IMG/VR virus record: IMGVR_UViG_3300013005_000001
Location: 62,001-126,000 of that record
Reading direction: 5' to 3' (one strand)
Length of the DNA: 64,000 nucleotides
Of this stretch, positions 1-64,000 are shown piece after piece. The translations under genes were made by a program, and so were the position numbers. The notes beneath the pieces are model-generated. The model worked only from the letters and a program-made list of their open reading frames with translations. It was not told the origin of the DNA and searched no databases. Positions within the stretch are counted from its first letter, which is position 1, and the number at the start of each line of letters is the position of its first letter.

Positions 1-171
1 GCTGGACTATGAGTTGCACTTCCAGTTCTAAAAACTCTAGCTACATCTCCACTAGCAAAAGCATCAGCTACATCTTTAGGTAAGTTTTCCCCAAAACGGG
101 GATCCATCCCTAGTGCAACCTGAAATAGATCTACTGGTTGTTTTGCCATGGTTTAATCCTTTTAATTAAGA

Positions 172-405
172 TTATATTGATGCGGTTTCTTTAGCTGGGA
201 TACAAGTCCTGCAGCAATACATAGAGCTATTGTCTTCATATACTATACCTTTGACTAAACTTCTTTTGCAAGAAGGACAAACGAATGGTCTATCTGGAAC
301 ACCATAATACATTATAGCTTTTCCGGGAAGTTCTTTTTTAACTTCCTTTGTAGTTGTCACATTTCTTTTTGCTGGTTTTTTACCGGCCATAACATACCTC
401 CACAT
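172..405 (-). CDS. small basic protein with CxxC/CCxxC zinc-ribbon
   Basis: CPSC...CCRTC motif, Lys-rich N-terminus. Confidence 0.55.
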   Translation of the reverse strand: MWRYVMAGKKPAKRNVTTTKEVKKELPGKAIMYYGVPDRPFVCPSCKRSLVKGIVYEDNSSMYCCRTCIPAKETASI

Positions 406-466
406 ATTGGTTACTATTAGTATATAGTAAGTAAATTACTGCAAATACCTTCGAATTGGTGGCAAT

Positions 467-1855
467 ATGACGCAAAATAGAACATTTAATGTTGATGATT
501 ATATAAGGGTATCTCCATTTATAGAACAGGGCCCATACCGTGATTCGATACAAAATTTAACTGAACGCCTTAAAAAAGCTAGGCTAGAAAACTCTATAGC
601 AACAATAAGAAATGTTCAATCTACAAGATCATTAAGTCCATCTAGAGCAGCAAAAACTTTTGGGTCTGGAACATTAAGTGTAGGTCAAGTTTTAAACCAA
701 AGTTTTCCATCTTATGGACAGCTATTTGGAAAATCTATCTATGCATTTACAAGCCCGGAAGGATGGGATGATTCCATAGATCAAATTTTTGGAATGTTTG
801 GGTCTCTTAGTACCATGGACACAGCAGCTTTTCAAATGGCTCTTGATCCTAATGAAGTTCCGAAAAACGCCGGCGCTACAACCACGCATCAAGATGTAAT
901 GGAGGCATTAACAGGAGACGTAAGGCAAAAAACTAAACTTTTTTCTGGTGATCCTATTCCAGGAGAAACAGTAGGTGGAAAAGTAAAAATTTCAATTCCT
1001 AACCCTCAAGAAATATTTCATCTTAATATGACAAAACCGCCTGGTGGTGGGATTGGAGGTCCTAAAGCTGGATCAGTTCCAGATATTGAAAGAGAAGTAA
1101 AAATTACTGGACATGAACTAACTCACGTGTTAACAGCAGAGGCCGGAACAAGAAACGAAACACTTAAGCAAAATCTCGAGCAGTCTATTGTATCATTAAT
1201 GACTCCCGATAGAGAATCTCATATTAATAGTATCTTTCGTAAGCGCTTTGCTCTTATGACTAGATACCAAAAATTTTTAAAATCACAAGGATTAACCGAA
1301 GAAGAAATATCTGACAGAACTCCTTACACCTTAAAAGAAGATCGAAGTAAAAAAATAGCACAAAGGCTTTCTACATCTGTCGATCCAAAATTAAAACTGT
1401 CAATTAATTCTCCACAAATTCAAGAAATTTTACAAGGCGCAAGAACTTTTATGCACGAAAAAGTTATCGAAGAAGTAACTGCTGAAGTTGGTGGAAATTT
1501 AATCAGTTTAAGATCTGGAAATGTTGAAGATTTAGTTCAAAATATAAGTAAAATTGCTGGGGTAGGTTATTTTGCACCAAGTGCTTGGACTGGATATTCA
1601 AGTGGTGTGCTTGGTAAAGCTAAATCAACTTTAATTCAATTAGCAGATTCCGGCTTGTTAATGGGCGAAAAAGGAGAATCTATGACTAGTGAGGCAGTAG
1701 AACAATTCTTTGAAGCTTCTAAGCAATCTATTTTAGATTTTAGCGGCGCGGCATTTGCTGTTGGAATGGAAGACTCTATTTTATCGCTTCCCGACAGTAT
1801 GGATGGAAAATCTTTGAAAGAATTCAAACAGGCATATTTACGGAGCAATTCGTAA
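467..1855 (+). CDS. hypothetical protein with HExxH zincin-like motif (possible virion-associated metallopeptidase)
   Basis: 462 aa ORF containing GHELTHVL and a later E (EEVTAE) that could be the third ligand. Confidence 0.5.
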   Translation: MTQNRTFNVDDYIRVSPFIEQGPYRDSIQNLTERLKKARLENSIATIRNVQSTRSLSPSRAAKTFGSGTLSVGQVLNQSFPSYGQLFGKSIYAFTSPEGWDDSIDQIFGMFGSLSTMDTAAFQMALDPNEVPKNAGATTTHQDVMEALTGDVRQKTKLFSGDPIPGETVGGKVKISIPNPQEIFHLNMTKPPGGGIGGPKAGSVPDIEREVKITGHELTHVLTAEAGTRNETLKQNLEQSIVSLMTPDRESHINSIFRKRFALMTRYQKFLKSQGLTEEEISDRTPYTLKEDRSKKIAQRLSTSVDPKLKLSINSPQIQEILQGARTFMHEKVIEEVTAEVGGNLISLRSGNVEDLVQNISKIAGVGYFAPSAWTGYSSGVLGKAKSTLIQLADSGLLMGEKGESMTSEAVEQFFEASKQSILDFSGAAFAVGMEDSILSLPDSMDGKSLKEFKQAYLRSNS

Positions 1856-1900
1856 AAGAGTAAGGGAACAAGAAACTACCACAGAATATGTAAAGCGGAA

Positions 1901-2257
1901 ATGTCCCCGGCTATTCGAGGAGAACAGATTATAAAACTCGGAATAGAAAGTCTAACAAGAAATAAAAGTGCAGTAAAAATACCTAATGTTGGATATCAAA
2001 GAGCTTATATAGAATTAAAAACTGGAACATTAGCACCTGAAATAGATCATTTTGGAAGAGTAATTGATATAGCACCCATGATTGATACACCACCCTCTGG
2101 TCAGGGTGTAAGTGCAGTTGTTTCTAGTGCTACTGCTACTAGTCCATCTAACCAGACTATGAGAATGACGGAATCAATTCTTCGGAACTCCAAGAGTCTC
2201 AAAAAGAGTTCCTCAAAGCACATCTGCAGTATCCGAAGCAGTTGCTGCTGGCACTAA
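1901..2257 (+). CDS. hypothetical protein, probably frameshifted near 2201-2205 with true end at 2330
   Basis: ORF track; the +1 frame after an A5 run reads KRVPQSTSAVSEAVAAGTKASRKLGSSAVQALRGTNFGRLFR*. Confidence 0.5.
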   Translation: MSPAIRGEQIIKLGIESLTRNKSAVKIPNVGYQRAYIELKTGTLAPEIDHFGRVIDIAPMIDTPPSGQGVSAVVSSATATSPSNQTMRMTESILRNSKSLKKSSSKHICSIRSSCCWH

Positions 2258-2326
2258 AGCTTCAAGAAAACTTGGTTCCTCAGCTGTTCAAGCTTTAAGA
2301 GGTACTAATTTTGGTAGACTATTTCG

Positions 2327-3337
2327 TTAATCTCTCCACAGCCATTCAGGATGAGCCTTAGTCCACTCAACTGTAAGCTCTAAAGATCTCTCCAGTGCCA
2401 TTGGAGCAACCCATCCAGCATCAGCAAGCTTCTTTCCGTCAAGGGCATAGCGTAGGTCATGTCCCGGTCTTGTGGTATGGAAGTCCTCGAATATAAAATT
2501 CAATTCCTTGCCCCAGTACTTAGCTACAAGCTGAGCCATCTCAAGGTTATTAATCTCTTTCTCGCCCACAATATGATACTTATCTGGTCGATCTGAGTTT
2601 GGATAATGTGTAGCAGGTAGATTCTTTAGAATAAAGACGAGAGCATCTGCTTGATTTCTTGCGTGTAAATAAAAGCGTGAACCAATATTATCTGGAGTGC
2701 CATGGATTGTCATTGGTACATCTTTTTCAAGACAGTACATGATCTTTGGAATAAACTTCTCAGGATCCTGACGCTCACCAATAATATTCATGGTGTTAGT
2801 TATGACTACTGGAACGTCAAACGTTCTCCAATATGAGATACAAGCAGCTTCCTGTGCAGCTTTAGAGCCTGAGTATGGATTAGATGGCAGGATAGTGTCC
2901 CATTCCTTGTGGGCATATCCCTTGGGAGCAGGACCATAAACCTCATCTGTTGAGACATGTAGAAATACTTCTGGCTTAATCTTGCGTGCAAGCTCTAGCA
3001 TGTTAACGACCAATGCTACATTGTTCATGATGAATGGTGCTGGGTCTGTAATAGATCTATCTACGTGTGAATCAGATGCCATAGAAATAATATAATCAAT
3101 ATGACCCATGTCTTTAATCATTACATCAGAAAATGGAACAGTAAGATCATGAGTAATTAATTTAACTCTGTGCTTGTTTTCTTCCCAAGATTTAATGGAG
3201 GTAATTCTATCTGTTACTCCACGATGACGGAATGAATCGCTAATGACGACATCCCAGTCTGTTGTTTTAAAAATATGTTCTAGAGTGTGGTGTCCTACGA
3301 AACCACCTGCTCCTGTTAAAAATACTCTTTTATTCAC
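2327..3337 (-). CDS. rmlB: dTDP-glucose 4,6-dehydratase-like NAD-dependent epimerase/dehydratase
   Basis: GAGGFVG Rossmann motif, ASDSHVDRSI, STDEVYG, YSGSK (YxxxK), RPGHDLRY. Confidence 0.9.
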   Translation of the reverse strand: MNKRVFLTGAGGFVGHHTLEHIFKTTDWDVVISDSFRHRGVTDRITSIKSWEENKHRVKLITHDLTVPFSDVMIKDMGHIDYIISMASDSHVDRSITDPAPFIMNNVALVVNMLELARKIKPEVFLHVSTDEVYGPAPKGYAHKEWDTILPSNPYSGSKAAQEAACISYWRTFDVPVVITNTMNIIGERQDPEKFIPKIMYCLEKDVPMTIHGTPDNIGSRFYLHARNQADALVFILKNLPATHYPNSDRPDKYHIVGEKEINNLEMAQLVAKYWGKELNFIFEDFHTTRPGHDLRYALDGKKLADAGWVAPMALERSLELTVEWTKAHPEWLWRD

Positions 3338-3362
3338 TGTATTACTTTCTTGATTATTAGAT

Positions 3363-3438
<76 letters not shown>

Positions 3439-3545
3439 ATAGGTGGTACTAGTATACCATGGATATACTGAATATGATTTTCTTTTTGATAGGATTAATG
3501 CAAAGGTGGAGGGTTTATTGGACCCTATTAACTACCCCTGCAAAA

Positions 3546-3773
3546 TTAATTCTTATCATCTAGATCATAACCACCTAGTTTTACTGTAGCAGTAAACTCT
3601 TCTACTATGTCCATTATCTCATCCATTATAAATGGAAATTGCACCTTAGTATAAATGAATATATCATTCATTGCGTCAGCTATACGAAGAGCAGCCTTGT
3701 GAGTTTTTTCGTGTGGTAGATTTGCTTTAGAAATCGCTGCATAAACCTGCTTGTAGTTTTCAGTGTAAGTCAT
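3546..3773 (-). CDS. hypothetical protein
   Basis: ORF overlapping the upstream gene, phage-like composition. Confidence 0.6.
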   Translation of the reverse strand: MTYTENYKQVYAAISKANLPHEKTHKAALRIADAMNDIFIYTKVQFPFIMDEIMDIVEEFTATVKLGGYDLDDKN

Positions 3774-4161
3774 CTATTTCTTCTTTCGTTGGAGATAGCA
3801 TGGTAGCACTGACCAAAAGACTATCTGTAAATTTAAGGTCATATTTTAACCATAAGTCATATGTATTAACTTTAGTGCCAGGGGCATCAGGGTCTAAGTA
3901 TATACCCATGTAAACTTGAATGTGACCATGGTAATATATTTTTTCATAAGTTGATCTTACATCTTCCTCAAAGTCAATAAGATTAGAAGCATATATTCTA
4001 CCAGCATTGTCAATATAATATCGATCCAAGAAACAATCTAAGTCCTTTGTTTGAAACTCATCTTGATTGAAAGCTGCCTGTATATAAGGGACATACTTTT
4101 CAGGTATATAACTTGGAATTGGTAGTGGATAATCTATTTTAAAGTAATCAAACATTCCCAT
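3760..4161 (-). CDS. phage hypothetical protein (MGMFD-start type)
   Basis: MGMFDYFK...FQTKDLDC pattern familiar from phage genomes. Confidence 0.65.
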   Translation of the reverse strand: MGMFDYFKIDYPLPIPSYIPEKYVPYIQAAFNQDEFQTKDLDCFLDRYYIDNAGRIYASNLIDFEEDVRSTYEKIYYHGHIQVYMGIYLDPDAPGTKVNTYDLWLKYDLKFTDSLLVSATMLSPTKEEIDDLH

Positions 4162-4282
4162 TATTTTCCTGCGATTTAAGGTCTAGGCTGCTAACCTGTG
4201 GATATAAAGCAATCAAATTGTATCATAAAAAAAACATAAAAGATGAGTACTATTATAGAATAATAACCCAAAGGGAGAAACT

Positions 4283-5203
4283 ATGGCTAGTGTAAGAGGA
4301 ATTTCTGCAAGCATACTAGCCGGTAGCAGTGTGGGAGCTATGGGTTATGCTTATAATAGGAATAGCCAAGGCGGATATGCAGATGCACTTGGAGCAGGAA
4401 CTATTGGTATTGGCCTCGGAGCTGGAGCTTATAAAATTGCTCGTGGCGGTGGAAAATCTTTATCTAATGCTGAAGTCGCAAGACGTGGGGCCACTGCTAT
4501 AGAAAAAACTAGTGGCAGATTTAAAAAAGGTGGAATTGGTCTTGGTGCAGTAGGTGTAGGTGGAGCAGCTTATAGCTATCAACAGTTTCAACAGGGGGAT
4601 TATGGTCAAGCTGCAATAGGGGCAGGAGTGTCAGCTGTGGGCTTTACTGGAGCCGCAGGGATGCTTGGAGCCATGTCTAAGGGCAATAAGGTCTCTGGTG
4701 CTATCCGTTCTAGTTTAGATAGTGCAGATGAGGCCATGAAAGCCTCTAAAAAACTTGCAAATAGAGCAGACTTATTTAAGAAGCCAAGAAACGTTGGTTA
4801 CGGAACAGTTGCAGCTGGTGCATTAACTATGGTAGGGGGTTTTCAACAGGGTTCTATGGGAGGAATAGCTGCAGGAGCAGGAATCATGGCCTTAGGAGGC
4901 GGCATTGCTGCCATTGGTAGGAGTGGCATTTCTAGGAATATGGGCAAGTCAAACGCAGCAAAAAGAACAGCACTAGACCTAGAAGAAGACGCAGCTAGAG
5001 TAGCTAGAAAAGCTAAAGATTTTGGAACACGTCATCTTTCAACCACAACTGCAGCATCTGGAGCTGCAAGAAGGGCAGACAAAGCCCTATCAGAAAGCGT
5101 TACTCTATTAAGAAAGAGTAAGGCCGGCTATGGAGCTGCTGCTGTTATAGGGCTCGGAGCTGTGTCTGCTGGAGTGCTAGGTCATAGCATGGGATTATTC
5201 TAA
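4283..5203 (+). CDS. Gly/Ala-rich protein with several hydrophobic glycine-zipper segments
   Basis: GGGAG RBS; repeated GxxxG hydrophobic stretches separated by basic linkers. Confidence 0.75.
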   Translation: MASVRGISASILAGSSVGAMGYAYNRNSQGGYADALGAGTIGIGLGAGAYKIARGGGKSLSNAEVARRGATAIEKTSGRFKKGGIGLGAVGVGGAAYSYQQFQQGDYGQAAIGAGVSAVGFTGAAGMLGAMSKGNKVSGAIRSSLDSADEAMKASKKLANRADLFKKPRNVGYGTVAAGALTMVGGFQQGSMGGIAAGAGIMALGGGIAAIGRSGISRNMGKSNAAKRTALDLEEDAARVARKAKDFGTRHLSTTTAASGAARRADKALSESVTLLRKSKAGYGAAAVIGLGAVSAGVLGHSMGLF

Positions 5204-5362
5204 ATGGGCTTCTTTGATAAATTAAAGAAGGGTCTAGGCATAGGTGATCTTGGTCCACTTGGGCTTTCGGGAATGCTAGAGTCTATACATAGTGAATTAC
5301 AAAGTTCACAAACTGCTGTAGAGGCTGCAGCTAGCCGGTGTGTCACAAACATTTACAAATGA
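5204..5362 (+). CDS. probable N-terminal fragment of the 5340-6422 gene (MGFFDKLKKGLG...)
   Basis: ATG abuts the TAA of the previous gene; overlaps the RBS-less GTG at 5340 in the +1 frame. Confidence 0.45.
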   Translation: MGFFDKLKKGLGIGDLGPLGLSGMLESIHSELQSSQTAVEAAASRCVTNIYK

Positions 5363-6422
5363 TGTTGTTTATCCCAACTTAAATCCTCGTGTACCTACAC
5401 CTGTTCCAGAGTTAGATACAAAACCTATAGAAAAATTCTTGCAAGACATTGGTAGAATTTCAAACCCAGATGAGTTTTCTGAAGCTGAAGCCTTGCATCC
5501 GTTACAAAGAGGTAAAAAAGTATTCTTTTATCATGCCTCTACATCTCCAATAGCACCTCATTTAATGATCCATCCTCAAGTCAAGCAGGCTATAGATAAT
5601 TTATTTAATGCAGGAATTATTAAAACAGAAGAATTGGAAGCTGCAAAAAATCCAGAAACACTTTTGAAGATTATTAGTGAAAGGGTTGAAGGTACACCCT
5701 TTGCAGAAAGGCACAGCCTTCATATAAAAAGAGTTACTGATTTTCTAAGCGGAGAATCTCAACAAGACGCTGCCTCAGTCTTTCATGCTGGAACCCTATC
5801 TTCTGCTCGTGAAAGAATGGGAGTTTATCCTTCTGGAACTGAAATTTTCTTACACGCATATGAAGTGGACTCAAGTATGATGGATCCAATAATCCATGAT
5901 GACATAGAGGTAGGTAGCCTAGGATATGGTGGGTCAAAAAATTCTATGTTTCGTCAGAGATTAAATACTAGCCTTCAAAGAGGAGATCGCAATATATCCG
6001 GCAGAAAACCAATTGAAGCATTAGGCGAAGTTGAATCAACCATAACAGATACAATAGCTACGGGAAAAAAGGTTGCACTTTCTGGCCAAGTACACCCCTA
6101 TAGAAATGCTGTGGAAGACGCAGGTAATGTGTCTGTTTCAATACCAAGAACTGCAATAGGTTCTTCAGTTAGATATTCCGGCGCAGTCGATATGACCCCC
6201 GTAGGGAGTGCTGATATCTTTGATGAATTCGTTAGAAAGCCGATCATAGCAGCAAGAACAGCTCTTGGCACGCTTGGTGCAAAAGTATCTTCTGCTGCAG
6301 ATGAGATAACTGAAAGTGCAGGTCCTGTACAAAGGGTGACTAGAAGGATCGGTGTTATGAGCAGGGGTACATTGGCTAAAGTGATTGAGGCAGGAGAAAC
6401 TGCAGCTAGAGTAATGAGATAA
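5340..6422 (+). CDS. hypothetical protein (FYHAST/FHAGT motifs, weakly ADP-ribosyltransferase-like)
   Basis: 360 aa ORF; function uncertain. Confidence 0.6.
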   Translation: MSQTFTNDVVYPNLNPRVPTPVPELDTKPIEKFLQDIGRISNPDEFSEAEALHPLQRGKKVFFYHASTSPIAPHLMIHPQVKQAIDNLFNAGIIKTEELEAAKNPETLLKIISERVEGTPFAERHSLHIKRVTDFLSGESQQDAASVFHAGTLSSARERMGVYPSGTEIFLHAYEVDSSMMDPIIHDDIEVGSLGYGGSKNSMFRQRLNTSLQRGDRNISGRKPIEALGEVESTITDTIATGKKVALSGQVHPYRNAVEDAGNVSVSIPRTAIGSSVRYSGAVDMTPVGSADIFDEFVRKPIIAARTALGTLGAKVSSAADEITESAGPVQRVTRRIGVMSRGTLAKVIEAGETAARVMR

Positions 6423-6491
6423 TTTTCGGCAATTTAAGGGCCTAGAAATAAAAAAATATTACTATATATAATAGTTTAAACAGGAGTCATT

Positions 6492-6827
6492 ATGGGAATT
6501 AAACTATCTAAAAATGATATGAAAATAATTGCTACAAGTGGTGGAATGATAGCTGGAGGACATGTAGCAAGCAGTGCAAGTGGAGATAGTGGACCAGTTG
6601 GAATAGCTGGTACCGCTACAAAAATGACAGGCATGATGGGGCTTAGTTATGTTGGAGCTCATGAAACTCTTCAAATGATGGGCATGGGTAGCAAGATTCA
6701 AATGAAAAAGTATGGACAAGACGCAAAAAGAATGGGTGGAGCAATTAGTTCTTCTGCTAGAAGAGCAGCACCAGGATTAAAACTTCTTGCTGGAAAGATA
6801 GCTCAAGGAGCTAATCAAATAATATAG
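6492..6827 (+). CDS. small Gly/Met-rich hypothetical protein
   Basis: CAGGAG RBS, glycine-zipper-like segment. Confidence 0.7.
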   Translation: MGIKLSKNDMKIIATSGGMIAGGHVASSASGDSGPVGIAGTATKMTGMMGLSYVGAHETLQMMGMGSKIQMKKYGQDAKRMGGAISSSARRAAPGLKLLAGKIAQGANQII

Positions 6828-7119
6828 TTCTATTTTGTACTAGAAAAAAAGATTTAAATTCCCAGGTGCTAAGAAAAACCTAAAAGGGAATTGGGGCTAA
6901 AAATTTTTTTCCAATTTTACCCTATATAGGTATTTTAAAAACTATTTTTATTTATCATCTTTTGGAGATGGACCAAAGTACTTAATTACAATAGCTTCAG
7001 CTTCTTCTTCGGTTCTTCCGTGATCAAGGACTTCGTGTCGCATATAGAAATGCACGTAATTACCTTGCTCGTCTTTATCGGTCCATTTAGGCTGTGTCAT
7101 GATTATTTCCTTTTAAATG

Positions 7120-7344
7120 CTATTCAGCAATTTCTGTATAATTATATTCTTCACGCAAAGTAGCTATTTGAAGCTTAAGTGCTTCGTTTTCTAATTCTAA
7201 TTTTTTAGATTGATCTACCCAGAATTTGATAAGTTGTCTTTGATTAGCTATTGTTTCAGATTGAGTAAGATCAGGTTGATCTTGATTAATAGGATGACGC
7301 TTTAATTTTTTAATTACTTCTGTAATTGGATTATGATGTGTCAT
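7120..7344 (-). CDS. hypothetical coiled-coil protein
   Basis: Tightly packed minus-strand ORF. Confidence 0.6.
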   Translation of the reverse strand: MTHHNPITEVIKKLKRHPINQDQPDLTQSETIANQRQLIKFWVDQSKKLELENEALKLQIATLREEYNYTEIAE

Positions 7345-7544
7345 TTTTTTCCTAAATCTTTTATTATACGGACAAAGAACTCTTCAACGGTAATGTCTGC
7401 AGACATAGCTGCAAGTGTTATTCTTAAAAAGTCTCTATCATTAAACTTAACAGTACAAATCTTCTTATCATTAGACTGAAGTCTAAATACAACTTTGTGT
7501 TTTTTGCGGTTTTTAATCTTTGAAATAATCATCTTCGTCTTCAA
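7341..7544 (-). CDS. hypothetical basic protein
   Basis: Overlapping start/stop with neighbours. Confidence 0.55.
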   Translation of the reverse strand: MKTKMIISKIKNRKKHKVVFRLQSNDKKICTVKFNDRDFLRITLAAMSADITVEEFFVRIIKDLGKK

Positions 7545-7716
7545 CTACTTCAAAGCAATCATCACAATACCATACTTTGTACATTTTATTAACTGTGATA
7601 AGATCGGTGTATCCACCTTGATTTTCATTAAATGGATTCTTGCAGTTATTGCAAAAATCATTGTGTATTTCGTCTAGTGCTCTAATCATGGCATCTCGCA
7701 TTTCTTTATGATCCAT
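7513..7716 (-). CDS. small CxxC zinc-finger protein
   Basis: CNNC...CDDC. Confidence 0.6.
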   Translation of the reverse strand: MDHKEMRDAMIRALDEIHNDFCNNCKNPFNENQGGYTDLITVNKMYKVWYCDDCFEVVEDEDDYFKD

Positions 7717-7903
7717 CAGATGGAACTCCCCATTCTTGGCTTATCACCTGACATCTCTGTTTACATACAGGACAGGATGGGTTTGAATATTGTCCCCACA
7801 TAGAATGTGCTGGTACTTGTCCACAAGAACACTCTAGTATTACTTCAGGGCCCCAAGTTCTAATCAATCTATCTTTAGATTCAGAAGATATATTTCTTCT
7901 CAT
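7706..7903 (-). CDS. small zinc-ribbon protein
   Basis: CSC...CPVC. Confidence 0.6.
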   Translation of the reverse strand: MRRNISSESKDRLIRTWGPEVILECSCGQVPAHSMWGQYSNPSCPVCKQRCQVISQEWGVPSDGS

Positions 7904-7904
7904 A

Positions 7905-8354
7905 TCAAGATAGATCGTGGTTATGTGGAAAGTCCCATATTTCTTTAGAAGAAGGATTAATTCTCTTATTGTACTTATCTTGAATAGATCTTTTTCTTAA
8001 AGAAATAAGCTTATGAATAGGAGCATGCAAAGAAGGCCAATGTGTACTAAGGCTATCCATAACTTTAGTAAAAGCAATATCAGCACTAGTATAATTAGGA
8101 TCTATAGCTTTAGTTGCAAGAGCTTTATAAATATAATAAAGCTGTTCTTTTTCAGCAGGGGTTAAACTAAACCAACCTTCAGTATCTTTAGATGCATACG
8201 AAGAAGTAATGGTAACAGAACCAGTATAAGGATTAGAGGTTGTTGTCTGAGGAGCAGGTTTAGGGATAATAGTTTTTCTACTATCAGCAAGTTTGCTTAT
8301 AGAATTAGCTAAGTTATTTATAGCGTTAACTAAAGATTTCATATTTTTCTCCAT
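7905..8354 (-). CDS. hypothetical protein
   Basis: ORF track, packed operon. Confidence 0.6.
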   Translation of the reverse strand: MEKNMKSLVNAINNLANSISKLADSRKTIIPKPAPQTTTSNPYTGSVTITSSYASKDTEGWFSLTPAEKEQLYYIYKALATKAIDPNYTSADIAFTKVMDSLSTHWPSLHAPIHKLISLRKRSIQDKYNKRINPSSKEIWDFPHNHDLS

Positions 8355-8362
8355 TAAATTAA

Positions 8363-8572
8363 TCAGGTGTAACCGCGAGCTAAAGCATTTTCTAGTCTAT
8401 GGATTTCTTGCTCACGATGAAGAGCAATTAATTTCCATTCATCAAGATCCATTTGAAGAATCTCAATTTTGGCAACAGCGCATTCAGGGCATTTAGTGAC
8501 CCAGGCTAAAAGGTCTTCTTTACTTTGGCTCATAGGGTTTTCTCCACATAGAAGGAGAGTGTGCACTCTCAA
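8363..8572 (-). CDS. hypothetical protein
   Basis: ORF track; true start probably internal (MSQSKE). Confidence 0.5.
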   Translation of the reverse strand: MRVHTLLLCGENPMSQSKEDLLAWVTKCPECAVAKIEILQMDLDEWKLIALHREQEIHRLENALARGYT

Positions 8573-8750
8573 CGTTTAGTTTATGCTCCGTGTCCTCGTA
8601 AAGACGAATCATATGCATACAAGGATCTGATCCTTCAGCAAATTGATTATCTTCTTCTTCGGTCATAGGAAAGCTGTCATGAGTATAGCATACAGCTGGT
8701 CCACACCAATTGTTATCTAAGCCTATTCTAATCCATTCGTCAAAATTCAT
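8520..8750 (-). CDS. phage hypothetical protein
   Basis: W..CGPAVC.THD...DPCMHMIRLYE pattern typical of small phage proteins. Confidence 0.65.
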   Translation of the reverse strand: MNFDEWIRIGLDNNWCGPAVCYTHDSFPMTEEEDNQFAEGSDPCMHMIRLYEDTEHKLNVESAHSPSMWRKPYEPK

Positions 8751-8754
8751 AATA

Positions 8755-9189
8755 TTAAAACGAATCGTCTAAATCAACAGTAGGAATTGACTGTTGCTTA
8801 GGAAAAGGAATTTGACCTTTTGGATTATAATTCAATTGTTGTTGAGATTGGTCAATAAACTGTTCTTGAAAGCCTTGTTGAATAACAGCTAATTCGCTCA
8901 TGTTTTCTAAACTGTCTACGGCAAAACCTATTTGAATGTTTTTATATTTTAATTGATTATGATTAATAAATTTAGCTAAATCATCAAGAGCAGCTTTTAA
9001 TTCATTTTTAATTTTAGGGTCTAAATTACTTTCAACAATAAACTTTTGTTTTGAGGTAATGAAATTTTCAAAATCAGTGTCGTTAGTGATAGAAGAATCT
9101 TGAGTAGATTGAGTAATTTTGACAGCATTAGAGCTTTCATTTTTTGATACCTTTAAATTTTGTGGCATAGGCCAAATGGAACTAATCAT
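8755..9189 (-). CDS. hypothetical protein with acidic C-terminal tail (DLDDSF)
   Basis: ORF track. Confidence 0.6.
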   Translation of the reverse strand: MISSIWPMPQNLKVSKNESSNAVKITQSTQDSSITNDTDFENFITSKQKFIVESNLDPKIKNELKAALDDLAKFINHNQLKYKNIQIGFAVDSLENMSELAVIQQGFQEQFIDQSQQQLNYNPKGQIPFPKQQSIPTVDLDDSF

Positions 9190-9196
9190 TAAAATA

Positions 9197-9505
9197 TTAA
9201 ACTCTTTCTAGAGGGAAAACTTTTTTAAGTCTTTTTTGACACTTGTGTGTTGGCTCATCGTTTATGCCAACGCATACTTTAACAGTTACTTGGCAAGAAC
9301 GGCACAACCATTTTGTGTTAGGAGGGTATTTAGTTTTAGCACGACGGGGTTCTGGAGACAAAGGAATATCTTCTATCGGATCTTCTTCTAGAACTTCTAC
9401 AGACTTAATAATACAGTCTGGGCAGACTTTAGGTTTTCTTCCTCTAGTTTTCTGACGGTTCCATTCGATGCCACATGAAGCGCATGTAAGTTTATCAAAA
9501 TCCAT
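9197..9505 (-). CDS. multi-CxxC zinc-ribbon protein
   Basis: CASC, CPDC, CRSC, HKC motifs. Confidence 0.65.
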   Translation of the reverse strand: MDFDKLTCASCGIEWNRQKTRGRKPKVCPDCIIKSVEVLEEDPIEDIPLSPEPRRAKTKYPPNTKWLCRSCQVTVKVCVGINDEPTHKCQKRLKKVFPLERV

Positions 9506-9517
9506 TATTATTCCGTT

Positions 9518-10129
9518 CTATGTCTCTTCCTGTACATAACAATAGTAAGGGGGACCAGTGTGAGGATCAAATTTTGCAGAAACGGCAATAGCTTTAAGAC
9601 ACAGGCTTTTAGCTTGAGGGATGTTAGGAATGCCCTTTTTAGGAAACAGTATAGACATAGCCCCCAAAGCATAAGAAGCGCCTGTACCGAGCGCATAGAG
9701 GCCACTCACGTCAGATGTCCAGGAGTAATCACCATCTACAACATAGATGGAGCCATTTATTGAACAAATCACCGTAGACCCTTGCTCAGCTATATGGCTT
9801 GATTCATCTCTTTCTGGTGCAGCATAACCTTGAACTTCAAATGTAGCTCTTAGAGATGGTATGAACTTACTAGTAAAAAACTGGTCCAACTTAGAATCTG
9901 TTATGCCCGGTGGTGGTATTGGTGGTTGAAAAACATGATGCAGGATATTTATAGCCCTAACATCTCCAGCAGCACCTAAAAGATATCTACCATTAATAGC
10001 AACTTTAGAAGAATTTTTACCTAAAGTAGTTATTTGAGAAGCGAAACCGCCATCGTCCATAGAGGATATTCTAGAATCTGCACAAATGATACTGAAACCG
10101 TCACCTTGAACTCCAATTATTGTAGTCAT
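9518..10129 (-). CDS. proteasome beta-subunit/HslV-like Ntn threonine protease
   Basis: N-terminal (M)TTIIG nucleophile, ADSR, SSKV, GAAGDV, ALGTG, DPHTG. Confidence 0.85.
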   Translation of the reverse strand: MTTIIGVQGDGFSIICADSRISSMDDGGFASQITTLGKNSSKVAINGRYLLGAAGDVRAINILHHVFQPPIPPPGITDSKLDQFFTSKFIPSLRATFEVQGYAAPERDESSHIAEQGSTVICSINGSIYVVDGDYSWTSDVSGLYALGTGASYALGAMSILFPKKGIPNIPQAKSLCLKAIAVSAKFDPHTGPPYYCYVQEET

Positions 10130-10327
10130 ATAAATCCTTGTTTATAAATACGGGCAAAAGGATTATACTACATATCTTGAACAAAAACAATTTAAATAGA
10201 GTCTTGTTTAGGATTATAATATAAAGAACCAAATACTTTTAAAGCTATTTCTTTAATTTGCCTAGGATCTTTAGTCTGATAGGAATAGTATTTTTGCTGT
10301 TTTTGATAAGTTTTACTTTTGTTTTTT

Positions 10328-10579
10328 CTACGTTTGGACAACTGTAACACCCTCTTTGTACAGGCACAGAGAAGGGTAAGTATCTCTTATGTCTGTATTG
10401 AAAAATTTACCAGAAGAAGAAGAAGTTATAAAGTTCTGATAAATAGTTTCAGGAATTTGGCGATAAAGCCAAACTGCTCTTGATCGAAAAATAACGATAA
10501 GATCTTTTGTCTCAGTATTCCAAGAAGCAGCGTGTAAAACGCTACTATCTTTAAAGTTGTGTAGTCTAAATGTCTCCAT
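10328..10579 (-). CDS. KTSC-domain protein
   Basis: SSVL...WN..TKDLIVIF....Y..IP...Y..F..SSS.GKFFN..IRD.Y. Confidence 0.85.
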   Translation of the reverse strand: METFRLHNFKDSSVLHAASWNTETKDLIVIFRSRAVWLYRQIPETIYQNFITSSSSGKFFNTDIRDTYPSLCLYKEGVTVVQT

Positions 10580-10604
10580 AATACTTTCCGTATAATATGT
10601 GTAG

Positions 10605-10676
10605 CGCCTCCACTAGGAATCGAACCTAGAACGGGGGATTAGAAGTCCCATGTTATATCCATTTAACTACAGAGGC
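10605..10676 (-). tRNA. tRNA-Arg(TCT)
   Basis: GCCTCTG acceptor, CT-TCT-AA loop, GGTTCGATTCC T arm. Confidence 0.9.
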
Positions 10677-10696
10677 ATTAGACAATTATATCACCG

Positions 10697-11122
10697 CTAC
10701 GGGTATCCATAATTGCTATGAGTGTTAGAGTCTATAAATAGTTTAACTTGAAGAATAGTTTTGTCTTCTCTAACAACATAAACAAATCCATTAGTCCAAC
10801 ATGAACCTTCAACAATATAACCAGGGTCAGGGTCAGTAGGATCTACTAGGCCACATTTTAAATTGTCTAATAACTTAAATCTAAAAGAATTTAATGGAAC
10901 TGCACTCCAATATGAATCATTAAGAATATCTTCAGGAAAAGGAATCTTTCCATGAAAGTTCATAAAATTATTTGCTAAAGAAACAACAAGTTCATGAGAT
11001 AGTTCCTTAGAGTCGTATACTAACCATTCTTTATAGAACTGGTAAAATATTAAAAACTCATAAGAATCTTCTTCAAAAAAAGAAGAATCTAAAGACTGCA
11101 GTGCTTCTATAGAAATAGCCAT
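10697..11122 (-). CDS. hypothetical protein
   Basis: ORF track. Confidence 0.6.
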   Translation of the reverse strand: MAISIEALQSLDSSFFEEDSYEFLIFYQFYKEWLVYDSKELSHELVVSLANNFMNFHGKIPFPEDILNDSYWSAVPLNSFRFKLLDNLKCGLVDPTDPDPGYIVEGSCWTNGFVYVVREDKTILQVKLFIDSNTHSNYGYP

Positions 11123-11123
11123 A

Positions 11124-11504
11124 TTATTTATTTTTCAATAACAACTTAACATAAAGGGTTCTTCTTTCAATATTAGAAAGAAACTTTACGGCTGTCATTC
11201 TCCAGTTGTTTTGTTTATTAACATAATCTAAAACTTCAGATTCTGAATATTGTGAATTGTTTTTTCTTAGATTGTTTTTGTGCATTTCAACTTTAGTTTT
11301 TTGGCACGATAATTGAAGTTCAATTTCTCTTCTAACCAATTGAAGGCTGTAGTGCCAAAGTTCAAGGTGAGAGTGAAGATAAGATTTAACTTCATCAGAA
11401 GTTTCAGGAGATTTAATGTCGCTGGCAACGACCTCTTGAAACTTGGACATCTCTTTGTCTGATATAGAATCTATAGTTCTATCATTCAGGTATATGAGCT
11501 CCAT
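11124..11504 (-). CDS. hypothetical helical protein
   Basis: ORF track. Confidence 0.6.
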   Translation of the reverse strand: MELIYLNDRTIDSISDKEMSKFQEVVASDIKSPETSDEVKSYLHSHLELWHYSLQLVRREIELQLSCQKTKVEMHKNNLRKNNSQYSESEVLDYVNKQNNWRMTAVKFLSNIERRTLYVKLLLKNK

Positions 11505-12240
11505 TTTTGTTGCCTTTCTTATATATAAATTGGTACACTTGTAAGATATCTTCCTTAAAGGAAGCTTGAGCAGATTCTCCAGATTTTAAAACATAATTTA
11601 GAGAATACAATGGGTAAATTGGCCAACTACCTAGCCAATTAAGTTTTTGTTTATAATCTTTCATTTTGACATCAGTGCCAAAAAGATTAGATAAAACAGT
11701 ATTTCCTATTGGACATATAATTTTAGGATTCATAATATGAATCTCATTATGAAGATATGGCAAACAGTTGTCTATATACTTTTGATCTACTTCTCTAGTA
11801 GGGCATCTTAACAGATATGTTAAACAAGCTTTATCGGAAGAAAAGCCTACTTCTTTTAAAGAAGATATAAAGAAATCAGAAGAAGCCTGATCTAAATAAG
11901 AAGTTTCAAAAATAAATAAAACGTCAGGGTTATTAACATTCCATTTTGGTAGAACTGGAGTAGAAGAGAATTGACACTTCCTACAATTGTGAGTAACCGT
12001 ATGCAGGTCTGTAATCTTTAAAGAATTTTTTAAAGAATTAGAAGAAACTCTTGCCTCTTTGATAATGTCAGCAACATCTGCATTTGGCAATTTTTTATCA
12101 ATTGCCGAGAATATATTAGAAACTATATCTGTCTCCATAAAGCCGAGTTGACCATAAGATCTTTCGACTGATGGAGATTCAGATAAAGCTTCGTTTATAA
12201 TTTCTTCTACTAAGGAAGCGTCAAATGAATTAGAACTCAT
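11482..12240 (-). CDS. family-4 uracil-DNA glycosylase-like protein with degenerate catalytic motifs
   Basis: CRKC, LRCP, CLPYL..EI...PKII.PIG; start reassigned to the ATG at 12240. Confidence 0.75.
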   Translation of the reverse strand: MSSNSFDASLVEEIINEALSESPSVERSYGQLGFMETDIVSNIFSAIDKKLPNADVADIIKEARVSSNSLKNSLKITDLHTVTHNCRKCQFSSTPVLPKWNVNNPDVLFIFETSYLDQASSDFFISSLKEVGFSSDKACLTYLLRCPTREVDQKYIDNCLPYLHNEIHIMNPKIICPIGNTVLSNLFGTDVKMKDYKQKLNWLGSWPIYPLYSLNYVLKSGESAQASFKEDILQVYQFIYKKGNKNGAHIPE

Positions 12241-12682
12241 CCGGAACAGAGTTAGCAGAACCACCCTGTTTAGCTTGACTGCTTGTAGCGGTTGCAGTGT
12301 CAGACTTCTGGAAAGAAGAACCAACATAAGTTAAAGCTTCTGCAACAATAACAATCTTTGAACGAGCTGAACCTTCTTGCTGCCAACGCTCTTGAACTAA
12401 GCGTCCAACAAGCTGAACTTGTGAACCCTTTTTCATTTTGCCTTCGCTAAGTTGTTTAGAAACAAATGAAGCATTCTTAGTTGCAAAATCTGTTCCATCT
12501 TTAAGATAGTATGTAACATCAAAGTATCCTGAGGTTACGCCTGCACCTTTTTCGCTGCCTGCAAAATCAACGGCAATTCTGAACTTAGCGATATTGCCAT
12601 TAGCAATTACTTCAGGGTCAGACACAATGCCTGCGGTTAATATTACGTTGTTACGTGGATCTATCATTTCTATTGTCTCCAA
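12230..12682 (-). CDS. ssb: single-stranded DNA-binding protein
   Basis: OB-fold pattern FRIAVD...YFDV...KGSQVQLVGRL.QERW; acidic PDEF tail. Confidence 0.85.
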   Translation of the reverse strand: METIEMIDPRNNVILTAGIVSDPEVIANGNIAKFRIAVDFAGSEKGAGVTSGYFDVTYYLKDGTDFATKNASFVSKQLSEGKMKKGSQVQLVGRLVQERWQQEGSARSKIVIVAEALTYVGSSFQKSDTATATSSQAKQGGSANSVPDEF

Positions 12683-12931
12683 TTATTCTTTGTTTAATGT
12701 ATCTTTAAATGTATTAGATATTTGATCTAAAAATCCAGTAGAAATCTTAACAGCTTCTACTGAACCATATTCTACCATAAGGTAGTTCAAAAGATTAAGA
12801 TATAAATTATATATTCCCATCTTAAGATCTGTAACCACATCAGTGGTAGTGCCTTCGGGAATATCCTCAAGGAGTTTAAACCCTTCGGCATATTCTTGTT
12901 CTTGCTGGTCTTTATTATCTTCTGTTGACAT
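12683..12931 (-). CDS. hypothetical acidic protein
   Basis: ORF track. Confidence 0.6.
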   Translation of the reverse strand: MSTEDNKDQQEQEYAEGFKLLEDIPEGTTTDVVTDLKMGIYNLYLNLLNYLMVEYGSVEAVKISTGFLDQISNTFKDTLNKE

Positions 12932-13229
12932 TAGTAGTCACCCTATTCGATAAAGCTTCGTCAATTATCTGACCAAGATATTTAGTATCTTTGTAACCTT
13001 TGTCATACAAAACAGATATAATTGGCTTTGGATCAACGTGATTATAAGTTACCAGTTGAAGATTTAAAACATCGTTTATAGTATAAATTCTATAATTATT
13101 TAAATCTCTTCTAGGATTGGGATACTTCTTGTTTTTTTCTCGGTTAGCAATAGTCAATGTGGAAACATTGAGAATTTTAGCTACTTCAGATCTATTAAAA
13201 GAAGGCTGAGATGATTTGTTTTTACTCAT
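12915..13229 (-). CDS. MerR-type helix-turn-helix DNA-binding protein
   Basis: SEVAKILNVSTLTI..RE...Y..PRRD.NNYRIYT..DV. Confidence 0.85.
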   Translation of the reverse strand: MSKNKSSQPSFNRSEVAKILNVSTLTIANREKNKKYPNPRRDLNNYRIYTINDVLNLQLVTYNHVDPKPIISVLYDKGYKDTKYLGQIIDEALSNRVTTNVNRR

Positions 13230-13284
13230 TTAAATTACCTTTTCAAGTTTAGATTATATATAATAGCAAAAAGGTATATAAAAG

Positions 13285-14523
13285 TCAAGACGTAACAAGA
13301 GAATTTTGAAGAATATTAGAAAACATTCTTTTGCATTGAACATAAGAATTTGGTTTTACATTTATTCTATTGGTTTTTAAAAACTTAACAGAAGCTTCTA
13401 AGGCTTTTAGTAGAGTTCGGTCTTCTAAAGAAAGACGCTTAGAAACAAAGGTTAAATAAGCTTGTGATTCGTGAATTTCATGAACATAACTACAGTTATC
13501 TGGGCAATAGTCATTGTGATCTTCGTCTTCGGTATGGTCTTCATGAATTACAATATCAAAGTTATTGCAAAAATCATTAATTAAATGTTCTCTAACATTC
13601 ATTAAATGTTGGTAATAAAAATCTGTATCAGTAAAAGGATTCCAAGTTAATGAAGAAACTTCAGAAAGAGGAATTTCTTCCCAACATTTAAAAAAGGGAA
13701 CATGCCATTGAATAGGAAGATTAGAAGGAAGGTTTTGCAAGGGATGATTTTGCAACCATGTTAAATTTGCTTTAGTTTCTGGTTTTAAATATTTTTCGAA
13801 TTGTTCATACTTGTTAGTATGCAAGAAGAAAGATATACCCTCGGTAATGTCAAAGTTAAAACCACTGTTCCAAATCCAATCGTAAGCAGAAGCCATAACT
13901 CCAGAAAGATCTTTAGGATATTTTTCAATATCTTCCATACTACTAAAGAAAGGTCTGCACAATGTGCCGTTAGAATAAAAGTTATACAATGGTGGAGAAT
14001 ATATAGTTTGATCTAATGAAGACAAAGAATTAGATGCAAAAAACATTTTAACAGAAACTAGTCTCATATCTTCTGGATTGTACATAGCAATATATACCTG
14101 CCAAGGAATAGGTAGGTAGTATTCAGATGTGCCAGTTTGAGTACTTATTTGATCTCTGTAATCGTTGTATGCTGAAACAACTTTATAAGTTGGAGGGCGT
14201 TCAAACAATATAATTCCAGGAGACAAATGTCTTACACCGGGAAATAAAAGAGATTCATCTTCATCAACAGAACGTGAAGCAGTAGCTAAATTAAGTTGTT
14301 CTATTGCATTTTCAGCAAAAGATATATTTTGAAATTCAGTATCAATAATAGGAGAAGTGGTTATTTTTTTAGAAGAAATTCCTGATTCATTAGATACTTT
14401 TAATAAGTAATCACAAACAGCATAAGAAGCGTATCGATCAGGAAAAGCTAAAATATTATAATTAAGCTCAATGTAAGAAGAAGAATAATCTTCATTAAAT
14501 ATAAAATCAGCAGGAGTTAACAT
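13285..14523 (-). CDS. prokaryotic E2 family D-like protein (paralog 3)
   Basis: LPIPWQVYI...KMFF...YSPPLYNFYSNGTLC with putative catalytic Cys. Confidence 0.7.
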   Translation of the reverse strand: MLTPADFIFNEDYSSSYIELNYNILAFPDRYASYAVCDYLLKVSNESGISSKKITTSPIIDTEFQNISFAENAIEQLNLATASRSVDEDESLLFPGVRHLSPGIILFERPPTYKVVSAYNDYRDQISTQTGTSEYYLPIPWQVYIAMYNPEDMRLVSVKMFFASNSLSSLDQTIYSPPLYNFYSNGTLCRPFFSSMEDIEKYPKDLSGVMASAYDWIWNSGFNFDITEGISFFLHTNKYEQFEKYLKPETKANLTWLQNHPLQNLPSNLPIQWHVPFFKCWEEIPLSEVSSLTWNPFTDTDFYYQHLMNVREHLINDFCNNFDIVIHEDHTEDEDHNDYCPDNCSYVHEIHESQAYLTFVSKRLSLEDRTLLKALEASVKFLKTNRINVKPNSYVQCKRMFSNILQNSLVTS

Positions 14524-14526
14524 AAT

Positions 14527-15708
14527 TTAAACAATCTCCGATTGTTGGATATAGGAAGCAACTTCATCATGTTGAAATTCACTAAAGAAATCTTTATTAG
14601 GATCTTCATAATTAAGAAGTACAGACTTATATATAGAAGAAATAATATATGGATTAGAAATATAATTAGCAATAGAAGAAGGTTGATAATTTTTAACTAC
14701 TACTCTATAATTTGTTTCTAAAGAACAAGAAGGATAATGAGAATACACTGCAGATAAAACTTTTGCTATTTTAGCCCAAGGAGTTACTGCATTTGAATAA
14801 GTTTGAGGTATTAAGGAAGAAGAAGAAGAATTAGAATTAGACTTTTTTAAATGGTGTTTTAAAGTTGGATAATGAGAAGTGTTTTGTTTAGTATAAGTAA
14901 TATAACCAATATGTTCTTCTAAAGAAGTATTGGACAAAAGAAACAATAAGCTTTTAAAATACTTTGCTGTGTTGTATCTATAGCCCATATTAGCAAGAAT
15001 AGCAGCATTTTTTTTAGAAGAAGCAGATATTCTATCAATTATAGGAGCAAAGTATTCTTGATTAAACATATGAGGAGATAAATCACAATTCCATCCACCA
15101 AAATAAGAATTAAAAATATGATTATAAACGTCGGTAATAGAAGAACCGTTTTGAATAAGTTGAGTAGCTATAAGAGAATCTTGACCCATGCAAATATTTC
15201 CACCACTAGAATTTGGAAGGTAGCAAGGAACCAACACATCATCAAGAGACTGAAGAGGCTTATCATTAAAATATAAATGAAAACCAAAAGTGCTGCTAAA
15301 TGAATGAGATTGATAATTGGTAGATATAACAGAAACTGTCCATGGAATCCAAATTTTCACAGATTGTAAAAACTTAGGAGAAATTCTAGGACGATAAGAA
15401 GTTGAGGTAGAAAAGTCTACTTCTATTTCAAATGGAGGACGTTCTATGACGTGCATTTTTCCATCTGGAGATGAGTACCTAACAGCTAGGGGAAGCAAGG
15501 AATAATCTGTAGTAGAAGTAGTTTCATAATGTTGATTTATAAGTTTGTAAGTATCTAAAAAGTTAACGTGATAGTTAATCCAAAGATCGTTTTCAACTAC
15601 TCTAGGAGTTGCTTGGTGAGTAAGATTAAAAATATTTTCAGGGATATATAATGAATAATTATAGTCGTAAAAATCAATAGAGTTCATGGCATTATTCCTT
15701 AGAAACAA
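14527..15708 (-). CDS. prokaryotic E2 family D-like protein (paralog 2)
   Basis: IWIPWTV...LYF...LVPCYLPNSSGGNICMG. Confidence 0.7.
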   Translation of the reverse strand: MFLRNNAMNSIDFYDYNYSLYIPENIFNLTHQATPRVVENDLWINYHVNFLDTYKLINQHYETTSTTDYSLLPLAVRYSSPDGKMHVIERPPFEIEVDFSTSTSYRPRISPKFLQSVKIWIPWTVSVISTNYQSHSFSSTFGFHLYFNDKPLQSLDDVLVPCYLPNSSGGNICMGQDSLIATQLIQNGSSITDVYNHIFNSYFGGWNCDLSPHMFNQEYFAPIIDRISASSKKNAAILANMGYRYNTAKYFKSLLFLLSNTSLEEHIGYITYTKQNTSHYPTLKHHLKKSNSNSSSSSLIPQTYSNAVTPWAKIAKVLSAVYSHYPSCSLETNYRVVVKNYQPSSIANYISNPYIISSIYKSVLLNYEDPNKDFFSEFQHDEVASYIQQSEIV

Positions 15709-16303
15709 GAGTCTTTAAATAAGAGTTTGTTTCTTTCTGAACAGGAATAAACATAGCATCTTGCGCAATTTCTTCTTCGGTAAATTGTATGGAAAGATCA
15801 ATCAAAAACCTGTTGAAGAGAGCATTAGCTTCTATGTTTAAGTTATCGTTTTCAATTTGAATTTGAGAATATTTAAGTTCAGAATAAACATTTAAATTAT
15901 TATCGTAGATTTTATAATAATAAGTTCCATCATAAGAACGAAATCTAGAAAGATAATAATCAGTATCTACATCTACAGCATTTCTTACTTTGCGAATAAC
16001 AGAAAAGTCTGGTTTGTAGAGAGGGCAGTTGTTTTGCTCCATTGGATAAACGCAAGATAAAGGACGTGAATCATCATTATTTTTACGAGAAGGGACTGAG
16101 CAAGAAAATATACCAGGGTTGTTAGCATAAGCGTAAGAAGTGGCTGGATTGATATTAGAAGGTGAAGTGTAATGAGAACAAGAAGTTAAAAGAGTTTTAG
16201 AAATCTCATTGGCAAATTCGTAGTCGTTGCTTTTGGGATCTTTTATACTTTTTAAAAGAAGATCTATTGCTGATGTTGTAGTTGTCATATTAATTATCTC
16301 CAA
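15692..16303 (-). CDS. hypothetical protein (Cys-containing)
   Basis: ORF track. Confidence 0.6.
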   Translation of the reverse strand: MEIINMTTTTSAIDLLLKSIKDPKSNDYEFANEISKTLLTSCSHYTSPSNINPATSYAYANNPGIFSCSVPSRKNNDDSRPLSCVYPMEQNNCPLYKPDFSVIRKVRNAVDVDTDYYLSRFRSYDGTYYYKIYDNNLNVYSELKYSQIQIENDNLNIEANALFNRFLIDLSIQFTEEEIAQDAMFIPVQKETNSYLKTLVSKE

Positions 16304-16938
16304 GTCATTTGAGAAACTTGATAATTCTCTGTTTTAAGTCTTTGAATTTCTTCAAGAAGAGAATTTATATATATATCTTTTTCAGATAAAAGATTTGAAA
16401 GGTACTGATTATCAAGTTTAGTTAGATTAAAAGAATCAATAAAAGAAGATATAGAAGAATGAAAAGAATCAGAATTATTAAAAGAATGAACAACAAAAGG
16501 TTGGTCTAATTTATGTGTATTCAAAAGAACAACAGAGCCAGATCCTTGGCCAACTATTTTGATATAGTTGTTAGCAGTTAACTCTGCAATTATAGTGTTG
16601 TAATCACTAGGCAGAAATGAGTTAAAAGCTAATGTTTTAAATAATTTCTTTGATCCAATGAAAGCATAAGAGATATGCTGAGTGTTAAAAAGATCATTAG
16701 CAAAAGCGCGTGCAATAACTGTTTGACTTAGTGTCAATTCAGAAGTTAATTGAGCATACCGTTCTACGCTTATTTCAGAACTTTTAGGCAAAGTCTTAAG
16801 ATAAGAATAATTCTTGTTAAGAAGATGATAAGCAATAAAAGTATTTACTGGATACAAATAATCATCAATAGAATCAAGAATATCATCTAGATGTTCATTA
16901 GCAAATCCAGTAGAAGGCATTTGGTATATAGGTAACAT
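16294..16938 (-). CDS. hypothetical protein with C-terminal coiled coil
   Basis: LLSEKDIYINSLLEEIQRLKTEN heptads. Confidence 0.6.
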   Translation of the reverse strand: MLPIYQMPSTGFANEHLDDILDSIDDYLYPVNTFIAYHLLNKNYSYLKTLPKSSEISVERYAQLTSELTLSQTVIARAFANDLFNTQHISYAFIGSKKLFKTLAFNSFLPSDYNTIIAELTANNYIKIVGQGSGSVVLLNTHKLDQPFVVHSFNNSDSFHSSISSFIDSFNLTKLDNQYLSNLLSEKDIYINSLLEEIQRLKTENYQVSQMTWR

Positions 16939-17216
16939 TAAGTCTCCGTAAGTATAGATTCAAAAGATAAGGTATTATTTTGTAATGAATCAAGAAGTGG
17001 CAAAGATGACAAATGCAACGAATGTATTTCGTCATGCACTTGTTTTGCAATTGGATATATTTTGTGTAAAAAATAAAAATTGTTTAATATATTAAAGTTT
17101 TCAGATTCTACAAATAAAACAGAAACGTTATTGATCGGTTCCGTCAGATAACTTTTCGTCAGCCAGGCTCTCAATGGCTGAGGCAACTCCTGGACTTTCT
17201 GCAGCCAATAGACCAC
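16938..17216 (-). CDS. hypothetical protein, start uncertain
   Basis: Fills the gap in the operon; no clear RBS. Confidence 0.3.
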   Translation of the reverse strand: MVYWLQKVQELPQPLRAWLTKSYLTEPINNVSVLFVESENFNILNNFYFLHKIYPIAKQVHDEIHSLHLSSLPLLDSLQNNTLSFESILTET

Positions 17217-17517
17217 CGGCTCCTTCTTTCATGGCTTCAAGCATTTGTTTTCTGCTTTGAGCTATAGTGTCCATAAATATTTTTTGAGATTCAGGAGAAG
17301 CAAATTTAATTTGGGCTATAAGGCCTTCCATATTAACTGCTTGCTCACCAAAACCAAGAATTAAAGTAGCAATCTGCTTTTCTAAGTTCTCGATAGACTC
17401 ATCAAATTCTTTAAATCTTTCATCTATTTTAGCAGACATAGATATAATAAGTTGCTGAGTTTGTTCTCTAAGCAAATCTATATCGTTTATTCCTTCAAAT
17501 AATGAATCATCTGACAT
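17128..17517 (-). CDS. hypothetical coiled-coil protein
   Basis: ORF track, translational coupling. Confidence 0.65.
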   Translation of the reverse strand: MSDDSLFEGINDIDLLREQTQQLIISMSAKIDERFKEFDESIENLEKQIATLILGFGEQAVNMEGLIAQIKFASPESQKIFMDTIAQSRKQMLEAMKEGAGGLLAAESPGVASAIESLADEKLSDGTDQ

Positions 17518-18134
17518 TACGCATCATACCATTCTGTGTTGTTGGTAACGTGAGAAACCAAAGAAAGATCTAGTAAATAAGAAATACTTACAACATCTTG
17601 ACGAGTTACTTTAATAGAGTCAACAGATAAAGGTGATTTCATATCAGGTATGAATGCACCACTGTCAGACTTGCGAGCTTTAAAATGACCGGCTTTCCAG
17701 ATGAATGCAGAAGTATCTACATTGTCACCTGATTGCCAATACTGGCATTTAAAGATTCTACTAATTGATTGACCAGCAGCAGTCATTGTTCCACCGTAAG
17801 AAACATATGCTTCAGGTGTAGCAAGGCCAAGTCGCTCATTGGCAGGAAAGTTAAGAGCAGCAGTTCCATTAGTTATTGCTTTAAGATAGGCTGCAAAGTC
17901 AATGGCATCAACAAAACAATTAGTGTTACTTTCAAGTTTTCCAGAAGCATTGGTCTTGCCAATGTCAATGGAGAATTTCATACCTTGAAACCAAGGTCGA
18001 ATAGAAACAAAACCACTTTGAGATTTAGATTTAAACCACTTTTTATAAAGTGTGTTAGTGTATTTTGGTTTATCATCTTGGTTATCAGAATCTAGTGATT
18101 CTAAAAACTCTTCTACATTTTCTTCAATTGACAT
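17517..18134 (-). CDS. hypothetical beta-rich protein directly downstream of the AAA ATPase
   Basis: GAGG RBS, 205 aa. Confidence 0.7.
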   Translation of the reverse strand: MSIEENVEEFLESLDSDNQDDKPKYTNTLYKKWFKSKSQSGFVSIRPWFQGMKFSIDIGKTNASGKLESNTNCFVDAIDFAAYLKAITNGTAALNFPANERLGLATPEAYVSYGGTMTAAGQSISRIFKCQYWQSGDNVDTSAFIWKAGHFKARKSDSGAFIPDMKSPLSVDSIKVTRQDVVSISYLLDLSLVSHVTNNTEWYDA

Positions 18135-18156
18135 AATTACCTCTTGTTTAAGATTG

Positions 18157-19755
18157 TTAAACTTTCAAGTCCCATGAAGGGGCTTGAGAAGATTTTTGTT
18201 TACCAAGTATATCATCTATATCATTGTACTGGAAGCTAGAAGCCCAGTCCCAGTTTTCATAAGCATAGCGATATAAGTCTTTAATCATTTCGCGTTCTTT
18301 ATTCCAAAGAATATTGCGCATAAATGGAGCAGCTTTTACTACGTCAGCAGTATTTAGCATGCGGTGTTCAGCAGAAACAACATTAAATTTTGTTTCTTTA
18401 ACAAGTGATTTAATTTCTGCACCAGTAAAATACTTAGTTGCATGAGCTATAGCAGAATAATCATACGTATCTTCAGGAAGATAAATCTTAATAATTTCAA
18501 TTCGTTCTTCAAATGATGGCAAGCCAACAAAGAAGATCTTATCGAATCGTTCTGCACGAAGCATTTCTGGCTTAAGATGATTAAGCTGGTTAGCAGCACA
18601 CATTAAGAATACGTCATTAGGAAGTTCTTGAAGACCAGTAAGAAATTCGCCATGAACACGATCGGTAGTGCCACCGTCTACTTGAGATGAGCTTTGACCA
18701 CCAGACATGTCTCGACCGAACTCGTCAATCCAAACACAAAGAGGAGCCATGACTTTAATCTGTTGAAAGACTGTACGCATGTTTTGTTCTGATTGACCAA
18801 TGAAGGAATTCATTACTTGACTTACACCAGTTCGAGCAAGATCAAGACCAAGTGCACTAGCAGTTGCTTCACAAATAGCAGATTTACCAGTGCCCGGAAT
18901 ACCAACAGTTAGCATGCGACGAATAGGCTGAATGCCAAACTTCTGAGCTTCTTGAGGATTATTCCAAAAATAAAGATTGCGCATAATAACATCTTTAATA
19001 TTATCAAGGCCACCAATTTGATCAAAAGTAATCTTAGGTTTGATTATTTCAAGAATTCCATTTTTCTTAACATTAGCCATTTTAGCTTCGTAAATATAAG
19101 AAGAGCTAATTGTCCCATGCTCAAGAACTGACATAAGACAGAGGTTGATGAACTTAGATTCTGTAAGGCCAAGTCCAGCATTAGAAATTTCTTTAGCCTT
19201 AGCAGCATCTAACACTTCGCCATTAGTTGAAGTGTGTATGTGATTAAGAATTTCGTTTAGTTCTTGAAGAGTAGGGTACATATCTTCATGAACATAAAAT
19301 AGATGAGCAATTTCCTCTGGAACATCAGATGCGCTCAACACTATTAGCTGAAGTGGCATCAGAGAAATGTCATCAGATTTAAAAGATTTTCTGTAGTCAG
19401 AATGAAGAGAAGAAACTAAACCTGAGAATTCGTTAGCAAATGCTTTGGGGTCTCCAATTAAATTGTAAATAAAAGACTTAGGAAGATCTTTAACATCAGG
19501 AGAATTAAACATGTAATCAAATGATAATGAAAGATCTGTAGTTGTTTTCACCATGGGTGGAGCGCCTTCTTCAGGCGCAGGTATAGAAACAAGAACTGGT
19601 TTCCACTGAAAGTTTACGTTTTGAGAAAATCCATCTTTTGAAATCGTAAAATAAGTACGCTTATCAAAAGATATAATGTTTTCTTCAAGTCTGTAGGGGT
19701 CGGTTGTTTTAATCCATATGGCAGGAATGCCAAGTTGAATTTGCTGAAAGAGCAT
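18157..19755 (-). CDS. AAA+ ATPase (Ycf46/Cdc48-like, with degenerate N-terminal AAA module)
   Basis: Walker A GIPGTGKS, Walker B CVWIDE, sensor-1 AAN, Arg finger LRAERFD; GGAG RBS before ATG 19755. Confidence 0.9.
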   Translation of the reverse strand: MLFQQIQLGIPAIWIKTTDPYRLEENIISFDKRTYFTISKDGFSQNVNFQWKPVLVSIPAPEEGAPPMVKTTTDLSLSFDYMFNSPDVKDLPKSFIYNLIGDPKAFANEFSGLVSSLHSDYRKSFKSDDISLMPLQLIVLSASDVPEEIAHLFYVHEDMYPTLQELNEILNHIHTSTNGEVLDAAKAKEISNAGLGLTESKFINLCLMSVLEHGTISSSYIYEAKMANVKKNGILEIIKPKITFDQIGGLDNIKDVIMRNLYFWNNPQEAQKFGIQPIRRMLTVGIPGTGKSAICEATASALGLDLARTGVSQVMNSFIGQSEQNMRTVFQQIKVMAPLCVWIDEFGRDMSGGQSSSQVDGGTTDRVHGEFLTGLQELPNDVFLMCAANQLNHLKPEMLRAERFDKIFFVGLPSFEERIEIIKIYLPEDTYDYSAIAHATKYFTGAEIKSLVKETKFNVVSAEHRMLNTADVVKAAPFMRNILWNKEREMIKDLYRYAYENWDWASSFQYNDIDDILGKQKSSQAPSWDLKV

Positions 19756-19795
19756 GTGTACTCCGAATATCAAAATAATAATCTAAGGGCTTTAT

Positions 19796-19865
19796 AAAAA
19801 ATGATGGGGGGGACCACTCTATTAAGAGTTTAATAAACTATCAAGTAGTTTAATAGCCCCCCCCA
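19796..19865 (-). terminator. branched G7/C8-closed hairpin plus U tract between the Ubl and AAA genes
   Basis: G run 19806-19812 pairs with C run 19857-19864, two internal hairpins, followed by a T5 tract on the minus strand. Confidence 0.55.
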
Positions 19866-19885
19866 CGATCATAGTAGGAAAGGTA

Positions 19886-20137
19886 TTAGCCCTTTTCGCC
19901 TGCACGGCGATGGAACTCAACGTTGTCGTTTGGCTGAATGACATAGTTCTCGTCGAGCTTGTCTTTACCCTTGTAAGCAATAGCGTCTGAGCTAATGCCC
20001 CAGAGCTTGCTGAACTGCTCACGAACTTGTCCAACAGTCTTTCCTGAGACTGGTGCTGGCTGATTGTATACACCGTAACGAACGTTGGCTACGCCTTCGC
20101 TTGAGCTGGTGCTTGTTTGGTTGGAATTCATTTCCAT
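19886..20137 (-). CDS. ubiquitin-like (beta-grasp) modifier protein
   Basis: 83 aa, GKTVGQVR...AY.G...DENYVIQPND.VEF, C-terminal RRAGEKG, adjacent to E1. Confidence 0.85.
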   Translation of the reverse strand: MEMNSNQTSTSSSEGVANVRYGVYNQPAPVSGKTVGQVREQFSKLWGISSDAIAYKGKDKLDENYVIQPNDNVEFHRRAGEKG

Positions 20138-20158
20138 GTTATTATCTCCGTTTATTAG

Positions 20159-20908
20159 TTATAGGTAAGCGGGTTGCTGTTGATTAACCATACGATTGTA
20201 TGGCTGGGACATGCCAAGACCTAAATCAAAGTAGATCTCTGACTGTTCTGGATTTTGTTCGGAAACAATAGTATATTGAATACGACCAAGAATCATTGCA
20301 GCAACAGCCATGTTGGTGGCAAGTATTTGTGTACCACCTTCTACTTCGGCTCGTTCTTGACAAGACATTTCACCTGGATTGCGATCAGGTGGATTTTGGT
20401 ATTCTGGGTGTGTTTCTACCGGATGAGCAGTAACGTCTACGCCATCGCGACGACGATAATGATAGATGCTACCAAAAAGGTTATCATCATTTCCACCAGT
20501 AAAAACATCTACGTTGTTAAGCTTTGAAGCTGCGTCAAATAAAATTTTACGAGCAGCAAAGTTGTCAACAACAGCAAGAACAATATCGCCTTCAGTAATT
20601 AACTGAGTAGCTCTGATCTTGCTAGATTCTTCATCTGTTTCAGGATGTTCATCTGAAACAACCCACTTAGGAATAGGTATAACAAGAGTCTGATTAAACT
20701 GCTTAGTTAGCTCAAGAGCTTTAACTGAAGCCTTGTTTCCTACTTGAGTAAATGATTGACGCTCTAAGTTTCTTTGCTCATAACTGTCACCATCAACAAT
20801 TATTAAAGCAGATCCAGGATATTTCCATTCAAGAAGTCTTACGACTCCTTCTGCTAACCAGGTGCCAATGCCACCGGCACCAACTAGAACTACTCTTTTG
20901 GGGTCCAT
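20159..20908 (-). CDS. ThiF/E1-like Ubl-activating enzyme
   Basis: VGAGGIG, VDGD..E.RNL.RQ, VDNFAAR, PGEMSC putative catalytic Cys. Confidence 0.9.
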   Translation of the reverse strand: MDPKRVVLVGAGGIGTWLAEGVVRLLEWKYPGSALIIVDGDSYEQRNLERQSFTQVGNKASVKALELTKQFNQTLVIPIPKWVVSDEHPETDEESSKIRATQLITEGDIVLAVVDNFAARKILFDAASKLNNVDVFTGGNDDNLFGSIYHYRRRDGVDVTAHPVETHPEYQNPPDRNPGEMSCQERAEVEGGTQILATNMAVAAMILGRIQYTIVSEQNPEQSEIYFDLGLGMSQPYNRMVNQQQPAYL

Positions 20909-20918
20909 AAATTATTCC

Positions 20919-22571
20919 TTAATCGTAATAAGCCAAGCTATTAGTATGCTCATAAGCAACATAATCTTGACATTGAGTAATAGGGTTTTCAATTTTTCTT
21001 TTACTTATAGCAAAATCAAGAATTGAAGTTAAATAAGGTTTGCAATTGCGAGAATAATAAAATTCACAATCAACGCAACTTGACTGATTATCATACACGT
21101 TGTATGGATGAGTGTGATCAAATTCAATTACATCATCATAATATACAGTCTTCTCACAGGTGCATTGTTCAATTAAAGATAAAGGAATGTCACAGCAAAC
21201 TGTTCTAGTCTGATCAAATCCTTCATAGAAATAATCATCAAGAACTTCTACAGTTGTTCCTTCGTTACTAGAAAGTAATGAAGTATGCAAAGAACTGTCA
21301 TCATCGTTATAATCAACTTCTTTAATTCGCATAAGCAAATCTTGATCTTTGCCATCTTTAGTCCAAAGGTAATAAGTTACATTAGGATCTAAATTTCTGT
21401 CAGTTAAATACTTTTTAGCGTTATCGATTATCTCAGCATAAGAATCTGATATAAGAGCAAAGCACAAATCGCAAGTGTCACAATAGAAATTCTTTGCGTA
21501 ATAAGCAAGTACTTCAGTTTGACATGATGGGCATTCAGATCCAGCAGAATCTACTTCACCTATAACGAGATATGGTTCATCGTCTTTTGGATCTGGATAC
21601 TCTTGAAGTCGAGGATCTCCGTTACGAATACCAGGATGAGTAGAGGCCTGCGGAAGACTCTGTGCCTGCGTTGTAGCCTGCGTTGTAGACGCCTGCGCCA
21701 CCCGAGTAACCGAACCCCCCGCTATAGGGGGGAGTGCTTTTTTTACTTTAGAAGTCCATTCTACTACTTGAGGATCGGGTTCTTTAAGAAAAATATAATC
21801 TTCAAATACATCTTCTGGCTTAAGGGTATAAGTATGACCGGCCATTTGCATTTCAATATGATATTGAGTTGCGCCATTATTGACAGATTTTTGCCATCCA
21901 TAAGTAATATGGATACCATCAAAATCAGCTTGGTCTGCATGATCTGTGCCAGATGCATATGCAGCCATATCGGGATGGCTATGAACAGAACCAACAATTA
22001 AAACATCTTCTGGTTTTTGATCTACGATACTGTCCGCATCGTACTTACAGTGAACAGAAGTGTTTACTTGGTCTGGAACAAGAACGCCCCAGCCTTGAGA
22101 AGTGCCTTCATACTGAGGATCAAATGTCAAAAGAACAATTGACTCAGTGCCGTGCTGAGCATGAACCAATCTAAAGAACTCGTCTAGCTTGTCAATAATA
22201 ACACGAGGAATGGCAGGAAGACTGTATTCAGCTGTTTCACGAGTAACGTCAAAGTCAAAGAGGTCTTCGTCAACTATTTCAGAAACAGTTCTTCCAACAA
22301 AGTTGTTAACAACCTTAACAATCTTAGTAGAAAGATCAGTTACGTAAGAAACATTCTTAGTTGTAATGCCCTTATCGTAAACGTTTGTTTCAACTTTGCG
22401 GTCAGTAGCAACATTGCAAATTAGATAATAAATATTGAAACCAAGAAATTCAATTTCTTCTTCAATGTTATCTCTGTTTGCCATAAAGCATGGGACTCCG
22501 GATTTAGTCCAGAAGTAATTTAAGTCTTCTAACTTAACATCCATATAAGTAATATTATCTATTTGGTCCAT
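20919..22571 (-). CDS. JAB/MPN+ (JAMM) isopeptidase with C-terminal Cys-rich zinc-binding regions
   Basis: TESIVLL...GSVHSHPDMAAYASGTD (E-HxH-x7-S-x2-D); CPSC/CDTC and further Cys clusters. Confidence 0.88.
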   Translation of the reverse strand: MDQIDNITYMDVKLEDLNYFWTKSGVPCFMANRDNIEEEIEFLGFNIYYLICNVATDRKVETNVYDKGITTKNVSYVTDLSTKIVKVVNNFVGRTVSEIVDEDLFDFDVTRETAEYSLPAIPRVIIDKLDEFFRLVHAQHGTESIVLLTFDPQYEGTSQGWGVLVPDQVNTSVHCKYDADSIVDQKPEDVLIVGSVHSHPDMAAYASGTDHADQADFDGIHITYGWQKSVNNGATQYHIEMQMAGHTYTLKPEDVFEDYIFLKEPDPQVVEWTSKVKKALPPIAGGSVTRVAQASTTQATTQAQSLPQASTHPGIRNGDPRLQEYPDPKDDEPYLVIGEVDSAGSECPSCQTEVLAYYAKNFYCDTCDLCFALISDSYAEIIDNAKKYLTDRNLDPNVTYYLWTKDGKDQDLLMRIKEVDYNDDDSSLHTSLLSSNEGTTVEVLDDYFYEGFDQTRTVCCDIPLSLIEQCTCEKTVYYDDVIEFDHTHPYNVYDNQSSCVDCEFYYSRNCKPYLTSILDFAISKRKIENPITQCQDYVAYEHTNSLAYYD

Positions 22572-22603
22572 AAAATCTCCAGATTTAGGGTTTCTTTATT
22601 TTG

Positions 22604-24472
22604 TTAAAAAGGGTCAGTGAAAGATTGATTGTTAGCTTGTAAAAAGTTTTGATGTTTTTTAATTCCAACAGATTTGGATAAAGTGTGTACAGATTGCTGA
22701 ATAGCAACTTGAACATACTGTTCTTGGAATGGCTGATAATAAGCTACCATTTCTCCTTCAGGAGATTCTGTAACATTACCAAGGCATTCTGCACAACACT
22801 GAGTTACAGTAAGAGAAGTGTCTTCAGGTAAAATAGTGGGAGTACAAGGTCCAAATTGAGAATTATTATTCTTCAACAATCCGCAAGGGCAAGTAAAATG
22901 CTGAGCATTGCATGATTGACAAAGGGTAATAACTTTAGGAGCTAAGATTAAATCAGGTGAAACAACCATGGCCTTAGACTGAGGATAACTTTCTTGCCAA
23001 CCATTAGTTTCAATAGCAACAGCTGCACATACATAACAGTTAGTAGGAGTTAATTCATTATCTGCTATATAACCAGGTTGGCAGTTAGAACATACCACTT
23101 CTTCAGATTCAGGAATGTGTAGAAGTTGTTTAGCTAAAGCAGTTTTTGCATTTTCAGAATTTCCTATAACGCCTATCCAACTTGAGCAAATATGGCATTC
23201 TGCTACAGTATCATGTTGGGTATGATAGTATTCACAGTCTGATTCAGAAAAAACTATATTAGGATCTTCGTTATTATAGTATTTATCAACAGACTCAATA
23301 AAAGAGTAATGATCATTTATGCATGAGTTGCATACATCATTGCCGTAAGCATCGCAAATTGGTTCTTCATCGCTCATATGATGAATGTCTTCACAGCATG
23401 AGCAAACCCAATCGTTTTCATTATCTTCGTCTTGAGAAAATAAGTTTGGCTGGATTAAAACTGCAGAACCGTTTTTCTCTCTGTTAGCAACAGTAAAATC
23501 ATAAGGGTTATCTTTAGCAGTATGAGTATAATTTACTGGAGAAGAAGCAAAAGCTTTTTTAAACATATCAGCAATGTTTAGATCGGTAAAAGATAAATCA
23601 GGACGAGATACAATATTATACATCTTAGGAATGTTAGTATCAGAATAGTATGCTTGGTAGTTACCTAACATAGCCATAGCAAGAGTTAGCTCTTGTCCGT
23701 TGTAATCATGTTGAGCTTGATTATCCATGTCTTTAACTTTAACAGGGATCCAAAGGTTTTCATCTAGAGTCCAATTAAAACCTTCTTCATCAGACTTTTG
23801 CTGCCAAAGCTTTGGATTTGTAATATATTCAGGCTTTCCGTTAGCAGCATAAAAACGAGGACCATCAGTCTCTGACATGTTGGCATCATTATAAGTCTCT
23901 ACTCCTGAGCAGCGCTCAATGAAACGAGAAACTTTTTCATTAAAAGGAAAAGAAGACCAATCATCTTTATGATACAAGCAAATCCAACCTACGGCATTGC
24001 CTCGATAGCCTTTGCAGTTAATGTTAGGAAGGTTAACGTGATAAAGAACGTTATTAGGAGAAGTGATTGGATATGGAGAATAAAACATTTTAGCACCTAG
24101 AAGGTTGCCGTTTTCAAAGTCTCCAATAACAATGCGATAGGGCTGAGCTACATAGTAAGTTTTAGCGTGTATATCGCCCTCGTGAGAGCCCCAGTTGAGG
24201 TGATACATGCCGGGGGCGTGTTGGGTCACAACTTGGGTATGAGGACCCGCAGAACGGATTGCAAGCACTCCTGTGCCATTCAAGGGAAGTAAGCCTGTAT
24301 CAAAGGATGCAAACTGAGAAAAGTTACTGTAAAAAGATACGATATCTTTATCAGTTACATGGTCTAAGTTAAAAGATTTAACAGAAGACCGGACGGCATA
24401 AGTGCCTTGATCGTTTTTAACGAGAGAGTAGTTATATGAGTCAGTCATTGTATTTTCCATTCGCAATGTCAT
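22604..24472 (-). CDS. prokaryotic E2 family D-like protein (paralog 1) with C-terminal CxxC repeats
   Basis: YVAQPYRIVIG...KMFYSPYP...LYHVNLPNIN...GWICL; roughly ten CxxC-type pairs after residue 350. Confidence 0.75.
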   Translation of the reverse strand: MTLRMENTMTDSYNYSLVKNDQGTYAVRSSVKSFNLDHVTDKDIVSFYSNFSQFASFDTGLLPLNGTGVLAIRSAGPHTQVVTQHAPGMYHLNWGSHEGDIHAKTYYVAQPYRIVIGDFENGNLLGAKMFYSPYPITSPNNVLYHVNLPNINCKGYRGNAVGWICLYHKDDWSSFPFNEKVSRFIERCSGVETYNDANMSETDGPRFYAANGKPEYITNPKLWQQKSDEEGFNWTLDENLWIPVKVKDMDNQAQHDYNGQELTLAMAMLGNYQAYYSDTNIPKMYNIVSRPDLSFTDLNIADMFKKAFASSPVNYTHTAKDNPYDFTVANREKNGSAVLIQPNLFSQDEDNENDWVCSCCEDIHHMSDEEPICDAYGNDVCNSCINDHYSFIESVDKYYNNEDPNIVFSESDCEYYHTQHDTVAECHICSSWIGVIGNSENAKTALAKQLLHIPESEEVVCSNCQPGYIADNELTPTNCYVCAAVAIETNGWQESYPQSKAMVVSPDLILAPKVITLCQSCNAQHFTCPCGLLKNNNSQFGPCTPTILPEDTSLTVTQCCAECLGNVTESPEGEMVAYYQPFQEQYVQVAIQQSVHTLSKSVGIKKHQNFLQANNQSFTDPF

Positions 24473-24845
24473 CTAGTTCCAAATCTACGTCCATAGAAAA
24501 GTCACCAAAGGCCATAGCCAGCCAGTTGGGATCTTGTTCAGCAGTCGTAATTAATTGAAGCTTAGGTAGTATTTTGTTTTTAGCATCAATAAGATCGGCA
24601 ACGCGATCTAAGGCTTTAGCAACTTTTTTTATCTCTTCTTTATCTTCACTAATGTTTAAAATAAACCTTATAATAGGCATATCAGATAAAGTAAAATGAT
24701 CAACAATTTTATCTATTCTTTCATCAATATGAGAAAGATCAGACTGAAGCTGTTTTTTAACACCTTTAGCTGCGTCAAGTCTAAAGTAAAAATTATCTAT
24801 AGGACCGTTAGCACTGGTGGGAATTTTTTCTGGATAAGAAGACAT
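24441..24845 (-). CDS. hypothetical protein
   Basis: AAGGA RBS before ATG 24845 (MSSYPEK). Confidence 0.6.
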   Translation of the reverse strand: MSSYPEKIPTSANGPIDNFYFRLDAAKGVKKQLQSDLSHIDERIDKIVDHFTLSDMPIIRFILNISEDKEEIKKVAKALDRVADLIDAKNKILPKLQLITTAEQDPNWLAMAFGDFSMDVDLELDDIANGKYND

Positions 24846-24855
24846 ATGATCCTTG

Positions 24856-25527
24856 TTAATAAACCTTAAAGCCAAGAGATTCTCTAATGGACTGAAAGGA
24901 TTGATTGATATAAGCGTTAGAAGAGAAAGATCTGACATCAAGATTAGAATAGTCTCTATCTACAATGGCTTTCATCGGAACTCTATTGATTTGTTCACAC
25001 AACTTTTGATAAATATCAATGTTGCGATTTATGGCATGATTTAAAATTTTATGCATAGACCCAAAGTATACGCGAATAAAAGAATCATCTAAAGTAATAT
25101 TTAAATGTTTAGCAGCAAGTTCAAAAGATTTTGTATTGTCTGCTTGCATTATTGCATTTAAAAATTCAATGATAGAAAATCGCTTTGCAATTGATTCTTC
25201 CAATGTATCTGCATACAAATCTTTAGAATATTTGCCATCAGATAAAGTATTTAAAGCATTAAAAATAGAGCGACTTAGGGAATCAGTTTCAAAAACAAAA
25301 CGATTTGTAACTTCATAAAAAGAAGTTATTATGCCAGTTCTAAGCATAAAGCCACCGGAACCGACTCCTTTATTTTTAGCATAGTCTTTAGTAGACTCAA
25401 TAAGGGATTCTAATTCTTCGTCTTTTGTAAATGTTGAATTTGAAAATACGTTATGAAAAGAAGGGGACTGAGTTTGAGGTGATGGCTCTTGAAAAAGATC
25501 ATCATCGTTATCAGAAAAATGAGACAT
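24856..25527 (-). CDS. hypothetical protein
   Basis: ORF track. Confidence 0.65.
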   Translation of the reverse strand: MSHFSDNDDDLFQEPSPQTQSPSFHNVFSNSTFTKDEELESLIESTKDYAKNKGVGSGGFMLRTGIITSFYEVTNRFVFETDSLSRSIFNALNTLSDGKYSKDLYADTLEESIAKRFSIIEFLNAIMQADNTKSFELAAKHLNITLDDSFIRVYFGSMHKILNHAINRNIDIYQKLCEQINRVPMKAIVDRDYSNLDVRSFSSNAYINQSFQSIRESLGFKVY

Positions 25528-25575
25528 TAAATATCCAAACTGTAAGTGGTCTATTTTTTTGTGTAAGATTAAAGA

Positions 25576-25833
25576 CTAATCATAATACTGATTGTCTTCT
25601 TCTTTAGGCATAAAGGAGCGCCTACTTAAATATCGTTGCTTTAACCATGGATTGTATTTTTTGTAAAGTCCAATCATAGTATTATTGTATAAAACAAAAG
25701 CATCGATGTAACACATTAAATCATCATGATGTGATTCGTTAATCTTTTTTTGATACATTTGAAAGACTTTAGTTCTTGCAGAAAGAGGAGGATGCCTAAA
25801 GGGTTGCTTAACCCATTGGTCATTATAAGCCAT
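25576..25833 (-). CDS. hypothetical protein
   Basis: ORF track. Confidence 0.5.
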   Translation of the reverse strand: MAYNDQWVKQPFRHPPLSARTKVFQMYQKKINESHHDDLMCYIDAFVLYNNTMIGLYKKYNPWLKQRYLSRRSFMPKEEDNQYYD

Positions 25834-25859
25834 GTAAAAAAATCCTTTTTAGAATAAGT

Positions 25860-25939
25860 TGGTACGGGCGACGGGACTTGAACCCGCGTGCCACCAACTA
25901 CCCTTTCTACACTTTATAAGAGTGAGGGGATACGCCCGT
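25860..25939 (-). tRNA. non-canonical tRNA-like RNA with TAT (Ile) anticodon-like loop and no standard D arm
   Basis: ACGGGCG/CGCCCGT acceptor, A73, CCA, GCGGG-TTCAAGT-CCCGT T arm, CACT-CTTATAA-AGTG hairpin. Confidence 0.65.
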
Positions 25940-25983
25940 GTGTAAAAACAGAGATGTATCCAAGCATATTCGAAAATCTAATC

Positions 25984-26253
25984 TCATTGTGCGTTCTCTT
26001 TACGGGGTTGTTCTTTGACCATTTGATATAAAGCTTTTATTCCAAGCGGAGTTATAGTATAACCTTTGTTGGATTTGATTGCAAATCGTTGACGGACAAG
26101 AATGTCTAGTGAGCGGGTAGCAGTACTAATTCTTTTATTATACTTTGTAGGAGATAAAGCCATAAGATCATTAACAGTAGACCATTTCTGGCCTCTGGTC
26201 TTAAGATAGTATAACGCTACATGAGTAGGGGAATTACGCTTAATGTTAATCAT
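25984..26253 (-). CDS. winged-HTH-like DNA-binding protein
   Basis: RSLDILVRQRFA...GYTITPLG wing pattern; GGAGG RBS. Confidence 0.55.
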   Translation of the reverse strand: MINIKRNSPTHVALYYLKTRGQKWSTVNDLMALSPTKYNKRISTATRSLDILVRQRFAIKSNKGYTITPLGIKALYQMVKEQPRKENAQ

Positions 26254-26536
26254 GATTCCTCCGATATATAATATAAATAAATTGATAGCAGGCAATGGAG
26301 CGATATGGGGCCACTAGTGTCATTGCTTTTTCGTTAGCAATTCAGTCGGCTTATTTCTGTGTTTTATCACGTAGTAAGTTTGAATTTACTAGCTGCTATC
26401 AAAACTAATGATGGTGAACGCTCACGTCCACAAACGTCCACCATCAAACTAATTAACTAGCATTTACAACGGGAGATATGTGCCCACCCTAAAATGTTGT
26501 AATTCCGTATCCACTACAAAGGCTACTAGTTAAATC

Positions 26537-27007
26537 TTAATGGATATTAAATCCACCACAGTTTTCAAGAAAGACTTGAAATTCTTTCATAACTTCTAAA
26601 TCCATATGGTACCAAGTTGAAAAAGATTTAACTTTTAAAGTACCTTGACAATTATTACATTGTTCAGTTTTAACAGTTCCATCTTCTTGATCCCAATCTC
26701 GAGTTCCTTGACTATTACAAAGTTTGCAATCTTCTAACGGAAGAGAATCCATATGTGCGTAGTATTGAGAAATGTATTCTTCAATAATTCCTTTTTCTAA
26801 ATCTTTTTTTAAAAGCTTAGACAAGGCTAAAGAGTCTCTAGCATTTAAACCATCGCCAGAGTTATCATGTGGAGATTCACATTTGTCACAAATAACAGGA
26901 TGAAGCTGATGTAGGCAGTCCCATAAAGGGTGCCAGTACCAAACATTGGCGCGAAAGTATTCGCCCTGTTCGTTCTTTGGCTTTCTGCCATAAACGTCCA
27001 TTCCCAT
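26537..27007 (-). CDS. phage hypothetical protein with DnaJ-like CxxC insert
   Basis: MGMDVYG...YFRANVWYWHPLW, CKLC/CNNC, FLENCGGF. Confidence 0.7.
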   Translation of the reverse strand: MGMDVYGRKPKNEQGEYFRANVWYWHPLWDCLHQLHPVICDKCESPHDNSGDGLNARDSLALSKLLKKDLEKGIIEEYISQYYAHMDSLPLEDCKLCNSQGTRDWDQEDGTVKTEQCNNCQGTLKVKSFSTWYHMDLEVMKEFQVFLENCGGFNIH

Positions 27008-27009
27008 GT

Positions 27010-27273
27010 TTAATCTCCTACTAGCTTAGTGTACACTTCACCATTCTCTTGTATTTTTGTGTCTTCATACGGTGCTGCAATACGACGATAGAGTTCTAGT
27101 TTTGCGCACTCTAAAGCTCCAATAACTTCGTTAATGGTAGAGTATGATTTACCCTTCTTATCAATAAAATGATTAATAAGGGTAGAGATGTAATAATTTA
27201 ATTCGCCGGCATTGACAATAGCTTCAGGGCTAAACAATATCTCGGCTCGTATTTCTGGTTTAATGTAGGGCAT
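27010..27273 (-). CDS. conserved phage protein (MPYI...GELNY...ECAKLELYRR...YE..KI.ENG type)
   Basis: Recognisable phage family pattern. Confidence 0.7.
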   Translation of the reverse strand: MPYIKPEIRAEILFSPEAIVNAGELNYYISTLINHFIDKKGKSYSTINEVIGALECAKLELYRRIAAPYEDTKIQENGEVYTKLVGD

Positions 27274-27275
27274 AA

Positions 27276-27533
27276 TTAATAATCTTCTTCTTCGCCAAAT
27301 ACTTGTTTCCAACAAGCTGGATGAGTTCCAGAGATCATCCATTCTCTAATATCTTTATCAAGATTAGGGAATACGTCTTGGATGTAAAGTCCACGAACTT
27401 TCCATTTGTTGTATTGTTCTTTGGTCATTAAAAAGAATGTTTCACCTTCACAGTGAATACATTCTGTATGAACATTGTCTGGACAATAAGCGTTTTCATC
27501 TCCTGCAACACGATAATAAATAACGTTAGTCAT
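27276..27533 (-). CDS. small zinc-binding phage protein
   Basis: CIHC...IQDVFP...RE.MISGTHP.CW. Confidence 0.65.
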   Translation of the reverse strand: MTNVIYYRVAGDENAYCPDNVHTECIHCEGETFFLMTKEQYNKWKVRGLYIQDVFPNLDKDIREWMISGTHPACWKQVFGEEEDY

Positions 27534-27690
27534 AGGTTTTCCTCTTCGGTATAATACCAATTTTTTGTAGGAGCATAAACAATTTTAGAAGCAATATAAA
27601 AAATAAATATTGCAAGCAATTGAATAAATAAAGATTGAGTTAATCCTATATAGATTAACCAAATGTAGGTAAACATAAGATTTAGCATAG

Positions 27691-27764
27691 TGGGCCCTCT
27701 GGGGCTCGAACCCAGGACACACGGATTATGAGTCCGATGCTCTAACCGACTGAGCTAAGGGCCC
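27691..27764 (-). tRNA. tRNA-Ile2/Met(CAT)
   Basis: GGGCCCT acceptor, CT-CAT-AA loop, canonical arms. Confidence 0.9.
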
Positions 27765-28054
27765 GTAGAACAGTTGTGACCATCTGGTCTGGGGGGCAGA
27801 TGAATTGGTATATTCACTTTGTGGACGGGCCAGTCGTAAACGAGTGGGACTCCGTAACAATGGGGACTGTTAACTCCCAAAATCAATATGATTGCATGTC
27901 ACTGCATAACATTAATCAGATAAAACAGGAACTAATAAACTAAAAGTAGAAAAAGATATTTTATAGTTATTAATATATTTATCTACAGATTTTTGTTCTT
28001 CTAATTCCCGTTCCAATTGATCAAGATCATGTTGTTCGATTGAACCTGAGCACA

Positions 28055-28255
28055 TTACAGTTTACCTGCTCCAGGAATATACATTTTAATCTGAGCTGAT
28101 TCAAACATAACTGAAGGTTGATCTTCTTTTTCGTATTCATAACCGATTTCGAAGCGTTCGTTTATTTCTTCTTGAAGTAATTGAACTGCATCTGCGTCGT
28201 CTTGGAATTCGCCAGGAATATCGGCGTGAATTTCAACGTTAATTTTAACTTTCAT
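28055..28255 (-). CDS. hypothetical acidic protein
   Basis: ORF track. Confidence 0.55.
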   Translation of the reverse strand: MKVKINVEIHADIPGEFQDDADAVQLLQEEINERFEIGYEYEKEDQPSVMFESAQIKMYIPGAGKL

Positions 28256-28408
28256 GAGTAGGTGTAGCCTCTTCTGTGAGTAGTAGGTATAAACGAATGT
28301 CTAATAACAAGTCTGTCATTTCAGATGACGAGACAAGCTGTTGGCCAGAAATGTCTCCAATGGCTTTGTCGACCATTTGGATTGCATTAGTTTTTGGATT
28401 AATAGTCA

Positions 28409-28687
28409 TTACGCTTTCCCTCCACGTTTTTTGTATATAGTAACTGCTTTTTCTAAGGTGGTGCAGTAATCACCATTTGATGCTTCAAAACCTTGAGGTC
28501 TTGCTGTTACGCTCCATACTACGTATGGATGAAGTTCATTTTCTCCAGAACAGATAGTTATCCAATAGGCATAACTATCTCCAGGAATTCTGTTTGCCAT
28601 TTTAGTAGAAGCAATGACCATACGGTTAGTGGTGCCAACTAAGTCACCAATACGTAGTTCATTGTCTAGGTTTAATTCATTTGTCAT
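28409..28687 (-). CDS. phage hypothetical protein
   Basis: Start reassigned downstream of tRNA-Lys; HPYVVW...GDYC pattern. Confidence 0.6.
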   Translation of the reverse strand: MTNELNLDNELRIGDLVGTTNRMVIASTKMANRIPGDSYAYWITICSGENELHPYVVWSVTARPQGFEASNGDYCTTLEKAVTIYKKRGGKA

Positions 28688-28689
28688 AG

Positions 28690-28762
28690 TACGCCCTCCG
28701 GGGCTCGAACCCGGGACACACGGATTAAAAGTCCGATGCTCTACCAACTGAGCTAAAGGCGC
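28690..28762 (-). tRNA. tRNA-Lys(TTT)
   Basis: Canonical cloverleaf, CT-TTT-AA loop. Confidence 0.92.
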
Positions 28763-29115
28763 GTATTGCTATCTATTAGCTTGCCACCATCGATCTTCTA
28801 GATCTTGGTCGGGTAAATTTGATTTTTGAGAATGCTTGCGAGCAGACTCAACCATTTCCTTAATTTCTTTATCTTCTTCACGAATAGCAATAAAAGTAAA
28901 GATGCCCCATAAAGTGCCCAGTGCAATGATTACATAAGTTAACATTAGAAGTATCTTTTCTTTATAAATTCAAAAATATAGACAACAAAAAAAGCAATCA
29001 ATATATTATAAATAATCATTTTAAATCCTTCTGAGTTAAAGATCAGTATTTTCTAAAATCCAGATAGCAGAACCAATAATAGAATAAAATATCACTAAAG
29101 TTATTAATACTTTAA

Positions 29116-29334
29116 TCATTGAGGATAGATATCGTCAATAGTAGTAGGTTCAATTATTTCTACTTGTTGTAGAATTTTCTTGAACTTCTTACGTTTTTTA
29201 ATCTTGTATCCGTTAATTTCAAGTTCTGAAACTATTTGTTCCGGTATACCATACCAAACAGTAATGCCATTACGAGTTAATACATGAGCTATAATGTCCA
29301 GTTTATTTTTAACGTGCATTTTAACGTATGTCAT
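29116..29334 (-). CDS. hypothetical basic protein
   Basis: ORF track. Confidence 0.5.
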   Translation of the reverse strand: MTYVKMHVKNKLDIIAHVLTRNGITVWYGIPEQIVSELEINGYKIKKRKKFKKILQQVEIIEPTTIDDIYPQ

Positions 29335-29343
29335 TGATCGGAC

Positions 29344-29544
29344 CTATACTGTGCGAACGTTGATTGCTTCAGGACCTTTACGTCCTTCGCCAATATCGAA
29401 TTGAACATTCTGGCCTGTAGTCAATGCAGGTTGAGCAGCTTGTTCAACATTTGAAGTATGAACAAAGATGTCTCCATCTGTGTCTGTAGAAATAAAGCCA
29501 AAGCCTTTTTCTTCATTGAAAAATTTTACAATACCTGTAGGCAT
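29344..29544 (-). CDS. cspA: cold-shock protein
   Basis: GIVKFFNEEKGFGFI (RNP1), DIFVHTS (RNP2), GRKGPEA. Confidence 0.95.
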   Translation of the reverse strand: MPTGIVKFFNEEKGFGFISTDTDGDIFVHTSNVEQAAQPALTTGQNVQFDIGEGRKGPEAINVRTV

Positions 29545-29600
29545 TAGTACTCATTTCTATTATATTATTTGTTTTATTGATTCCATAATAAATTATGGTT

Positions 29601-29888
29601 TCATATTCCATCTTTGTTGATAGTTCTTCTAGGCTTTCTTTTAGCATTACCATAAGGTAAATAGCCAAGAGATACACGTTGTTCTTCTGTTTCGCCACCC
29701 CATATGCCATATTCAAGATTGTTGCGAGCATAAGCTCTACATTGAGTGACTACTGGACATTGGGCGCAAATAGTTAAAGCTTTTGCTTCTCGTTTTACTC
29801 TAGCTTGAGGGCGTTCGTTATAAAGCGGAAAGAATAAATCAGTTTGATTTTTACATGCCGCTGCATCGAACCATGAAGGGTGATACAT
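29601..29888 (-). CDS. whiB: WhiB-family Fe-S transcriptional regulator
   Basis: AAC...LFFP...ICAQCPV...C...GIWGG. Confidence 0.93.
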   Translation of the reverse strand: MYHPSWFDAAACKNQTDLFFPLYNERPQARVKREAKALTICAQCPVVTQCRAYARNNLEYGIWGGETEEQRVSLGYLPYGNAKRKPRRTINKDGI

Positions 29889-29931
29889 TTAAATCCTTAA
29901 AAGATACTAATTTGATATAAAGGTTACTTAA

Positions 29932-30222
29932 TTAAAGTGGCCAATGTTTTGAATCTGCCTTAGGATCTAAAGCAGGAATTATATTACATGATATATTAAA
30001 TTTTTCTTGAGTTGATTCAACCCAAGCTTTTGCCTGCTCCAATGTAGGAAAGGGTCCCCATGATACCACATGGGTATAGCCATGATACTGAGCAAAGTAA
30101 CTATACTTGGGAATATCTTCTGTTGTTAAAACAGAATTGTACCAATCAATTTTAGACATATTAACATCTATATCTTCTAACATAGATATAGTTTTAAGGG
30201 TATTCTTAATTTTTTTAAACAT
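29932..30222 (-). CDS. hypothetical protein
   Basis: ORF track. Confidence 0.55.
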   Translation of the reverse strand: MFKKIKNTLKTISMLEDIDVNMSKIDWYNSVLTTEDIPKYSYFAQYHGYTHVVSWGPFPTLEQAKAWVESTQEKFNISCNIIPALDPKADSKHWPL

Positions 30223-30225
30223 GTC

Positions 30226-30534
30226 TTAGTCCTGACCGAAGTTAACGTGAACGACATTAGTGGTGTCAGTAGATTTAGGATTGTACATAAGTACTTTGGC
30301 TAAAGCCTGAGAATAATTTTTAAATGCTGGGTGATTAATTTTCTCTTCAGGAATTTCATCTCCGTATTCTGCGCGATGGATATAAAGAACACGTCCATCT
30401 TCAAAGTGGAAATCTAAACGATATCCAGAATCAGCAGTAAAAGCTTCTAAAGCATGTTCAATATTTAAATGATCAGCAGTTAAGCCGTCATTTGAACGAG
30501 TTGAGTAAGTAATAAACATTATAGGTACTTCCAT
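30226..30534 (-). CDS. hypothetical protein
   Basis: ORF track. Confidence 0.6.
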   Translation of the reverse strand: MEVPIMFITYSTRSNDGLTADHLNIEHALEAFTADSGYRLDFHFEDGRVLYIHRAEYGDEIPEEKINHPAFKNYSQALAKVLMYNPKSTDTTNVVHVNFGQD

Positions 30535-30731
30535 TTATCAATTCCAGGGATAAGGCCTAATGTAGAACCAGTATCCCAATTTACAAAAACTGTACCATTA
30601 TCATCTACATAGTTGATAACACCCTGAATACCAGGGGTTAAAGCTGTAAATTCATCTGTACAGAGAATCAATTCGATTCTTTTTCCGATAAGAGTTTTGC
30701 CATAATTGGCATACAGTGGATTTTTTTTCAT
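30519..30731 (-). CDS. DUF4314-like small beta protein
   Basis: G.RIELI..TD....PG..G.I.YVDD.G..FV.WD.GS.LGLI. Confidence 0.7.
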   Translation of the reverse strand: MKKNPLYANYGKTLIGKRIELILCTDEFTALTPGIQGVINYVDDNGTVFVNWDTGSTLGLIPGIDKWKYL

Positions 30732-30733
30732 AG

Positions 30734-30806
30734 CTCCCAGAGTAGGGCTCGAACCTACGACCAACGGATTAACAGTCCGTAGCTCTGCCAACTGAGCTAT
30801 CTGGGA
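30734..30806 (-). tRNA. tRNA-Asn(GTT)
   Basis: TCCCAGA acceptor, CT-GTT-AA loop. Confidence 0.93.
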
Positions 30807-30813
30807 TAAATTT

Positions 30814-31074
30814 TTAAATTATTACTTCAGTTGAAGGATCATAATTTTGCAACTGAGGATTATCAAGAAGTTGAATAGCAAATAACGGAGTAACGTCGTG
30901 ACTATCAAAATCTGTTTCAGTGTTGGCAAATGACAAAGTCAAATTAGATTCATGAAGAGATAATAAAAGCTCTCTAAGGTCAAGACCTATAGGTCTAAGA
31001 TTATCAATTAAGCGATGAGCTAAAAGAATAAGATCTTGTGCTTCTTGACGGGTTGGTTGTAATTTGGTTTTCAT
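30814..31074 (-). CDS. hypothetical protein
   Basis: ORF track with RBS. Confidence 0.55.
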   Translation of the reverse strand: MKTKLQPTRQEAQDLILLAHRLIDNLRPIGLDLRELLLSLHESNLTLSFANTETDFDSHDVTPLFAIQLLDNPQLQNYDPSTEVII

Positions 31075-31095
31075 ATTTTTCCTTTATTGTAGTTG

Positions 31096-31320
31096 CTACC
31101 ATGTAAACATGAATAACAAAGTAGTAAAAATTAAAACAATAAGAGCTAATATTTCATTTCTATATTGCATATACTTACGGGCATATTTTATACCGTTACG
31201 ATATATAGGGCTTAATTTGTTATCACCAAAATAAGTAAAAAAATGTTTATCTTCTATTGTTTTGTAGTGTTTGACTCCATAATCAAAACCACAAAAAAAA
31301 GTCTTAATGTTTTGCCACAT
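31096..31320 (-). CDS. small protein with C-terminal TM helix
   Basis: ILALIVLIFTTLLFMF. Confidence 0.55.
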   Translation of the reverse strand: MWQNIKTFFCGFDYGVKHYKTIEDKHFFTYFGDNKLSPIYRNGIKYARKYMQYRNEILALIVLIFTTLLFMFTW

Positions 31321-31368
31321 GTTTATTTCCTTGTAAGTATTGTTGCATTGTTTAATATAAACATACAG

Positions 31369-31452
31369 TACCCGAGACCGGACTTGAACCGGTAAGAGGT
31401 TGCCCTCCGGGGGGTTTAAGCCCCCTGCGTCTGCCTATTCCGCCACTCGGGC
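31369..31452 (-). tRNA. tRNA-Leu(TAA)
   Basis: GCCCGAG acceptor, GGCAGACG D arm, long variable arm, CT-TAA-AC loop. Confidence 0.93.
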
Positions 31453-31598
31453 TAGTGATAAATTAGCTATCTTGAGTTTTTCCAATGATAGCATTTTTAA
31501 GGCAGGTTATACAGAGTAGTTTATTTAAAAGAACAGATTTGTTAACATCATTGGAAGTAACTCCACAAGATGAACATTTCTTTTTAGAAGTAAAATTT

Positions 31599-31877
31599 CT
31601 ATTTAATGAATTGTTCTGAGGGTTCTTCATTTTTTAGATAATCTTGATATTCATCATTTTCTTGTTCTGTCATACCAGGATTAGTAAGGATATAATGCAT
31701 TCCAGCAAAGTACCCTGAAATATGTTCTATTTCAGGTTTGCTAATTTTTGCATCACCATACTCTACATAAGTAGCGTGTTCTCCGAGCATATTTTCAACT
31801 AACTTAATAATTTTAATAGTTGTAGTAAGATTAGATAAATCTTCGGGAGAAGACGTTATCATCATTGCCATTGTCAT
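31599..31877 (-). CDS. hypothetical protein
   Basis: ORF track with RBS. Confidence 0.55.
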   Translation of the reverse strand: MTMAMMITSSPEDLSNLTTTIKIIKLVENMLGEHATYVEYGDAKISKPEIEHISGYFAGMHYILTNPGMTEQENDEYQDYLKNEEPSEQFIK

Positions 31878-31916
31878 AATATCTTCCTTTCTTGGGTAAG
31901 ATTGTTATTATTTTTA

Positions 31917-32267
31917 TTATCTATAAAATATATTTAATATAGAATCAATTACTTGTTGAGACACAGATTGTGAATCATCGCCTACAATTAAAGCATCACC
32001 ATAAATTGTAGAGTTTTGATATATATTAGTATATGTTCTATAGAGAACGGTTGCATCATGATTAACTTTAGAATAAACTCCAAAGTCATTATATGATAAA
32101 ATCATATGTACTTGATCAGTAATCTTTATTTTGTATGTGGATTGATTATCGAAAACGTAATCGATAACTTTATCGTATTCTTCTAAGAGAATACATGCAC
32201 GTCCCTCATAAGGAACGAACAAAGTTTCAATTTTATTTTCAAGATCAATTTGTTTTAAAAGAGTCAA
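31917..32267 (-). CDS. DUF3846-like hypothetical protein
   Basis: VNHDAT.L....IYGDALIVG. Confidence 0.5.
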   Translation of the reverse strand: MTLLKQIDLENKIETLFVPYEGRACILLEEYDKVIDYVFDNQSTYKIKITDQVHMILSYNDFGVYSKVNHDATVLYRTYTNIYQNSTIYGDALIVGDDSQSVSQQVIDSILNIFYR

Positions 32268-32268
32268 A

Positions 32269-33795
32269 TTATTTTCCTTTAGATTTAATACTTAAAGAAG
32301 AACTTTTGTTTTTAGGATATATGTTTTGATTAGAAGTGTAAGATGATGTAGAACCATCATAAGATACGGATCTCATAGCACAGTATGAAATATTCTTAGC
32401 TGGAACTTTTAATCTATAAACGTTCCATCCATAAGAAGCGCTACGAGGAATCATATATTCAGTAGATCCATTGCACTTTAATGTATAATAAGAAACATTT
32501 TTAAAGTTTACATATGGATCTCTATAATAAATTTGAACATAGGTTTTAAATTTACCATCAACTTCATGTAAGTTGGGTGTAGATACTCGTCTAGGTGTAG
32601 TTCCAGGAATTGTTGTAGTGACTACAGGAAGTGTAGTGGTAGTAACAATTGGGACTACAGTAGTGGTAGTAACAGGTGCTGGAACAGTAGTTGAAACAAC
32701 TGGAACTGTAGTAGTTGTAACTATTACAGGAACAGTAGTAGTGGTTAGTGGAAGTGTTGTACTGGTTGTAGTAGTAGGAGTATCTGTTGCAAATATATGA
32801 GCAAAGTCTAAACGAGGAATTGTTATGCGAGCATAAGAATCATAAGCAGTTTTAGTTGTAGATTTAAAATCAGAAACAACTTTAGAAACAGATTGAATTC
32901 CAAACTTAGATCTGTAAACAGCAAATGCTCCAACTACAAATGGTGTTGCCATTGAAGTTCCAGAAGCTGTTCCATAAGTAGATCCAGTTTTTGAAGAGTT
33001 AATAGCATAACCTGGAGCAGCTATTGTAGTGTACTTGCTAATATTTGAAAAATTAGTGATAGTACTTGTACCAGTATACATGGCAGCTACAGAGACTGAG
33101 GAAGAAATGCATGCAGGAGCACTCATTCCGTGAGAATAGTTATTACCAGCAGCAATTACTGTAGCTATGTTCTTAGCTCTAAGATTTTCAATAGCTTTTG
33201 TCATTGATGGAATATAATCGTCACAGGTAGTTAGATATGTAATGTTTCCACCAAGAGACATATTAATTGCAGCAATATTATAAGTATCTGAAATTGATAA
33301 AACCCAATTTAAAGCACGAGTAATATCATCATCGTATGCTGCTCCGGTAGCGTCAAATACATTGATAGCAATGATATTAGCTTCAGGGGCTACGCCATAA
33401 AAAGAAGAATTGTATCCGGCTGCAATTCCGGCAACATGAGTTCCATGCCAGTGAATTGGCTTAGCTGCTCCTGAGCCGATCTGTTGATTCTTGCCATTAG
33501 GACATACAGCAGCAAAACAGGCTTCTAAAGCAACTCTGTTTTGAAAGAAGGGATGAGACACTTCTACACCAGTATCTATGATAACAGTATAGACTCCTTG
33601 ACCACGATACTGTGATTCAAAAGGAATGTTACCAGAGATAAAAGGTATTGAAGTGTTTAATGCATATTTGAATTTAACACGAGAAGTTGCAGGAGCAACA
33701 TCGTATGTATTGTATTGGGCTTTTGCTGGACTGTATATGAATATACTAGAAATTAAAGCAGCAGAAAGCACGAGGTGCTTGAGCTTAAAGGACAT
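32269..33795 (-). CDS. secreted S8 subtilisin-family serine protease with Thr/Val/Pro-rich linker
   Basis: Signal peptide; triad IDTG, HGTHVAG, GTSMATP; INMSLG, AAGN. Confidence 0.93.
   Translation of the reverse strand: MSFKLKHLVLSAALISSIFIYSPAKAQYNTYDVAPATSRVKFKYALNTSIPFISGNIPFESQYRGQGVYTVIIDTGVEVSHPFFQNRVALEACFAAVCPNGKNQQIGSGAAKPIHWHGTHVAGIAAGYNSSFYGVAPEANIIAINVFDATGAAYDDDITRALNWVLSISDTYNIAAINMSLGGNITYLTTCDDYIPSMTKAIENLRAKNIATVIAAGNNYSHGMSAPACISSSVSVAAMYTGTSTITNFSNISKYTTIAAPGYAINSSKTGSTYGTASGTSMATPFVVGAFAVYRSKFGIQSVSKVVSDFKSTTKTAYDSYARITIPRLDFAHIFATDTPTTTTSTTLPLTTTTVPVIVTTTTVPVVSTTVPAPVTTTTVVPIVTTTTLPVVTTTIPGTTPRRVSTPNLHEVDGKFKTYVQIYYRDPYVNFKNVSYYTLKCNGSTEYMIPRSASYGWNVYRLKVPAKNISYCAMRSVSYDGSTSSYTSNQNIYPKNKSSSLSIKSKGK
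32590..32780 (-). repeat. in-frame TTTxP repeats (protease stalk)
   Basis: About seven imperfect (V)xTTTVP units. Confidence 0.75.
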
Positions 33796-33869
33796 GATTT
33801 TTCCGTTTCATATAATATATATAAATAGATAATAATTAATAAATATTTTTTTTTTGTATTTACTAAATA

Positions 33870-35543
33870 TTAAAAGTTTTTTTTATTAGATATTTTGTTT
33901 TGTAGCCATTTAGGCTTAGGATTATTTTCGTAATAACGAGATATGATTTGACTGGCCATTCCCTTGGTCATATCAGAAGTAATAGGAACGCCTATACGCT
34001 TTAAAAGCTTTTGCTGAGAATCGGTTGGAGCATCTGCTCTCCATGTAGCTGATGAATCAAGCAAGGAAACAGATGATGCTCTATTAGATTGTATCCATCT
34101 ATCTGAACGAGCAAATGCTTCACGCATATCAGGAGTGATACCTAAAACTCTAGTAGATTTTTGGTGATTGTCATGTATGGTAACATTCCAACGACCAAGA
34201 GTATCACATTTAATGCGCATAGATTCAGTATTATTTAATCCAAGATGGAATTCATCTTCTGCTATCTCAGCCCAAACTAGCTTAGAATACTCTAATACTA
34301 CAGGGTTTGGTGGAGGTGGCATAAATAAATTAATACGAGTATATGCTACATCGATGTCATCTGGATTGAGAACACGAACGGCTTCACCTGGACAATAAGA
34401 TTCAAGTTCTTTAAACTTGTTAGCAACGTCTGTTAGAGACTGACCTTGTAAATCGAAGTCTGGTGGCATTCCCAATAGAGTAGGAAGGCCAATAGGCTTT
34501 TTGCCTTTAGTAGTATCAGAGATGTCTATAATTATACAATTTTCTTTACCTTCAAATAAACGAGTTCCTCGTCCAACTATTTGGGTATAGAGAAGTGTAC
34601 TTCGTGTTGGTTTGGCCAATATGATGGCTTCTAACGATGGCTCGTCAAAGCCTTCAGTCAAAACGCCAACATTTACAATAACGGAAATCTGGCCACTTGC
34701 AAACTGAGCAAGGATTTTTTCTCGTTCTTCTCGTGGGGTTGAACCCACGATTACTGCTGTTTCTACCGACGCTTGTCTAAAGGATAAGGCCAGGTTTTCG
34801 GCGTGTCTGACGCCGGATGCGAATACAAGGGCTTTTTTAGCCATTGCCAAATTGCGATAGGCAGCGACAACATGAGCATTACGCTCAGGGTTATCAATTT
34901 TTTCTTCCAATTGCGATTGACTATATTCGCCATTTTGGATCTCCACTTCTGAAATGTCGGTACTTGTTTTTACTCTATATCCAACGAGTGGAGCTAACCA
35001 TCCGTCTTGAATAAGATCTTGTATAGTTCTATAGTAGACTATTTCGTCAAAGACATCAATTAGTCTAGTAGAATCTGATCTTTGAGGTGTAGCTGTAACA
35101 CCCAATAAAAAATCAGGAGAAAAATAATCAATGATTCTTTTATAAGACGGAGCAGCAGCATGATGAGCTTCGTCTATAACAATTGATTTAAAATAATCTT
35201 TAGGATATTCTTCAATACGAGGAGTATTGTTTCTACCTAAAGTAGCAACGCTAGCAACGACTACGTCTACTTTGCCAGCTTTACGATCAGCTTGTTCAAT
35301 CTCTACGGTGAGACTAGGGTTTGATGCTAGGATTTTAGACCTAGCTTGTTCTAATAATTCAGATCTATGAGCCAATACTAACATTGGCAAAGTATCTGGT
35401 TTAATTATAGGAAGCTGTGAAAATATAACAGTTTTTCCTGCACCGGTAGGAAGTACGACTAGTTGTTTAGAAATACCATTATTAGCATTTAAAACAACAG
35501 CGTCGAGAGCTTCTTGTTGATATGGTCGCAGTATGAGAGTCAT
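33870..35543 (-). CDS. SF2 DEAH helicase (Irc3/type III Res-like)
   Basis: LPTGAGKT, DEAHH, TAT, LTEGFD, QIVGRGTR. Confidence 0.93.
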   Translation of the reverse strand: MTLILRPYQQEALDAVVLNANNGISKQLVVLPTGAGKTVIFSQLPIIKPDTLPMLVLAHRSELLEQARSKILASNPSLTVEIEQADRKAGKVDVVVASVATLGRNNTPRIEEYPKDYFKSIVIDEAHHAAAPSYKRIIDYFSPDFLLGVTATPQRSDSTRLIDVFDEIVYYRTIQDLIQDGWLAPLVGYRVKTSTDISEVEIQNGEYSQSQLEEKIDNPERNAHVVAAYRNLAMAKKALVFASGVRHAENLALSFRQASVETAVIVGSTPREEREKILAQFASGQISVIVNVGVLTEGFDEPSLEAIILAKPTRSTLLYTQIVGRGTRLFEGKENCIIIDISDTTKGKKPIGLPTLLGMPPDFDLQGQSLTDVANKFKELESYCPGEAVRVLNPDDIDVAYTRINLFMPPPPNPVVLEYSKLVWAEIAEDEFHLGLNNTESMRIKCDTLGRWNVTIHDNHQKSTRVLGITPDMREAFARSDRWIQSNRASSVSLLDSSATWRADAPTDSQQKLLKRIGVPITSDMTKGMASQIISRYYENNPKPKWLQNKISNKKNF

Positions 35544-35734
35544 ATTTTAAAATCCAAACAGGTCACATTCTCCGAAGAATGGTTCGAAGGTAAATTTATC
35601 TTCTAGTTCTTTGTAATCAAACAATTCTAGTTTACCACAGACAAGAGTGTCTGCGTCTTTAATACATACTAAAGATTCAGTAAAATGAAAATGTTCTTTA
35701 TCTAGAACATTAATAGGTGGTTTCATATTTTTCC

Positions 35735-36391
35735 TTAAGCTAAAAACGAAGCAGGTCGTTTTTGTAGATTTTCTTTGTTAACAATTTCATATATCATGTC
35801 ATTGTCATCGAAATAAGCAAGAACATCGTCAATGTGAAAAGGACCAGTATTTTCTACGTGAGAGAAAATATAAAAAAGTTCTAACATATCGCCAGCAGCA
35901 GCAGCAGCAGCTTCGTCTTCTTTGATAACAGATATCATATGAGATTGATCATAATCAAATATTACTTCATTGGCATCTTCAATTTTATATGGAAGAGTAT
36001 ATATAAAGCAAAAATCAGGAGATACAAAAGTCATATTCATAGCATCTTGTTTAGAATTATCATCTTCAGGATCTCTTATTACAGTATCTGTAATAACAAT
36101 AAATAATTCAGAACGAATAGATACAGGAAGAAATAATATTTCACAAAGAGATTGATATAGATCTTCTTTACCAGAAACTGGTCGAGAAGTAACAATTGCT
36201 GAAAGTTCTTTGTCGCAATTAAATACTACAACAGTAGCAGAAAATGTATTTGGACCATTTGCTTTAATTACTTGAGCAAAAAATTTAGTAGATTTAGTTA
36301 CTTGAGCCCAAGCATCAGAAAGAATAGGGGAAGTCTTTTCATTAAAGTCTTCTGGGTTAGTGAATTTAAAGTTATTGTCTTTATCAGACAT
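35735..36391 (-). CDS. hypothetical protein
   Basis: GGAG RBS, 218 aa. Confidence 0.7.
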   Translation of the reverse strand: MSDKDNNFKFTNPEDFNEKTSPILSDAWAQVTKSTKFFAQVIKANGPNTFSATVVVFNCDKELSAIVTSRPVSGKEDLYQSLCEILFLPVSIRSELFIVITDTVIRDPEDDNSKQDAMNMTFVSPDFCFIYTLPYKIEDANEVIFDYDQSHMISVIKEDEAAAAAAGDMLELFYIFSHVENTGPFHIDDVLAYFDDNDMIYEIVNKENLQKRPASFLA

Positions 36392-36478
36392 AAGGTCTCC
36401 AATTTAAAATATTAAACTAAAATACAAAAGAAGAGTCTGGGGATATTGCTATCCCCAGACACTCCAATTTTATATTTA

Positions 36479-39019
36479 CTAGAACTCAGCTTTGAGTCTA
36501 CGTGCAGGAGCAAGTGCTTCATTGTTAGTAAACACAATAGGTGAAAAGGTTGCATGATGCTTCTGGTATTCGAGCACATCGTTAAAGACGTGTTCTGTAC
36601 CATCAGGATCAGTGTAGACCCACTTATTGTGTCTAAAAGTTTTGATCTTATACTCATTGTCTTCGTATTGCATGATTACACGCTTACCAATACCGTAGTG
36701 AATGAGAGCTTTCTCAAGATACGGATATACAGTGCGGTTCATAACAATTTGGTCAGACAACTTACCTGAACTAGTAGGCTCTTTAATGCTTGAGCAATAC
36801 AAAGCAAGTACAAAGTCATGTTGATCCTCGACGCGTTCAAATGAATTGATTGCATCGACAACAAACTTGTACAAGTAATCCCATTCTTCACGCTTTATAG
36901 AACCAACAGTTTGAACGAATTCGTTGCTGTTAGTATTATAAATGTTCATACGGAACTTACGTAGTATGGGGCCAGCGTGAAAGTACAAGCGTTCAGCAAG
37001 AGCTTGAATAGTCGGAGACAATTCAATATTTTCTTGTGAATACTTGGTTACACGCTCTACATACAATGCATTGTAGTGCTTGCAGAGATTATTCAAATGA
37101 GTAAGTGTACCTTCGTAGGTTTCTACTTCAGGATGCTTACGAGCAAGATTCTTAAAGCGACCAAACCATAGATCATGATCTATTGGACGGCCGGAATTAA
37201 GAACCTCTTGAATAATAGTTTCTGCTTCAGCATCGATAGCTTGACGATCACGAGGATCTGAAGTCTGAGTACATCCGTCAATAGCAGATTCTAAAGAACA
37301 TACTTGAACTGGACGATGTTTTCCTAAAGTGGAAGAGTGAAGCATTGATCCGTTTACAAAACGACCAACGTTACCACCCATCATCGCAGTATCAATGTCT
37401 GCCATAACATCTGCTACAGAATAATTTTGCTCAGTCTTACGGACAGGCAAAGGGTTGTGATCACTTGGCAAACCAAGATACTTAACCTGATCGTTACGAA
37501 TTGCATAAGACAATCGAACTGGCCAGTTACGACCATTTACTTCAGGAAAGCTAATCACTTCGCCATTAGCTTTAGACCAAGTAGGATACCACTCGTCTTC
37601 AACATAGCTAAGAATGGTGTATTCACCATAGCCATTAGGAGAACGAGCGATAATAACTACTTTTTGACCGTCTTGAGTACCACCGGTAAGTGTACGATAG
37701 AATAACTTAAAGAAGTCGTCTTGATCATGACCGCCATGGCTCTCGTACATCTCAAGCCAGTCAAAGTCATTGACAACGTGAACACCGATATCATTGAGTC
37801 GACGAATTGTACCTTCTTCAACTTCAATATCCCATCCGCCCATACGTGCTAACGATTCAGGAATAACCTGCTCGTAAACACTGCACGGGATAGGGATACG
37901 GTTTTCAAGTGGCTTTGCGTGTGAGATAGCAAGAGTCTTAAACAACCACGGAGAATCCGTAATTGATAGTCCCATACTAGCCCAACGATAACCAACGTAT
38001 CCGATGCGAGCTTGAGCTTCTACATCTTCGACTTCTTTATTGTCACGTGAGAACTGACGAACAAAGTATGACTTCCAGTTGGTGAGAAGACGTCCATTGA
38101 CTGCGTCTTGGAACATCTTTTCATAGTCTTCTTTAAGCCACATTTCCATGTCAGCTTTGCGGAACAACTTTGGAAAGTTGATTACTGTTTGATCGTCAGT
38201 AACTACACGGGATTTAGGTCCTTGAGGTTCTGCGATAAGACGGAATCCACTAGAATAAGCAAGTTCTTTCTTAACGTTTTCACGAGTTGAAAGAATGTCA
38301 ACTCCTTCTGGAAGATTATCGGAAACAATGAAGTTGCCTTTAATCATGCCGTCTTCAAATAGAAGTCGACCATTGAATACGCGAGATTCAATTAGAAATC
38401 TGCGAAGGTCTGCTTGAATCTTTGGATCATAGTATACATCGTTTTGATCTTCTGAGTTGTTAGAGTCATAGATAGGCATTGCTTCTACAGCCTTACGAAT
38501 AAGACGTGAAGAAACAATGAAGCCACCATCGAGAAGTCGAGGTGTAGCTTGTTCTACCCATTCTGCCCAACCAGATTCAAAATTGAAACGTGTATAGTCA
38601 GTAGGATTAACCCATTGAATATTGACATCATCAAAATGAGCATTGATAAGTGCAGCACGGTGTACGGTTTTAAGACGCTTAGAGGTCTTGCCACCACCTT
38701 TGACTTTATATCCAGACTTAGTAAGTGCTGAAAGCCATCCGTTAGATCCCTTAAGGGATACAGCAACAATCTTGTTCTTGTCAACCAAAGCGTATTCGAC
38801 TGAAGGATGAGAAATAATCTTTTCAACTTCTGCACGGTCAAATACATTGGTGGGAATAGGCATTGTTGCTACACGAAACTCGGAAGCATCAACATTTTCC
38901 ATAAGCTCACGCATGATGCCTATGTCATAGAATCCAATTTGGTAGTCGTTAGTAGAACGCAATGGAGCATCCTTAAATGCTTTCATGCGTACTGTTGGTC
39001 GGTATGTATTAAAGTTCAT
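36479..39019 (-). CDS. putative single-subunit two-barrel RNA polymerase (RdRP/YonO-like), paralog 1
   Basis: SKRL, DGGFIVS, NGRLLFEDGMIKG, NVKKE, DDQT, GGHDQDD, ARSPN; AGGAGG RBS. Confidence 0.6.
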   Translation of the reverse strand: MNFNTYRPTVRMKAFKDAPLRSTNDYQIGFYDIGIMRELMENVDASEFRVATMPIPTNVFDRAEVEKIISHPSVEYALVDKNKIVAVSLKGSNGWLSALTKSGYKVKGGGKTSKRLKTVHRAALINAHFDDVNIQWVNPTDYTRFNFESGWAEWVEQATPRLLDGGFIVSSRLIRKAVEAMPIYDSNNSEDQNDVYYDPKIQADLRRFLIESRVFNGRLLFEDGMIKGNFIVSDNLPEGVDILSTRENVKKELAYSSGFRLIAEPQGPKSRVVTDDQTVINFPKLFRKADMEMWLKEDYEKMFQDAVNGRLLTNWKSYFVRQFSRDNKEVEDVEAQARIGYVGYRWASMGLSITDSPWLFKTLAISHAKPLENRIPIPCSVYEQVIPESLARMGGWDIEVEEGTIRRLNDIGVHVVNDFDWLEMYESHGGHDQDDFFKLFYRTLTGGTQDGQKVVIIARSPNGYGEYTILSYVEDEWYPTWSKANGEVISFPEVNGRNWPVRLSYAIRNDQVKYLGLPSDHNPLPVRKTEQNYSVADVMADIDTAMMGGNVGRFVNGSMLHSSTLGKHRPVQVCSLESAIDGCTQTSDPRDRQAIDAEAETIIQEVLNSGRPIDHDLWFGRFKNLARKHPEVETYEGTLTHLNNLCKHYNALYVERVTKYSQENIELSPTIQALAERLYFHAGPILRKFRMNIYNTNSNEFVQTVGSIKREEWDYLYKFVVDAINSFERVEDQHDFVLALYCSSIKEPTSSGKLSDQIVMNRTVYPYLEKALIHYGIGKRVIMQYEDNEYKIKTFRHNKWVYTDPDGTEHVFNDVLEYQKHHATFSPIVFTNNEALAPARRLKAEF

Positions 39020-39213
39020 AATCCCTCCTTAGGATTAGTCATTGGTCCCTTCTTTTTGTATAAACTATTCCCTTATTAAAAAATAATTTACACAATTAGA
39101 ATATTTGATACTTGTATGTGTGAGTGCCAGCTGTTATATTTTCGAAGCCAGGCTGGCGCTGGTTCTTTTCAGGTATATAACTAAACCTGTTCTTAGTTAG
39201 CTTTGGAGCATTG

Positions 39214-39411
39214 CTAAGAAACTTTACGAGGGACAGAGTAACCCAACTTAGGGCCAGGAGCCTTAGTTAATGTTGCCTTGCCACTGATAAGTATGTTGTA
39301 ATCATTTAAAGCGTCACAAATTCGCAAGCAAATATTGTGAAGCTCATGGTGGTTGATTTGGTTTGTTTGCAGACTTTCGTAGATGTCTGAATACATTTGT
39401 GTATAATTCAC
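39214..39411 (-). CDS. hypothetical protein
   Basis: GGAG RBS. Confidence 0.5.
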   Translation of the reverse strand: MNYTQMYSDIYESLQTNQINHHELHNICLRICDALNDYNILISGKATLTKAPGPKLGYSVPRKVS

Positions 39412-39499
39412 AAATATCTCCTTTTATAGACATGAACTACTCATCTACAGCATAAAGTTAATAAGCTGTTGAAGAATGTTCAAGTATTTTAACTTGTCA

Positions 39500-40081
39500 T
39501 TATTTTGCAGGTACCAGAAGGCCGTTAGTAAAGTTTTCAAACTTAGGACGACCCTTAGTAGAGATTCGCCATAAGTTGAAAGCCCAACGGTCTGGATCTA
39601 CATCTTCTGTCCAATGCAAATTCTTGCAATTGAACTCGAAGACTTCTCCACCAGTCATTTCAATCTTAGTGATTTCAGGTGGATTAATTTGATGTTCTTC
39701 AGGTACCCATTTATACATTGGGTACGCTTTAGAATAGCACCATGTAACTCTACCAAGATTAATTCCGATAGAACGGAAGTCAGCATAAGCTGCATCTCGG
39801 TGAGGACTAATGCTGCCACCTTTGGAAACCAGACCTAACTCTGGTTCCCATTCAAATGTTGAACAAATGTTTTTAACAAATGTCCAGATCTTATCATCTT
39901 GACAAGCAAGTTGATAGTCTCTGGCTTCACTTAGTGGAGCTTCGTATGGAAACCATACTCGACTTCGACCAGGTGCATAGTTAGAAACGTCAGTGCCAAG
40001 TTGAGGTACAATATTCTCTTCGAGGTATTGAACTGCTTTAGCAACACGTTCTGGACTTATTGTTGTAATAATATTAAGCAT
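39500..40081 (-). CDS. 2OG-Fe(II) dioxygenase (AlkB-like)
   Basis: ISPHRD (HxD), INLG, NLHW (distal His), RWAFNLWR. Confidence 0.75.
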   Translation of the reverse strand: MLNIITTISPERVAKAVQYLEENIVPQLGTDVSNYAPGRSRVWFPYEAPLSEARDYQLACQDDKIWTFVKNICSTFEWEPELGLVSKGGSISPHRDAAYADFRSIGINLGRVTWCYSKAYPMYKWVPEEHQINPPEITKIEMTGGEVFEFNCKNLHWTEDVDPDRWAFNLWRISTKGRPKFENFTNGLLVPAK

Positions 40082-40089
40082 TGTGTTCC

Positions 40090-40530
40090 TTATGGCTTGA
40101 ATGGGTCGTTAAAAATTGAATTTAAATCAAATTTTGGTTTTGAAGTTTTGCGAGGAGTAACAGGTAAAGCTGATACTGCAAAAAACAAATTAACTTGTGA
40201 GCGTCGAACTGTAACCATTCTTCCATCAGAAAGTTGAACTTTAGATTTTGTAACAGGTTCAGGAATATCACCGCTTGCAAGAGTATTTAACTCTCCATTG
40301 ACACTATAGACAAGAGCCCATCCAGTAGCACCAGGAGGAATTCTTGTTCCATACTTAGATGCACGAATTCCGTAGAAGTCAAATGATTCAGTGTTGTTCT
40401 TTTTTCTGCGATAGCCTAGAAGAGCACGAGCAAACAATGAGTCTGCGTAGCCTTCTTCGTCTTTAGTAGCATGCAAAACAAAATAGCAGTCAGCAAAGTC
40501 TGTAGGGATTGTTAATTCATTAGTATTCAT
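40090..40530 (-). CDS. hypothetical protein
   Basis: ORF track. Confidence 0.6.
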   Translation of the reverse strand: MNTNELTIPTDFADCYFVLHATKDEEGYADSLFARALLGYRRKKNNTESFDFYGIRASKYGTRIPPGATGWALVYSVNGELNTLASGDIPEPVTKSKVQLSDGRMVTVRRSQVNLFFAVSALPVTPRKTSKPKFDLNSIFNDPFKP

Positions 40531-40539
40531 TTTAATTTT

Positions 40540-41286
40540 TTATTCTTTAAATGGGTTGTTAGGGATTGGGACTTCTTGCTTTTCACCATCAATATAAATA
40601 AAAGATGGACGATCAGGAACAACATTGTAATGTGCCTGGTAAGCAACAGCGTGGTAATGGCTCAAAAAGATCTTGACAGCAAACCTACGTGCTTGAGCAT
40701 CTATCTGTTCTTGGGGAAGTTTTCCCAGAGATAGAGTATCAAGGTTCAGTTTATTTTTTGAACTTGCATTGTCAAGAAGTTCATAAGCTTTATCAGCATA
40801 CATTAAACTGTTGTTATTGTCAGTTCGTCTTGCGCGATCTTGCAAATATAGGTGTCCATAAAAACACTTGGAACGATTAGCATACTTTGAAAAATTTAAA
40901 CCAATTTTCCAACAAATGTTTTTAAGTTCACCATTGTATGCTGCTTTGCCACTGTCTTGTGCAGATGGATCAAAACCAGCATAACGCCAGAGAGCACCAG
41001 CTGTGTTGGCTTTGGTGATATCAATATGGGACATAATGCCCGCAGTAAGTACTGGGCCAAGACCATATTGGTTAATACACCATTCGCCAACAACTGAAGC
41101 TGTTGAATAGTTAGTAAGTGGACGCTTAATGAGAGCGTCTACCGAATCAAGCGAGTCAAGCATAAGCTCGACAAGTTCGATGTCATCTTCGTCTTTAAGA
41201 AGATGTTCGATAGATGCTTTAGCCTCTTGAATTTTGTAATAAGAAGCTACAATTTTGCGGACAGAATTGTTATCTAAATTGGACAT
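40540..41286 (-). CDS. stand-alone IS110 C-terminal/Nop-like RNA-binding protein (TasA-like), no RuvC domain
   Basis: YYKIQ coiled coil, GLGPVLTAGIMS.ID, ALWRYAG.DP, YN.ELK, ARRFAVKIFL. Confidence 0.65.
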   Translation of the reverse strand: MSNLDNNSVRKIVASYYKIQEAKASIEHLLKDEDDIELVELMLDSLDSVDALIKRPLTNYSTASVVGEWCINQYGLGPVLTAGIMSHIDITKANTAGALWRYAGFDPSAQDSGKAAYNGELKNICWKIGLNFSKYANRSKCFYGHLYLQDRARRTDNNNSLMYADKAYELLDNASSKNKLNLDTLSLGKLPQEQIDAQARRFAVKIFLSHYHAVAYQAHYNVVPDRPSFIYIDGEKQEVPIPNNPFKE

Positions 41287-41312
41287 GATACTATTCCTTT
41301 ATGTAATATAAA

Positions 41313-41756
41313 TTATGAAGCTTTTTTATAAGCCTTGTACTTGGTAGTTGCCTTACGGCTAATCCAAATGGGTGCAGTAATAACTTTACCGGTACCGTAT
41401 GCAACTTTAGCCAAATCACCGGCAAGTTCTTTGCCTTTATCTGATTTGTCTTTTACCACGGTTTTAATATGAACAGTACGAGGAGTCCCAAGAGTCTGAG
41501 CTTTAGGACTATCGTAGTTCCAATGCAAGAATGCATAACCGGGAATTGACAATACGGTCGATATCATAGCTGCACCAAGGGCAATTAAGCCTTGAGCACC
41601 AAATGCAAGACCCAAGATAAATGAGATTAGCACGGATACAACCATGTTAAACCATTTGTACTTGTGAGCATTGACTCGCCAACCAGCAAAGTTGGCAGCA
41701 AACATCATTTCGACAATAGTCGAAGAGATTGCTAGCATTATCATCATCATAAACAT
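41313..41756 (-). CDS. membrane protein (about 3 TM helices)
   Basis: Hydrophobic N-terminal segments. Confidence 0.65.
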   Translation of the reverse strand: MFMMMIMLAISSTIVEMMFAANFAGWRVNAHKYKWFNMVVSVLISFILGLAFGAQGLIALGAAMISTVLSIPGYAFLHWNYDSPKAQTLGTPRTVHIKTVVKDKSDKGKELAGDLAKVAYGTGKVITAPIWISRKATTKYKAYKKAS

Positions 41757-41801
41757 TGTATATTCTCCTATGTAATTATATAGTCTTTAGTTTTGTAGAT
41801 A

Positions 41802-41942
41802 CTATAGTTTTTTTTTCTTGTCAATTTTCTCCTGTTCACGCTTAGATCTGTATTCAGGATCTCCTTTTAGAAAGAAGACTAATAAGACTATGAAGCATAT
41901 TGGAAAGAATATAATAGTTATAAGATCTATGTATACTGGCAT
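41802..41942 (-). CDS. small membrane protein
   Basis: MPVYIDLITIIFFP... TM helix plus basic tail. Confidence 0.45.
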   Translation of the reverse strand: MPVYIDLITIIFFPICFIVLLVFFLKGDPEYRSKREQEKIDKKKKL

Positions 41943-42063
41943 AAAATTACCTTCTGTGTAGTGTTCCCTTCTTTTTTGTACGAACAAAAAAAGTGGATAC
42001 ATAGCAAAGGGGCCGGACTCTTGCGAGCCCGACCCCTAAATGCCGTGTCTTTTGTTGCTTATC

Positions 42064-42426
42064 CTAGCGGCTAAGTTCTACCCAAAGATTCCAAGCGTTG
42101 GCTTTGGTTTGATCTTGTACGATACAACGACTTAGTCTAAGGCCGTCTTGATTGGCTTTAGCGTACATGGTAGCTGCAAAGTTGTTTGCTTCTTTTTGAG
42201 TAGCAAACGGGATATTGATATGGAATGATTGGTTCATGTTTTCCAGAAGATGTGCGTACATCTGTGTGGTAATAGCATTACGCTTACGTCCACGGCCAGC
42301 TCCTATTGGAAAGCTAGCTACTGGTGTCATGAGTGAGGTTACATCAGTTATACCAAATCGCTCTGGGCGTTTGATCAACTGAGTAGCAGTGGACATGTCT
42401 GACAGGTTACGAATCCGTGTGGTCAT
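42064..42426 (-). CDS. hypothetical protein
   Basis: AAGGAG RBS, followed by a hairpin terminator. Confidence 0.65.
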   Translation of the reverse strand: MTTRIRNLSDMSTATQLIKRPERFGITDVTSLMTPVASFPIGAGRGRKRNAITTQMYAHLLENMNQSFHINIPFATQKEANNFAATMYAKANQDGLRLSRCIVQDQTKANAWNLWVELSR

Positions 42427-42487
42427 CGTATTCTCCTTATATTAATAATGAAAGTTTGGTATATTTCTGTACATACAGCTGTACATA

Positions 42488-43363
42488 CTATTGTCTAGCT
42501 TTTATATTCCAATTGGATAATCTTCCACTTGAAAAGTGTAAGATCCAGCTGGCAAACAAAGCGTTGACTTTTGGATTCATTAAATCTTCAGGACTATATC
42601 CAAATTGTTCTCTTAATGTTTTAAACCATGAAGAGTTAATTTGTAATAGACCTGAATCATATGATCCATTGCTGTTAAGTGTCCAAACTAATTTGCCATT
42701 TTCCCATTTAGCATTGACGGCTCCAGGATTACACCTAGATTCACGCCAAGCAATATAGGAAAAGACTTTAGGTGGCATAGCATACTGTTTAAAAGTAGGT
42801 TCATATTGAGGACAATAGAACTGATCACCTATAGGTAACTTAGCTTTTAGTACAGTGTCTTTTTTAGCTTTTAGATAGGCGTTGTTTTTAATACAACCCC
42901 ATCCATTGAATCCTACTGCTGGACGATAGAAAGGCTTATTAGCCAATTTATCTTCTAGAGTTAGGAATTCTTTTGTTTGGTAACCGAGTACAGCTATTCT
43001 GTTAGCTACAACAATTTGTTCTAGCACAGTCGCTTTGGAAGGGTGAGAAGCAAATTCTTTGCCTCCGTAACCCTCCCAGGTAGATCTGGCTATGCCAAGT
43101 CCACCTCCCCAGTTACCACCATCTTGCCAGTTTTGGGCAGTTTCACATTGTGCCACTTTAGTCCAATACTTTATGGAAGGTCCCATCTTAAATGTGACGT
43201 ATTTCCATTTGGTTGGAACACTAGGCAGGTTTGTACTTCGGGGTTCGGAAGATGACTCCGAAACACCTCCGACATCCTGGGCAGATGCTGATGTTGTTGT
43301 TGCTGGTAATACTCCAGCTATTGCCACTATAAGTGACAATAATATATTTCGTATGTTGCGCAT
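42488..43363 (-). CDS. secreted Rpf-like transglycosylase fused to a second lysozyme-like (SLT) domain
   Basis: Signal peptide; W.KVAQCET..NW...GGGL.I..STW..YGG...EQI.VA; IAWRES...N...DSGLLQIN. Confidence 0.85.
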   Translation of the reverse strand: MRNIRNILLSLIVAIAGVLPATTTSASAQDVGGVSESSSEPRSTNLPSVPTKWKYVTFKMGPSIKYWTKVAQCETAQNWQDGGNWGGGLGIARSTWEGYGGKEFASHPSKATVLEQIVVANRIAVLGYQTKEFLTLEDKLANKPFYRPAVGFNGWGCIKNNAYLKAKKDTVLKAKLPIGDQFYCPQYEPTFKQYAMPPKVFSYIAWRESRCNPGAVNAKWENGKLVWTLNSNGSYDSGLLQINSSWFKTLREQFGYSPEDLMNPKVNALFASWILHFSSGRLSNWNIKARQ

Positions 43364-43548
43364 GGTATCGCTCCTTTCGTGTGGGTCTGAGACTTACGTC
43401 TCATTAGCAAACGCGCAGGTTGCGAAACCGAAGATGCACGGACACAACGAATTGTCCGTAGCAGTGGCAGGATTGCCTCTCCGACTTCGTAGATATAACT
43501 ATCTATTTGGGTTGGGGATGTTACCCCTGCCCGTTGCAAGCGGGCATC
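43364..43548 (-). ncRNA. highly structured 5' leader (candidate cis-regulatory RNA) of the Rpf gene
   Basis: Six hairpins including TACGGACA/TGTCCGTG and TGAGAC-GTAA-GTCTCA. Confidence 0.45.
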
Positions 43549-43841
43549 ATATATTGTATCACATAGTTGATAGTGTTGGTAGTTTTTAAACTAAACAGTT
43601 TGTTCCTCCAGTGTTTTACCATACAGGATATTATTTAATATAATATTTTCCTGTTTTAATTTCATTTGAAATTATGGTATAAACGGAAAAAGGAATACAT
43701 TACTTAAAAGTAGATATCCCGAGAAACTGTTGGGACAATTTCCCGGGATATTACAAAGACATTGTATTCCTGCGCTTCGCAATAATTTAATTGCGTTCTA
43801 TAAATAGTAACGGTTTTTAAAGTATTACTAAGCTTTGGTGT

Positions 43842-44096
43842 TTACATTTCCGTAGATGCGTCAATTGTCATGCTGCCACTGCTGCTGCTGTTAACAGCGT
43901 TAGTGCCAGATGGATTAACTTTATATACGCCTCTACGAACTTGAGAGAATCTAGAAGAATTCTTTCGCATGTAGATGTAAACGTTTTGAACAGTGCAGCC
44001 AATTTCTGTTGCAAGTTGAGCAACAGTGATTTCAGTTCCGTTGCTGTACTTGGTATTGATGAGCTGTTCAATAGCATTTGTTTTTCCTCTTGGCAT
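43842..44096 (-). CDS. HTH DNA-binding protein
   Basis: ITVAQLATEIGCTVQNVY...RRGVY. Confidence 0.7.
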   Translation of the reverse strand: MPRGKTNAIEQLINTKYSNGTEITVAQLATEIGCTVQNVYIYMRKNSSRFSQVRRGVYKVNPSGTNAVNSSSSGSMTIDASTEM

Positions 44097-44285
44097 TTTG
44101 GTACTCCTCTATGAGGTTGTTGATGTTAATAAGATATATAAAGATATATAGCTACAGGTGTTAAATGTAGATGATATCAGAAATATCTAAAGTTTTTCAG
44201 ATACCATCATTACAAGTCATATATATTATATAGTATTAAAAACCTCAAAGGTGTATAAAATAGGAGGTTTAACAAAAAATACGAT

Positions 44286-44468
44286 TTAGAAGACAATTCC
44301 CTTAGCTTCGCACAAGGCTGGAAGAGACTGAGACATGTTACTAAAAGCTTGAGACAGAGTGTCAAATCCTTCAGTTAAAGATCTTAAGTCCTTCACGTTT
44401 TCTTGTACGATAGGAACTGTAATTAAACAATCATAATATTTTGTATAGGTTTCGTGAAAGACTCTCAA
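44286..44468 (-). CDS. hypothetical protein (start likely further upstream)
   Basis: ORF track. Confidence 0.4.
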   Translation of the reverse strand: MRVFHETYTKYYDCLITVPIVQENVKDLRSLTEGFDTLSQAFSNMSQSLPALCEAKGIVF

Positions 44469-44679
44469 GTTCTCAAAGAACTGAGCCTCTAGTTCACCTA
44501 GTGATGTTTTTGGATTTTGTTTAGGAAGAATAATCTTACCCCTTTTTAAAATAAAATTGGTGGAAGACCAGCCCCCAGTAGCACAAAGGATTAGACTACT
44601 GAGGACTGGACTGAGTTAGCTGTAGACCAAGCTTGACTACCTAGTGGGAGCTAAATGTAAAGGAGGGTATATATCCAGC

Positions 44680-44970
44680 TCAGCTTGGATCTTGAAGCGT
44701 AACTTTTTCCACTTTTTTTAACTTACTATAATTTTCAATCATATCTAGGATATCATCAATTCTTTGAATGGACGATTGAATTCTAGTATGATCTTCTTTA
44801 GTTATAGTGTTGGTCAAATCAAGGTTTAGATAATTTCTTAGTGTAGACTGTTGAGATAACAGTGATTTGTTGAGAATTTCTAAGTTAGATTCATCGTCAA
44901 AAATCTCGCTAATTAGATTGTTCATTATATCTCTTTTCATGCCAAATCCGGCGATTAATTTTTTTTTCAA
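44680..44970 (-). CDS. hypothetical protein
   Basis: ORF track. Confidence 0.5.
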   Translation of the reverse strand: MKKKLIAGFGMKRDIMNNLISEIFDDESNLEILNKSLLSQQSTLRNYLNLDLTNTITKEDHTRIQSSIQRIDDILDMIENYSKLKKVEKVTLQDPS

Positions 44971-45414
44971 TTAGAACGGATCATCTGAATCATCAGTGAT
45001 AGTGGGAAAAGCTAGGATAGTCTTGTTAAGGTTATCCTTAGCTGGCTTTAACCGTGTGCTGTACCAGTCTAACTCGTGATCTAGGTAATTAGACAGGTTG
45101 TCACCTGATTGTAAGATCCAGTCTGCTGGAGCAAATGAGTTTGCAGCGTATAGAATATCTAACGCTAGGGCTCGCCAGTCTACGGCTGGCTCGCCGGCAA
45201 AATCATTAGTAAAGTCTTTTGATGAGGATGATGAAGATATATCTGGAGAAGTATAATACTTGTCATGCCAGGCTTCTATCTGTGAGTTTAGTTCTGGATT
45301 GCTAGTACGCAAGGGTGCGTGTTCGCAATGGCCGGAACAAAAACCATCTGAATAGAATCCTATAGCTACAAGTAGCTCATGAACATCATTAGGGGGATAA
45401 GGTTTATTGGACAT
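44971..45414 (-). CDS. hypothetical protein, acidic DDPF tail
   Basis: ORF track. Confidence 0.55.
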   Translation of the reverse strand: MSNKPYPPNDVHELLVAIGFYSDGFCSGHCEHAPLRTSNPELNSQIEAWHDKYYTSPDISSSSSSKDFTNDFAGEPAVDWRALALDILYAANSFAPADWILQSGDNLSNYLDHELDWYSTRLKPAKDNLNKTILAFPTITDDSDDPF

Positions 45415-45655
45415 GTTGGTAAGTTTCTGTGTGTAGTACGCCACGGATGGCGTAGGTGAATAGTGCTATTAGTGCTAGGGCTATAGAGGCTTGAATATAC
45501 ATGCCAGCTATCATAAGAGATATGACAAGGCCGGCAGAATAAAAGCTCTCTAATGCCCAATAGGATACTAATACTTTTCTAGGAGTATCTTTAGACTTAA
45601 TACGGTTAATAACCTTGGCTGTAGTACGGCCTATGTGCTTAAGTAGTCGTTTCAT
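45404..45655 (-). CDS. small membrane protein
   Basis: Two hydrophobic helices; GGAG RBS. Confidence 0.6.
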   Translation of the reverse strand: MKRLLKHIGRTTAKVINRIKSKDTPRKVLVSYWALESFYSAGLVISLMIAGMYIQASIALALIALFTYAIRGVLHTETYQHVQ

Positions 45656-46070
45656 AGATAGCTCCTATATCAGTGTTTTATCACATTGTATTCATAGCTT
45701 GATTAAGCATTTATAATACTTGTGTAGAGAGGGATTGTAGTGGTGGGTGGTGGGGACTAGTGGGGGATAGAGGGTAGGACTCATTTATAGGGTTGTATAG
45801 TTTATACAGGTTATATATGGGTACCCCTGCGCGAGGGTCTACCTTATGGGGTTTTATTAACAAAAAGGTTCAAGGATTGATCCTGTAGTTACCCTAAAGG
45901 TATACTGTCGCTATCCTATTTATGTATATACCATAGGTAAGTAAAGCATTATTTGATTGCGGCGATTCTCGCCCTAGAATTAAAAAATATAATATTTTAA
46001 CTAGGGACATACGAAAAGCCGGCGTAGGTAACCACTATACCTACAACCGGCTTCTCAGTCCGCATATGAC

Positions 46071-46286
46071 TCAAACAGGGAGATTTACATTGTACAATCT
46101 TTTAAAGTCTCGACGCATGGGATGCAGGGCTGATTCTGTTCCATGTGTCGTGTACATAGGGCCTTGGATTGTAGAGGGGGGAACAATCTTGTATACGCCC
46201 GACTTAGCTCTTTCAACTTGGAATCCTAACCGGATTAGCTCCGATAGGACTTTTTTCATCGTGGATGATTGGTGTTGCCGAGGCAT
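46071..46286 (-). CDS. HicA-like (dsRBD-fold) protein
   Basis: L..LGF.VE..KSG.YK...H pattern; GGAG RBS. Confidence 0.5.
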   Translation of the reverse strand: MPRQHQSSTMKKVLSELIRLGFQVERAKSGVYKIVPPSTIQGPMYTTHGTESALHPMRRDFKRLYNVNLPV

Positions 46287-46515
46287 GTCTATTATTTCTC
46301 CTTATATGAGTTGTCTGCTTAGACGATATAACTATATCAGTTGTATTCCTTGCGAGCAACTCGTAGGACAAATAATGACGGCTCGAATACCGCTTTTAAA
46401 ACAAGGTTTAAATTGCGGCGATTCTCGCCTTATAGAAAAAAATAAAAAGGCATGTTATATACCACAGGGGATACATAACAATGCCTAATTAGATTTTTGT
46501 AGATACGGTTAATTA

Positions 46516-46758
46516 TTAGTCTCCAAAAGGAGAATGTTCTTTAACGAAGAGGACTCGATTGCGTTGAATTGCTTTATCGAGACAATCGTCACAGATGATT
46601 GCTTGGTATTGATTACAGTCAAATACAGAACCATAACTACCATAGATGATTACATCTGATGCACTATCAAGGTTTGATGATTCACCTGCTAGTTCTTCTG
46701 GCCATAGGTGTATGACTGCTTTTTCACATATAAGGCATGGTGTGAGTTCTTGTCTCAT
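46516..46758 (-). CDS. small zinc-finger protein
   Basis: CLIC...ICDDC. Confidence 0.65.
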   Translation of the reverse strand: MRQELTPCLICEKAVIHLWPEELAGESSNLDSASDVIIYGSYGSVFDCNQYQAIICDDCLDKAIQRNRVLFVKEHSPFGD

Positions 46759-46958
46759 TGTTTTGCCTTTGCTGCGAGCTTACCAAGATGATCTATTGCT
46801 ACTTCTTTAGATGCTGGATCATTGGTAAGTAGGAGCTTGTGGATTTGATTGATGTACTGGTATAGTTTCTCTTGTGCTTCGCCATGAGTTTTGACTACTA
46901 GCCTGTATTGTTCAATTAATTCTTGTTGTTGTTGGATGATTTCTTCTAGTGTGGTCAT
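46755..46958 (-). CDS. hypothetical coiled-coil protein
   Basis: AAGGAG RBS. Confidence 0.6.
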   Translation of the reverse strand: MTTLEEIIQQQQELIEQYRLVVKTHGEAQEKLYQYINQIHKLLLTNDPASKEVAIDHLGKLAAKAKQ

Positions 46959-47415
46959 TAATATTCTCCTTTGTACGAATAAAAAATGTATTTTTATATA
47001 TGTTTATGCGACTTGGGACCATTTTTAGATCATGTCCAGGATCATTGCCAATTGCAACACTAAATTTAGTATATTGATAGAACATTCGTCAATGCATATA
47101 CTAGGCATGATAATTTTACGCAGGTTTTCTATCAATCCCGACACGTCACTTTACTTATAATTAAGAAGGACACGTGCAGCCCTTAGTACGCCTAAATGGA
47201 TTCGAACCATTATAATATTAAGTCTTTACTTTAACCAAGGTTCTTTTCGAGAACATTAATACCGATTACCTATCGACGTCTAGCCTTTTATATTGTCAAT
47301 GCTAAGGACAAGCTTTAAAAAAATACTAAGATTGTTTACAAACATCTTATGTAATTATAATAAATGTGCGTTTATTATACTGTATGCGCACCCCACAGTT
47401 GGTGGTTACCGAAGT

Positions 47416-48426
47416 TTAGAAGGGATCTTCTTCGGTTTCTGTTGCTCCAACGACAACTGAAGTCTGCTCAGCACGTGCCGAGTTACTCCAGAGATCGCAT
47501 GAAACGATTTCGCCTTGTACTGCAAGTGAGAAACGACCACAAGGGGCGTTTACTGGGTCATAGACATTCTGAGGTGTCTTTGAACCGTTCTTCTCAACCT
47601 TGATACGCTGTTGTGAGCCAGACCAGTTGGTGACCCATTGACGTGACAAGGCAAGAAGTTCCTTGCGCTTTTCTTCTGCTTCTTTGACTTTAGCTTGAGG
47701 AAGATCAGAAATCTTCTGGCCAAGTACATGTGCTTCAAGGCGAAGACCATAGACACGTTGGAACGTTTGAACAGAAGCGTCAACAAGGTTTAAGAAACCC
47801 TGATTGGTACGCGACTTTTCACGATCGGTTGTGCCAAGCTCGAAGCTGGTCATTGGAACACCTGTTTGATGTTGGTATGCAGCAACAATGCGACCAGGAT
47901 TCTCGATAGAACCTGTTACATCGATTGCACCAGCAGCTTTGAAAGCGTTGATGGCATGCTTGATACCTTCTTCGTTAGCACCGAACTGTTGGAAGAACAA
48001 CGGCATACCAGCAGAGTAGTTCATACCCATTGCTGTAAGGCTGTCTTCAAACTTCTGACGCTCAATGACGTTACCGCCATCTTGTGCAAATGCATGCAAA
48101 AGATCTACGATGCTCATTGAGTTACCGTCGATGTTGACGTTCAAATCAAGCTTGACTGGGTTCATTACACCAGTAACAAGCAGGTATTCCTTACCAGTGT
48201 ACGGTGACGACTGGCGAAGAACTGAAAGTCGGGACAAGTTAGCTTCACGAAGAGTAACTTCTGCAGGAACTTCAACGCCGTTAATCGAGCCAGTGAACTT
48301 GACTGTCTTGCCAACTACGAGGCTCTGTGTACGAGCAGTAGATTGCAAGTTGTCAATGTTCTCTGCGATTGCCGAGAAGAGGTCACCTGAGAGACCGAAC
48401 TTGTTGAGGATGGATGGATTGGACAT
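47416..48426 (-). CDS. hypothetical protein, apparently highly expressed, EEDPF tail
   Basis: Strong RBS, C-ending codon bias. Confidence 0.75.
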   Translation of the reverse strand: MSNPSILNKFGLSGDLFSAIAENIDNLQSTARTQSLVVGKTVKFTGSINGVEVPAEVTLREANLSRLSVLRQSSPYTGKEYLLVTGVMNPVKLDLNVNIDGNSMSIVDLLHAFAQDGGNVIERQKFEDSLTAMGMNYSAGMPLFFQQFGANEEGIKHAINAFKAAGAIDVTGSIENPGRIVAAYQHQTGVPMTSFELGTTDREKSRTNQGFLNLVDASVQTFQRVYGLRLEAHVLGQKISDLPQAKVKEAEEKRKELLALSRQWVTNWSGSQQRIKVEKNGSKTPQNVYDPVNAPCGRFSLAVQGEIVSCDLWSNSARAEQTSVVVGATETEEDPF

Positions 48427-48522
48427 GGATATCTCCTATGTGTTATAATTGTGATTAATTGTGAATAATTTTGAAAAAAGGTATATCTGAGGTATACCCT
48501 TCTTTTTGCTTATACCGCAGTG

Positions 48523-48765
48523 TTAGGCTGTGGCTGTATCTGAGTCAGAAGTATCTTCAACTTCAGCAGGACGAACCTCGCGATAACCTTCTGCAATTGC
48601 ACCGGTGATGCTACGTGTGAGATCACTGGTTTTAGAAGGTGTTACTTTGATTGCGTCTACCGTTTTACCGGTAATGCTGCTAGTTGCAGAGATAGTTTTT
48701 GCGGTTAATTTACCGAAAAGCTTAGCTGTTTTTTCTGCCATGGGTGTTTTTTCTGTTGTGAACAT
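48523..48765 (-). CDS. hypothetical protein
   Basis: AAGGA RBS. Confidence 0.6.
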   Translation of the reverse strand: MFTTEKTPMAEKTAKLFGKLTAKTISATSSITGKTVDAIKVTPSKTSDLTRSITGAIAEGYREVRPAEVEDTSDSDTATA

Positions 48766-49067
48766 GATTTTCCTTTTGTGTTTGTGATTATTGGGTGTCT
48801 GTGTTTGTTCCTGGAATTATGAATTCTAGGATGTCTGTGATGAAATCGAGTAACCAATCAAGCATTTGTTTTCTCCTTTCCCTTCTTTTTTGTGGTTGCT
48901 GTCTGAGGAAGCATTTTAGAAGCTAGAAAGAAAAAACAAATACAACGGTCAATCACGCCACCTTTGAGGTGTGTAATTGCCGTTGTTATTGCTCTTTTGA
49001 TTAACGATTATATAAATGGTTGCTAAGAATGCGTAATTGCATACAAAGCCAAGCATAAACATTGCCA

Positions 49068-49370
49068 TTATACTAAGTCCAACTCTACAAGTTGAGTATT
49101 TTTCTGGTACCATTCTACTAAAGTAGCAGATTGTCCGCGAAGACGACTGCTGTGTTCGTAGTTATAGCCGGCGTACTCCTTGAAGTACTCGGTTCCGTCC
49201 ATAAGTTGAATGCTTGTTTTATTGTTGAGCGTATGATCAATAATCATAAGCACTGGACAACCTACAAACATTCTGATATATGCTTGTCCACCATTATAAT
49301 GGTAGAGTCTGTCTTCTTTGGCAGCGATATCTATCATTTCTAACGATTGGATGTATGTAACTTTTTCCAT
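49068..49370 (-). CDS. hypothetical protein
   Basis: AAGGAG RBS before MEKVTY. Confidence 0.6.
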   Translation of the reverse strand: MEKVTYIQSLEMIDIAAKEDRLYHYNGGQAYIRMFVGCPVLMIIDHTLNNKTSIQLMDGTEYFKEYAGYNYEHSSRLRGQSATLVEWYQKNTQLVELDLV

Positions 49371-49465
49371 TTTATTTGCTCCTTGAGTTGTAAAGTGTTC
49401 GTGCTTTGTCGCCGGCGTATAGTCCGATGACAAAACACATTGTGGTGAATGCTACTGCAAGATGC

Positions 49466-49672
49466 TTACGCATTGGTTGCCTTCCTTTTTTGTTGTGCTA
49501 ATTTGTACAGATCATTCATTGCTTGACCGTTATTGTACGTATCACGCAGTTTTTCTTCTGCAGGTGTTAGCTTTTTGCTTTTTTCTTCTTCGCCTTTGAT
49601 CCAAATGACGAAGGCTATTCCGAGGTATACGCCAGCTGAAAGCCAACGCATACGATTGATTATTGTGGACAT
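49466..49672 (-). CDS. small membrane protein
   Basis: AAGGAGG RBS, TM helix. Confidence 0.6.
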   Translation of the reverse strand: MSTIINRMRWLSAGVYLGIAFVIWIKGEEEKSKKLTPAEEKLRDTYNNGQAMNDLYKLAQQKRKATNA

Positions 49673-50245
49673 GGTATTCTCCTCCTTATAAAGAGATTTA
49701 GTGGTTAGGGATAAAAATAATAACAAGACACACCAGTGTGGATAGCCGGTCTAACTTAAGGGAAAGAACCGACTATCCACAACCTGGGAGGTGTCATGCA
49801 GAGATAGAGAGCAGTTATTTGCAGTGTCGTACTCAGGACACTCTATGTAAGTCTGACAGAAGACTCAGTTTCGACTGTCAGCTAGGGACATAATCAATCC
49901 CTAAGACCTATCGCCAAGAACCAGTCTCGATGATTTCGAGAATGATTCCACGTGGCTCAATGAACAAGTCACCGGCCGGAGAAATCCAGCGAATGATATC
50001 TAAGTTAGAAACAATGCTATCTGCTTCTGCGAGACGGGTAACAGTGTCATTGATAAGTCGCTCAAGTTTGGTAATGGACATGGTATTCCTCCTTGGAATG
50101 TTTTGGGCTTACACCCTTCTTTTTTGATAGAATTCTCTTTTGTATGCACTAATTGAAGGACTAGTGAGAAAAAAGGGGAAAGTCCCAACAGACCCGCACT
50201 TGTGGTACGGATCTGCTGGGACAAGGAACAAGGGACAAGAGGCGG

Positions 50246-50665
50246 TTAGGCCAAGACGTCATCTCCGTCGTCGTCACCGAGAAGAGCACGAAGCTCATCA
50301 GAGATAGACATTGTTGACTTGATGATTGTCAACTCGGACATTCCGTCAGCCCAACACGAGGCTTGCATCTCTTCGATCTTTTCGCCATCGTTGTTGATGT
50401 ACGAGTTGAGCTTTGGTTCTGTGATGATGATGTCGTCACAGGACAAGGCCAACTTAGATCCGTTCCGCTTAGCCAAGTTGAACGCCTTGGTGACCGCTTC
50501 GAGTTGATTTTCGAAGATTGTCATCGTGAGCTTGTTCACGTTGGACGCGTTCTTCTCGTCGAGGATGTTCTTTGACAAGCCGACCAAGACGGTGTAGAAC
50601 TGAGTTCCGTCCTTCTTGGTGTTGACTTTGGGTTGAGTGTTGATGAAGATAAGCTTCTTGGACAT
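50246..50665 (-). CDS. paralog family A protein (possible OB-fold/SSB-like), copy 1
   Basis: INTQP..KKDGT.FYTVLVGL...MTIF...ASCWADG, acidic tail. Confidence 0.7.
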   Translation of the reverse strand: MSKKLIFINTQPKVNTKKDGTQFYTVLVGLSKNILDEKNASNVNKLTMTIFENQLEAVTKAFNLAKRNGSKLALSCDDIIITEPKLNSYINNDGEKIEEMQASCWADGMSELTIIKSTMSISDELRALLGDDDGDDVLA

Positions 50666-50817
50666 GATTGAGACCTCCTAATGGTCGTTATGGATGAGGT
50701 AATCACCCTTCTTTTTAGACAGAAAGTCCTAGTTTAGAAGGGTATCTTGGGCATGTTATAGATTAAACACGCACTAAAGAGGCTTTAGAAGCAATATAAT
50801 ATTTGCTCCTATCATCT

Positions 50818-53196
50818 CTAGATTGAGTTAAGTGCTCGGATAAGCCAATCAATTGGTTGATTAGGGCTCTTTGCACTGAACGTGTACAACCACTGGTCGT
50901 GATTGGCCTTTGGATACTGACGCTTGGCAATATACGAGTGATAAGCCAGTGACAGTATCTTACGGTTCATGTAGTCGACACCCTTGTCTGGGTTGTTGTC
51001 GATACGAGTGAACAGATCGCACAAGTAATCTACCCATGCTTCTGCGGTCATGATGCTACGCTTGACAGTGAGCTTTTGGTGTTCTTGAGCTGCCTTAAGC
51101 AATTCTTCTTCTGTCCATTCGATATTGAACAGCACCTCTGGCTCAACAAGAGTTGTATTGAGATGGTCTGACATTTGAGAAACAGTGGTCCGCACCAGCA
51201 TTTCTCGCATTATGTGCATCTGACACCAAGGTGACTCTTCAACTGTAGTAGTCTCAAGGTCCTTAGCATGTGCTTCTGGCATACGAGTTACCATCCAGAA
51301 CATATCCATCTTGGTACCGTTAAGCCCATTTGTTTCACGGATTTGGCGATACAGTTCACCAACCCATTGTGCAATGAGCTTTACGTCAGCAACAGTAGCG
51401 AGTCCCTGTTCGATGCCATCAATGATCTCTTCGTTGCGAGCGACAGGATTCTTGATGTATTCGTTGATCAGAGCATGCCAAAGAATCTTAGGCAATACTG
51501 CAGAACCAACTCCACCAGGGAATGCAAGTGCTACAAGTCGGCTACGTCCTTCATCACCCAGAGAATACTCAGGATTGATCTTTAGAGTAGAACTACCAGG
51601 AAGGGTTCCGGGAACAACCAAATTGTTCTCTTCCAAGTACGAAGATTGAGGAACAGCCATAAACAGCTCCTCATAATCGATGACAGGTGGAAATGCAGTA
51701 TACCGATGGAATACTGGACCATAGTTCTCGATTGGAATCATAGACCATTCACCAAAGTCATTTGGGTTACGGAGGATGAACGCCATGAGCTTGATGTCTC
51801 CATCAGCAAAACGCACTAGTCGAACATGGATCTTCCATGTATCGTCTAAGTCATCTCCACCATGGTTGATGTGATTCTTCTCGAAGTACTTACCAGGTAC
51901 CGCAAAGCAATGTGTCTTCTTGTGGTAGTAGCCACAGTCATTATACACATTCTTGAAACCAAAGATCTCAAGAGCTTCTTGTGTCATCACGTGAGTTGCA
52001 TAGGCCCATTCAACTGGAAACCAATGATACTGCTTATGACGCCATACATTACCAATGCCTTCGCCTTCTTCGTAAGCACCAAGGAATGACCTCTTTAAGC
52101 CATTGACCGTTAACCAGCGAAGAGTCTGAGTTGCATCAAATGGTATTCCAGCCTGATCAAGATCACGAACAGCCTTCTGCACAATCTCAAGCGTAGACAC
52201 AGGTCGACGGAATTCATCTTCCTCGTTATCTTGATACTGGGCAACTGCATTATTATTATCCACCAGGGTAGTCATGAACTTGAATTGCTTACCTTCTGCA
52301 AGGTCAACTTTTGCTTGTTCAAGGGCACCTACTAGACCACGAATGACATCTTCTTGAGTATACAGACCATTTACCTTCTGGTAGATGGCCATAGTAAGGT
52401 CATCACTCTTGACAGGAATAGCCGAATACGACGGTTCGATTGTAGCAAACTGCCAACCCTTAGTGCTGATCTCAGGCTTGATGTTGGGACCAAAGGTCTT
52501 GATATCGTACCCATCCATCATCTTATCTGGGAGGATTAGAGCATTGCCCTTGATCAACCCATCTTTCATGAGGACTCGGATCTGAACTACTGATGTTTGA
52601 CCATCAAGGATTAGTGCAATCTGTTTGTTGATCCATTCACGTGATGCACGATGGTTACTTACAACACAGCGTATAGCAAAGCTTTGGCTGATTGCGGAGA
52701 TTCCATCTACATCACTATCGATGTACCCAAGATCTAGGTGGTCGATAGTTTGAACCTTGATGTTGCCATCCGGATCATATGTCCACATGCATGACATGCG
52801 AACAATTTCTGCCAATCGCTTGCTCATCTTCTTTGAGTTCTTGATCACAAGACCAACCTCATCGAGTCCAGCAAGCCACGTTGTCGTACGTCCACGATGG
52901 GGCTTCACACCTTTAATCCGTACTGTGTACTGATCTGATGAGTTGCTCCAACGCAGGATTTCTGAATTGGCTAAAACTGGCAGTGCTGTAGGATCCTGTG
53001 AAGGAACCCCAGTGTGCCAGCTCTTGTTTATCTTTCGCACTTCGATCCGGTAATGATCCGGAAAGAATTGCTCCAGAAAGGCGGGCCAATAAGGACCACC
53101 ATCAAACTCCTCAAGAACTTTATCGTTCTCAAGGAGAGGGAGTGCAGTGATAAGCCGGAACCAGCCATCATTGCGTTTGACAATACCATGAAACAT
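50818..53196 (-). CDS. putative single-subunit two-barrel RNA polymerase (RdRP/YonO-like), paralog 2
   Basis: SKRL, DGISAIS, QIRVLMKDGLIKG, NIKPE, SDDLT, GGDDLDD, LRNPN. Confidence 0.62.
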   Translation of the reverse strand: MFHGIVKRNDGWFRLITALPLLENDKVLEEFDGGPYWPAFLEQFFPDHYRIEVRKINKSWHTGVPSQDPTALPVLANSEILRWSNSSDQYTVRIKGVKPHRGRTTTWLAGLDEVGLVIKNSKKMSKRLAEIVRMSCMWTYDPDGNIKVQTIDHLDLGYIDSDVDGISAISQSFAIRCVVSNHRASREWINKQIALILDGQTSVVQIRVLMKDGLIKGNALILPDKMMDGYDIKTFGPNIKPEISTKGWQFATIEPSYSAIPVKSDDLTMAIYQKVNGLYTQEDVIRGLVGALEQAKVDLAEGKQFKFMTTLVDNNNAVAQYQDNEEDEFRRPVSTLEIVQKAVRDLDQAGIPFDATQTLRWLTVNGLKRSFLGAYEEGEGIGNVWRHKQYHWFPVEWAYATHVMTQEALEIFGFKNVYNDCGYYHKKTHCFAVPGKYFEKNHINHGGDDLDDTWKIHVRLVRFADGDIKLMAFILRNPNDFGEWSMIPIENYGPVFHRYTAFPPVIDYEELFMAVPQSSYLEENNLVVPGTLPGSSTLKINPEYSLGDEGRSRLVALAFPGGVGSAVLPKILWHALINEYIKNPVARNEEIIDGIEQGLATVADVKLIAQWVGELYRQIRETNGLNGTKMDMFWMVTRMPEAHAKDLETTTVEESPWCQMHIMREMLVRTTVSQMSDHLNTTLVEPEVLFNIEWTEEELLKAAQEHQKLTVKRSIMTAEAWVDYLCDLFTRIDNNPDKGVDYMNRKILSLAYHSYIAKRQYPKANHDQWLYTFSAKSPNQPIDWLIRALNSI

Positions 53197-53364
53197 GATA
53201 TCCTCGCTTTCTGTTGAATTGGAGGCTTCAACATAGCCTTTTGTTTTAGTGGATAGGTTCTAGGTTTATGGCCTGTAGTCTATCCATAAAGAGAAAACCC
53301 CTTTCGGGGTCTCCTCCTTCTTCTAACAGAATGCTGTTAGGTATAGTCCCGTTGGATCCAACGA

Positions 53365-53808
53365 CTAGAGGATGTCTCCATCTTCTTCGCCGTTGAACTC
53401 TTCGAGGAGCTTCCGCAGTTCCTCTGAGATGCCCATCGATGATCCGATGACGTCCAGAGTTCCTCCGTTAGCCCAGCATGAAGCCTTGAAGCCTGTAACG
53501 GCGACACCATCTTTGGTGACGAAGTTATTTGGCTTGATGTCGGTCAATGTGAACTCGTCACACTTTACGACCAGCTTCAACCCAGCTGCCTTTGCTGCTG
53601 CAAAAGACGCTGCCACGGTTGCAACCTTTTCAGGGAAGATTGTCATCTCCACTTTGAGGTTGGCCAACATGTCCGCAGAGACTCCCTTTGCAGAGAGTAC
53701 ATCCTTGGCAATCCCAATCAAGACGGTCCAGAACATAGTTCCGTCCTTCTTTGAGTAGGCACGTGGTGCTGTGTTGACGTACAAGTACGCCTGCTTTTCT
53801 ACTGACAT
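53365..53808 (-). CDS. paralog family A protein, copy 2
   Basis: VNTAP...KKDGTMFWTVLIG...EEDGDIL. Confidence 0.75.
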   Translation of the reverse strand: MSVEKQAYLYVNTAPRAYSKKDGTMFWTVLIGIAKDVLSAKGVSADMLANLKVEMTIFPEKVATVAASFAAAKAAGLKLVVKCDEFTLTDIKPNNFVTKDGVAVTGFKASCWANGGTLDVIGSSMGISEELRKLLEEFNGEEDGDIL

Positions 53809-54058
53809 GACAACCTCCAAGTTGTATGTAGAGGTGAATATTATTGTTTTAACACGATGTACTCACATCACCGTGCCCACACTTTAGTTATCACATCTCT
53901 CAATATGATCTGGTAGTAAGCACCAGGTTCCTCCTGTAGTTTCGGCTCAGGCCCCTAGGGTATGATCTAGGATCTACCCATAAAAGAAAAACCCCCCGAA
54001 GGGAGTTCTTCTTCTCTTCCAACAGAACGCTGCTGGGCATGGTCAGGTCGAATACCGA

Positions 54059-54325
54059 CTAGTGGCGGATAAGCACCACGTATGTCATCATCTTTGTGTT
54101 AACCCACTTGCCGTCGGTCCACGCAGAGGTGTATTTAACCCTGGTTGGTCGCTTTTCAGCAATGTTTCTGTTGTTCACAAGGAACAATTCTGCATCTGCT
54201 TGCTGGCTGAACCAGTAGATGGTGTATCCCTCATAGGACCTTGCGGTTGCGAAACCACCAGTGCCTGTCAGGAAAATGTCAGAGTTAAGGAACTCCGACC
54301 CATCATTTTTACTGAATTGGGGCAT
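54059..54325 (-). CDS. hypothetical protein
   Basis: AGGAGGAG RBS. Confidence 0.6.
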   Translation of the reverse strand: MPQFSKNDGSEFLNSDIFLTGTGGFATARSYEGYTIYWFSQQADAELFLVNNRNIAEKRPTRVKYTSAWTDGKWVNTKMMTYVVLIRH

Positions 54326-54566
54326 GACTCCTCCTAAAGTGTCATGTTGCATATGCACACCACGTGCATACGACTAACTATTTACTCGTTGACCTGGAGC
54401 TGCTAAGCCACAGGACCAGCATTAAATACTGGGTGGATATAGATCTAGGACCTACCCATAAAAAAAAGATTTAAGCCCTAGGTATAGGGTCACGTCCCAA
54501 TGTTTTAGAGATAGTTGTACTAGTGGTAGTTTTATTATTTAATAATATGATCCATGTCATGACGCA

Positions 54567-54812
54567 TCACTCCTCGATCTGATCGAAGAGACTTGGCTGG
54601 TGGAACCATGGGCAGACAGGAGTTGGCTGACCTTTTCTGTCATGCATATAGATGAACTGATGACACGCCCGGCACAAAACCATCTTATAAGGATGCCTTG
54701 ATGTGAACGTGTCATACTGGTAATCATCCAGTCCATGGGTACGACATTCATCGCATTGTTTGTAACCGCTGTATTCCCAACGACGGTTGCTTTTCTTTTT
54801 GTTGTATGACAT
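54567..54812 (-). CDS. small zinc-finger protein
   Basis: CDEC...CRAC; AAGGAG RBS. Confidence 0.55.
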   Translation of the reverse strand: MSYNKKKSNRRWEYSGYKQCDECRTHGLDDYQYDTFTSRHPYKMVLCRACHQFIYMHDRKGQPTPVCPWFHQPSLFDQIEE

Positions 54813-54850
54813 TTCTGTCTCCTTTTTGTTGTTGTTGTTTTTCATGTTAA

Positions 54851-56707
54851 TTACGCCCACCCTGCAATTTCTACGCTGAGTTTATCTTTCAAGAACTTAA
54901 TGATTGGCTTGCGTGTTTCCTCGGCAAGAGGCTGATTGTGCTTACCAAGAAGCTGAGTCATTGTGCCTTGAACCTCACCATTAAGTATTTGTAATGGCGT
55001 AGAACTCCTTCTTACTTCTGCGTGCCCAATCCAATTGCCTTCAACATCTTTGAAACCAATGATGATTGTCTGACCGTCGTAAACACGATCTGCGTAAGAG
55101 CCAATGCAATTGTTTTGAGTAGCTCCCCATTCAACAAGGTCATGCGTCATCTTAGGAACAATCATTTGAATCCCTTCTGCAATCCACTTTCCATCAAATT
55201 CTGCAAATGCTCTTAGGTAAGGAGTGTTTCGCAGCTTCTTGTTTTCTGTCTTGATCTTGTTGTACTCTGCAGTAACAAAGTCATGGATTTGTTCAACATT
55301 CATCCTTGATCGTGCTACGTGCTGCTTAATTGCAGTTCTGTGGTTACGGCCCTTGATTTGTGTAAACATGTGTGCTGCATCAACAGCGTGCTGCCCATTT
55401 AAATACAAATGACCAGGATCTTTGTCAGATGTAAACATTTGCAAGAGATATTCATCCTTATAACCAAAGTCCCGAAAGAATGCCTTAAAACGTTTTCTCA
55501 TTAAAGGACTTGAGTTATAGCGCATGTAGTGACACACTACGTCAAGATCTAACTTCTCTAGCACTTGAGGATTGAACCCACGGGCAATGATCAACAGGTT
55601 AATAGCTCCACGAAGATGATGGAGCGTATTGATCTTGTTTATGTCACCAAAGATCTTCTTAGTTACTCCGTGCGGATGCATGAAAGCCTTATTCAAGATT
55701 TTCTTAGTTGATGTCTCTCCACCAATCCAATAGATGTCAGATTGAGTAATTCCATTTGGGTACAGCCCTGCACACGTACCACCATACTCAGTTGGCATGT
55801 ACTTGAGGATTTTCAATACATCCTCTTCCTTAATCAACTGATCACGCAAACCAAGCACTGTCAGTTCGATTGTGTCATCCAGTGGAACCAATTTCTTTCT
55901 TGCCATCTGGCCGTAAATAAGACCCCAGATCGGTGTGCCTGTCTTTTTGTTCTTCCACATGAGACGGTACCCATTGTTGGTTTTGTTCATGAATAGAACT
56001 CCAGGCCACTTCTTTTGGTAGTGCTGACCCCTGGTGTTAATAGTTGCTGTTTTGAATTCAACAATCCAACCAGCTTTTTCACCAGGCATTTCCGAAACGT
56101 ACATCTCATTGATAGAGACGTAATCAAACAACTTGTGTTCCTCATATTCATCTCCATATGTTTGTTCAAATTTCAAGGCTCGTTTGGTGCGTTCCCCTTT
56201 GTTAACAACTCGAGTTGAGTATGCGCACAATGGAGAGAAGTTGTCTTCGCCGGAACCCAACAGTCCCAACTTTTCTACCTTCTCATTGAACTTTTTAATG
56301 GCATTTCTTGCATCCAAGTAGTTGTCATTAATAAGAGCCAATGACTCTATTACTTCAATCTTGGATTGGAACTCTTGCATTGAACTACCAGCTCGTGGGA
56401 AGGAACGATCATTGCCCACCATGGTCATAACACTTAAATGATGATCAATCTCAGCTCTACTCATTACTTGTTGGATCTGAGTGATATCAAGTATGGCTTT
56501 TGCCAAGTCCATTGAATTCATTTCTGCTGGATCCATGTTTGCAAACCAGATGTTATATTGCTCTAGCGTGCCTTTCTTTGTTTGAATTGTGAGCTTCATG
56601 GGCTCTACCTCTTTCTGTATAGGGAATGGGTTTTTCTCCTGCGGAAGCAGGATTGGTGGTTGTGGATAGTGGGTGGATGGGACATCAGTTTGCTCGAAAC
56701 TGCTCAT
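54851..56707 (-). CDS. PcfJ-like domain protein
   Basis: C-terminal VPK...DLVEWG..QNNCIGSY...V..G...I...Q..G.HN; alternative start at 56599. Confidence 0.8.
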   Translation of the reverse strand: MSSFEQTDVPSTHYPQPPILLPQEKNPFPIQKEVEPMKLTIQTKKGTLEQYNIWFANMDPAEMNSMDLAKAILDITQIQQVMSRAEIDHHLSVMTMVGNDRSFPRAGSSMQEFQSKIEVIESLALINDNYLDARNAIKKFNEKVEKLGLLGSGEDNFSPLCAYSTRVVNKGERTKRALKFEQTYGDEYEEHKLFDYVSINEMYVSEMPGEKAGWIVEFKTATINTRGQHYQKKWPGVLFMNKTNNGYRLMWKNKKTGTPIWGLIYGQMARKKLVPLDDTIELTVLGLRDQLIKEEDVLKILKYMPTEYGGTCAGLYPNGITQSDIYWIGGETSTKKILNKAFMHPHGVTKKIFGDINKINTLHHLRGAINLLIIARGFNPQVLEKLDLDVVCHYMRYNSSPLMRKRFKAFFRDFGYKDEYLLQMFTSDKDPGHLYLNGQHAVDAAHMFTQIKGRNHRTAIKQHVARSRMNVEQIHDFVTAEYNKIKTENKKLRNTPYLRAFAEFDGKWIAEGIQMIVPKMTHDLVEWGATQNNCIGSYADRVYDGQTIIIGFKDVEGNWIGHAEVRRSSTPLQILNGEVQGTMTQLLGKHNQPLAEETRKPIIKFLKDKLSVEIAGWA

Positions 56708-56829
56708 GGTTACCTCCATGTTGGGACCTGGCGAAGGTCTTGGTTCTAGCCATAAAAGAAAAACCCCCCGAAGGGAGTTCTTCTTCTCTTCCAACAGAAC
56801 GCTGCTGGGATGGTCAGGTTAAATACCGA

Positions 56830-57276
56830 CTAGAGGATGTCACCATCTTCTTCGTCATTGTACTCATCAAGAAGCTTCCGGAGCTCCTCTGAAACGCCCA
56901 TGGATGAACCAAGAACGTCAAGAGTCTTTTCTCCATTAGCCCAGCACGAAGCTGCAAAGCCATTAACCGCAACACCATTGTTATTGGTGTAGTTGTTTGG
57001 CTTTACTTCTGTAAGAGTGAAATCTTCACACTTCAGAACCAGCTTCAACCCAGCTGCTTTTGCCTTAGCAAATGCATTAGCCATCAATTCGAGCTTGTCG
57101 GGAAAGACTGTCATCTTTACCTTGAGCGTCTTGGCTTGTGCCTCGGAAACTCCCTTTGCAGAGAGCAAGTCCGGGGTAAGCCCAATGAGGACAGTCCAGA
57201 AAACTGTTCCATCCCCCTTGTTGTTAGGCGCTGGTGCTGTGTTGACGTACAGGTACGTCTTTTTTGTTTCTGACAT
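56830..57276 (-). CDS. paralog family A protein, copy 3
   Basis: Clearly similar to copy 2, same upstream TTGGAGGTTGTC RBS. Confidence 0.75.
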   Translation of the reverse strand: MSETKKTYLYVNTAPAPNNKGDGTVFWTVLIGLTPDLLSAKGVSEAQAKTLKVKMTVFPDKLELMANAFAKAKAAGLKLVLKCEDFTLTEVKPNNYTNNNGVAVNGFAASCWANGEKTLDVLGSSMGVSEELRKLLDEYNDEEDGDIL

Positions 57277-57493
57277 GACAACCTCCAAGTTGTATGTAAG
57301 ATGCGGATGTACAGAATGCACATACGACTACTATTTACTCGTTACAGGAGCTGTTAAGCCACTGTTGACCACACCAAAAGGTGCTGAGGTTGTAATCTAG
57401 TTACTACCCATAAAAGAAAAACCACACTGGATGTGTGGCTCTTCTTGACCGTTATAAATGCATAGGTGGTCAACCTTGGTCATGAGTTAAAAC

Positions 57494-57706
57494 TCAATTG
57501 TTTTGCAAGTCTGCAATCTGCTCACGGGTGAATGTGTCAAACACCCACCGGATTGCCTTGCGGGAACATTTTTCATAGCTCCACTTGTGCTTGGGGTCAC
57601 TTTGGATTTTGTCTGCAATCTTGATGATTGCCAAGCCGAGCTCAAGCCCGTATTGACGACAAATCCTTTCTTGTACTTGAGTTTCCTCAAATTGGGACTG
57701 GGACAT
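57494..57706 (-). CDS. hypothetical protein
   Basis: AAGGAG RBS in cassette. Confidence 0.6.
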   Translation of the reverse strand: MSQSQFEETQVQERICRQYGLELGLAIIKIADKIQSDPKHKWSYEKCSRKAIRWVFDTFTREQIADLQNN

Positions 57707-57819
57707 GGATTTCTCCTTTTGTTGGGCCCAAGCTTCATGCCTGGGGACTACCCATAAAAAAAAGATTTTGATATTATAGATATAGTTATAGGATTAAAGG
57801 CTAGTGTCACCCACATCAC

Positions 57820-58251
57820 CTACTGCCAAACCTTTGCATCGATTACATTCAACCCAAGGCTTTTCATCATCTCCAGGTTAGGATCTTCGTCATCCATAGC
57901 CCATTGCAGGTCATATTTCTTCAAAAGCATCTTGATCATGTGCTCTTTGTATTTCCTGCTACTAATTCCATTCCACTTATTAGGCCTGTGCCAGATCGAA
58001 TCAACCAAATGGTCAATCTCTAATTCCCGCAACTTCTTCCAAGTATTTGCCTTGCAACTTTGCCCTCTTGCAGTTAAGAACACAAGTTCATAACCCATCA
58101 ATTTAAAGGCTTTAAGCATAGCTATACCTCCATCTAGACCATTTGCATTTAGCGTTTCTTGAACCCACTGGTCATCACGCTCTGGTGACCAGTTTGGTGT
58201 GACACTCACAAGAGTGCCGTCGATGTCCACAAGGACAGCTTTTGGTTTCAT
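57820..58251 (-). CDS. HAD-family phosphatase (polynucleotide 3'-phosphatase-like)
   Basis: DIDGTL, LTARG, K, MDDED motifs. Confidence 0.8.
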   Translation of the reverse strand: MKPKAVLVDIDGTLVSVTPNWSPERDDQWVQETLNANGLDGGIAMLKAFKLMGYELVFLTARGQSCKANTWKKLRELEIDHLVDSIWHRPNKWNGISSRKYKEHMIKMLLKKYDLQWAMDDEDPNLEMMKSLGLNVIDAKVWQ

Positions 58252-58375
58252 GATTTTCTCCAATCACTAGGGTCTAGACTTGGTGCCTAGAAACTACCCA
58301 TAAAAGAAAAACTCCCCTAAGGGAGTCCTTCTTCTCTTCTAACAGAACGCTGTTAGGTATTGTCAATCAGTTGGA

Positions 58376-58702
58376 TTAGCTGTTAGGGCACTTACCCTCT
58401 ATGAGGAAGCGTTTGCTCCTCATGCATCCGTATTCCTCAACACGAGCCACTACCTTGTTGTAGTGAATCTTGTCTCCCGGCACACGTATGTATGCCTTGT
58501 TCATCAGTGCTCCAATGAGACGACCAACACCCCATGCGATGTCGCTCGCTTCATCTTTGAACTCTGCCATGCTCTTTGCTTCAAAAAGTTCGTAGATTTC
58601 TCCACGACGCTTTCCTTCCACAAGATCACGACTGAACAAGTCAGCAATGCCCTCCTTGAACGTGTGCACTTTCATGCATCCGCACCAATTTGTTGTTTCC
58701 AT
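58376..58702 (-). CDS. hypothetical protein, weak MazG-like acidic motif
   Basis: E..E...DEASD. Confidence 0.5.
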   Translation of the reverse strand: METTNWCGCMKVHTFKEGIADLFSRDLVEGKRRGEIYELFEAKSMAEFKDEASDIAWGVGRLIGALMNKAYIRVPGDKIHYNKVVARVEEYGCMRSKRFLIEGKCPNS

Positions 58703-58790
58703 TGTTACCTTTCTAAGCAGGGATCTCAACCCTACTCATAAAAAGAAAACGGCCCTATCTCCCGACAGTACCGTTCCCTTTTCCAACCAC

Positions 58791-59141
58791 TTAGTAGTCG
58801 CGCTGGTTGAAGACGCAATCTCCAGTAAATGGCCTATCACCGGTATTGTATTTACCATCTCGATGTTCAGTCATTACTAAAGGTTTTGTACCTTCAGACA
58901 GAATTTCCTTAATGTACTTTTCTAGCTGTTGGTACTGCTTCTCGTAGGATTGCTCATTACCAACCTGACTGTGACACTCAATGTTCTCAAGCATGTTGAC
59001 AATGGTCTTTTCAACATCTGCATAAACATCGGTGATGTCATAGCCCCAGAAAGCCCAGTAATTGACGTATGCACGCCCCTCACTGGTGTGACCCAGTATG
59101 ATGTTGATCATCGTAATGATGATTTCCTTTGGAATGAACAT
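58791..59141 (-). CDS. hypothetical protein
   Basis: GGAGG RBS in cassette. Confidence 0.6.
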   Translation of the reverse strand: MFIPKEIIITMINIILGHTSEGRAYVNYWAFWGYDITDVYADVEKTIVNMLENIECHSQVGNEQSYEKQYQQLEKYIKEILSEGTKPLVMTEHRDGKYNTGDRPFTGDCVFNQRDY

Positions 59142-59277
59142 GTTTTACCTCCATGTTCTAATGCCCACACCACGTTGGTGTAGGACTTGGTAGCTTTCAG
59201 ACTACCCATAAAGGAAAAACCACCCTGGATGGGTGGTATCCTTCAGGTTTACTTGATTCAACCTTGTTGCTACAGTT

Positions 59278-59769
59278 TTACTTGTGAGCTTTGTGTGCCT
59301 TTGCTGGGTAACTACCCCAGTTTGCGTTGCGGACGTGATCCCAGGTGCAGTGACGAGAACTGCAGACGCTGCACTTTGGATGCGTTGCGCCGTTTCTCAC
59401 TTTCTTCACTTGGACTCTTTTTGCGTCCGCCTTTTCCATTTCTTCCTGAAGAAGATACATCTCATCGAGCTTGGTGTTTGCTTCGATGTACTCTTTGCGG
59501 GCAGTGCCCAGAGAGATGTAGTAGTCCAGTTTGTCTGAGCAGAACCAGCAGTAGCCCTCGTTGTGACCACTTGTGTCCCACTCAGTGCTTCCGCACGCTT
59601 TGCACGGTGAGCATTCCTGAACTTCTTCTTCCTTGACACTCTTCAGTTCGTTGATGGTTTCCTTGATGGATTCCTTGACGAAGTGCTTGATTGCCCTTTG
59701 CTGGAAGTTGATCACCAGATTGGAGACGAAGATCGCCACCAGACTGAGAATCAAGAAAAGATCTGCCAT
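59278..59769 (-). CDS. membrane-anchored protein with CxxC zinc fingers
   Basis: N-terminal TM, CKAC, CWFC, CSVC. Confidence 0.6.
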   Translation of the reverse strand: MADLFLILSLVAIFVSNLVINFQQRAIKHFVKESIKETINELKSVKEEEVQECSPCKACGSTEWDTSGHNEGYCWFCSDKLDYYISLGTARKEYIEANTKLDEMYLLQEEMEKADAKRVQVKKVRNGATHPKCSVCSSRHCTWDHVRNANWGSYPAKAHKAHK

Positions 59770-59924
59770 AACAGATTCCTCCTTTTTTTGTGCCCACACC
59801 CCAATGGTGTAGGACTTGGCAGCTTTCAAACTACCCATAAAAGAAAAACTACACTGGATGTGTAGCATTCTTTTGAACCGTTATAATAATATGTATAGGT
59901 GGTTAACCTTGGTCATACTTCTCG

Positions 59925-60245
59925 TTAAGGAAAGAAAGAGTCTCCTATTTCTTCACATGGATCACACCACATACCGTAACGATCTACGGGTGTAGTGTGA
60001 CACTTGTGGCATTTTGCAATGCAGCCGACATGTGCAGAAAGAAACTGATTCCTCTCCTCTTCTGAAACCAGGACGTAGTAACTGTCGTCGTTTTCCCATT
60101 CCAACCTTTCAGTTGGGAAATGGTAACCACAGTTACATACCCATGTCACCGGTGCAAGCCTGCCATCAATGTCATACTCACTTTCCGGATAGTATCCAAA
60201 GCGAAGAGCCCAGATACCTTCTGGTAACTTGAAGTTCAAAGGCAT
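59925..60245 (-). CDS. Cys-rich zinc-finger protein
   Basis: CNC, CHKC, CDPC; AAGGAGG RBS. Confidence 0.6.
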   Translation of the reverse strand: MPLNFKLPEGIWALRFGYYPESEYDIDGRLAPVTWVCNCGYHFPTERLEWENDDSYYVLVSEEERNQFLSAHVGCIAKCHKCHTTPVDRYGMWCDPCEEIGDSFFP

Positions 60246-60351
60246 TTCTGCCTCCTTTCAGTTTTGCCCACATCGGAGTGATGCAGGACTTGGCAATCGT
60301 CAGACTACCCATAAAAGAAAAACCACACTGGCTGTGTGGCATTCTTTTGCA

Positions 60352-60624
60352 TCAAACTTCAACAATTTCCAATATGGATTGTGAATCCAACATGGTCAAG
60401 AGTCCGTCTGCTGCGTCGATGTATACAACTGTTCCAGCCAGAACTTGATGACACTCTGTGCCAAAATGTTCTTGATAGAATTCCATTGCTACATCGTTGG
60501 ATGGAATGATGAATTCGTCAATCACTTCTTCCTGATCGAAATCAGACCAGATATGAACGTAACGAATGTACACCCTTTTTCCTGCTTCCATTTTGCCTCC
60601 TTTCTCATTCGGTAATATGGACAT
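60352..60624 (-). CDS. hypothetical protein
   Basis: AGGAGG RBS. Confidence 0.55.
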   Translation of the reverse strand: MSILPNEKGGKMEAGKRVYIRYVHIWSDFDQEEVIDEFIIPSNDVAMEFYQEHFGTECHQVLAGTVVYIDAADGLLTMLDSQSILEIVEV

Positions 60625-60703
60625 GGACCTTCCTCCTTGAGTAATCGTCAGACTACCCATAAAAGAGAAACCTCAGGAACTAACCCTGAGGCTCTCTATC
60701 ATG

Positions 60704-60994
60704 TCACTTACTTATTGGAATCTGGATTGTTTGTCCAGGCCGCAAAGATGTGCCATTATGCACAACCAGGTAATCGGTTAGTGGTTGATATCCACTGCAA
60801 TTACCTGACTGCACTTGTTCTGATGCAATCCCTGTGATGGTGTCTCCCGACTTTACCACAACCTGGATTGCTTGTTTACAAAGGAACTTCTCTTGTAAAG
60901 AGTTCCCCAAAAATGAAATGACGTTAATCATTCCAATGATTGCAAGAACCAAGACAACAAGTGCCATGATTCTCCTGTACCAGTAGATGCTCAT
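60704..60994 (-). CDS. membrane-anchored LysM-domain protein
   Basis: TM helix then VVVKSGDTITGIA...N...LRPGQTIQIP. Confidence 0.8.
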   Translation of the reverse strand: MSIYWYRRIMALVVLVLAIIGMINVISFLGNSLQEKFLCKQAIQVVVKSGDTITGIASEQVQSGNCSGYQPLTDYLVVHNGTSLRPGQTIQIPISK

Positions 60995-61141
60995 CACATC
61001 TCCTTTCAGTTTTGCCCACACGGTTATGCAGGACTTGGTGGTCGTCAGACTACCCATAAAAGAAAAACACCATACTGGATGTATAGTGTTTCTCTATTAG
61101 TGATTGTTCTGTTGCCAGGCGTCACTACTGCCCCGTACTAA

Positions 61142-61318
61142 TTACAGATCCTGCCTGGTATTCAAATACTCTTTAAGCTGTTTAAGCTTCAAGTGCATTT
61201 CTTCCTTGCATTCATCTATATTTAGGTGATGGTTCTCATCGTGCATATACATGACTGACTGTTGCCATTCACATGTTGCACCATAAGCATCACTTAACAA
61301 GTCTGCTAGATTGTTCAT
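61142..61318 (-). CDS. 58 aa protein, tandem copy 1
   Basis: AGGAGG RBS; MNNLADLLSDAYGATCEWQ... Confidence 0.7.
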   Translation of the reverse strand: MNNLADLLSDAYGATCEWQQSVMYMHDENHHLNIDECKEEMHLKLKQLKEYLNTRQDL

Positions 61319-61450
61319 CTTGCTTCCTCCTTTCTGAATAGATGGCCTACCAAGCCTAGAATCTACCCATAAAAGAAAAACTACACTGGATGTGTAGTTC
61401 TTCTTCGTGATTGTTCTGTTGCCAGGCGTCACTACTGCCCCGTAGTCTAA

Positions 61451-61627
61451 TTACAGATCCTGCATGTTATCCAAATACTCTTTCAGGTTTTTAAGCCTCA
61501 AGCGCATTTCTTTATCACACTGGTCTATATTTAGGCGATGGTTCTCATCATGCATCCACATAACTGAATGTTGCCATTCACATGTTGCATTAAGAGCATC
61601 GCTTAACAAGGATGCTAGATTTTTCAT
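61451..61627 (-). CDS. 58 aa protein, tandem copy 2 (absent from the ORF track)
   Basis: MKNLASLLSDALNATCEWQHSVMWMHDENHRLNIDQCDKEMRLRLKNLKEYLDNMQDL. Confidence 0.7.
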   Translation of the reverse strand: MKNLASLLSDALNATCEWQHSVMWMHDENHRLNIDQCDKEMRLRLKNLKEYLDNMQDL

Positions 61628-61752
61628 CTTGCTTCCTCCTTTCTAGATAGATGGCCTACCAAGCCTAGAATCTATCCACAAAAAGAAAACCCCTTTCGGA
61701 GTCTTCTTAATCACCAATTATAATAATATTTATAGGATGGTGAATCCTTGGT

Positions 61753-62172
61753 CTAACCCTTCGTGAAGCCCTCGCTTGCGTTGAAGACATTGATTTCCAT
61801 CTTCGTGATGTGTTCTTCGTTATACATAACGACGATGTCATCACGCTGGATTTCTTTCTTCAGCCAAGCTTGCAGACATTCAGTCACAACATGATGACTG
61901 ATTTCTTTTGTTGGGCTCAGAAGACAAAACGGGTTGGTCTTTTCCCATTCGGAGTCATACTTGCTGACTACGGTAAACATCCAATTGAAGCCCTTTTCAA
62001 GGCCAATCAGCTCGACATCAACCCAGTTGGCAATGGGAACTACCTTTCCGTTGATGTATCGGCCCGGAGACACAATTTCATCAAGAGTCAGGTCGTAGCT
62101 TGCCCACAGAAGCAGTGCTCCAATAGGAAGATTCATGAGAGCTTCGACAAGCTCCCAATCCTTCTCGTCCAT
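61753..62172 (-). CDS. hypothetical protein
   Basis: AAGGA RBS in cassette. Confidence 0.6.
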   Translation of the reverse strand: MDEKDWELVEALMNLPIGALLLWASYDLTLDEIVSPGRYINGKVVPIANWVDVELIGLEKGFNWMFTVVSKYDSEWEKTNPFCLLSPTKEISHHVVTECLQAWLKKEIQRDDIVVMYNEEHITKMEINVFNASEGFTKG

Positions 62173-62542
62173 GGTTTCCTTTCGGGTGGCCCCAACCAAG
62201 GGACTCTTAGTCTACCCATAAAAGAAAAACCCAGGAACTGACCCTGGGTTATCTTTATTGTCTAGTTTTCGAGTAGCTTCGCCAATACATCTAGCACTAA
62301 ATCCCATTCTCCCCATTCTTGGTCTGCAACGGTCTTACGGTTAATTGCATCGGCTAACTTAGTTTTCGCTGATTCGATATCGGCTAGAACTTCTTTTGGC
62401 AATGACATGGATTTCTCCTCTGTTAGATTAGGCTTTCATACCTAATGACTATTCATAAAAGAAAAACCCCAGGGGATTGCCCTGAGGTTCTTCTTGACAG
62501 AGTATTTATTACACACCCCTGACTGGTGTGGGCACAAGTGGC

Positions 62543-62833
62543 CTACCGACTCAAGTCCGAAGGGCAGTCTCCAGAATGGCTAACCACTCTGTAGAGCTGC
62601 TCTCCGGTTGGTCCGAACTCCCTCTGAGGGTGGAAATTGCTCGGCTTCCGAAGAAGCTCAAGCAATCCTACCTTCTTATGGCAGAACAGACAACACTTCT
62701 CTGGTGAAAAGAGTCGAATTGTCATCAAATAACTCAAGGTTATCTGATTAAATTCGCTCTTCACCAAAGAAGACCGAAGTCGGTTGTGGAGAATGATCAT
62801 AAACCAGTAGACTCGAAAGTCTTCTGGTACCAT
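62543..62833 (-). CDS. hypothetical protein
   Basis: RBS before MVPEDF. Confidence 0.5.
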   Translation of the reverse strand: MVPEDFRVYWFMIILHNRLRSSLVKSEFNQITLSYLMTIRLFSPEKCCLFCHKKVGLLELLRKPSNFHPQREFGPTGEQLYRVVSHSGDCPSDLSR

Positions 62834-62970
62834 GATGATACCCCCTTTCTCCATGGTTTCACCCATGGGTAAAGGCGCACACCGGGTTGGTGCACGACTT
62901 GGCAACCTTGCGGCTACCCATAAAAGAAAAACCCAGGAACTGACCCTGGGTTATCTTTACGAGTTTTACA

Positions 62971-63291
62971 TCAAGCATCGTAGAAAAGCTTAATAAAGCC
63001 TTCTTCGATATCCTTTGTAGGAAGAACTTTAATTGAATAAAGATCATCTGCAAAGAGACTGATGTATCCACCTTCTTGGGCAACGGCCTGCAAATCATGC
63101 ACCCCCATAGGGACACAGACATACATGTCGTTTGGCAACGATACCAATGGATGCTTCTGGTTGTCCAGATAGCACCCGTCTAGCACTCGGCTGTGCGCCT
63201 GTGTGCATGACATGTGTACCTCCATAAGGGTGTCGCCCTCAAAGAAGAACACGTGGTACGTATTCCTAGAGTAAATGGTTACCTCTTCCAT
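62971..63291 (-). CDS. hypothetical protein
   Basis: AAGGAG RBS in cassette. Confidence 0.6.
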   Translation of the reverse strand: MEEVTIYSRNTYHVFFFEGDTLMEVHMSCTQAHSRVLDGCYLDNQKHPLVSLPNDMYVCVPMGVHDLQAVAQEGGYISLFADDLYSIKVLPTKDIEEGFIKLFYDA

Positions 63292-63502
63292 AATTGCTCC
63301 TTTCAGTTAGCAAGTAGGGGTTGCGTACACCGGTTGGTGCACGACTAAGTAGCTGTTGGACTACCTATAAAAGAAAAACGGACGCATACGAGACGCCCGC
63401 TTTCCTTACCTGTGATCATTCGGCTTCTTTTTTCTCACTTACTAGATCTTCTGTTGCCAGGCCAAAGATATGGCCCCGAATCAAATTCAATTAGCGATCA
63501 AC

Positions 63503-63688
63503 TCAGATGTGCTTCTTGATGGTCCTTGCTCCGAAGAACGAGGCAACCACAAGAACGCCCAACCAGTTAACCAAGCCAAGAACGATTGCAACAACCGTCC
63601 AAGCCCAGCTCACTGCAGGAGTCACCAAGAGAACAACCACAAGGATTGCAAACCTGTGCTCCCGGAGGAACGCTTTGATTTTGTTCAT
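63503..63688 (-). CDS. small membrane protein
   Basis: AAGGAGGT RBS, two TM helices. Confidence 0.6.
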   Translation of the reverse strand: MNKIKAFLREHRFAILVVVLLVTPAVSWAWTVVAIVLGLVNWLGVLVVASFFGARTIKKHI

Positions 63689-64000
63689 TTCACCTCCTTT
63701 CACAAAGATGAACGAGCGCATGCCGGAGTGGCACACGACTTAGCAACCTCTCGGCTACTCATAAAAGAAAAACACCACACTGGCTGTGTGGTGCCTCTTT
63801 ATCAGTGATTGTGATTAACAGAGCGTCACTACTGCTCCGGCTTAATACATGCAACTAACCGTTATATGAACGATCGCAGCTAGGGCAACGTGTTTCTCCA
63901 TTATCTGGGAACTCGTGTCCACACCACCTGCACTTAAGCTTGAGTAAAAGGCGCATCTAACCTCCTTTCTTTGGGCTCAGGCTTCCATACCTGATAACTA

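What the first reader, a model, noticed from the sequence alone, without database searches (positions are those of the whole stretch)
9518..24472. Apparently complete phage-encoded ubiquitin-tagging plus proteasome-like degradation pathway
Seen: one co-directional minus-strand block encodes E2_D-like (22604-24472), JAB (20919-22571), E1/ThiF (20159-20908), Ubl ending RAGEKG (19886-20137), a AAA+ ATPase (18157-19755), two more E2_D-like proteins (13285-15708) and a Thr-nucleophile proteasome-beta/HslV-like protease (9518-10129). Catalytic residues look intact in all of them. Known: Ubl-E1-E2-JAB gene sets occur in prokaryotic PRTRC-type mobile elements and anti-phage systems (Bil, type II CBASS Cap2/Cap3), generally without their own unfoldase and protease. 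Inference: this virus may tag host or viral proteins (for example defence factors) with its Ubl, then unfold and degrade them with its own machine, in parallel to the actinobacterial Pup-proteasome. I cannot confirm novelty without a literature and database search.
Basis: partly seen in the sequence, partly recalled or inferred. Interest (0 to 1): 0.95.

Follow-up and report, generated by a model that had tools for sequence, protein, structure and literature searches.

The report
Jumbo-phage ubiquitin-like tagging gene cassette
A widespread group of ~200-kb freshwater phages carries its own divergent ubiquitin-like tagging kit (activating enzyme, three conjugating-enzyme-like proteins, a trimming peptidase and a small tag), but the nearby unfoldase and proteasome-like protease are not inherited with it elsewhere, so a complete 'tag-and-destroy' pathway is not supported.

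Summary
All eight ORFs are at the stated coordinates. JAB (intact JAMM site), ThiF-type E1, a Cdc48-like AAA+ and a Thr-nucleophile proteasome homolog (closest to BPH, not HslV) are confirmed. The 83-aa 'Ubl' always ends in ...GEKG, but its fold was not verified. The three 'E2_D-like' proteins form one family with invariant E-x-PP, PW, N-x7-8-C and N-x-D. Sequence profiles link it to Pfam Prok-E2_D / PRTRC protein B through bridging phage proteins. Two AlphaFold models match no solved UBC structure.

The core (E2-like+Zn ribbons, JAB, E1, Ubl; 19886-24472) is a very divergent, phage-borne relative of the PRTRC cassette. It is collinear in 49 loci of one jumbo-phage clade. An E2-like/JAB/E1 triad recurs in Bacillus jumbo phage WH1 and on a faecal phage scaffold.

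A conserved hairpin terminator separates the Ubl from the AAA+. WH1 has the triad but no AAA+ of this family and no HslV-like gene in its whole genome. The protease occurs at 62-67% identity in at least 35 unrelated phage loci without the cassette.

Verdict: a new variant of a known kind. The tagging part is supported; coupling to the unfoldase is possible but unproven; coupling to the protease is unlikely.

The parts
22604..24472 (-). p622. The N-terminal ~335 aa is an E2-like (Prok-E2_D-related) domain with invariant HVNLPN150, C153 and GWIC165. The C-terminal half is an array of CxxC zinc-ribbon-like modules. It is the first gene of the core cassette.
   Evidence: ORF. Family alignments A4/A7 with invariant Cys pairs. 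hhalign to the E2-like family 91%, E 1e-6. Weak FYVE/zinc-ribbon hits. AF2 pLDDT 79 with no PDB match. The p412 model matches a 621-aa p622-type phage protein in BFVD.
20919..22571 (-). JAB/JAMM metallopeptidase (residues ~129-250), with an N-terminal domain of its own and a Cys-rich C-terminal region. Predicted to process the Ubl and to remove it from targets.
   Evidence: Pfam Prok-JAB 2.7e-6. Weak PRTRC_A match. Invariant E143, H197, H199, S207, D210 and Cys pairs. JAMM motif in 45 of 48 loci.
20159..20908 (-). Minimal ThiF/MoeB-type E1 (249 aa) with GAGGIGT, R50, D115 and the candidate catalytic Cys183 (EMSCQER).
   Evidence: ThiF 1.5e-13. PRTRC_ThiF is the best NCBIfam match at 1.1e-10 over residues 4-236. 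Invariant residues. 655 relatives in the metagenomic protein collection.
19886..20137 (-). 83-aa putative ubiquitin-like modifier ending ...FHRRAGEKG. It has a low-complexity N-terminal ~18 residues followed by a conserved ~65-aa core.
   Evidence: Alignment A3 has an invariant C-terminal G83; one lineage carries two extra residues after it. GEKG end in 47 of 48 loci. No domain match. The fold was not tested.
19794..19866 (-). G8...C7 hairpin followed by a T-run, immediately after the Ubl stop codon. It looks like an intrinsic terminator closing the p622-JAB-E1-Ubl unit.
   Evidence: -31.7 kcal/mol, z -3.46. A hairpin is present in 10 of 11 related loci, with inner stems that differ in sequence but still pair.
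18157..19755 (-). Classical-clade AAA+ ATPase (Cdc48/VAT-D2-like, one ATPase domain) behind a clade-specific ~235-aa N-terminal region. Walker A GIPGTGKS, Walker B VWIDEF, pore loop SFIG. Its link to the Ubl system is possible but unproven.
   Evidence: AAA 1.1e-22, AAA_lid_3. PAN/CDC48/FtsH models ~1e-30. Cdc48 5e-53. phrog_8638 6e-67. Relatives in Corndog, Rhodobacter and Agrobacterium phages. No HbYX-type C-terminus.
17517..18134 (-). p205: a well-conserved protein of unknown function directly after the AAA+ (41-98% identity across the clade).
   Evidence: No relatives or family outside the clade.
14527..15708 (-). p393: an E2-like paralog (probable start ATG at 15687) with ERPP, PWT, LPN...ICMG and WNxD motifs and a fast-diverging C-terminal half.
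   Evidence: Alignment A2. Paralogy to p412 at 98.4%, E 7.5e-15. Merged core A6.
13285..14523 (-). p412: an E2-like paralog with invariant E108, P110, P111, P140, W141, N181, C189, N223 and D225.
   Evidence: Alignment A1. Prok-E2_D hits for 6 of 11 members and 12 of 75 wider members. 1,566 clusters in the exhaustive search. AF2 core pLDDT ~85 with no PDB match. BFVD matches to the p393-, p622- and WH1-gp214-type proteins.
9518..10129 (-). Thr-nucleophile proteasome homolog (BPH/AAH-like, 'HslV family'). It lies 8 kb from the AAA+, beyond the SSB, UDG, HTH and KTSC genes and a tRNA-Arg. Most likely an independent, horizontally mobile phage gene.
   Evidence: phrog_1040 5.5e-18. Pfam Proteasome below cut-off. 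BPH 5ovs E 0.015 over residues 6-201. 178 relatives in viral contigs, most without the cassette. Actinomycetia phage DSL-LC01 46% identity.

Best explanation
The core feature is a phage-borne, highly divergent PRTRC-type ubiquitin-like conjugation and deconjugation cassette (p622 E2-like+Zn ribbons, JAB, E1, Ubl; 19886-24472). Two further E2-like paralogs lie 4-6 kb downstream (13285-15708).

Proposed mechanism, all chemical steps inferred:
1. The E1 adenylates the Ubl at its terminal Gly83 and takes it as a thioester, probably on Cys183.
2. The Ubl passes to the invariant Cys of an E2-like protein (C189 in p412, the equivalent Cys in p393, C153 or C165 in p622).
3. The E2-like proteins choose targets directly and transfer the Ubl to lysines of host or phage proteins. 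Their variable C-terminal halves and the zinc-ribbon array of p622 evolve much faster than the E1 and the Ubl, which fits a specificity role.
4. The JAMM peptidase trims Ubl precursors and reverses conjugation.

The block sits among replication and repair genes, so it probably acts during host takeover, possibly against defence proteins.

The AAA+ downstream is a separate transcription unit. It is a Cdc48-like unfoldase that may or may not act on conjugates. The BPH/AAH-like protease is an independently mobile phage gene and not a dedicated partner.

Shown here: gene content, conservation, intact motifs, homology to PRTRC components and phyletic patterns. Inferred: the chemistry, the targets and the timing.
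For: Relationship to PRTRC: the E1 is closest to PRTRC_ThiF and the JAB to PRTRC_A.

Bridging cassettes: the faecal phage scaffold has JAB (PRTRC_A 1e-12), E1 (PRTRC_ThiF 2e-28) and a true Prok-E2_D / PRTRC_B protein (3e-11 and 1e-9). Bacillus phage WH1 gp214-gp215-gp216 match the clade's E2-core, JAB and E1 HMMs (8e-9, 4e-9, 2e-16) in the same order.

Homology chain: family to gp214 to Prok-E2_D.

Active-site-like signature: N-x7-8-C...N-x-D is invariant in 22 core sequences and kept in 146 of 150 distant hits.

One family: the three paralogs group together by profiles and by predicted structure.

Ubl: the C-terminal Gly is invariant, and one lineage has a 2-residue extension.

Conservation: catalytic motifs are kept across 48 loci.

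Rates of divergence: E1 52-98% and Ubl 43-95% identity, against 26-69% for p393 and p412.

Terminator after the Ubl.

Independence of the protease and the AAA+.

Precedent: a PRTRC protein B on a Phocaeicola prophage is a hotspot of recurrent sequence variation (bioRxiv 10.64898/2026.10.01.756045), which fits a target-recognition role for the E2-like component.
Against: - No window protein reaches the curated cut-off of any PRTRC or Prok-E2 model.
- The Ubl matches no ubiquitin-like, ThiS or PRTRC_C model, and its fold was not tested.
- Two AF2 models of the E2-like proteins match no UBC/RWD structure in the PDB.
- No ParB-like gene was seen among the block ORFs that I scanned.
- PRTRC itself has no experimentally known function, so the mechanism rests on analogy with Bil, CBASS Cap2/Cap3 and eukaryotic cascades.
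- Within the clade the AAA+ always follows the Ubl, so a functional tie cannot be excluded.
Confidence: 0.58

Rival explanations
1. Partial coupling. Ubl conjugates made by the cassette are recognised by the N-terminal region of the Cdc48-like AAA+, which extracts or unfolds the tagged proteins (a 'segregase'), without any dedicated protease or using host proteases.
For: The AAA+ is the next gene after the Ubl in all clade loci. It is a classical-clade unfoldase with an intact pore loop and is closest to Cdc48/VAT. It has a clade-specific ~235-aa N-domain that could bind the Ubl (other phage relatives align only from residue ~130). Terminators are often leaky.
Against: A conserved hairpin and T-run lie between the genes. 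Three ORFs are inserted there in L128. The WH1 triad lacks this AAA+. The AAA+ family is common in phages that gave no E1 hit. The whole region is collinear, so adjacency carries little information.
Confidence: 0.17
2. One reading: Ubl tagging, then unfolding by the AAA+, then degradation by the HslV-like ring, as a viral analogue of ubiquitin-proteasome or Pup-proteasome systems.
For: All components are intact and conserved in every clade genome where both ends could be seen. The best NCBIfam model for the AAA+ is proteasome-activating nucleotidase. The host is probably actinobacterial, a lineage that has a Pup-proteasome system (own knowledge).
Against: The protease is 8 kb away, behind replication genes and a tRNA. 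Its family occurs at equal identity in unrelated phages without the cassette or an AAA+. It is BPH/AAH-like, with no known unfoldase partner (PMC8665760). The AAA+ has no HbYX-type tail and is not HslU-like. WH1 lacks both genes.
Confidence: 0.07
3. A sulfur-carrier system rather than protein tagging. The E1 activates the small protein as a ThiS/MoaD-type thiocarboxylate donor for a phage nucleotide, tRNA or DNA modification, and the JAB matures the carrier.
For: The E1 is a minimal ThiF/MoeB-type enzyme. The carrier ends in a single Gly. The block sits among DNA-metabolism genes. The Ubl has no detectable similarity to conjugated Ubls.
Against: No rhodanese, cysteine desulfurase or sulfurtransferase was found in the block ORFs I scanned. 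The triad with a Cys-bearing E2-like protein and a JAB recurs in three phage lineages. The best matches are PRTRC models, not ThiF or MoeB equivalogs.
Confidence: 0.08

Closest known systems
PRTRC system (ParB-related, ThiF-related cassette; NCBIfam TIGR03735-03737; appears to correspond to operon class 6d of Iyer, Burroughs & Aravind 2006, PMC1779556)
   Same: The same component set: a small Ubl, a JAB with an extra N-terminal domain, a minimal ThiF-type E1 and a Prok-E2_D-type Cys protein, carried on mobile elements. The best NCBIfam matches of the E1 and the JAB are PRTRC_ThiF and PRTRC_A. Bridging phage cassettes match PRTRC_A, PRTRC_B and PRTRC_ThiF.
   Different: All scores are far below the curated cut-offs. 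No ParB and no PRTRC_C match was seen. There are three E2-like paralogs, each 390-620 aa with large extensions and zinc ribbons. The conserved His after the Cys that the paper describes for class 6d is absent. The carrier is a lytic-looking ~200-kb phage rather than a plasmid or ICE.
Bil (types I and II) and type II CBASS Cap2/Cap3 bacterial Ubl-conjugation defence systems
   Same: The same E1 + E2 + JAB (+ Ubl) logic. These are the prokaryotic cases in which conjugation has been shown experimentally (PMC10097602, PMC11601603).
   Different: Those systems are bacterial and act against phages. PADLOC gives only weak E1-E2 hits for this E1 and nothing for the other proteins. Here the system is encoded by the phage.
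Phage-encoded proteasome homologs PPH and AAH, and bacterial BPH (Fuchs, Alva & Lupas 2021, PMC8665760)
   Same: The 203-aa Thr-nucleophile protein is of this kind. It is phage-borne, patchily distributed, closest to BPH and has relatives in actinophages.
   Different: None of note: it behaves like an ordinary member. That paper found no co-occurring AAA+ partner, and my survey agrees.
Archaeal SAMP/Urm1-Cdc48/PAN-proteasome and actinobacterial Pup-Mpa-proteasome pathways
   Same: A small C-terminally activated tag, a classical-clade AAA+ unfoldase and an Ntn-Thr protease are all encoded in one genome.
   Different: There is no evidence that the three are coupled here. There is no HbYX tail, no alpha-ring subunit and no match to the Pup ligase route. 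The protease is inherited independently of the tag.
E2-like/JAB/E1 triad of Bacillus jumbo phage vB_BceM_WH1 (gp214-gp216) and faecal phage scaffold MT835919
   Same: Homologous E2-like, JAB and E1 genes, in the same order in WH1.
   Different: Short (231-241 aa) single E2-like proteins. No recognisable Ubl, no AAA+ of this family and no HslV-like gene. gp214 and gp215 are deposited as 'hypothetical protein'.

Membership tests
PRTRC system | ThiF-family E1 scoring above the TIGR03736 cut-off (144.75 bits) | tested here: not met
   It is the best NCBIfam match and aligns over the full length, but scores only 41.3 bits, E 1.1e-10.
PRTRC system | JAB protein = PRTRC_A (TIGR03735, cut-off 101.8 bits) | tested here: not met
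   17.3 bits, E 0.0027. Pfam Prok-JAB is met at 27.7 bits against a cut-off of 25.
PRTRC system | E2-like protein = PRTRC_B / Pfam Prok-E2_D above cut-off | tested here: not met
   p412 scores 13.4 bits against 25, and p393 and p622 give no hit. Distant homology is supported indirectly: 12 of 75 family members hit Prok-E2_D, and the chain through WH1 gp214 reaches a true Prok-E2_D at 43.8 bits.
PRTRC system | Ubl = PRTRC protein C / Prok_Ub | tested here: not met
   The 83-aa protein gets no Pfam or NCBIfam hit at E <= 0.1.
PRTRC system | ParB-related gene in the cassette | tested here: not met
   None of the 18 block ORFs scanned against Pfam gave a ParB match. Not every small ORF in the window was scanned.
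PRTRC system | Absolutely conserved His C-terminal to the catalytic Cys of the E2-like protein (PMC1779556, table row 6d) | tested here: not met
   The invariant set of the merged p412/p393 core is E, PP, PW, N, C, N, D, with no His.
UBC/E2 superfamily | Catalytic Cys preceded by a conserved Asn about 8 residues upstream (HPN-like) | tested here: met
   N181-x7-C189 in p412 and LPN-x6-7-C in p393, invariant in 22 sequences and kept in 146 of 150 distant hits. The comparison with the canonical HPN-to-Cys spacing is from my own knowledge.
UBC/E2 superfamily | UBC (alpha/beta) fold | tested here: inconclusive
   AF2 models of p412 (core pLDDT ~85) and of the p622 N-domain (pLDDT 79) gave no PDB match with E < 0.05 and no UBC/RWD hit. 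The predicted order of elements (helix, beta-meander, Cys loop, helices) is compatible with a UBC fold but is not proof.
UBC/E2 superfamily | Forms a Ubl thioester | not testable with these tools
   Needs biochemistry.
Ubiquitin-like (beta-grasp) modifiers | Exposed C-terminal Gly, encoded next to an E1 | tested here: met
   G83 is invariant...GEKG is present in 47 of 48 loci, and the gene directly follows the E1.
Ubiquitin-like (beta-grasp) modifiers | Beta-grasp fold | not tested
The profile search against PDB sequences gave only insignificant hits, and none of the 120 listed relatives (of 253 found) carries a precomputed Pfam domain.
JAMM/MPN+ metallopeptidases | E...H-x-H-x7-S-x2-D zinc site | tested here: met
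   E143, H197, H199, S207 and D210 are invariant. The motif is present in 45 of 48 loci.
Classical-clade AAA+ unfoldases (Cdc48/PAN/FtsH) | Walker A and B, aromatic-hydrophobic-Gly pore loop, AAA lid | tested here: met
Proteasome-activating AAA+ (PAN, Mpa, Rpt) | C-terminal HbYX-type docking motif (penultimate Tyr) | tested here: not met
   The C-termini are ...SWDLKV...SWSIKA...KSKGNW and so on, with no penultimate Tyr in any of 8 lineages.
HslV / proteasome beta Ntn hydrolases | N-terminal Thr nucleophile and family profile match | tested here: met
   The protein starts M-T-T-I-I-G, a start motif found in 78 of 80 loci. phrog_1040 5.5e-18. Pfam Proteasome scores only 16.3 bits against 22.4. 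The closest solved structure is BPH.
HslUV protease | Cognate HslU-type (Clp/Hsp100-clade) ATPase partner | tested here: not met
   The only AAA+ in the block is classical-clade (Cdc48-like) and not HslU. No AAA+ lies near the protease in unrelated phages.
Bil / type II CBASS (anti-phage Ubl systems) | Match to PADLOC models of the system proteins | tested here: not met
   The E1 gives only weak E1-E2 model hits (3e-6), and the E2-like proteins, the JAB and the Ubl give nothing.

The most novel reading that the evidence does not exclude
A globally abundant clade of ~200-kb freshwater (probably actinobacterial) phages runs its own ubiquitin-like cascade. Three fast-evolving E2-like specificity factors tag host proteins, a Cdc48-like unfoldase then processes them, and a phage proteasome homolog degrades them. 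This would be the first virus-encoded tag, unfold and degrade pathway in the prokaryotic world.
Probability: 0.08. Interest if true: 0.92.

Novelty: new variant of a known kind. Interest (0 to 1): 0.58.

Why it matters
The experimentally studied prokaryotic Ubl-conjugation systems (Bil, CBASS Cap2/Cap3) belong to bacteria and act against phages. Here a full candidate set sits on the phage side. It is conserved in hundreds of environmental genomes, and the putative specificity component is triplicated and evolves fast. If it is active, it would show that phages also use Ubl tagging, for host takeover or counter-defence. It would also give the uncharacterised PRTRC-type cassette a tractable biological setting.

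The work defines a large, unannotated E2-like family (1,566 clusters at 50% identity). It also re-annotates gp214 and gp215 of cultured Bacillus jumbo phages, which offer a laboratory entry point.

Separating the unfoldase and the protease from the cassette matters too, because it stops an attractive but unsupported 'viral proteasome pathway' claim from spreading.

Tried and rejected
- Megablast of the block against deposited phages: no match.
- PDB sequence searches with the p412, p622, Ubl and JAB profiles: nothing significant.
- Foldseek against the PDB for both E2-like models: no UBC or any other fold.
- p205 as a conserved partner of the AAA+: it has no similarity to the gene after the AAA+ in Agrobacterium phage JP1 and no relatives elsewhere.
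- Deep search with the E1 profile and with the Ubl profile: only in-clade proteins came back, so no distant contexts were obtained.
- Pattern scan with the AAA+ alignment: it only re-found E1-bearing contigs, so it did not discriminate.
- TTATAAAG(C/G)C box as a general promoter motif: it occurs only once in the window.
- A shared origin for the Cys-rich tails of p622 and the JAB: rejected (hhalign 0.6%).
- IetA/IetS-type pairing of the AAA+ with the S8 subtilase at 32269-33795: considered and set aside, because the genes are 12.5 kb apart and the AAA+ matches many classical AAA models equally well.
- One literature hit for 'PRTRC' was a false match on plasmid names.

Full report
**What the window is**

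The window is AT-rich (about 36% GC in this part). It carries six tRNA genes and a long run of tightly packed minus-strand genes. It is part of IMG/VR contig IMGVR_UViG_3300013005_000001 (210 kb). It has no close DNA relative among deposited phages.

Other genes in the window include an SNF2/ResIII helicase, an S8 subtilase, a PcfJ-domain protein, an epimerase and a WhiB homolog. A related contig has two WhiB genes next to the block. The closest cultured relative of the protease gene is in a freshwater Actinomycetia phage. WhiB regulators are typical of Actinobacteria and their phages (own knowledge), so the host is probably an actinobacterium. One NCBI contig of the clade is labelled Flavobacterium sp.

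**Observation check**

- JAB: it passes Pfam Prok-JAB and keeps the complete JAMM site (E143, H197-x-H199, S207, D210).
- E1: a 249-aa minimal ThiF-type enzyme with GAGGIGT and an invariant Cys183. Its best NCBIfam match, aligned end to end, is the PRTRC ThiF model.
- AAA+: a classical-clade ATPase closest to the D2 domains of Cdc48/p97/VAT (E 5e-53). It has Walker A and B, a pore loop (SFIG) and a lid, behind a ~235-residue N-terminal region of its own.
- Protease: the 203-aa protein starts M-T-T-I-I-G and matches the PHROG 'peptidase HslV family' at 5.5e-18. Among solved structures it is closest to BPH rather than to HslV.
- Ubl: the 83-aa protein has an invariant C-terminus ...FHRR[AS]GEKG. 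In one lineage two residues follow the Gly, as expected for a precursor that is trimmed. It matches no domain model or solved structure, and I could not predict its fold.
- Across 48 related loci the catalytic signatures are kept in 45-48 cases.

**The three E2-like proteins**

Direct profile support is weak: p412 reaches Prok-E2_D at E 0.063, and p393 and p622 give nothing. The following results change that picture.

- p412 and p393 are clear paralogs (hhalign 98.4%, E 7.5e-15).
- With deeper alignments the N-terminal 335 residues of p622 join them (91%, E 1e-6).
- The merged core has nine invariant residues: E-x-PP, PW, N-x7-8-C and N-x-D.
- An exhaustive profile search of 1.84 billion representatives finds 1,566 clusters, 230 of them below 1e-30. 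146 of the best 150 keep the whole signature.
- Scanned one by one, 6 of 11 and then 12 of 75 family members hit Prok-E2_D (best E 1.3e-4). No other family recurs.
- Two bridging proteins close the gap. Bacillus phage WH1 gp214 (241 aa) matches the core HMM at 8e-9. A 231-aa ORF on faecal phage scaffold MT835919 is a bona fide Prok-E2_D (3e-11, 43.8 bits against a cut-off of 25) and matches PRTRC_B at 1e-9. The two bridging proteins match each other at 5e-5.
- The N-to-Cys spacing equals that of canonical HPN...Cys E2 active sites (own knowledge).

Against this, AlphaFold models of p412 (core pLDDT ~85) and of the p622 N-domain (pLDDT 79, pTM 0.75) match no PDB chain, and no UBC or RWD fold. 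The p412 model does match predicted structures of p393-type, p622-type and 241-aa gp214-length phage proteins in BFVD. So the family shares one fold, which Foldseek does not equate with UBC.

I conclude that these are divergent relatives of Prok-E2_D / PRTRC protein B with a conserved Cys-centred site. Their being E2 enzymes is inferred, not shown.

**Closest known system**

The cassette maps onto the PRTRC cassette (JAB = protein A, E2-like = protein B, ThiF-type E1). This appears to correspond to class 6d of Iyer et al. 2006 (PMC1779556). For the window proteins the scores are far below the curated cut-offs. For the WH1 and faecal-scaffold proteins they are intermediate. The phage version is therefore a divergent relative and not a member. 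It has no ParB among the scanned ORFs, no PRTRC_C match, no conserved His after the Cys, three enlarged E2-like paralogs, and zinc-ribbon arrays on p622 and on the JAB that are unrelated to each other.

PRTRC genes on temperate phages are on record. A 2026 preprint reports a PRTRC protein B on a Phocaeicola prophage as a hotspot of recurrent sequence variation (10.64898/2026.10.01.756045). That fits a target-recognition role, and it fits the much faster divergence of p393, p412, p622 and the JAB compared with the E1 and the Ubl in this clade.

I found no paper describing such a cassette in jumbo phages.

**Is the cassette coupled to the AAA+ and the protease?**

Inside the clade it looks so. 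In 49 E1-bearing loci, mostly from contigs that reach 170-270 kb, the whole stretch from p223 to p141 is collinear and the AAA+ follows the Ubl. Collinearity of whole genomes says nothing about function, so I looked outside the clade and at fine structure.

1. The protease family has 178 relatives in viral contigs. Of the 80 fetched, at least 35 have 5 kb or more of upstream flank and none of the block genes, although their protease is 62-67% identical, as close as in-clade copies. A sample of 25 such loci share essentially no other gene with the 64-kb window. In Actinomycetia phage DSL-LC01 the gene sits among small hypothetical genes and a WhiB, with no annotated AAA+ or E1 gene nearby.
2. 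The complete 229,829-bp genome of Bacillus phage WH1 has the E2-like/JAB/E1 triad but no match to the clade's AAA+, HslV-like or Ubl HMMs.
3. AAA+ relatives (26-32% identity, aligning from residue ~130 onward) are common in Mycobacterium, Rhodobacter, Agrobacterium and other phages. The E1 search of the same collection hit only three Bacillus phages and the faecal scaffold.
4. The 130-nt spacer between the Ubl and the AAA+ holds a G8...C7 hairpin (-31.7 kcal/mol, z -3.5) followed by a T-run. A hairpin is present in 10 of 11 lineages, with inner stems that differ in sequence but still pair. In the most divergent locus three ORFs are inserted there.
5. No AAA+ C-terminus has a penultimate Tyr. 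The AAA+ is not HslU-like. The protease belongs to the BPH/AAH group, for which Fuchs et al. found no AAA+ partner (PMC8665760).
6. The protease lies 8 kb from the AAA+, beyond a MerR-like HTH gene, SSB, UDG, KTSC and a tRNA-Arg.

**Conclusion**

The well-supported feature is a phage-borne, PRTRC-type Ubl conjugation and deconjugation cassette with triplicated E2-like components. The E2-like/JAB/E1 core recurs in three phage lineages.

The proposed mechanism is as follows. The E1 adenylates Gly83 of the Ubl and forms a thioester. The Ubl passes to the conserved Cys of the E2-like proteins, whose variable regions select targets. The JAB matures the Ubl and reverses tagging. This mechanism is inferred by analogy with characterised cascades.

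My estimates are about 0.17 that the Cdc48-like AAA+ acts on conjugates, about 0.07 that all three parts form a degradation pathway, and about 0.08 for a sulfur-carrier alternative.

The finding is a new variant of a known kind. It is of real interest for phage-host conflict and for the unexplained PRTRC family, but it is not the 'complete viral ubiquitin-proteasome pathway' first proposed.

Noticed in passing
window 19788-19797 (-): A conserved TTATAAAG(C/G)C box lies right after the post-Ubl hairpin and T-run, about 45 nt upstream of the AAA+ start. It is present in several related loci but occurs only once in the 64-kb window. It could be a promoter or a processing site for the AAA+ unit.
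   Followed up: partly
window 54851-56794 (-); Bacillus phage WH1 gp140 (L167/L168): A PcfJ-domain protein is encoded both in this window and in WH1. So PcfJ co-occurs with the PRTRC-like E2/JAB/E1 triad in two unrelated jumbo phages.
   Followed up: no
window ~29643-29873 (-); L170 1729-2034 and 3673-4008: The window has a WhiB-family regulator homolog, and a clade member has two WhiB genes upstream of the block. This points to an actinobacterial host, whereas the NCBI contig (GCA_049314295.1) is labelled Flavobacterium sp., possibly through a binning error.
   Followed up: partly
L018 6716-7441 and 7501-8883 (LC597490.1 gp214, gp215): Two genes of cultured Bacillus phage vB_BceM_WH1 deposited as 'hypothetical protein' are an E2-like (Prok-E2_D-related) protein and a JAB peptidase, directly upstream of the annotated ThiF. 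This offers a laboratory-tractable version of the triad.
   Followed up: yes
L099 and L122 (IMGVR_UViG_3300042868_009074, 268 kb): One contig carries two diverged copies of the whole block (E1 80% and 70% identical to the window). It is most likely a chimeric assembly of two related phages.
   Followed up: no
L007 5371-7296: The p622 ortholog on this 13.6-kb contig contains two in-frame stop codons. It is either a pseudogene or a sequencing error.
   Followed up: no
window 32269-33795 (-) and 18157-19755 (-): An S8 subtilase is encoded 12.5 kb from the AAA+, and the AAA+ scores well against IetA/IteA anti-phage ATPase models. The pair resembles IetAS, but this is probably coincidence given the distance.
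   Followed up: no
L128 11137-13171: In the most divergent clade member, three ORFs (390, 172 and 85 aa) are inserted between the Ubl and the AAA+.
   Followed up: partly
window 17517-18134 (-): p205, the gene directly after the AAA+, is about as well conserved across the clade as the AAA+ itself, yet it has no detectable relative or domain outside the clade.
   Followed up: partly
window 3363-31452: Six tRNA genes (Gly, Arg, Met, Lys, Asn, Leu) are scattered among the minus-strand genes. tRNA-Arg(TCT) lies inside the block, between p141 and the KTSC gene.
   Followed up: no

What the first reader, a model, noticed from the sequence alone, without database searches (positions are those of the whole stretch)
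9518..10129. Viral proteasome-beta/HslV-like protease
Seen: Thr at position 2 exposed after Met removal, plus K, GxG and DxxTG motifs. Known: such Ntn proteases form self-compartmentalised rings, and phage-borne ones are not unprecedented on their own. Inference: partner of the AAA ATPase 8 kb upstream in the same transcriptional block, or a modulator of the host 20S proteasome.
Basis: partly seen in the sequence, partly recalled or inferred. Interest (0 to 1): 0.6.

Follow-up and report, generated by a model that had tools for sequence, protein, structure and literature searches.

The report
Phage proteasome-like threonine peptidase gene
A 210-kb lake phage that probably infects actinobacteria carries a real, strongly conserved proteasome/HslV/BPH-type peptidase gene, but this kind of phage gene is already catalogued and nothing ties it to the AAA ATPase 8 kb away.

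Summary

Phage genes of this kind are known (PHROG 1040; Fuchs et al. 2021), so this is a new member of a known kind. The clade is common in lake phages: 471 IMG/VR stretches.

The proposed ATPase partnership is not supported:
- Four near-complete genomes of an unrelated phage lineage and phage DSL-LC01 carry the peptidase without that ATPase.
- Two 92%-complete jumbo relatives carry the ATPase cassette without the peptidase; in one, an unrelated ORF fills the slot.
- The gene has its own conserved promoter.

The host-20S idea could not be tested.

The ATPase belongs to a conserved cassette with JAB, E1-like and ubiquitin-like genes. A phage-borne tagging-to-degradation pathway therefore remains a low-probability reading.

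The parts
9518..10129 (-). Coding sequence (203 aa plus stop) of the proteasome-like N-terminal-threonine peptidase. Catalytic set: T2, D18, K42, T149 in G-T-G, D188, T191.
10135..10139 (-). Shine-Dalgarno-like AAGGA, 5 nt upstream of the ATG.
   Evidence: Read from the sequence; A/G-rich at the same place in 8 of 10 relatives
10162..10167 (-). -10 box TATAAT of the gene's own promoter. T-A-T-A-x-T is invariant in 10 jumbo-phage relatives whose flanks are otherwise diverged.
   Evidence: Alignment A2; sequence. The motif is not repeated in the window above chance.
10185..10190 (-). -35-like TTGTTT, 17 nt upstream of the -10 box.
   Evidence: Read from the sequence; 'TTGT(T/A)TTT' is present in most relatives. 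Inferred; the tool's stricter scan did not list it.

Best explanation
The gene encodes an active N-terminal-threonine peptidase of the proteasome superfamily, closest to the compact, propeptide-free bacterial forms BPH and HslV. After Met removal, Thr1 is the nucleophile, supported by Asp17, Lys33, Thr129 (in place of Ser), Asp166 and Thr169 (in place of Ser). Subunits are predicted to pack side by side and back to back through helices 151-161 and 179-187, which is how HslV, BPH and 20S beta rings stack, so the active sites would face a closed chamber. In this phage it is transcribed from its own promoter within the long leftward block of early or DNA-metabolism genes. It behaves as a self-sufficient accessory gene that lake actinophages exchange among themselves. 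It does not depend on a phage-encoded ATPase. Like BPH, it most likely cleaves peptides and unfolded or loosely folded proteins that can enter the chamber unaided, or that a host unfoldase feeds in. The likely use is degrading host proteins or recycling amino acids during takeover. Shown: gene, fold, conserved catalytic residues, purifying selection, independence from the ATPase. Predicted: self-assembly. Inferred: peptidase activity, substrates, biological role.
For: Fold and residues; model residue 2 aligns to Thr1 of BPH, PrcB and eukaryotic beta subunits. No propeptide. Self-assembly: ipSAE 0.78 (three runs 0.78-0.81) against 0.00 for the best of 3 controls, runs agreeing in at least 75% of contacts, partner pLDDT at least 81. 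That mark was reached by 20 of 30 solved homo-pairs and 1 of 23 solved single chains. The counts hold only roughly here because my own alignment and four copies were used, and the pass may reflect memory of solved HslV or proteasome rings. Selection: dN/dS 0.04-0.20. Abundance: 791 relatives among the candidates of the word search, 471 IMG/VR stretches, but 1 hit in 185,579 species genomes, a 23-kb MAG contig. Autonomy: it is the only full-length protein shared at high identity (64% and 46%) by three phage lineages that otherwise share only WhiB, an Rpf-like domain and tail or lysin domains. The tree mixes the two lineages. The genomic contexts differ. Group B genomes G004-G007 have no classical AAA over the cut-off, and G003/G004 have no Clp-type ATPase or ClpP. 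In G010 the slot is filled by another gene. Own promoter. [quoted passage not shown] Fragments identical to the gene occur in four lake metatranscriptome libraries.
Against: No biochemical data exist for any phage homologue in the literature searched. HslV on its own is a poor peptidase (general knowledge), so an activator may be needed. The ring size is unknown and the oligomer prediction may be template memory. The RNA evidence comes from low-depth contigs and DNA carry-over is not excluded. The amino-acid-recycling or takeover role is inference only. In this jumbo lineage the gene is always collinear with an AAA ATPase that has a conserved C-terminal tail, so a lineage-specific partnership is not excluded.
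Confidence: 0.6

Rival explanations
1. In the jumbo lineage the peptidase is the proteolytic end of a phage-borne tagging pathway. The Ubl (19886-20137) is activated by the E1-like protein (20159-20908) and trimmed or removed by the JAB protein (20919-22571). Tagged proteins are unfolded by the Cdc48/PAN-like AAA ATPase (18157-19773), which docks on the peptidase ring through its conserved C-terminal W-x-[LIV]-K-x tail.
For: All five component types of an archaeal SAMP-proteasome-like pathway sit on one strand within 13 kb. The cassette is collinear in 43 of 43 loci. The peptidase lies 8 kb downstream in all 10 close relatives with enough flank and is present in 11 of 17 E1-bearing contigs. 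The ATPase tail is conserved after a variable linker, which is the architecture of docking tails. The Ubl model gives only ubiquitin-fold matches among its top 50.
Against: The distributions separate both ways. The cassette occurs without the peptidase in G010 and G011 (92% complete) and in the less complete G014 and G016, with a different gene in the slot in G010. The peptidase occurs without the cassette in group B and DSL-LC01. The peptidase has its own promoter and about 14 genes lie between. There is no HbYX tail. Collinearity within one lineage carries little information.
Confidence: 0.13
2. The peptidase works with a host unfoldase, such as an actinobacterial ARC/Mpa, Cpa or ClpC1/ClpX-type ATPase, and redirects host ATP-dependent proteolysis.
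For: It occurs in phages that encode no AAA+ unfoldase. It is shared only among phages carrying actinobacterial-host markers (WhiB, Rpf-like domain), which fits a host-specific partner. HslV-type rings generally need an activator (general knowledge).
Against: No host genome is identified, so no partner could be examined. BPH, one of the closest solved relatives, apparently lacks a partner unfoldase (PMC5777263).
Confidence: 0.15
3. It enters or caps the host 20S proteasome (PrcAB), forming mixed rings or blocking it.
Against: There is no propeptide, whereas the solved actinobacterial PrcB entries include propeptide-bearing forms (entry titles). Sequence identity to PrcB is only 16-19%. Homo-oligomer contacts are predicted confidently. 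Related peptidases occur in Vibrio, Psychrobacter, Tenacibaculum and Moorella phages, and by general knowledge those host groups do not have a 20S proteasome. It is not known whether the host has PrcAB.
Confidence: 0.04
4. It is a head-morphogenesis or virion-associated protease.
For: In 56 of 80 related loci (group B) the gene lies just upstream of the portal gene, in the run terminase, endolysin, metallophosphatase, peptidase, small membrane protein, portal, 261-aa protein, capsid. A distant relative sits between a 472-aa protein and the portal gene, overlapping both.
Against: In this genome the gene lies about 75 kb from the terminase-portal-capsid module (G000 140-153 kb), on the other strand, among SSB, UDG and tRNA genes. 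Cultured-phage relatives sit among early or nucleotide-metabolism genes. The jumbo relatives G010 and G011 do without it.
Confidence: 0.04
5. It is not a protease but another kind of Ntn enzyme, such as a ligase or transpeptidase like connectase, or an amidohydrolase acting on a small molecule.
For: The proteasome superfamily includes the ligase connectase (PMC8665760). No protein substrate or activator is known.
Against: The full proteasome-type catalytic set is invariant. The best matches are all ring-forming peptidases.
Confidence: 0.04

Closest known systems
BPH (Betaproteobacteria proteasome homologue; PDB 5ovs, 5ovt, 5ovu; PMC5777263)
   Same: Best Foldseek match (E 5e-11, TM 0.70/0.75) and best PDB sequence match (E 0.015, 22-23% identity). 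About 190-200 aa and a single compact domain with no propeptide. No dedicated unfoldase gene travels with it.
HslV (ClpQ), the peptidase of HslUV
   Same: The same 'MTTI' start, fold and catalytic set. PHROG 1040 and JGI annotations call it HslV.
   Different: No NCBIfam HslV model matches. No HslU is present: the only AAA_2 protein in the genome resembles the second ATPase domain of ClpC/ClpB. It is about 25 residues longer than the solved HslV chains.
Phage-borne proteasome homologues PPH and AAH of Fuchs, Alva and Lupas 2021 (PMC8665760)
   Same: These are group I proteasome homologues found in tailed phages, spread by phages, and of unknown function.
   Different: PPH is about 140 residues, whereas this protein is 203. 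Caulobacter-phage proteins of 131-146 aa match with TMq of only about 0.46-0.50. Whether it falls inside AAH could not be tested because no AAH sequence was at hand. The paper found no AAH in phages specific to Actinobacteria, whereas this clade sits in phages with actinobacterial markers.
20S proteasome beta subunit (archaeal; actinobacterial PrcB)
   Different: No propeptide, no alpha-type paralogue in the genome, and below the Pfam threshold.

Membership tests
Proteasome superfamily (Ntn hydrolases; Pfam PF00227 clan) | Alpha-beta-beta-alpha Ntn fold of a proteasome subunit | tested here: met
Proteasome superfamily (Ntn hydrolases; Pfam PF00227 clan) | N-terminal Thr nucleophile with Asp/Glu17, Lys33, Ser/Thr129, Asp166 and Ser/Thr169 | tested here: met
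   T2, D18, K42, G148-T-G150, D188, T191 and G192 are invariant in 30 sequences. Thr2 aligns to Thr1 of solved chains. The GSG and SG motifs align with HslV and BPH.
Proteasome superfamily (Ntn hydrolases; Pfam PF00227 clan) | Score above Pfam's gathering threshold | tested here: not met
   16.3 bits against 22.4, over residues 2-23 only. Many close relatives do carry a precomputed PF00227 hit.
Proteasome superfamily (Ntn hydrolases; Pfam PF00227 clan) | Self-compartmentalising stacked rings | tested here: inconclusive
   The four-copy prediction passes its controls (0.78 against 0.00) and shows both lateral and helix-helix contacts. Ring closure and symmetry cannot be seen with four copies, and the pass may be memory of solved rings.
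Proteasome superfamily (Ntn hydrolases; Pfam PF00227 clan) | Peptidase activity | not testable with these tools
   Needs an enzyme assay.
HslV (of HslUV) | Matches the curated HslV equivalog model | tested here: not met
   No NCBIfam family at E <= 0.001. PDB HslV chains score E 0.002-0.03 over the C-terminal third only.
HslV (of HslUV) | Cognate HslU ATPase encoded with it | tested here: not met
   The only AAA_2-family gene in G000 resembles the second ATPase domain of ClpC/ClpB, lies 59 kb away and is on the other strand. None is present in G003, G004 or DSL-LC01.
HslV (of HslUV) | Dodecamer of two hexameric rings | not testable with these tools
   Needs EM, SEC-MALS or a crystal structure.
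BPH | Significant sequence membership in the BPH cluster | tested here: inconclusive
   It is the best PDB hit, but only at E 0.015 with a single sequence and E 0.0043 with the profile, at 22-23% identity.
BPH | Tetradecamer with an acidic inner cavity and an elongated pore loop | not tested
   No coordinates of an assembled ring were available.
PPH / AAH (Fuchs et al. 2021) | PPH: about 140 residues | tested here: not met
   203 aa. Relatives run 200-223 aa in the alignment and 179-223 aa among the listed hits.
PPH / AAH (Fuchs et al. 2021) | AAH: clusters with representative WP_035979212 | not tested
   No tool returns a sequence by accession, and I did not type one from memory.
20S beta subunit able to join host PrcAB | N-terminal propeptide removed on assembly, and an alpha-ring partner | tested here: not met
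   Only 4 in-frame codons lie upstream of the ATG. There is no second PF00227-like gene in G000.

The most novel reading that the evidence does not exclude
The jumbo lineage encodes a complete virus-borne analogue of the archaeal or eukaryotic tag-unfold-degrade pathway. A Ubl ending in Gly, an E1-like adenylase, a JAMM/MPN+ isopeptidase and a Cdc48/PAN-like AAA unfoldase with a conserved docking tail would together feed this proteasome-like peptidase, so that the phage marks chosen host or phage proteins for destruction.
Probability: 0.12. Interest if true: 0.85.

Novelty: new member of a known kind. Interest (0 to 1): 0.4.

Why it matters
None of the papers my searches turned up assigns a substrate, a quaternary structure or a role to a phage-encoded proteasome homologue, although such genes are widespread. 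This clade would be a good test case. It is abundant (471 IMG/VR stretches). It is strongly conserved. It is exchanged between unrelated lake phages that carry actinobacterial-host markers. It persists in lake samples filed from 2018 to 2024. It also appears to fill a gap noted by Fuchs et al. 2021, who found no such homologue in phages specific to Actinobacteria. If it works without an ATPase it would be a second BPH-like case. If it works with the neighbouring Ubl/E1/JAB/AAA cassette it would be a virus-borne ubiquitin-proteasome analogue.

Tried and rejected
- Nucleotide search of cultured phages: no match.
- PADLOC: no defence-system family for the peptidase.
- NCBIfam: none for the peptidase.
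- The profile-against-PDB search was topped by artificial alpha-repeat proteins that match only the 'LGxxGDxRA' stretch. I treated these as spurious.
- The promoter motif TGTAGTATAAT is not repeated in the window above chance, so it gives no temporal class.
- No intrinsic terminator of note lies on the - strand between the ATPase and the peptidase, so read-through is not excluded.
- Group B structural proteins give no BLASTP hit in G000, so that lineage is unrelated.
- The E1-like and JAB proteins have no PDB sequence match.
- A language-model search with the ATPase N-terminal 235 residues returned only unnamed clusters.
- The downstream neighbours of ATPase homologues in phages JP1 and Corndog were read but not compared further.
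- Literature searches for a phage-encoded Ubl-proteasome system or for functional work on phage HslV-like proteins found nothing relevant.
- Not done: a complex prediction of the peptidase with the ATPase, because the single job went to the homo-oligomer; classification against AAH; host identification.

Full report
**The observation**

The window is bases 62001-126000 of a 210,302-bp IMG/VR virus record with direct terminal repeats. The ORF at 9518-10129 on the - strand encodes 203 residues beginning MTTIIGVQGDGFSIICADSR. It starts at the first possible start codon after a stop. Only four in-frame codons lie upstream (open frame 207 aa), so no propeptide can exist and Thr is exposed once Met is removed. 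An AAGGA lies 5 nt upstream of the ATG. D18 is also present.

**Is it more than chance?**

- PHROG 1040 'peptidase HslV family' matches at E 5.5e-18.
- Pfam Proteasome is below threshold (16.3 against 22.4 bits, residues 2-23 only). No NCBIfam model matches. By sequence it is a divergent member.
- The word-index search found 791 relatives among its candidates, many on 170-220-kb contigs.
- In 30 of them (63-91% identical) T2, D18, R20, K42, G55, D56, G148, G150, D188, T191 and G192 are invariant.
- dN/dS against relatives is 0.04-0.20.
- An AlphaFold2 model (pLDDT 81.6, pTM 0.80) matches T. denitrificans BPH best in Foldseek (E 5e-11, TM 0.70/0.75), followed by HslV and 20S beta subunits.
- The fold and reaction centre are therefore established. 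The subfamily is not, although the highest sequence identity (22-23%) is to BPH.

**Assembly**

Four copies folded together scored ipSAE 0.78 (three runs, 0.78-0.81) against 0.00 for the best of three controls. The runs agreed in at least 75% of contacts and the partner pLDDT was at least 81. That mark was reached by 20 of 30 solved homo-pairs and by 1 of 23 solved single chains. These counts hold only roughly here, because my own alignment and four copies were used.

Two contact types appear:
- A lateral one, between residues 78-94 and 132-142 on one subunit and 20-40, 56-66 and 100-102 on the next.
- A symmetric helix-helix one, through 151-161 and 179-187.

Together these fit in-ring and ring-to-ring packing. 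The pass may reflect the model's memory of solved HslV or proteasome rings, and it says nothing about six-fold against seven-fold symmetry.

**What is already known**

Phage-borne proteasome homologues are catalogued:
- PHROG 1040.
- 41 BFVD entries with E <= 1e-3, from Gordonia, Caulobacter, Vibrio, Pseudomonas and Erwinia phages.

BPH forms tetradecamers, binds epoxomicin and apparently lacks a partner unfoldase (PMC5777263). My literature searches found no functional study of a phage homologue.

The exhaustive profile search counts 3,530 representatives at E <= 1e-3, 744 at <= 1e-10 and 54 at <= 1e-30. The close clade is essentially viral:
- 471 IMG/VR stretches.
- One hit in 185,579 species genomes, on a 23-kb MAG contig.
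- The nearest Atlas clusters are mostly Uroviricota.

**Host and ecology**

G000 encodes a WhiB protein and an Rpf-type transglycosylase domain (window 42488-43363). Both point to an actinobacterial host; WhiB is described as exclusive to actinobacteria and their phages (PMC10611076), and the Rpf link is general knowledge. The closest named relative of the peptidase (46% identity) is in Actinomycetia phage DSL-LC01 from Dishui Lake (PMC10611076).

The 5-kb stretch around the gene is held almost complete (79-99% of sampled words) by 14 lake-water DNA runs filed from 2018 to 2024. Eight of these may be the source of this DNA. It is held in part by six lake metatranscriptome runs. Low-depth RNA-library contigs identical to the window touch the gene, for example 9835-10259 in X15. 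Contigs cannot show strand or level, and DNA carry-over is not excluded.

**Genomic context and the ATPase**

The ATPase at 18157-19773 (538 aa) has one classical AAA domain closest to the second ATPase domain of Cdc48/VAT and to PAN. It lies 8.0 kb upstream on the same strand, with about 14 ORFs and tRNA-Arg in between.

The peptidase has its own promoter-like site. A TATAAT at 10162-10167 is invariant (T-A-T-A-x-T) in ten jumbo relatives whose flanks are otherwise diverged. A TTGTTT lies 17 nt upstream of it.

Eighty related loci fall into two contexts that never overlap:
- Group A: 24 loci from jumbo phages, with the same synteny as the window.
- Group B: 56 loci from roughly 97-kb phages. 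There the gene lies in the run large terminase, VanY endolysin, metallophosphatase, peptidase, small membrane protein, SPP1-type portal, 261-aa protein, capsid.

Group B structural proteins have no BLASTP match in G000. Between G000, a complete group B genome (G005) and DSL-LC01, the peptidase is the only protein shared full-length at high identity (64% and 46%). The other shared items are WhiB, the Rpf-like domain and tail or lysin domains. The peptidase tree mixes the A and B labels: at least two changes are needed, and no bootstrap tree has just one. The gene has therefore moved between lineages.

**Double dissociation**

The peptidase occurs without the ATPase:
- G003, G004 and DSL-LC01 have no homologue of the ATPase.
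- No classical AAA domain scores over the cut-off in G004, G005, G006 or G007, which are 99-100% complete.
- G003 and G004 also lack an AAA_2-type ATPase and ClpP.
- DSL-LC01 has only an unrelated AAA of about 340 aa next to a gene annotated 'cobalamin biosynthesis protein'.

The ATPase occurs without the peptidase:
- The ATPase sits in a seven-gene cassette: a 622-aa protein, JAB, E1-like, Ubl, AAA, a 205-aa protein and a 129-aa protein. The cassette is collinear in 43 of 43 loci found through the E1-like gene.
- The peptidase is missing from 6 of 17 of those contigs, including G010 and G011 at 92% completeness.
- In G010 the slot between the conserved 54-aa ORF and the zinc-ribbon gene holds an unrelated 121-aa ORF.

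Among cultured phages, none of the 60 listed records (of 72) with an ATPase homologue is among the 20 records with a peptidase homologue. The two genes are therefore not obligate partners.

What remains in favour of a lineage-specific link:
- The cassette's composition.
- A conserved ATPase C-terminus, W-x-[LIV]-K-x, after a variable linker. The JP1 and Corndog homologues lack it. It is not an HbYX motif.

**The cassette (seen in passing)**

- The protein at 20919-22571 has a complete JAMM motif, H-S-H-P-x7-S-x2-D (PF14464; sequence).
- The protein at 20159-20908 is ThiF/E1-like (PF00899, E 1.5e-13), with GxGxxG, NLERQ and DNFxxR motifs and weak matches to CBASS E1-E2 models.
- The ORF at 19886-20137 encodes 83 residues ending EFHRRAGEKG. 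It is 83-95% identical across relatives. Its model (pLDDT 67) returns only ubiquitin-fold proteins among its top 50 matches, although the best E-value is just 6.5e-3.

With the AAA ATPase and the peptidase, these make up every component type of an archaeal sampylation-proteasome pathway. I rate the probability that they work as one pathway at about 0.12, because of the double dissociation.

**Other contexts**

Distant relatives sit among early or nucleotide-metabolism genes. They lie next to ribonucleotide reductase in Methanobacterium virus PhiF1, Vibrio phage 166E36-1 and a metagenomic contig, and among small early genes in Psychrobacter and Arthrobacter phages. One sits between a 472-aa protein and the portal gene.

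In G000 the terminase-portal-capsid module is at 140-153 kb on the other strand. A head-maturation role is therefore unlikely in this genome.

**Host 20S**

This idea could not be tested because the host is unknown. Several points argue against co-assembly with PrcAB:
- There is no propeptide.
- Identity to PrcB is 16-19%.
- Self-contacts are predicted with confidence.
- Relatives occur in Vibrio, Psychrobacter, Tenacibaculum and Moorella phages, host groups that by general knowledge lack a 20S proteasome.

**Verdict**

- The family assignment is correct at superfamily level. The protein is not a bona fide HslV.
- The ATPase partnership is not supported, and the host-20S idea is untested and unlikely.
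- The most likely reading is a BPH-like, propeptide-free, ring-forming threonine peptidase that lake actinophages carry and exchange as a self-sufficient accessory gene. It would act on peptides or unfolded proteins during infection. Its substrates and purpose are inferred, not shown.
- Novelty: a new member of a known kind. Interest: 0.4.

Noticed in passing
window 17128-24472 (- strand): A conserved seven-gene cassette: a 622-aa Cys-rich protein (22604-24472), a JAMM/MPN+ protein (20919-22571), a ThiF/E1-like protein (20159-20908), an 83-aa ubiquitin-like protein ending in Gly (19886-20137), a Cdc48/PAN-like AAA ATPase (18157-19773), a 205-aa protein and a 129-aa protein. It is collinear in 43 of 43 related IMG/VR loci. 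A phage-borne Ubl-conjugation module joined to an unfoldase may deserve its own study.
   Followed up: partly
window 18157-18200 (C-terminus of the AAA ATPase): The ATPase ends in a conserved W-x-[LIV]-K-x after a variable linker of about 10 residues. That layout is typical of docking tails, but it is not an HbYX motif. The tail is absent from the homologues in phages JP1 and Corndog.
   Followed up: partly
outside the window: G000 131091-132260 (+), locus L087:5091-6260: A 389-aa single-domain AAA_2 ATPase that resembles the second ATPase domain of ClpC/ClpB (PF07724, E 1.2e-53; ClpC, E 1.7e-77). It contains a 'GGAGF' loop that may be a ClpP-docking loop. The phage encodes no ClpP.
   Followed up: partly
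window 29601-29888 (-) and 42488-43363 (-): A WhiB-family regulator and a protein with an Rpf-type transglycosylase domain plus an SLT domain. Both mark an actinobacterial host, and both are shared with the unrelated phages G005 and DSL-LC01.
   Followed up: partly
loci L012, L014, L018 and 53 others (group B): In an unrelated lineage of roughly 97-kb phages, the same peptidase (59-67% identical) lies between a metallophosphatase gene and the SPP1-type portal gene, inside the terminase-to-capsid run.
   Followed up: partly
L165:2722-3087 (G010): In a 92%-complete jumbo relative, the peptidase slot between the conserved small ORF and the zinc-ribbon gene holds an unrelated 121-aa ORF. The slot is a variable cargo site.
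   Followed up: yes
window 10192-10350 (-) and 9197-9505 (-): Two conserved genes flank the peptidase. One is a 52-aa ORF with the motif 'IAxKVFGSxYY'. The other is a 102-aa protein with two CxxC pairs that looks like a zinc ribbon. Both functions are unknown.
   Followed up: no
IMGVR_UViG_3300042868_009074 (G001, 267,766 bp; loci L011, L047, L131, L153): This contig carries two diverged copies of the whole block (two peptidases, two ATPases, two E1-like genes) and is about 57 kb longer than its relatives. It may be two related genomes joined in assembly.
   Followed up: no
window 3363-31452: Six tRNA genes on the - strand (Gly-TCC, Arg-TCT, Met-CAT, Lys-TTT, Asn-GTT, Leu-TAA). tRNA-Arg lies between the ATPase and the peptidase, at 10604-10676.
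   Followed up: no
window 11482-12327, 12230-12682 and 2327-3337 (- strand): A UDG-superfamily protein, an SSB and a nucleotide-sugar epimerase lie in the same leftward block, which fits an early or DNA-metabolism region.
   Followed up: no
window 8000-13000: Fourteen lake-water DNA runs filed from 2018 to 2024 hold 79-99% of the sampled words of this stretch, and six lake metatranscriptome runs hold 29-50%. The phage is persistent, and its sequence turns up in RNA libraries, which may reflect transcription in situ.
   Followed up: partly

What the first reader, a model, noticed from the sequence alone, without database searches (positions are those of the whole stretch)
13285..15708. Two extra tandem E2 family D-like paralogs (three in total), each with a Cys motif
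Seen: all three share P-W/Y-x-hydrophobic, then a hydrophobic strand, then PxxN...GxxC (NGTLC, GNICMG, GWICL) but carry different extensions. Inference: E2 expansion could replace E3 ligases by giving each E2 its own substrate specificity.
Basis: partly seen in the sequence, partly recalled or inferred. Interest (0 to 1): 0.7.

Follow-up and report, generated by a model that had tools for sequence, protein, structure and literature searches.

The report
Three E2-like enzymes in jumbo phage
A 210-kb lake-water phage carries three very diverged copies of a ubiquitin-conjugating (E2-like) enzyme domain, each with its own add-on domains, beside a single ubiquitin-like protein, one activating enzyme and one deconjugating peptidase, which suggests that a bacterial virus tags several different proteins without any known E3 ligase.

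Summary
The two tandem ORFs (412 aa, 13285-14523; 393 aa, 14527-15708, minus strand) and a third ORF (622 aa, 22604-24472) share one homologous core with an invariant Cys (C189, C173, C165) and an invariant Asn 7-15 residues upstream.

- **Paralogy.** Profile-profile comparison links the two tandem genes at 97.7% probability and the 622-aa N-domain to the 412-aa core at 96.8%.
- **Family.** The 412- and 393-aa cores align to bona fide Prok-E2_D / PRTRC protein B proteins (93% and 66%), Cys on Cys. All three fall below Pfam's threshold.
- **Fold.** AlphaFold models of the two tandem proteins give a UBC-like core. About 30 of the top 50 solved-structure matches for the 393-aa model are E2 enzymes, but Z is only 4-5.5.
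- **Copy number.** No other ORF in the 210-kb genome matches. It has one ThiF-type E1, one JAB, one Ubl ending in Gly, and no RING, HECT, U-box or canonical UBC.
- **Conservation.** The layout recurs in 39 related uncultured phage contigs. Cores are conserved and flanks diverge fast.

These are a new phage variant of the PRTRC-type E2 family. "Each E2 supplies its own substrate specificity" is plausible but untested.

The parts
13285..14523 (-). 412-aa E2-like protein: N-terminal beta-sheet plus helix domain (residues 1-88), UBC-like core (about residues 89-293, nt 13645-14259), helical C-terminal extension
   Evidence: ORF. 118 homologues, all metagenomic or viral. AF2 model has pLDDT 83, pTM 0.72. 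hhalign to the Prok-E2_D reference: 93.4%, E 2.6e-7. AFDB matches: PRTRC system protein B (E 1.6e-8) and a UBC core domain protein (E 2.7e-4). Atlas match to a Prok-E2_D-bearing cluster: TM 0.64, 208 aa aligned, rmsd 3.4 A.
13957..13959 (-). Codon of Cys189, the predicted thioester-forming Cys of the 412-aa protein. Asn181 lies 8 residues upstream.
   Evidence: Invariant in 82 sequences. Aligned to the invariant Cys of PRTRC protein B.
14527..15708 (-). 393-aa E2-like protein (likely start Met8 at 15687): N-terminal beta domain, UBC-like core (about residues 67-272, nt 14893-15510), C-terminal helical/beta extension
   Evidence: ORF. 25 homologues. AF2 model has pLDDT 78. About 30 of the top 50 matches among 48,161 PDB representatives are E2/UBC enzymes, Z 3.5-5.5, about 125 aa aligned. 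hhalign to the 412-aa family 97.7% and to the Prok-E2_D reference 66%. Atlas match to a Prok-E2_D-bearing cluster: TM 0.53.
15190..15192 (-). Codon of Cys173, the predicted active-site Cys of the 393-aa protein. Asn166 lies 7 residues upstream, and the C-x-G pattern matches PRTRC protein B.
   Evidence: Invariant in 26 sequences. Aligned to the reference Cys.
22604..24472 (-). 622-aa protein: very conserved N-terminal E2-like domain (residues 1-305, nt 23558-24472) and a C-terminal half rich in CxxC pairs (residues 357-563, nt 22784-23404). Sits directly upstream of the JAB and E1 genes.
   Evidence: 464 homologues and 205 representatives at 50% identity clustering. hhalign of the diverse N-domain profile to the 412-aa core: 96.8%, E 2.4e-10; to the Prok-E2_D reference: 46.6%, E 2e-4. 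Nearest ESM Atlas feature clusters carry PF14460.
23978..23980 (-). Codon of Cys165 (GWICL) of the 622-aa protein. Asn150 lies 15 residues upstream, with an insert between them.
   Evidence: 100% conserved in 145 diverse family members. Aligned to Cys189 of the 412-aa protein.
20919..22571 (-). JAB/JAMM metallopeptidase (550 aa; HSHPD...D motif) with a Cys-rich C-terminal half; the predicted Ubl-processing and deconjugating enzyme
   Evidence: Prok-JAB E 2.7e-6. Best NCBIfam hit is PRTRC_A. It is the only Prok-JAB match in the genome.
20159..20908 (-). Minimal ThiF/MoeB-type E1 (249 aa) with a GxGxxG motif and an invariant Cys183
   Evidence: ThiF E 1.5e-13. Best NCBIfam hit is PRTRC_ThiF, E 1.1e-10, nearly full length. 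Invariant residues. It is the only ThiF match in the genome.
19886..20137 (-). 83-aa ubiquitin-like (ThiS/MoaD-type beta-grasp) protein ending ...RRAGEKG
   Evidence: The C-terminal Gly is invariant. It is the last residue in 18 of 20 orthologues, and two carry two extra residues. Nearest ESM Atlas clusters carry ThiS. The tail resembles that of PRTRC protein C, AAGAKGA.
18157..19773 (-). AAA+ ATPase of the PAN/Cdc48/FtsH kind, next to the Ubl gene; a possible unfoldase for tagged proteins (inferred)
   Evidence: AAA E 1e-22. Proteasome-activating nucleotidase and CDC48 at about 1e-30. IetA E 3.5e-26.
9518..10129 (-). HslV/proteasome-beta-like Ntn-hydrolase candidate (starts MTTIIG); any link to the system is inferred only
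   Evidence: Weak Proteasome and HslV hits. Syntenic in related loci.

Best explanation
Proposed mechanism. The two tandem genes and the 622-aa gene encode three anciently diverged paralogues of a UBC-fold, PRTRC-B / Prok-E2_D-like Ubl-carrier enzyme. They serve the phage's own ubiquitin-like conjugation pathway.
1. The 249-aa ThiF-type E1 adenylates the C-terminal Gly83 of the 83-aa Ubl, probably with a thioester on E1 Cys183.
2. The Ubl passes to the invariant Cys of an E2-like protein (C189, C173 or C165). The invariant Asn upstream plays the role of the Asn in the canonical HPN motif.
3. The E2-like protein transfers the Ubl to a target lysine.
4. The genome has one E1, one Ubl, one JAB and no recognisable E3. 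Each E2 core carries different, fast-evolving flanking domains: beta plus helical extensions in the tandem pair, a multi-CxxC zinc module in the 622-aa protein. These flanks most likely choose the targets, so each protein would act as an E2/E3 hybrid.
5. The JAB peptidase trims Ubl precursors and reverses conjugation.

Shown: homology, the aligned invariant Cys and Asn, the UBC-like fold for two of the three proteins, copy numbers, and conservation across a phage clade.

Inferred: thioester chemistry, use of this particular Ubl and E1, division of targets among the three, and any link to the neighbouring AAA+ ATPase and HslV-like protein.
For: Homology among the three:
- hhalign 97.7% and 96.8%, with the Cys aligned.

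Homology to bona fide Prok-E2_D / PRTRC protein B:
- 93.4% and 66%, Cys and Asn on the family's invariant Cys and Asn.
- PF14460 hits in 37 of 82 and 5 of 26 family members. PRTRC_B hits in 4 of 82.

Fold:
- AFDB matches to PRTRC protein B and a UBC core protein.
- E2 enzymes fill the top solved-structure matches of the 393-aa model, and several appear for the 412-aa model.
- The best named Atlas match of both models is a Prok-E2_D cluster.

Partners:
- A single ThiF whose best hit is PRTRC_ThiF, and a single JAB whose best hit is PRTRC_A.
- A Ubl with an invariant terminal Gly and ThiS-like features.

No E3 and no other E2:
- No RING, HECT, U-box or UQ_con in the genome.
- No fourth paralogue among 155 ORFs.

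Constraint:
- Cores are 60-81% identical across orthologues, against 15-49% for the flanks.
- The gene order 622-aa gene, JAB, E1, Ubl, AAA, intervening genes, 393-aa gene, 412-aa gene holds in 39 viral loci. This includes a 591-aa diverged orthologue of the 393-aa gene.

Presence in nature:
- Short contigs, 99-100% identical (at most one mismatch), over both tandem genes in four lake metatranscriptome libraries.
Against: - No window protein reaches Pfam's gathering score for Prok-E2_D, and HMMER alone finds no cross-family hits.
- Foldseek against the PDB gave nothing significant, and the VIA-align Z scores of 4-5.5 lie in the range the tool itself calls common.
- The conserved His after the Cys, described for the PRTRC-type E2 (PMC1779556), is absent.
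- The tandem pair lies five genes and about 4 kb from the Ubl gene, among DNA-metabolism genes (SSB, UDG, a possible Whirly-like protein).
- All 39 loci belong to one phage clade with generally conserved gene order, so synteny is weak evidence of functional linkage.
- The E1 + Ubl + 412-aa complex prediction gave no answer.
- No PRTRC-type system has been characterised biochemically in the literature I could search.
- The RNA-library contigs could be carried-over DNA.
Confidence: 0.6

Rival explanations
1. The tandem pair works as one unit, a heteromer of two E2-like subunits comparable to Ubc13-Mms2, joined through their N-terminal beta/helix domains. On this reading the phage has two activities rather than three.
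For: The two genes are adjacent, or overlap by a few bases, in every locus where the region is covered. Both models have a similar N-terminal three- to four-strand sheet plus helix. For the 412-aa model this domain gives COMM-domain-like matches, a known oligomerisation module: 6bp6 with probability 0.93-0.96 and 9q6a with Z 4.6.
Against: Both keep the invariant Cys and Asn, unlike catalytically dead UEV partners. The COMM-like matches are weak.
Confidence: 0.2
2. The tandem proteins are Cys-dependent enzymes or adaptors that have left the Ubl pathway. They would act on DNA-replication or repair proteins encoded around them, while only the 622-aa protein next to JAB and E1 serves as the pathway's E2.
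For: The pair is separated from the Ubl, E1 and JAB genes by the AAA+ gene and four to five small genes. It is followed by MerR-like, SSB and UDG genes. p205 has a Whirly/PurA-like lead. The gene order E2, JAB, E1 for the 622-aa gene mirrors single-E2 plasmid systems.
Against: The 412-aa protein, not the 622-aa one, is the closest to bona fide PRTRC protein B. Plasmid PRTRC-like systems also sit among replication genes, so that context does not argue against Ubl function. No alternative chemistry is known for this fold with a conserved Asn and Cys pair.
Confidence: 0.12
3. The proteins are non-catalytic UBC-fold scaffolds (pseudo-E2 / UEV-like). The conserved Cys would be structural or metal-binding.
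For: Scores sit below family thresholds and the class-specific His is lost. The proteins are two to four times larger than typical E2s.
Against: The Cys and the Asn at the canonical spacing are invariant across very diverged orthologues and across all three paralogues, and they align with the catalytic pair of the reference family. The core is the most conserved part of each protein.
Confidence: 0.08

Closest known systems
PRTRC system protein B (TIGR03737) / Pfam Prok-E2_D (PF14460); operon class 6d of Iyer, Burroughs and Aravind 2006 (PMC1779556)
   Same: - Same core by profile-profile alignment, with Cys and Asn aligned at the same Asn-to-Cys spacing (8 residues in the 412-aa protein; PN...C-x-G in the 393-aa protein).
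- The His of the classical HPN motif is absent.
- An N-terminal domain precedes the E2 core.
- The partners are a small ThiF-type E1, a JAB peptidase and a small Ubl with a ...GxKG tail.
   Different: - Found in a phage rather than a plasmid or ICE.
- Three paralogues rather than one.
- 393-622 aa rather than about 240 aa, with long C-terminal extensions.
- Below the Pfam and NCBIfam cut-offs.
- The 'absolutely conserved' His after the Cys is missing.
- No ParB, PRTRC protein E or PRTRC protein F partners were found.
- Sits next to a PAN/Cdc48-like AAA+ ATPase.
Eukaryotic UBC-fold E2 enzymes (for example UBE2S, UbcH10, Pex4p, UbcH5, Ubc9)
   Same: The predicted fold is a four-strand meander, then a loop carrying Asn and Cys, then helices. 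About 125 residues superpose. The local motif N-x(6-7)-C resembles HPN-x(7)-C (established knowledge of UBC enzymes).
   Different: There is no sequence match to UQ_con and no HPN His. Z scores are only 4-5.5. Large flanking domains are present, and the E1 has no UFD-type E2-recruiting domain.
Hybrid E2/E3 enzymes such as UBE2O and BIRC6 (functional analogy only)
   Same: An E2 core is embedded in a larger protein whose other domains would bind substrates, so no separate E3 is needed. UBE2O appears among the weak structural matches.
   Different: There is no homology outside the UBC core, and the analogy is untested here.
Bacterial antiphage Ubl systems: Bil (BilA-D), type II CBASS Cap2/Cap3, Bub/6E (PMC11601596, PMC10557695)
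   Same: A prokaryotic-world E1, E2, JAB and Ubl toolkit that conjugates a Ubl to proteins in phage-host conflict.
   Different: Those systems are host defences with one E2, or an E2-E1 fusion. PADLOC models matched only the E1 (E1-E2 models, E 3e-6), not the three E2-like proteins. Here the virus carries the system.

Membership tests
Pfam Prok-E2_D (PF14460) / PRTRC system protein B | Score at or above the curated family threshold (25 bits for PF14460) | tested here: not met
   The 412-aa protein scores 13.4 bits (E 0.063). The 393-aa and 622-aa proteins have no hit. Across family members, 37 of 82 and 5 of 26 hit at E <= 0.1, with a best E of 3e-5; 0 of 49 members of the 622-aa family hit.
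Pfam Prok-E2_D (PF14460) / PRTRC system protein B | Homology of the core to bona fide members by profile-profile comparison | tested here: met
   Against a nine-member reference alignment: 412-aa family 93.4%, E 2.6e-7; 393-aa family 66%, E 5.6e-5. The 622-aa N-domain reaches 46.6%, E 2e-4 directly and 96.8% through the 412-aa family.
Pfam Prok-E2_D (PF14460) / PRTRC system protein B | Invariant catalytic Cys, preceded by a conserved Asn, in the loop after the beta-meander | tested here: met
   C189/N181, C173/N166 and C165/N150 are invariant. The first two pairs align to the reference's invariant N159/C167. C165 aligns only to C189 of the 412-aa family, and the direct 622-to-reference alignment (46.6%) does not place C165 on the reference Cys. 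In both models the Cys lies between the last core strand and the first following helix.
Pfam Prok-E2_D (PF14460) / PRTRC system protein B | Lacks the His of the classical HPN motif (Iyer et al. 2006) | tested here: met
   The 412-aa protein has L-Y-N and the 393-aa protein has L-P-N. The 622-aa protein has YHVNLPN, but its His145 is not conserved at 90% or more in the diverse set.
Pfam Prok-E2_D (PF14460) / PRTRC system protein B | [quoted passage not shown] 2006, Table 1 row 6d) | tested here: not met
   No invariant His follows the Cys in any of the three families. The aligned position in the 412-aa protein is Phe224. Conserved instead are W/N/D residues: WNSGFNxD, GGWNxD, and NDxNMSETDG. 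In my nine-member reference the His is present in 7 of 9.
Pfam Prok-E2_D (PF14460) / PRTRC system protein B | Genomic association with a ThiF-type E1, a JAB peptidase and a small Ubl | tested here: met
   One of each lies within 10 kb on the same strand. Their best NCBIfam hits are PRTRC_ThiF and PRTRC_A.
PRTRC system (ParB-related, ThiF-related cassette) as a whole | Presence of the ParB-family protein and PRTRC proteins E and F beside A, B, C and ThiF | tested here: inconclusive
   Neither Pfam nor NCBIfam gave a ParB, PRTRC_E or PRTRC_F hit for the cluster ORFs I scanned, but not every ORF was scanned. Cupriavidus pMOL28 shows the full set.
UBC/E2 fold superfamily | Predicted UBC fold | tested here: met
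   393-aa model: about 30 of the top 50 PDB representatives are E2s, Z up to 5.5, about 125 aa aligned. 412-aa model: Ubc8 Z 4.9, UBC9, Pex4p and UbcH7, plus an AFDB UBC core protein at E 2.7e-4. The scores are modest, and the 622-aa protein was not modelled.
Canonical eukaryote-type UBC (Pfam UQ_con, PF00179) | Sequence match to UQ_con and an HPN motif | tested here: not met
   There is no UQ_con match in the genome at E <= 1, and no HPN motif.
Any E2 | E1-dependent Ubl thioester on the Cys and transfer to a substrate | not testable with these tools
   This needs biochemistry. The complex prediction gave no answer.

The most novel reading that the evidence does not exclude
A clade of freshwater jumbo phages encodes a complete, E3-less ubiquitin-like tagging network. 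One Ubl, one E1 and one JAB serve three substrate-specific E2/E3-hybrid enzymes. The network is coupled to a PAN/Cdc48-like AAA+ unfoldase and an HslV-like peptidase, making a virus-borne analogue of the ubiquitin-proteasome system. It would mark host proteins (for example defence proteins) or phage proteins for remodelling or destruction.
Probability: 0.2. Interest if true: 0.9.

Novelty: new variant of a known kind. Interest (0 to 1): 0.62.

Why it matters
Known prokaryotic Ubl-conjugation systems (Bil, CBASS Cap2, Bub, PRTRC) carry one E2 or an E2-E1 fusion, and the characterised ones are host defences. This case differs in several ways:

- The virus owns the pathway and has triplicated the E2 step, giving each copy different accessory domains. 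That is the same route by which eukaryotes diversified ubiquitin signalling.
- The PRTRC / Prok-E2_D family has no solved structure that a sequence search could find and no biochemistry that I could find. These phage proteins, with hundreds of natural variants, would therefore be good material for defining the family's mechanism.
- If the three E2s have separate targets, they would show what a phage needs to tag during infection. They would also give a minimal model for E3-independent substrate choice.

Tried and rejected
- **Foldseek against the PDB.** No match at E <= 0.001 for either model. E2s appear only at E 0.2-0.7 for the 393-aa model.
- **HMMER with family profiles over all ORFs of the genome.** Each profile finds only its own gene, so cross-family similarity is visible only profile to profile.
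- **Untrimmed or low-diversity profiles of the 622-aa family.** Only 19%, 2% and 0.4% probability against the other families. This was resolved by adding diverse members from the exhaustive search.
- **Sequence search of the PDB.** Profiles of the 412-aa, 393-aa and 622-aa N-domain families and of the reference found nothing relevant.
- **PHROGs and PADLOC.** No match for the three E2-like proteins.
- **GenBank phages.** No match by DNA or by tblastn.
- **Species-representative bacterial and archaeal genomes.** No relative of the 622-aa N-domain.
- **Complex prediction of E1 + Ubl + 412-aa protein.** Score 0.00, 'no answer', so it is evidence neither way.
- **Two hypothetical genes after ThiF on a Butyrivibrio plasmid, tested as a possible parallel tandem E2 pair.** They are not E2-like. 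The single E2_D-like gene there lies upstream of the JAB gene.
- **Literature searches for a phage-encoded E1/E2/JAB/Ubl system.** Nothing found, including in the 224-genome jumbo-phage survey PMC7824862.
Full report
**What is there**

The finding's coordinates match two complete, adjacent minus-strand ORFs: 13285-14523 (412 aa) and 14527-15708 (393 aa). Orthologues of the second are 379-386 aa and Met8 is nearly invariant, so its real start is probably the ATG at 15687. The three quoted Cys motifs are real: NGTLC at 13957-13971, GNICMG at 15184-15201, and GWICL at 23975-23989. The last lies in a 622-aa ORF (22604-24472) directly upstream of the JAB and E1 genes.

The window is bases 62001-126000 of a 210,302-bp viral record with direct terminal repeats, judged complete. 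It comes from lake water and recurs in lake metagenomes from 2017 to 2024.

**Are the three related, beyond chance?**

- The tandem pair shows 32% identity over 108 residues ending at the Cys (E 7e-4). Their family alignments are A1 (82 sequences) and A2 (26 sequences). These align at 97.7% probability, E 1.6e-12, over 191 columns, with C189 on C173.
- The 622-aa protein was at first only marginally linked: 19% to A1 and 2% to A2. An exhaustive profile search with its N-terminal 305 residues found 205 representatives. A 145-sequence profile built from them aligns to the 412-aa core at 96.8%, E 2.4e-10, over 160 columns, with C165 on C189.
- As a genome-wide control, I compared all 155 ORFs of at least 130 aa with the four core profiles. 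Only these three reach 20% probability. Unrelated plasmid proteins score 0.1-1%.
- The Cys and an upstream Asn are invariant in every family.

**Is it E2 family D?**

- Pfam gives the 412-aa protein a sub-threshold Prok-E2_D hit (13.4 bits, cut-off 25) and nothing for the other two.
- PF14460 is nevertheless the only recurrent family among orthologues: 37 of 82 for A1 (best E 3e-5), 5 of 26 for A2, and 0 of 49 for the 622-aa family. PRTRC_B hits 4 of 82.
- For a direct test I collected nine annotated 'PRTRC system protein B' or 'prokaryotic E2 ligase family D' proteins from plasmids. One of them scores 79 bits on PF14460. Their alignment (A4) has an invariant Asn and, eight residues later, an invariant Cys followed by x-G.
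- A1 aligns to A4 at 93.4%, E 2.6e-7, with N181 and C189 on those two columns. A2 aligns at 66%, E 5.6e-5, Cys on Cys. The diverse 622-aa N-domain profile reaches 46.6%, E 2e-4.
- A protein-language-model search places the 622-aa N-domain nearest to viral clusters that carry PF14460: score 0.95, 214 of 256 shared features.

**Fold**

- The AlphaFold2 models are usable: 412 aa with pLDDT 83 and pTM 0.72; 393 aa with pLDDT 78. In both, a beta-meander is followed by a loop holding the Asn and Cys and then by helices.
- Foldseek against the PDB found nothing significant.
- The alignment-independent search of 48,161 PDB representatives gave about 30 E2 enzymes among the top 50 for the 393-aa model. 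Examples are Pex4p Z 5.5, UBE2S 5.3 and UbcH10 5.2, with about 125 residues aligned over model residues 67-272. It gave several E2s for the 412-aa model: Ubc8 4.9, UBC9 4.5, Pex4p and UbcH7 4.4.
- These Z values are in the range the tool calls common. The argument rests on the enrichment of E2s and the coverage of the domain, not on the scores.
- AlphaFold DB clusters gave PRTRC system protein B (E 1.6e-8; a second member with rmsd 2.9 A over 119 residues) and a 'UBC core domain' protein (E 2.7e-4). The 393-aa model repeats the pattern more weakly.
- In the ESM Atlas the best named structural match of both models is the same Prok-E2_D-bearing cluster, with TM 0.64 and 0.53 by the hit.

**Differences from the known family**

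- The proteins are 393-622 aa, against about 240 aa for PRTRC protein B.
- They miss the family thresholds.
- They lack the His that Iyer et al. 2006 call absolutely conserved after the Cys in this operon class (PMC1779556). The aligned residue in the 412-aa protein is Phe224, and no His is invariant after the Cys in any of the three families.
- I therefore treat them as new, diverged subfamilies related to Prok-E2_D rather than as members in the strict sense.

**Context**

On the same strand lie:
- a JAB peptidase (Prok-JAB E 2.7e-6);
- a 249-aa ThiF-type E1 (E 1.5e-13) with an invariant Cys183;
- an 83-aa protein that ends in an invariant Gly in 18 of 20 orthologues, while two carry two extra residues.

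The small protein's nearest feature clusters are ThiS-family, and its tail RRAGEKG resembles that of PRTRC protein C, AAGAKGA. The best NCBIfam hits of the E1 and the JAB are PRTRC_ThiF (E 1.1e-10, nearly full length) and PRTRC_A.

The genome has exactly one ThiF and one Prok-JAB match. It has no RING, HECT, U-box or canonical UBC match at E <= 1.

Next to the Ubl gene is an AAA+ ATPase whose best hits are proteasome-activating nucleotidase and CDC48 (about 1e-30). About 3 kb beyond the tandem pair is a weak HslV/proteasome-beta-like ORF that starts MTTIIG.

**Conservation**

Thirty-nine related viral loci, from contigs of up to about 268 kb, show the same gene order. It runs: 622-aa gene, JAB, E1, Ubl, AAA, p205, p129, (p214, p203), 393-aa gene, 412-aa gene, MerR-like, SSB, then the HslV-like gene.

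The one apparent exception (L021/L022) has a 591-aa diverged orthologue of the 393-aa gene, at 99.4% to the A2 core. All these loci belong to one phage clade, so synteny alone is weak evidence for functional coupling.

Within each family the E2 core is the best conserved part: mean identity to the window protein is 0.60, 0.69 and 0.81. The flanks reach only 0.15-0.49, or 0.21-0.59 in the 622-aa family.

No homologue was found in 50,697 GenBank phage records or in species-representative prokaryote genomes.

Four lake metatranscriptome libraries contain short contigs, 99-100% identical (at most one mismatch), over both tandem genes. That is compatible with transcription but does not prove it.

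**Mechanism**

The best-supported reading is a phage-borne, PRTRC-like Ubl conjugation pathway in which three diverged E2-like enzymes share one E1, one Ubl and one JAB. The invariant Cys would carry the Ubl thioester, and the invariant Asn would play the role of the HPN Asn.

With no recognisable E3 and different, fast-evolving extensions on each core, the extensions most likely select targets. These are beta/helical modules in the tandem pair and eight conserved CxxC pairs in the 622-aa protein. Each protein would then work like an E2/E3 hybrid.

The one complex prediction I could run (E1 + Ubl + 412-aa protein) returned 'no answer'.

Rival readings are:
- the tandem pair acts as one heteromeric unit (weak COMM-domain-like N-terminal matches);
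- the pair has left the Ubl pathway and works with the surrounding DNA-metabolism genes;
- the proteins are non-catalytic pseudo-E2s, which the invariant Asn and Cys make unlikely.

**Novelty**

Automatic annotation already places Prok-E2_D domains in phage proteins, and the PRTRC-type operon was described in 2006. I did not find any of the following in the searchable literature, including a 224-genome jumbo-phage survey:
- a virus-encoded full cascade with a triplicated, domain-extended E2 step;
- its conservation across a large clade of freshwater jumbo phages;
- its position beside a PAN/Cdc48-like ATPase.

I rate it a new variant of a known kind, of good but not exceptional interest. The more ambitious reading, a viral ubiquitin-proteasome-like system, is possible but unsupported beyond gene content.

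Noticed in passing
window 18157-19773 (-): The AAA+ ATPase directly downstream of the Ubl gene has best hits to proteasome-activating nucleotidase and CDC48 (about 1e-30). It also matches the antiphage ATPase IetA (3.5e-26).
   Followed up: partly
window 9518-10129 (-): A 203-aa ORF starting MTTIIG gives weak Proteasome, HslV and archaeal beta-subunit hits, which suggests an Ntn-hydrolase with Thr2 as nucleophile. It is syntenic in more than 30 related phage loci.
   Followed up: partly
window 32269-33795 (-): A subtilase (Peptidase_S8, E 6e-34). Together with the IetA-like ATPase it recalls the IetA/IetS pair of a defence system. It lies about 12 kb from the ATPase gene (18157-19773).
   Followed up: no
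window 22784-23404 (-) and the C-terminal half of 20919-22571 (-): The C-terminal half of the 622-aa protein has eight conserved CxxC pairs and a conserved His. The JAB protein also has a Cys-rich C-terminal half. These are probably zinc ribbons and could be substrate-binding or E3-like modules. They were not modelled.
   Followed up: partly
window 19886-20137 (-); L019:3653-3904, L035:3554-3805: The Ubl ends RRAGEKG with the Gly as last residue in 18 of 20 orthologues. Two orthologues carry two extra residues (SL, NI) and would need trimming. Trypsin would leave a single-Gly remnant on targets.
   Followed up: yes
window 17517-18134 (-): p205, conserved right after the AAA+ gene in all loci, has a weak Whirly/PurA-like (ssDNA/RNA-binding) lead from the protein-language-model search, and no Pfam hit.
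   Followed up: partly
window 14260-14523 (-) (residues 1-88 of the 412-aa protein): The N-terminal three-strand sheet plus helix of the model gives COMM-domain-like matches: 6bp6 with probability 0.93-0.96, and the bacterial COMMD-like octamer 9q6a with Z 4.6. It may be an oligomerisation module.
   Followed up: no
L042 (Butyrivibrio hungatei plasmid pNP144) 2291-12613: This plasmid has the gene order E2_D-like (220 aa; 96.8% to the reference), JAB-containing 558-aa protein, Rad52, one unknown gene, ThiF, two unknown genes, helicase, pol III delta, SSB. It mixes Ubl enzymes with replication genes as the phage does, but has a single E2.
   Followed up: partly
window 12500-17500: Four lake-water metatranscriptome libraries hold short contigs (150-260 nt), 99-100% identical with at most one mismatch, scattered over both E2-like genes and their neighbours. 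Fourteen lake metagenomes from 2018-2024 hold 83-100% of the 13285-15708 stretch (the two E2-like genes).
   Followed up: partly
window 11482-12327 (-) and 12230-12682 (-): A UDG-superfamily protein with a long N-terminal extension and an SSB lie just downstream of the tandem pair. The listed ORFs overlap by about 100 nt, so one start codon is probably mis-set.
   Followed up: no
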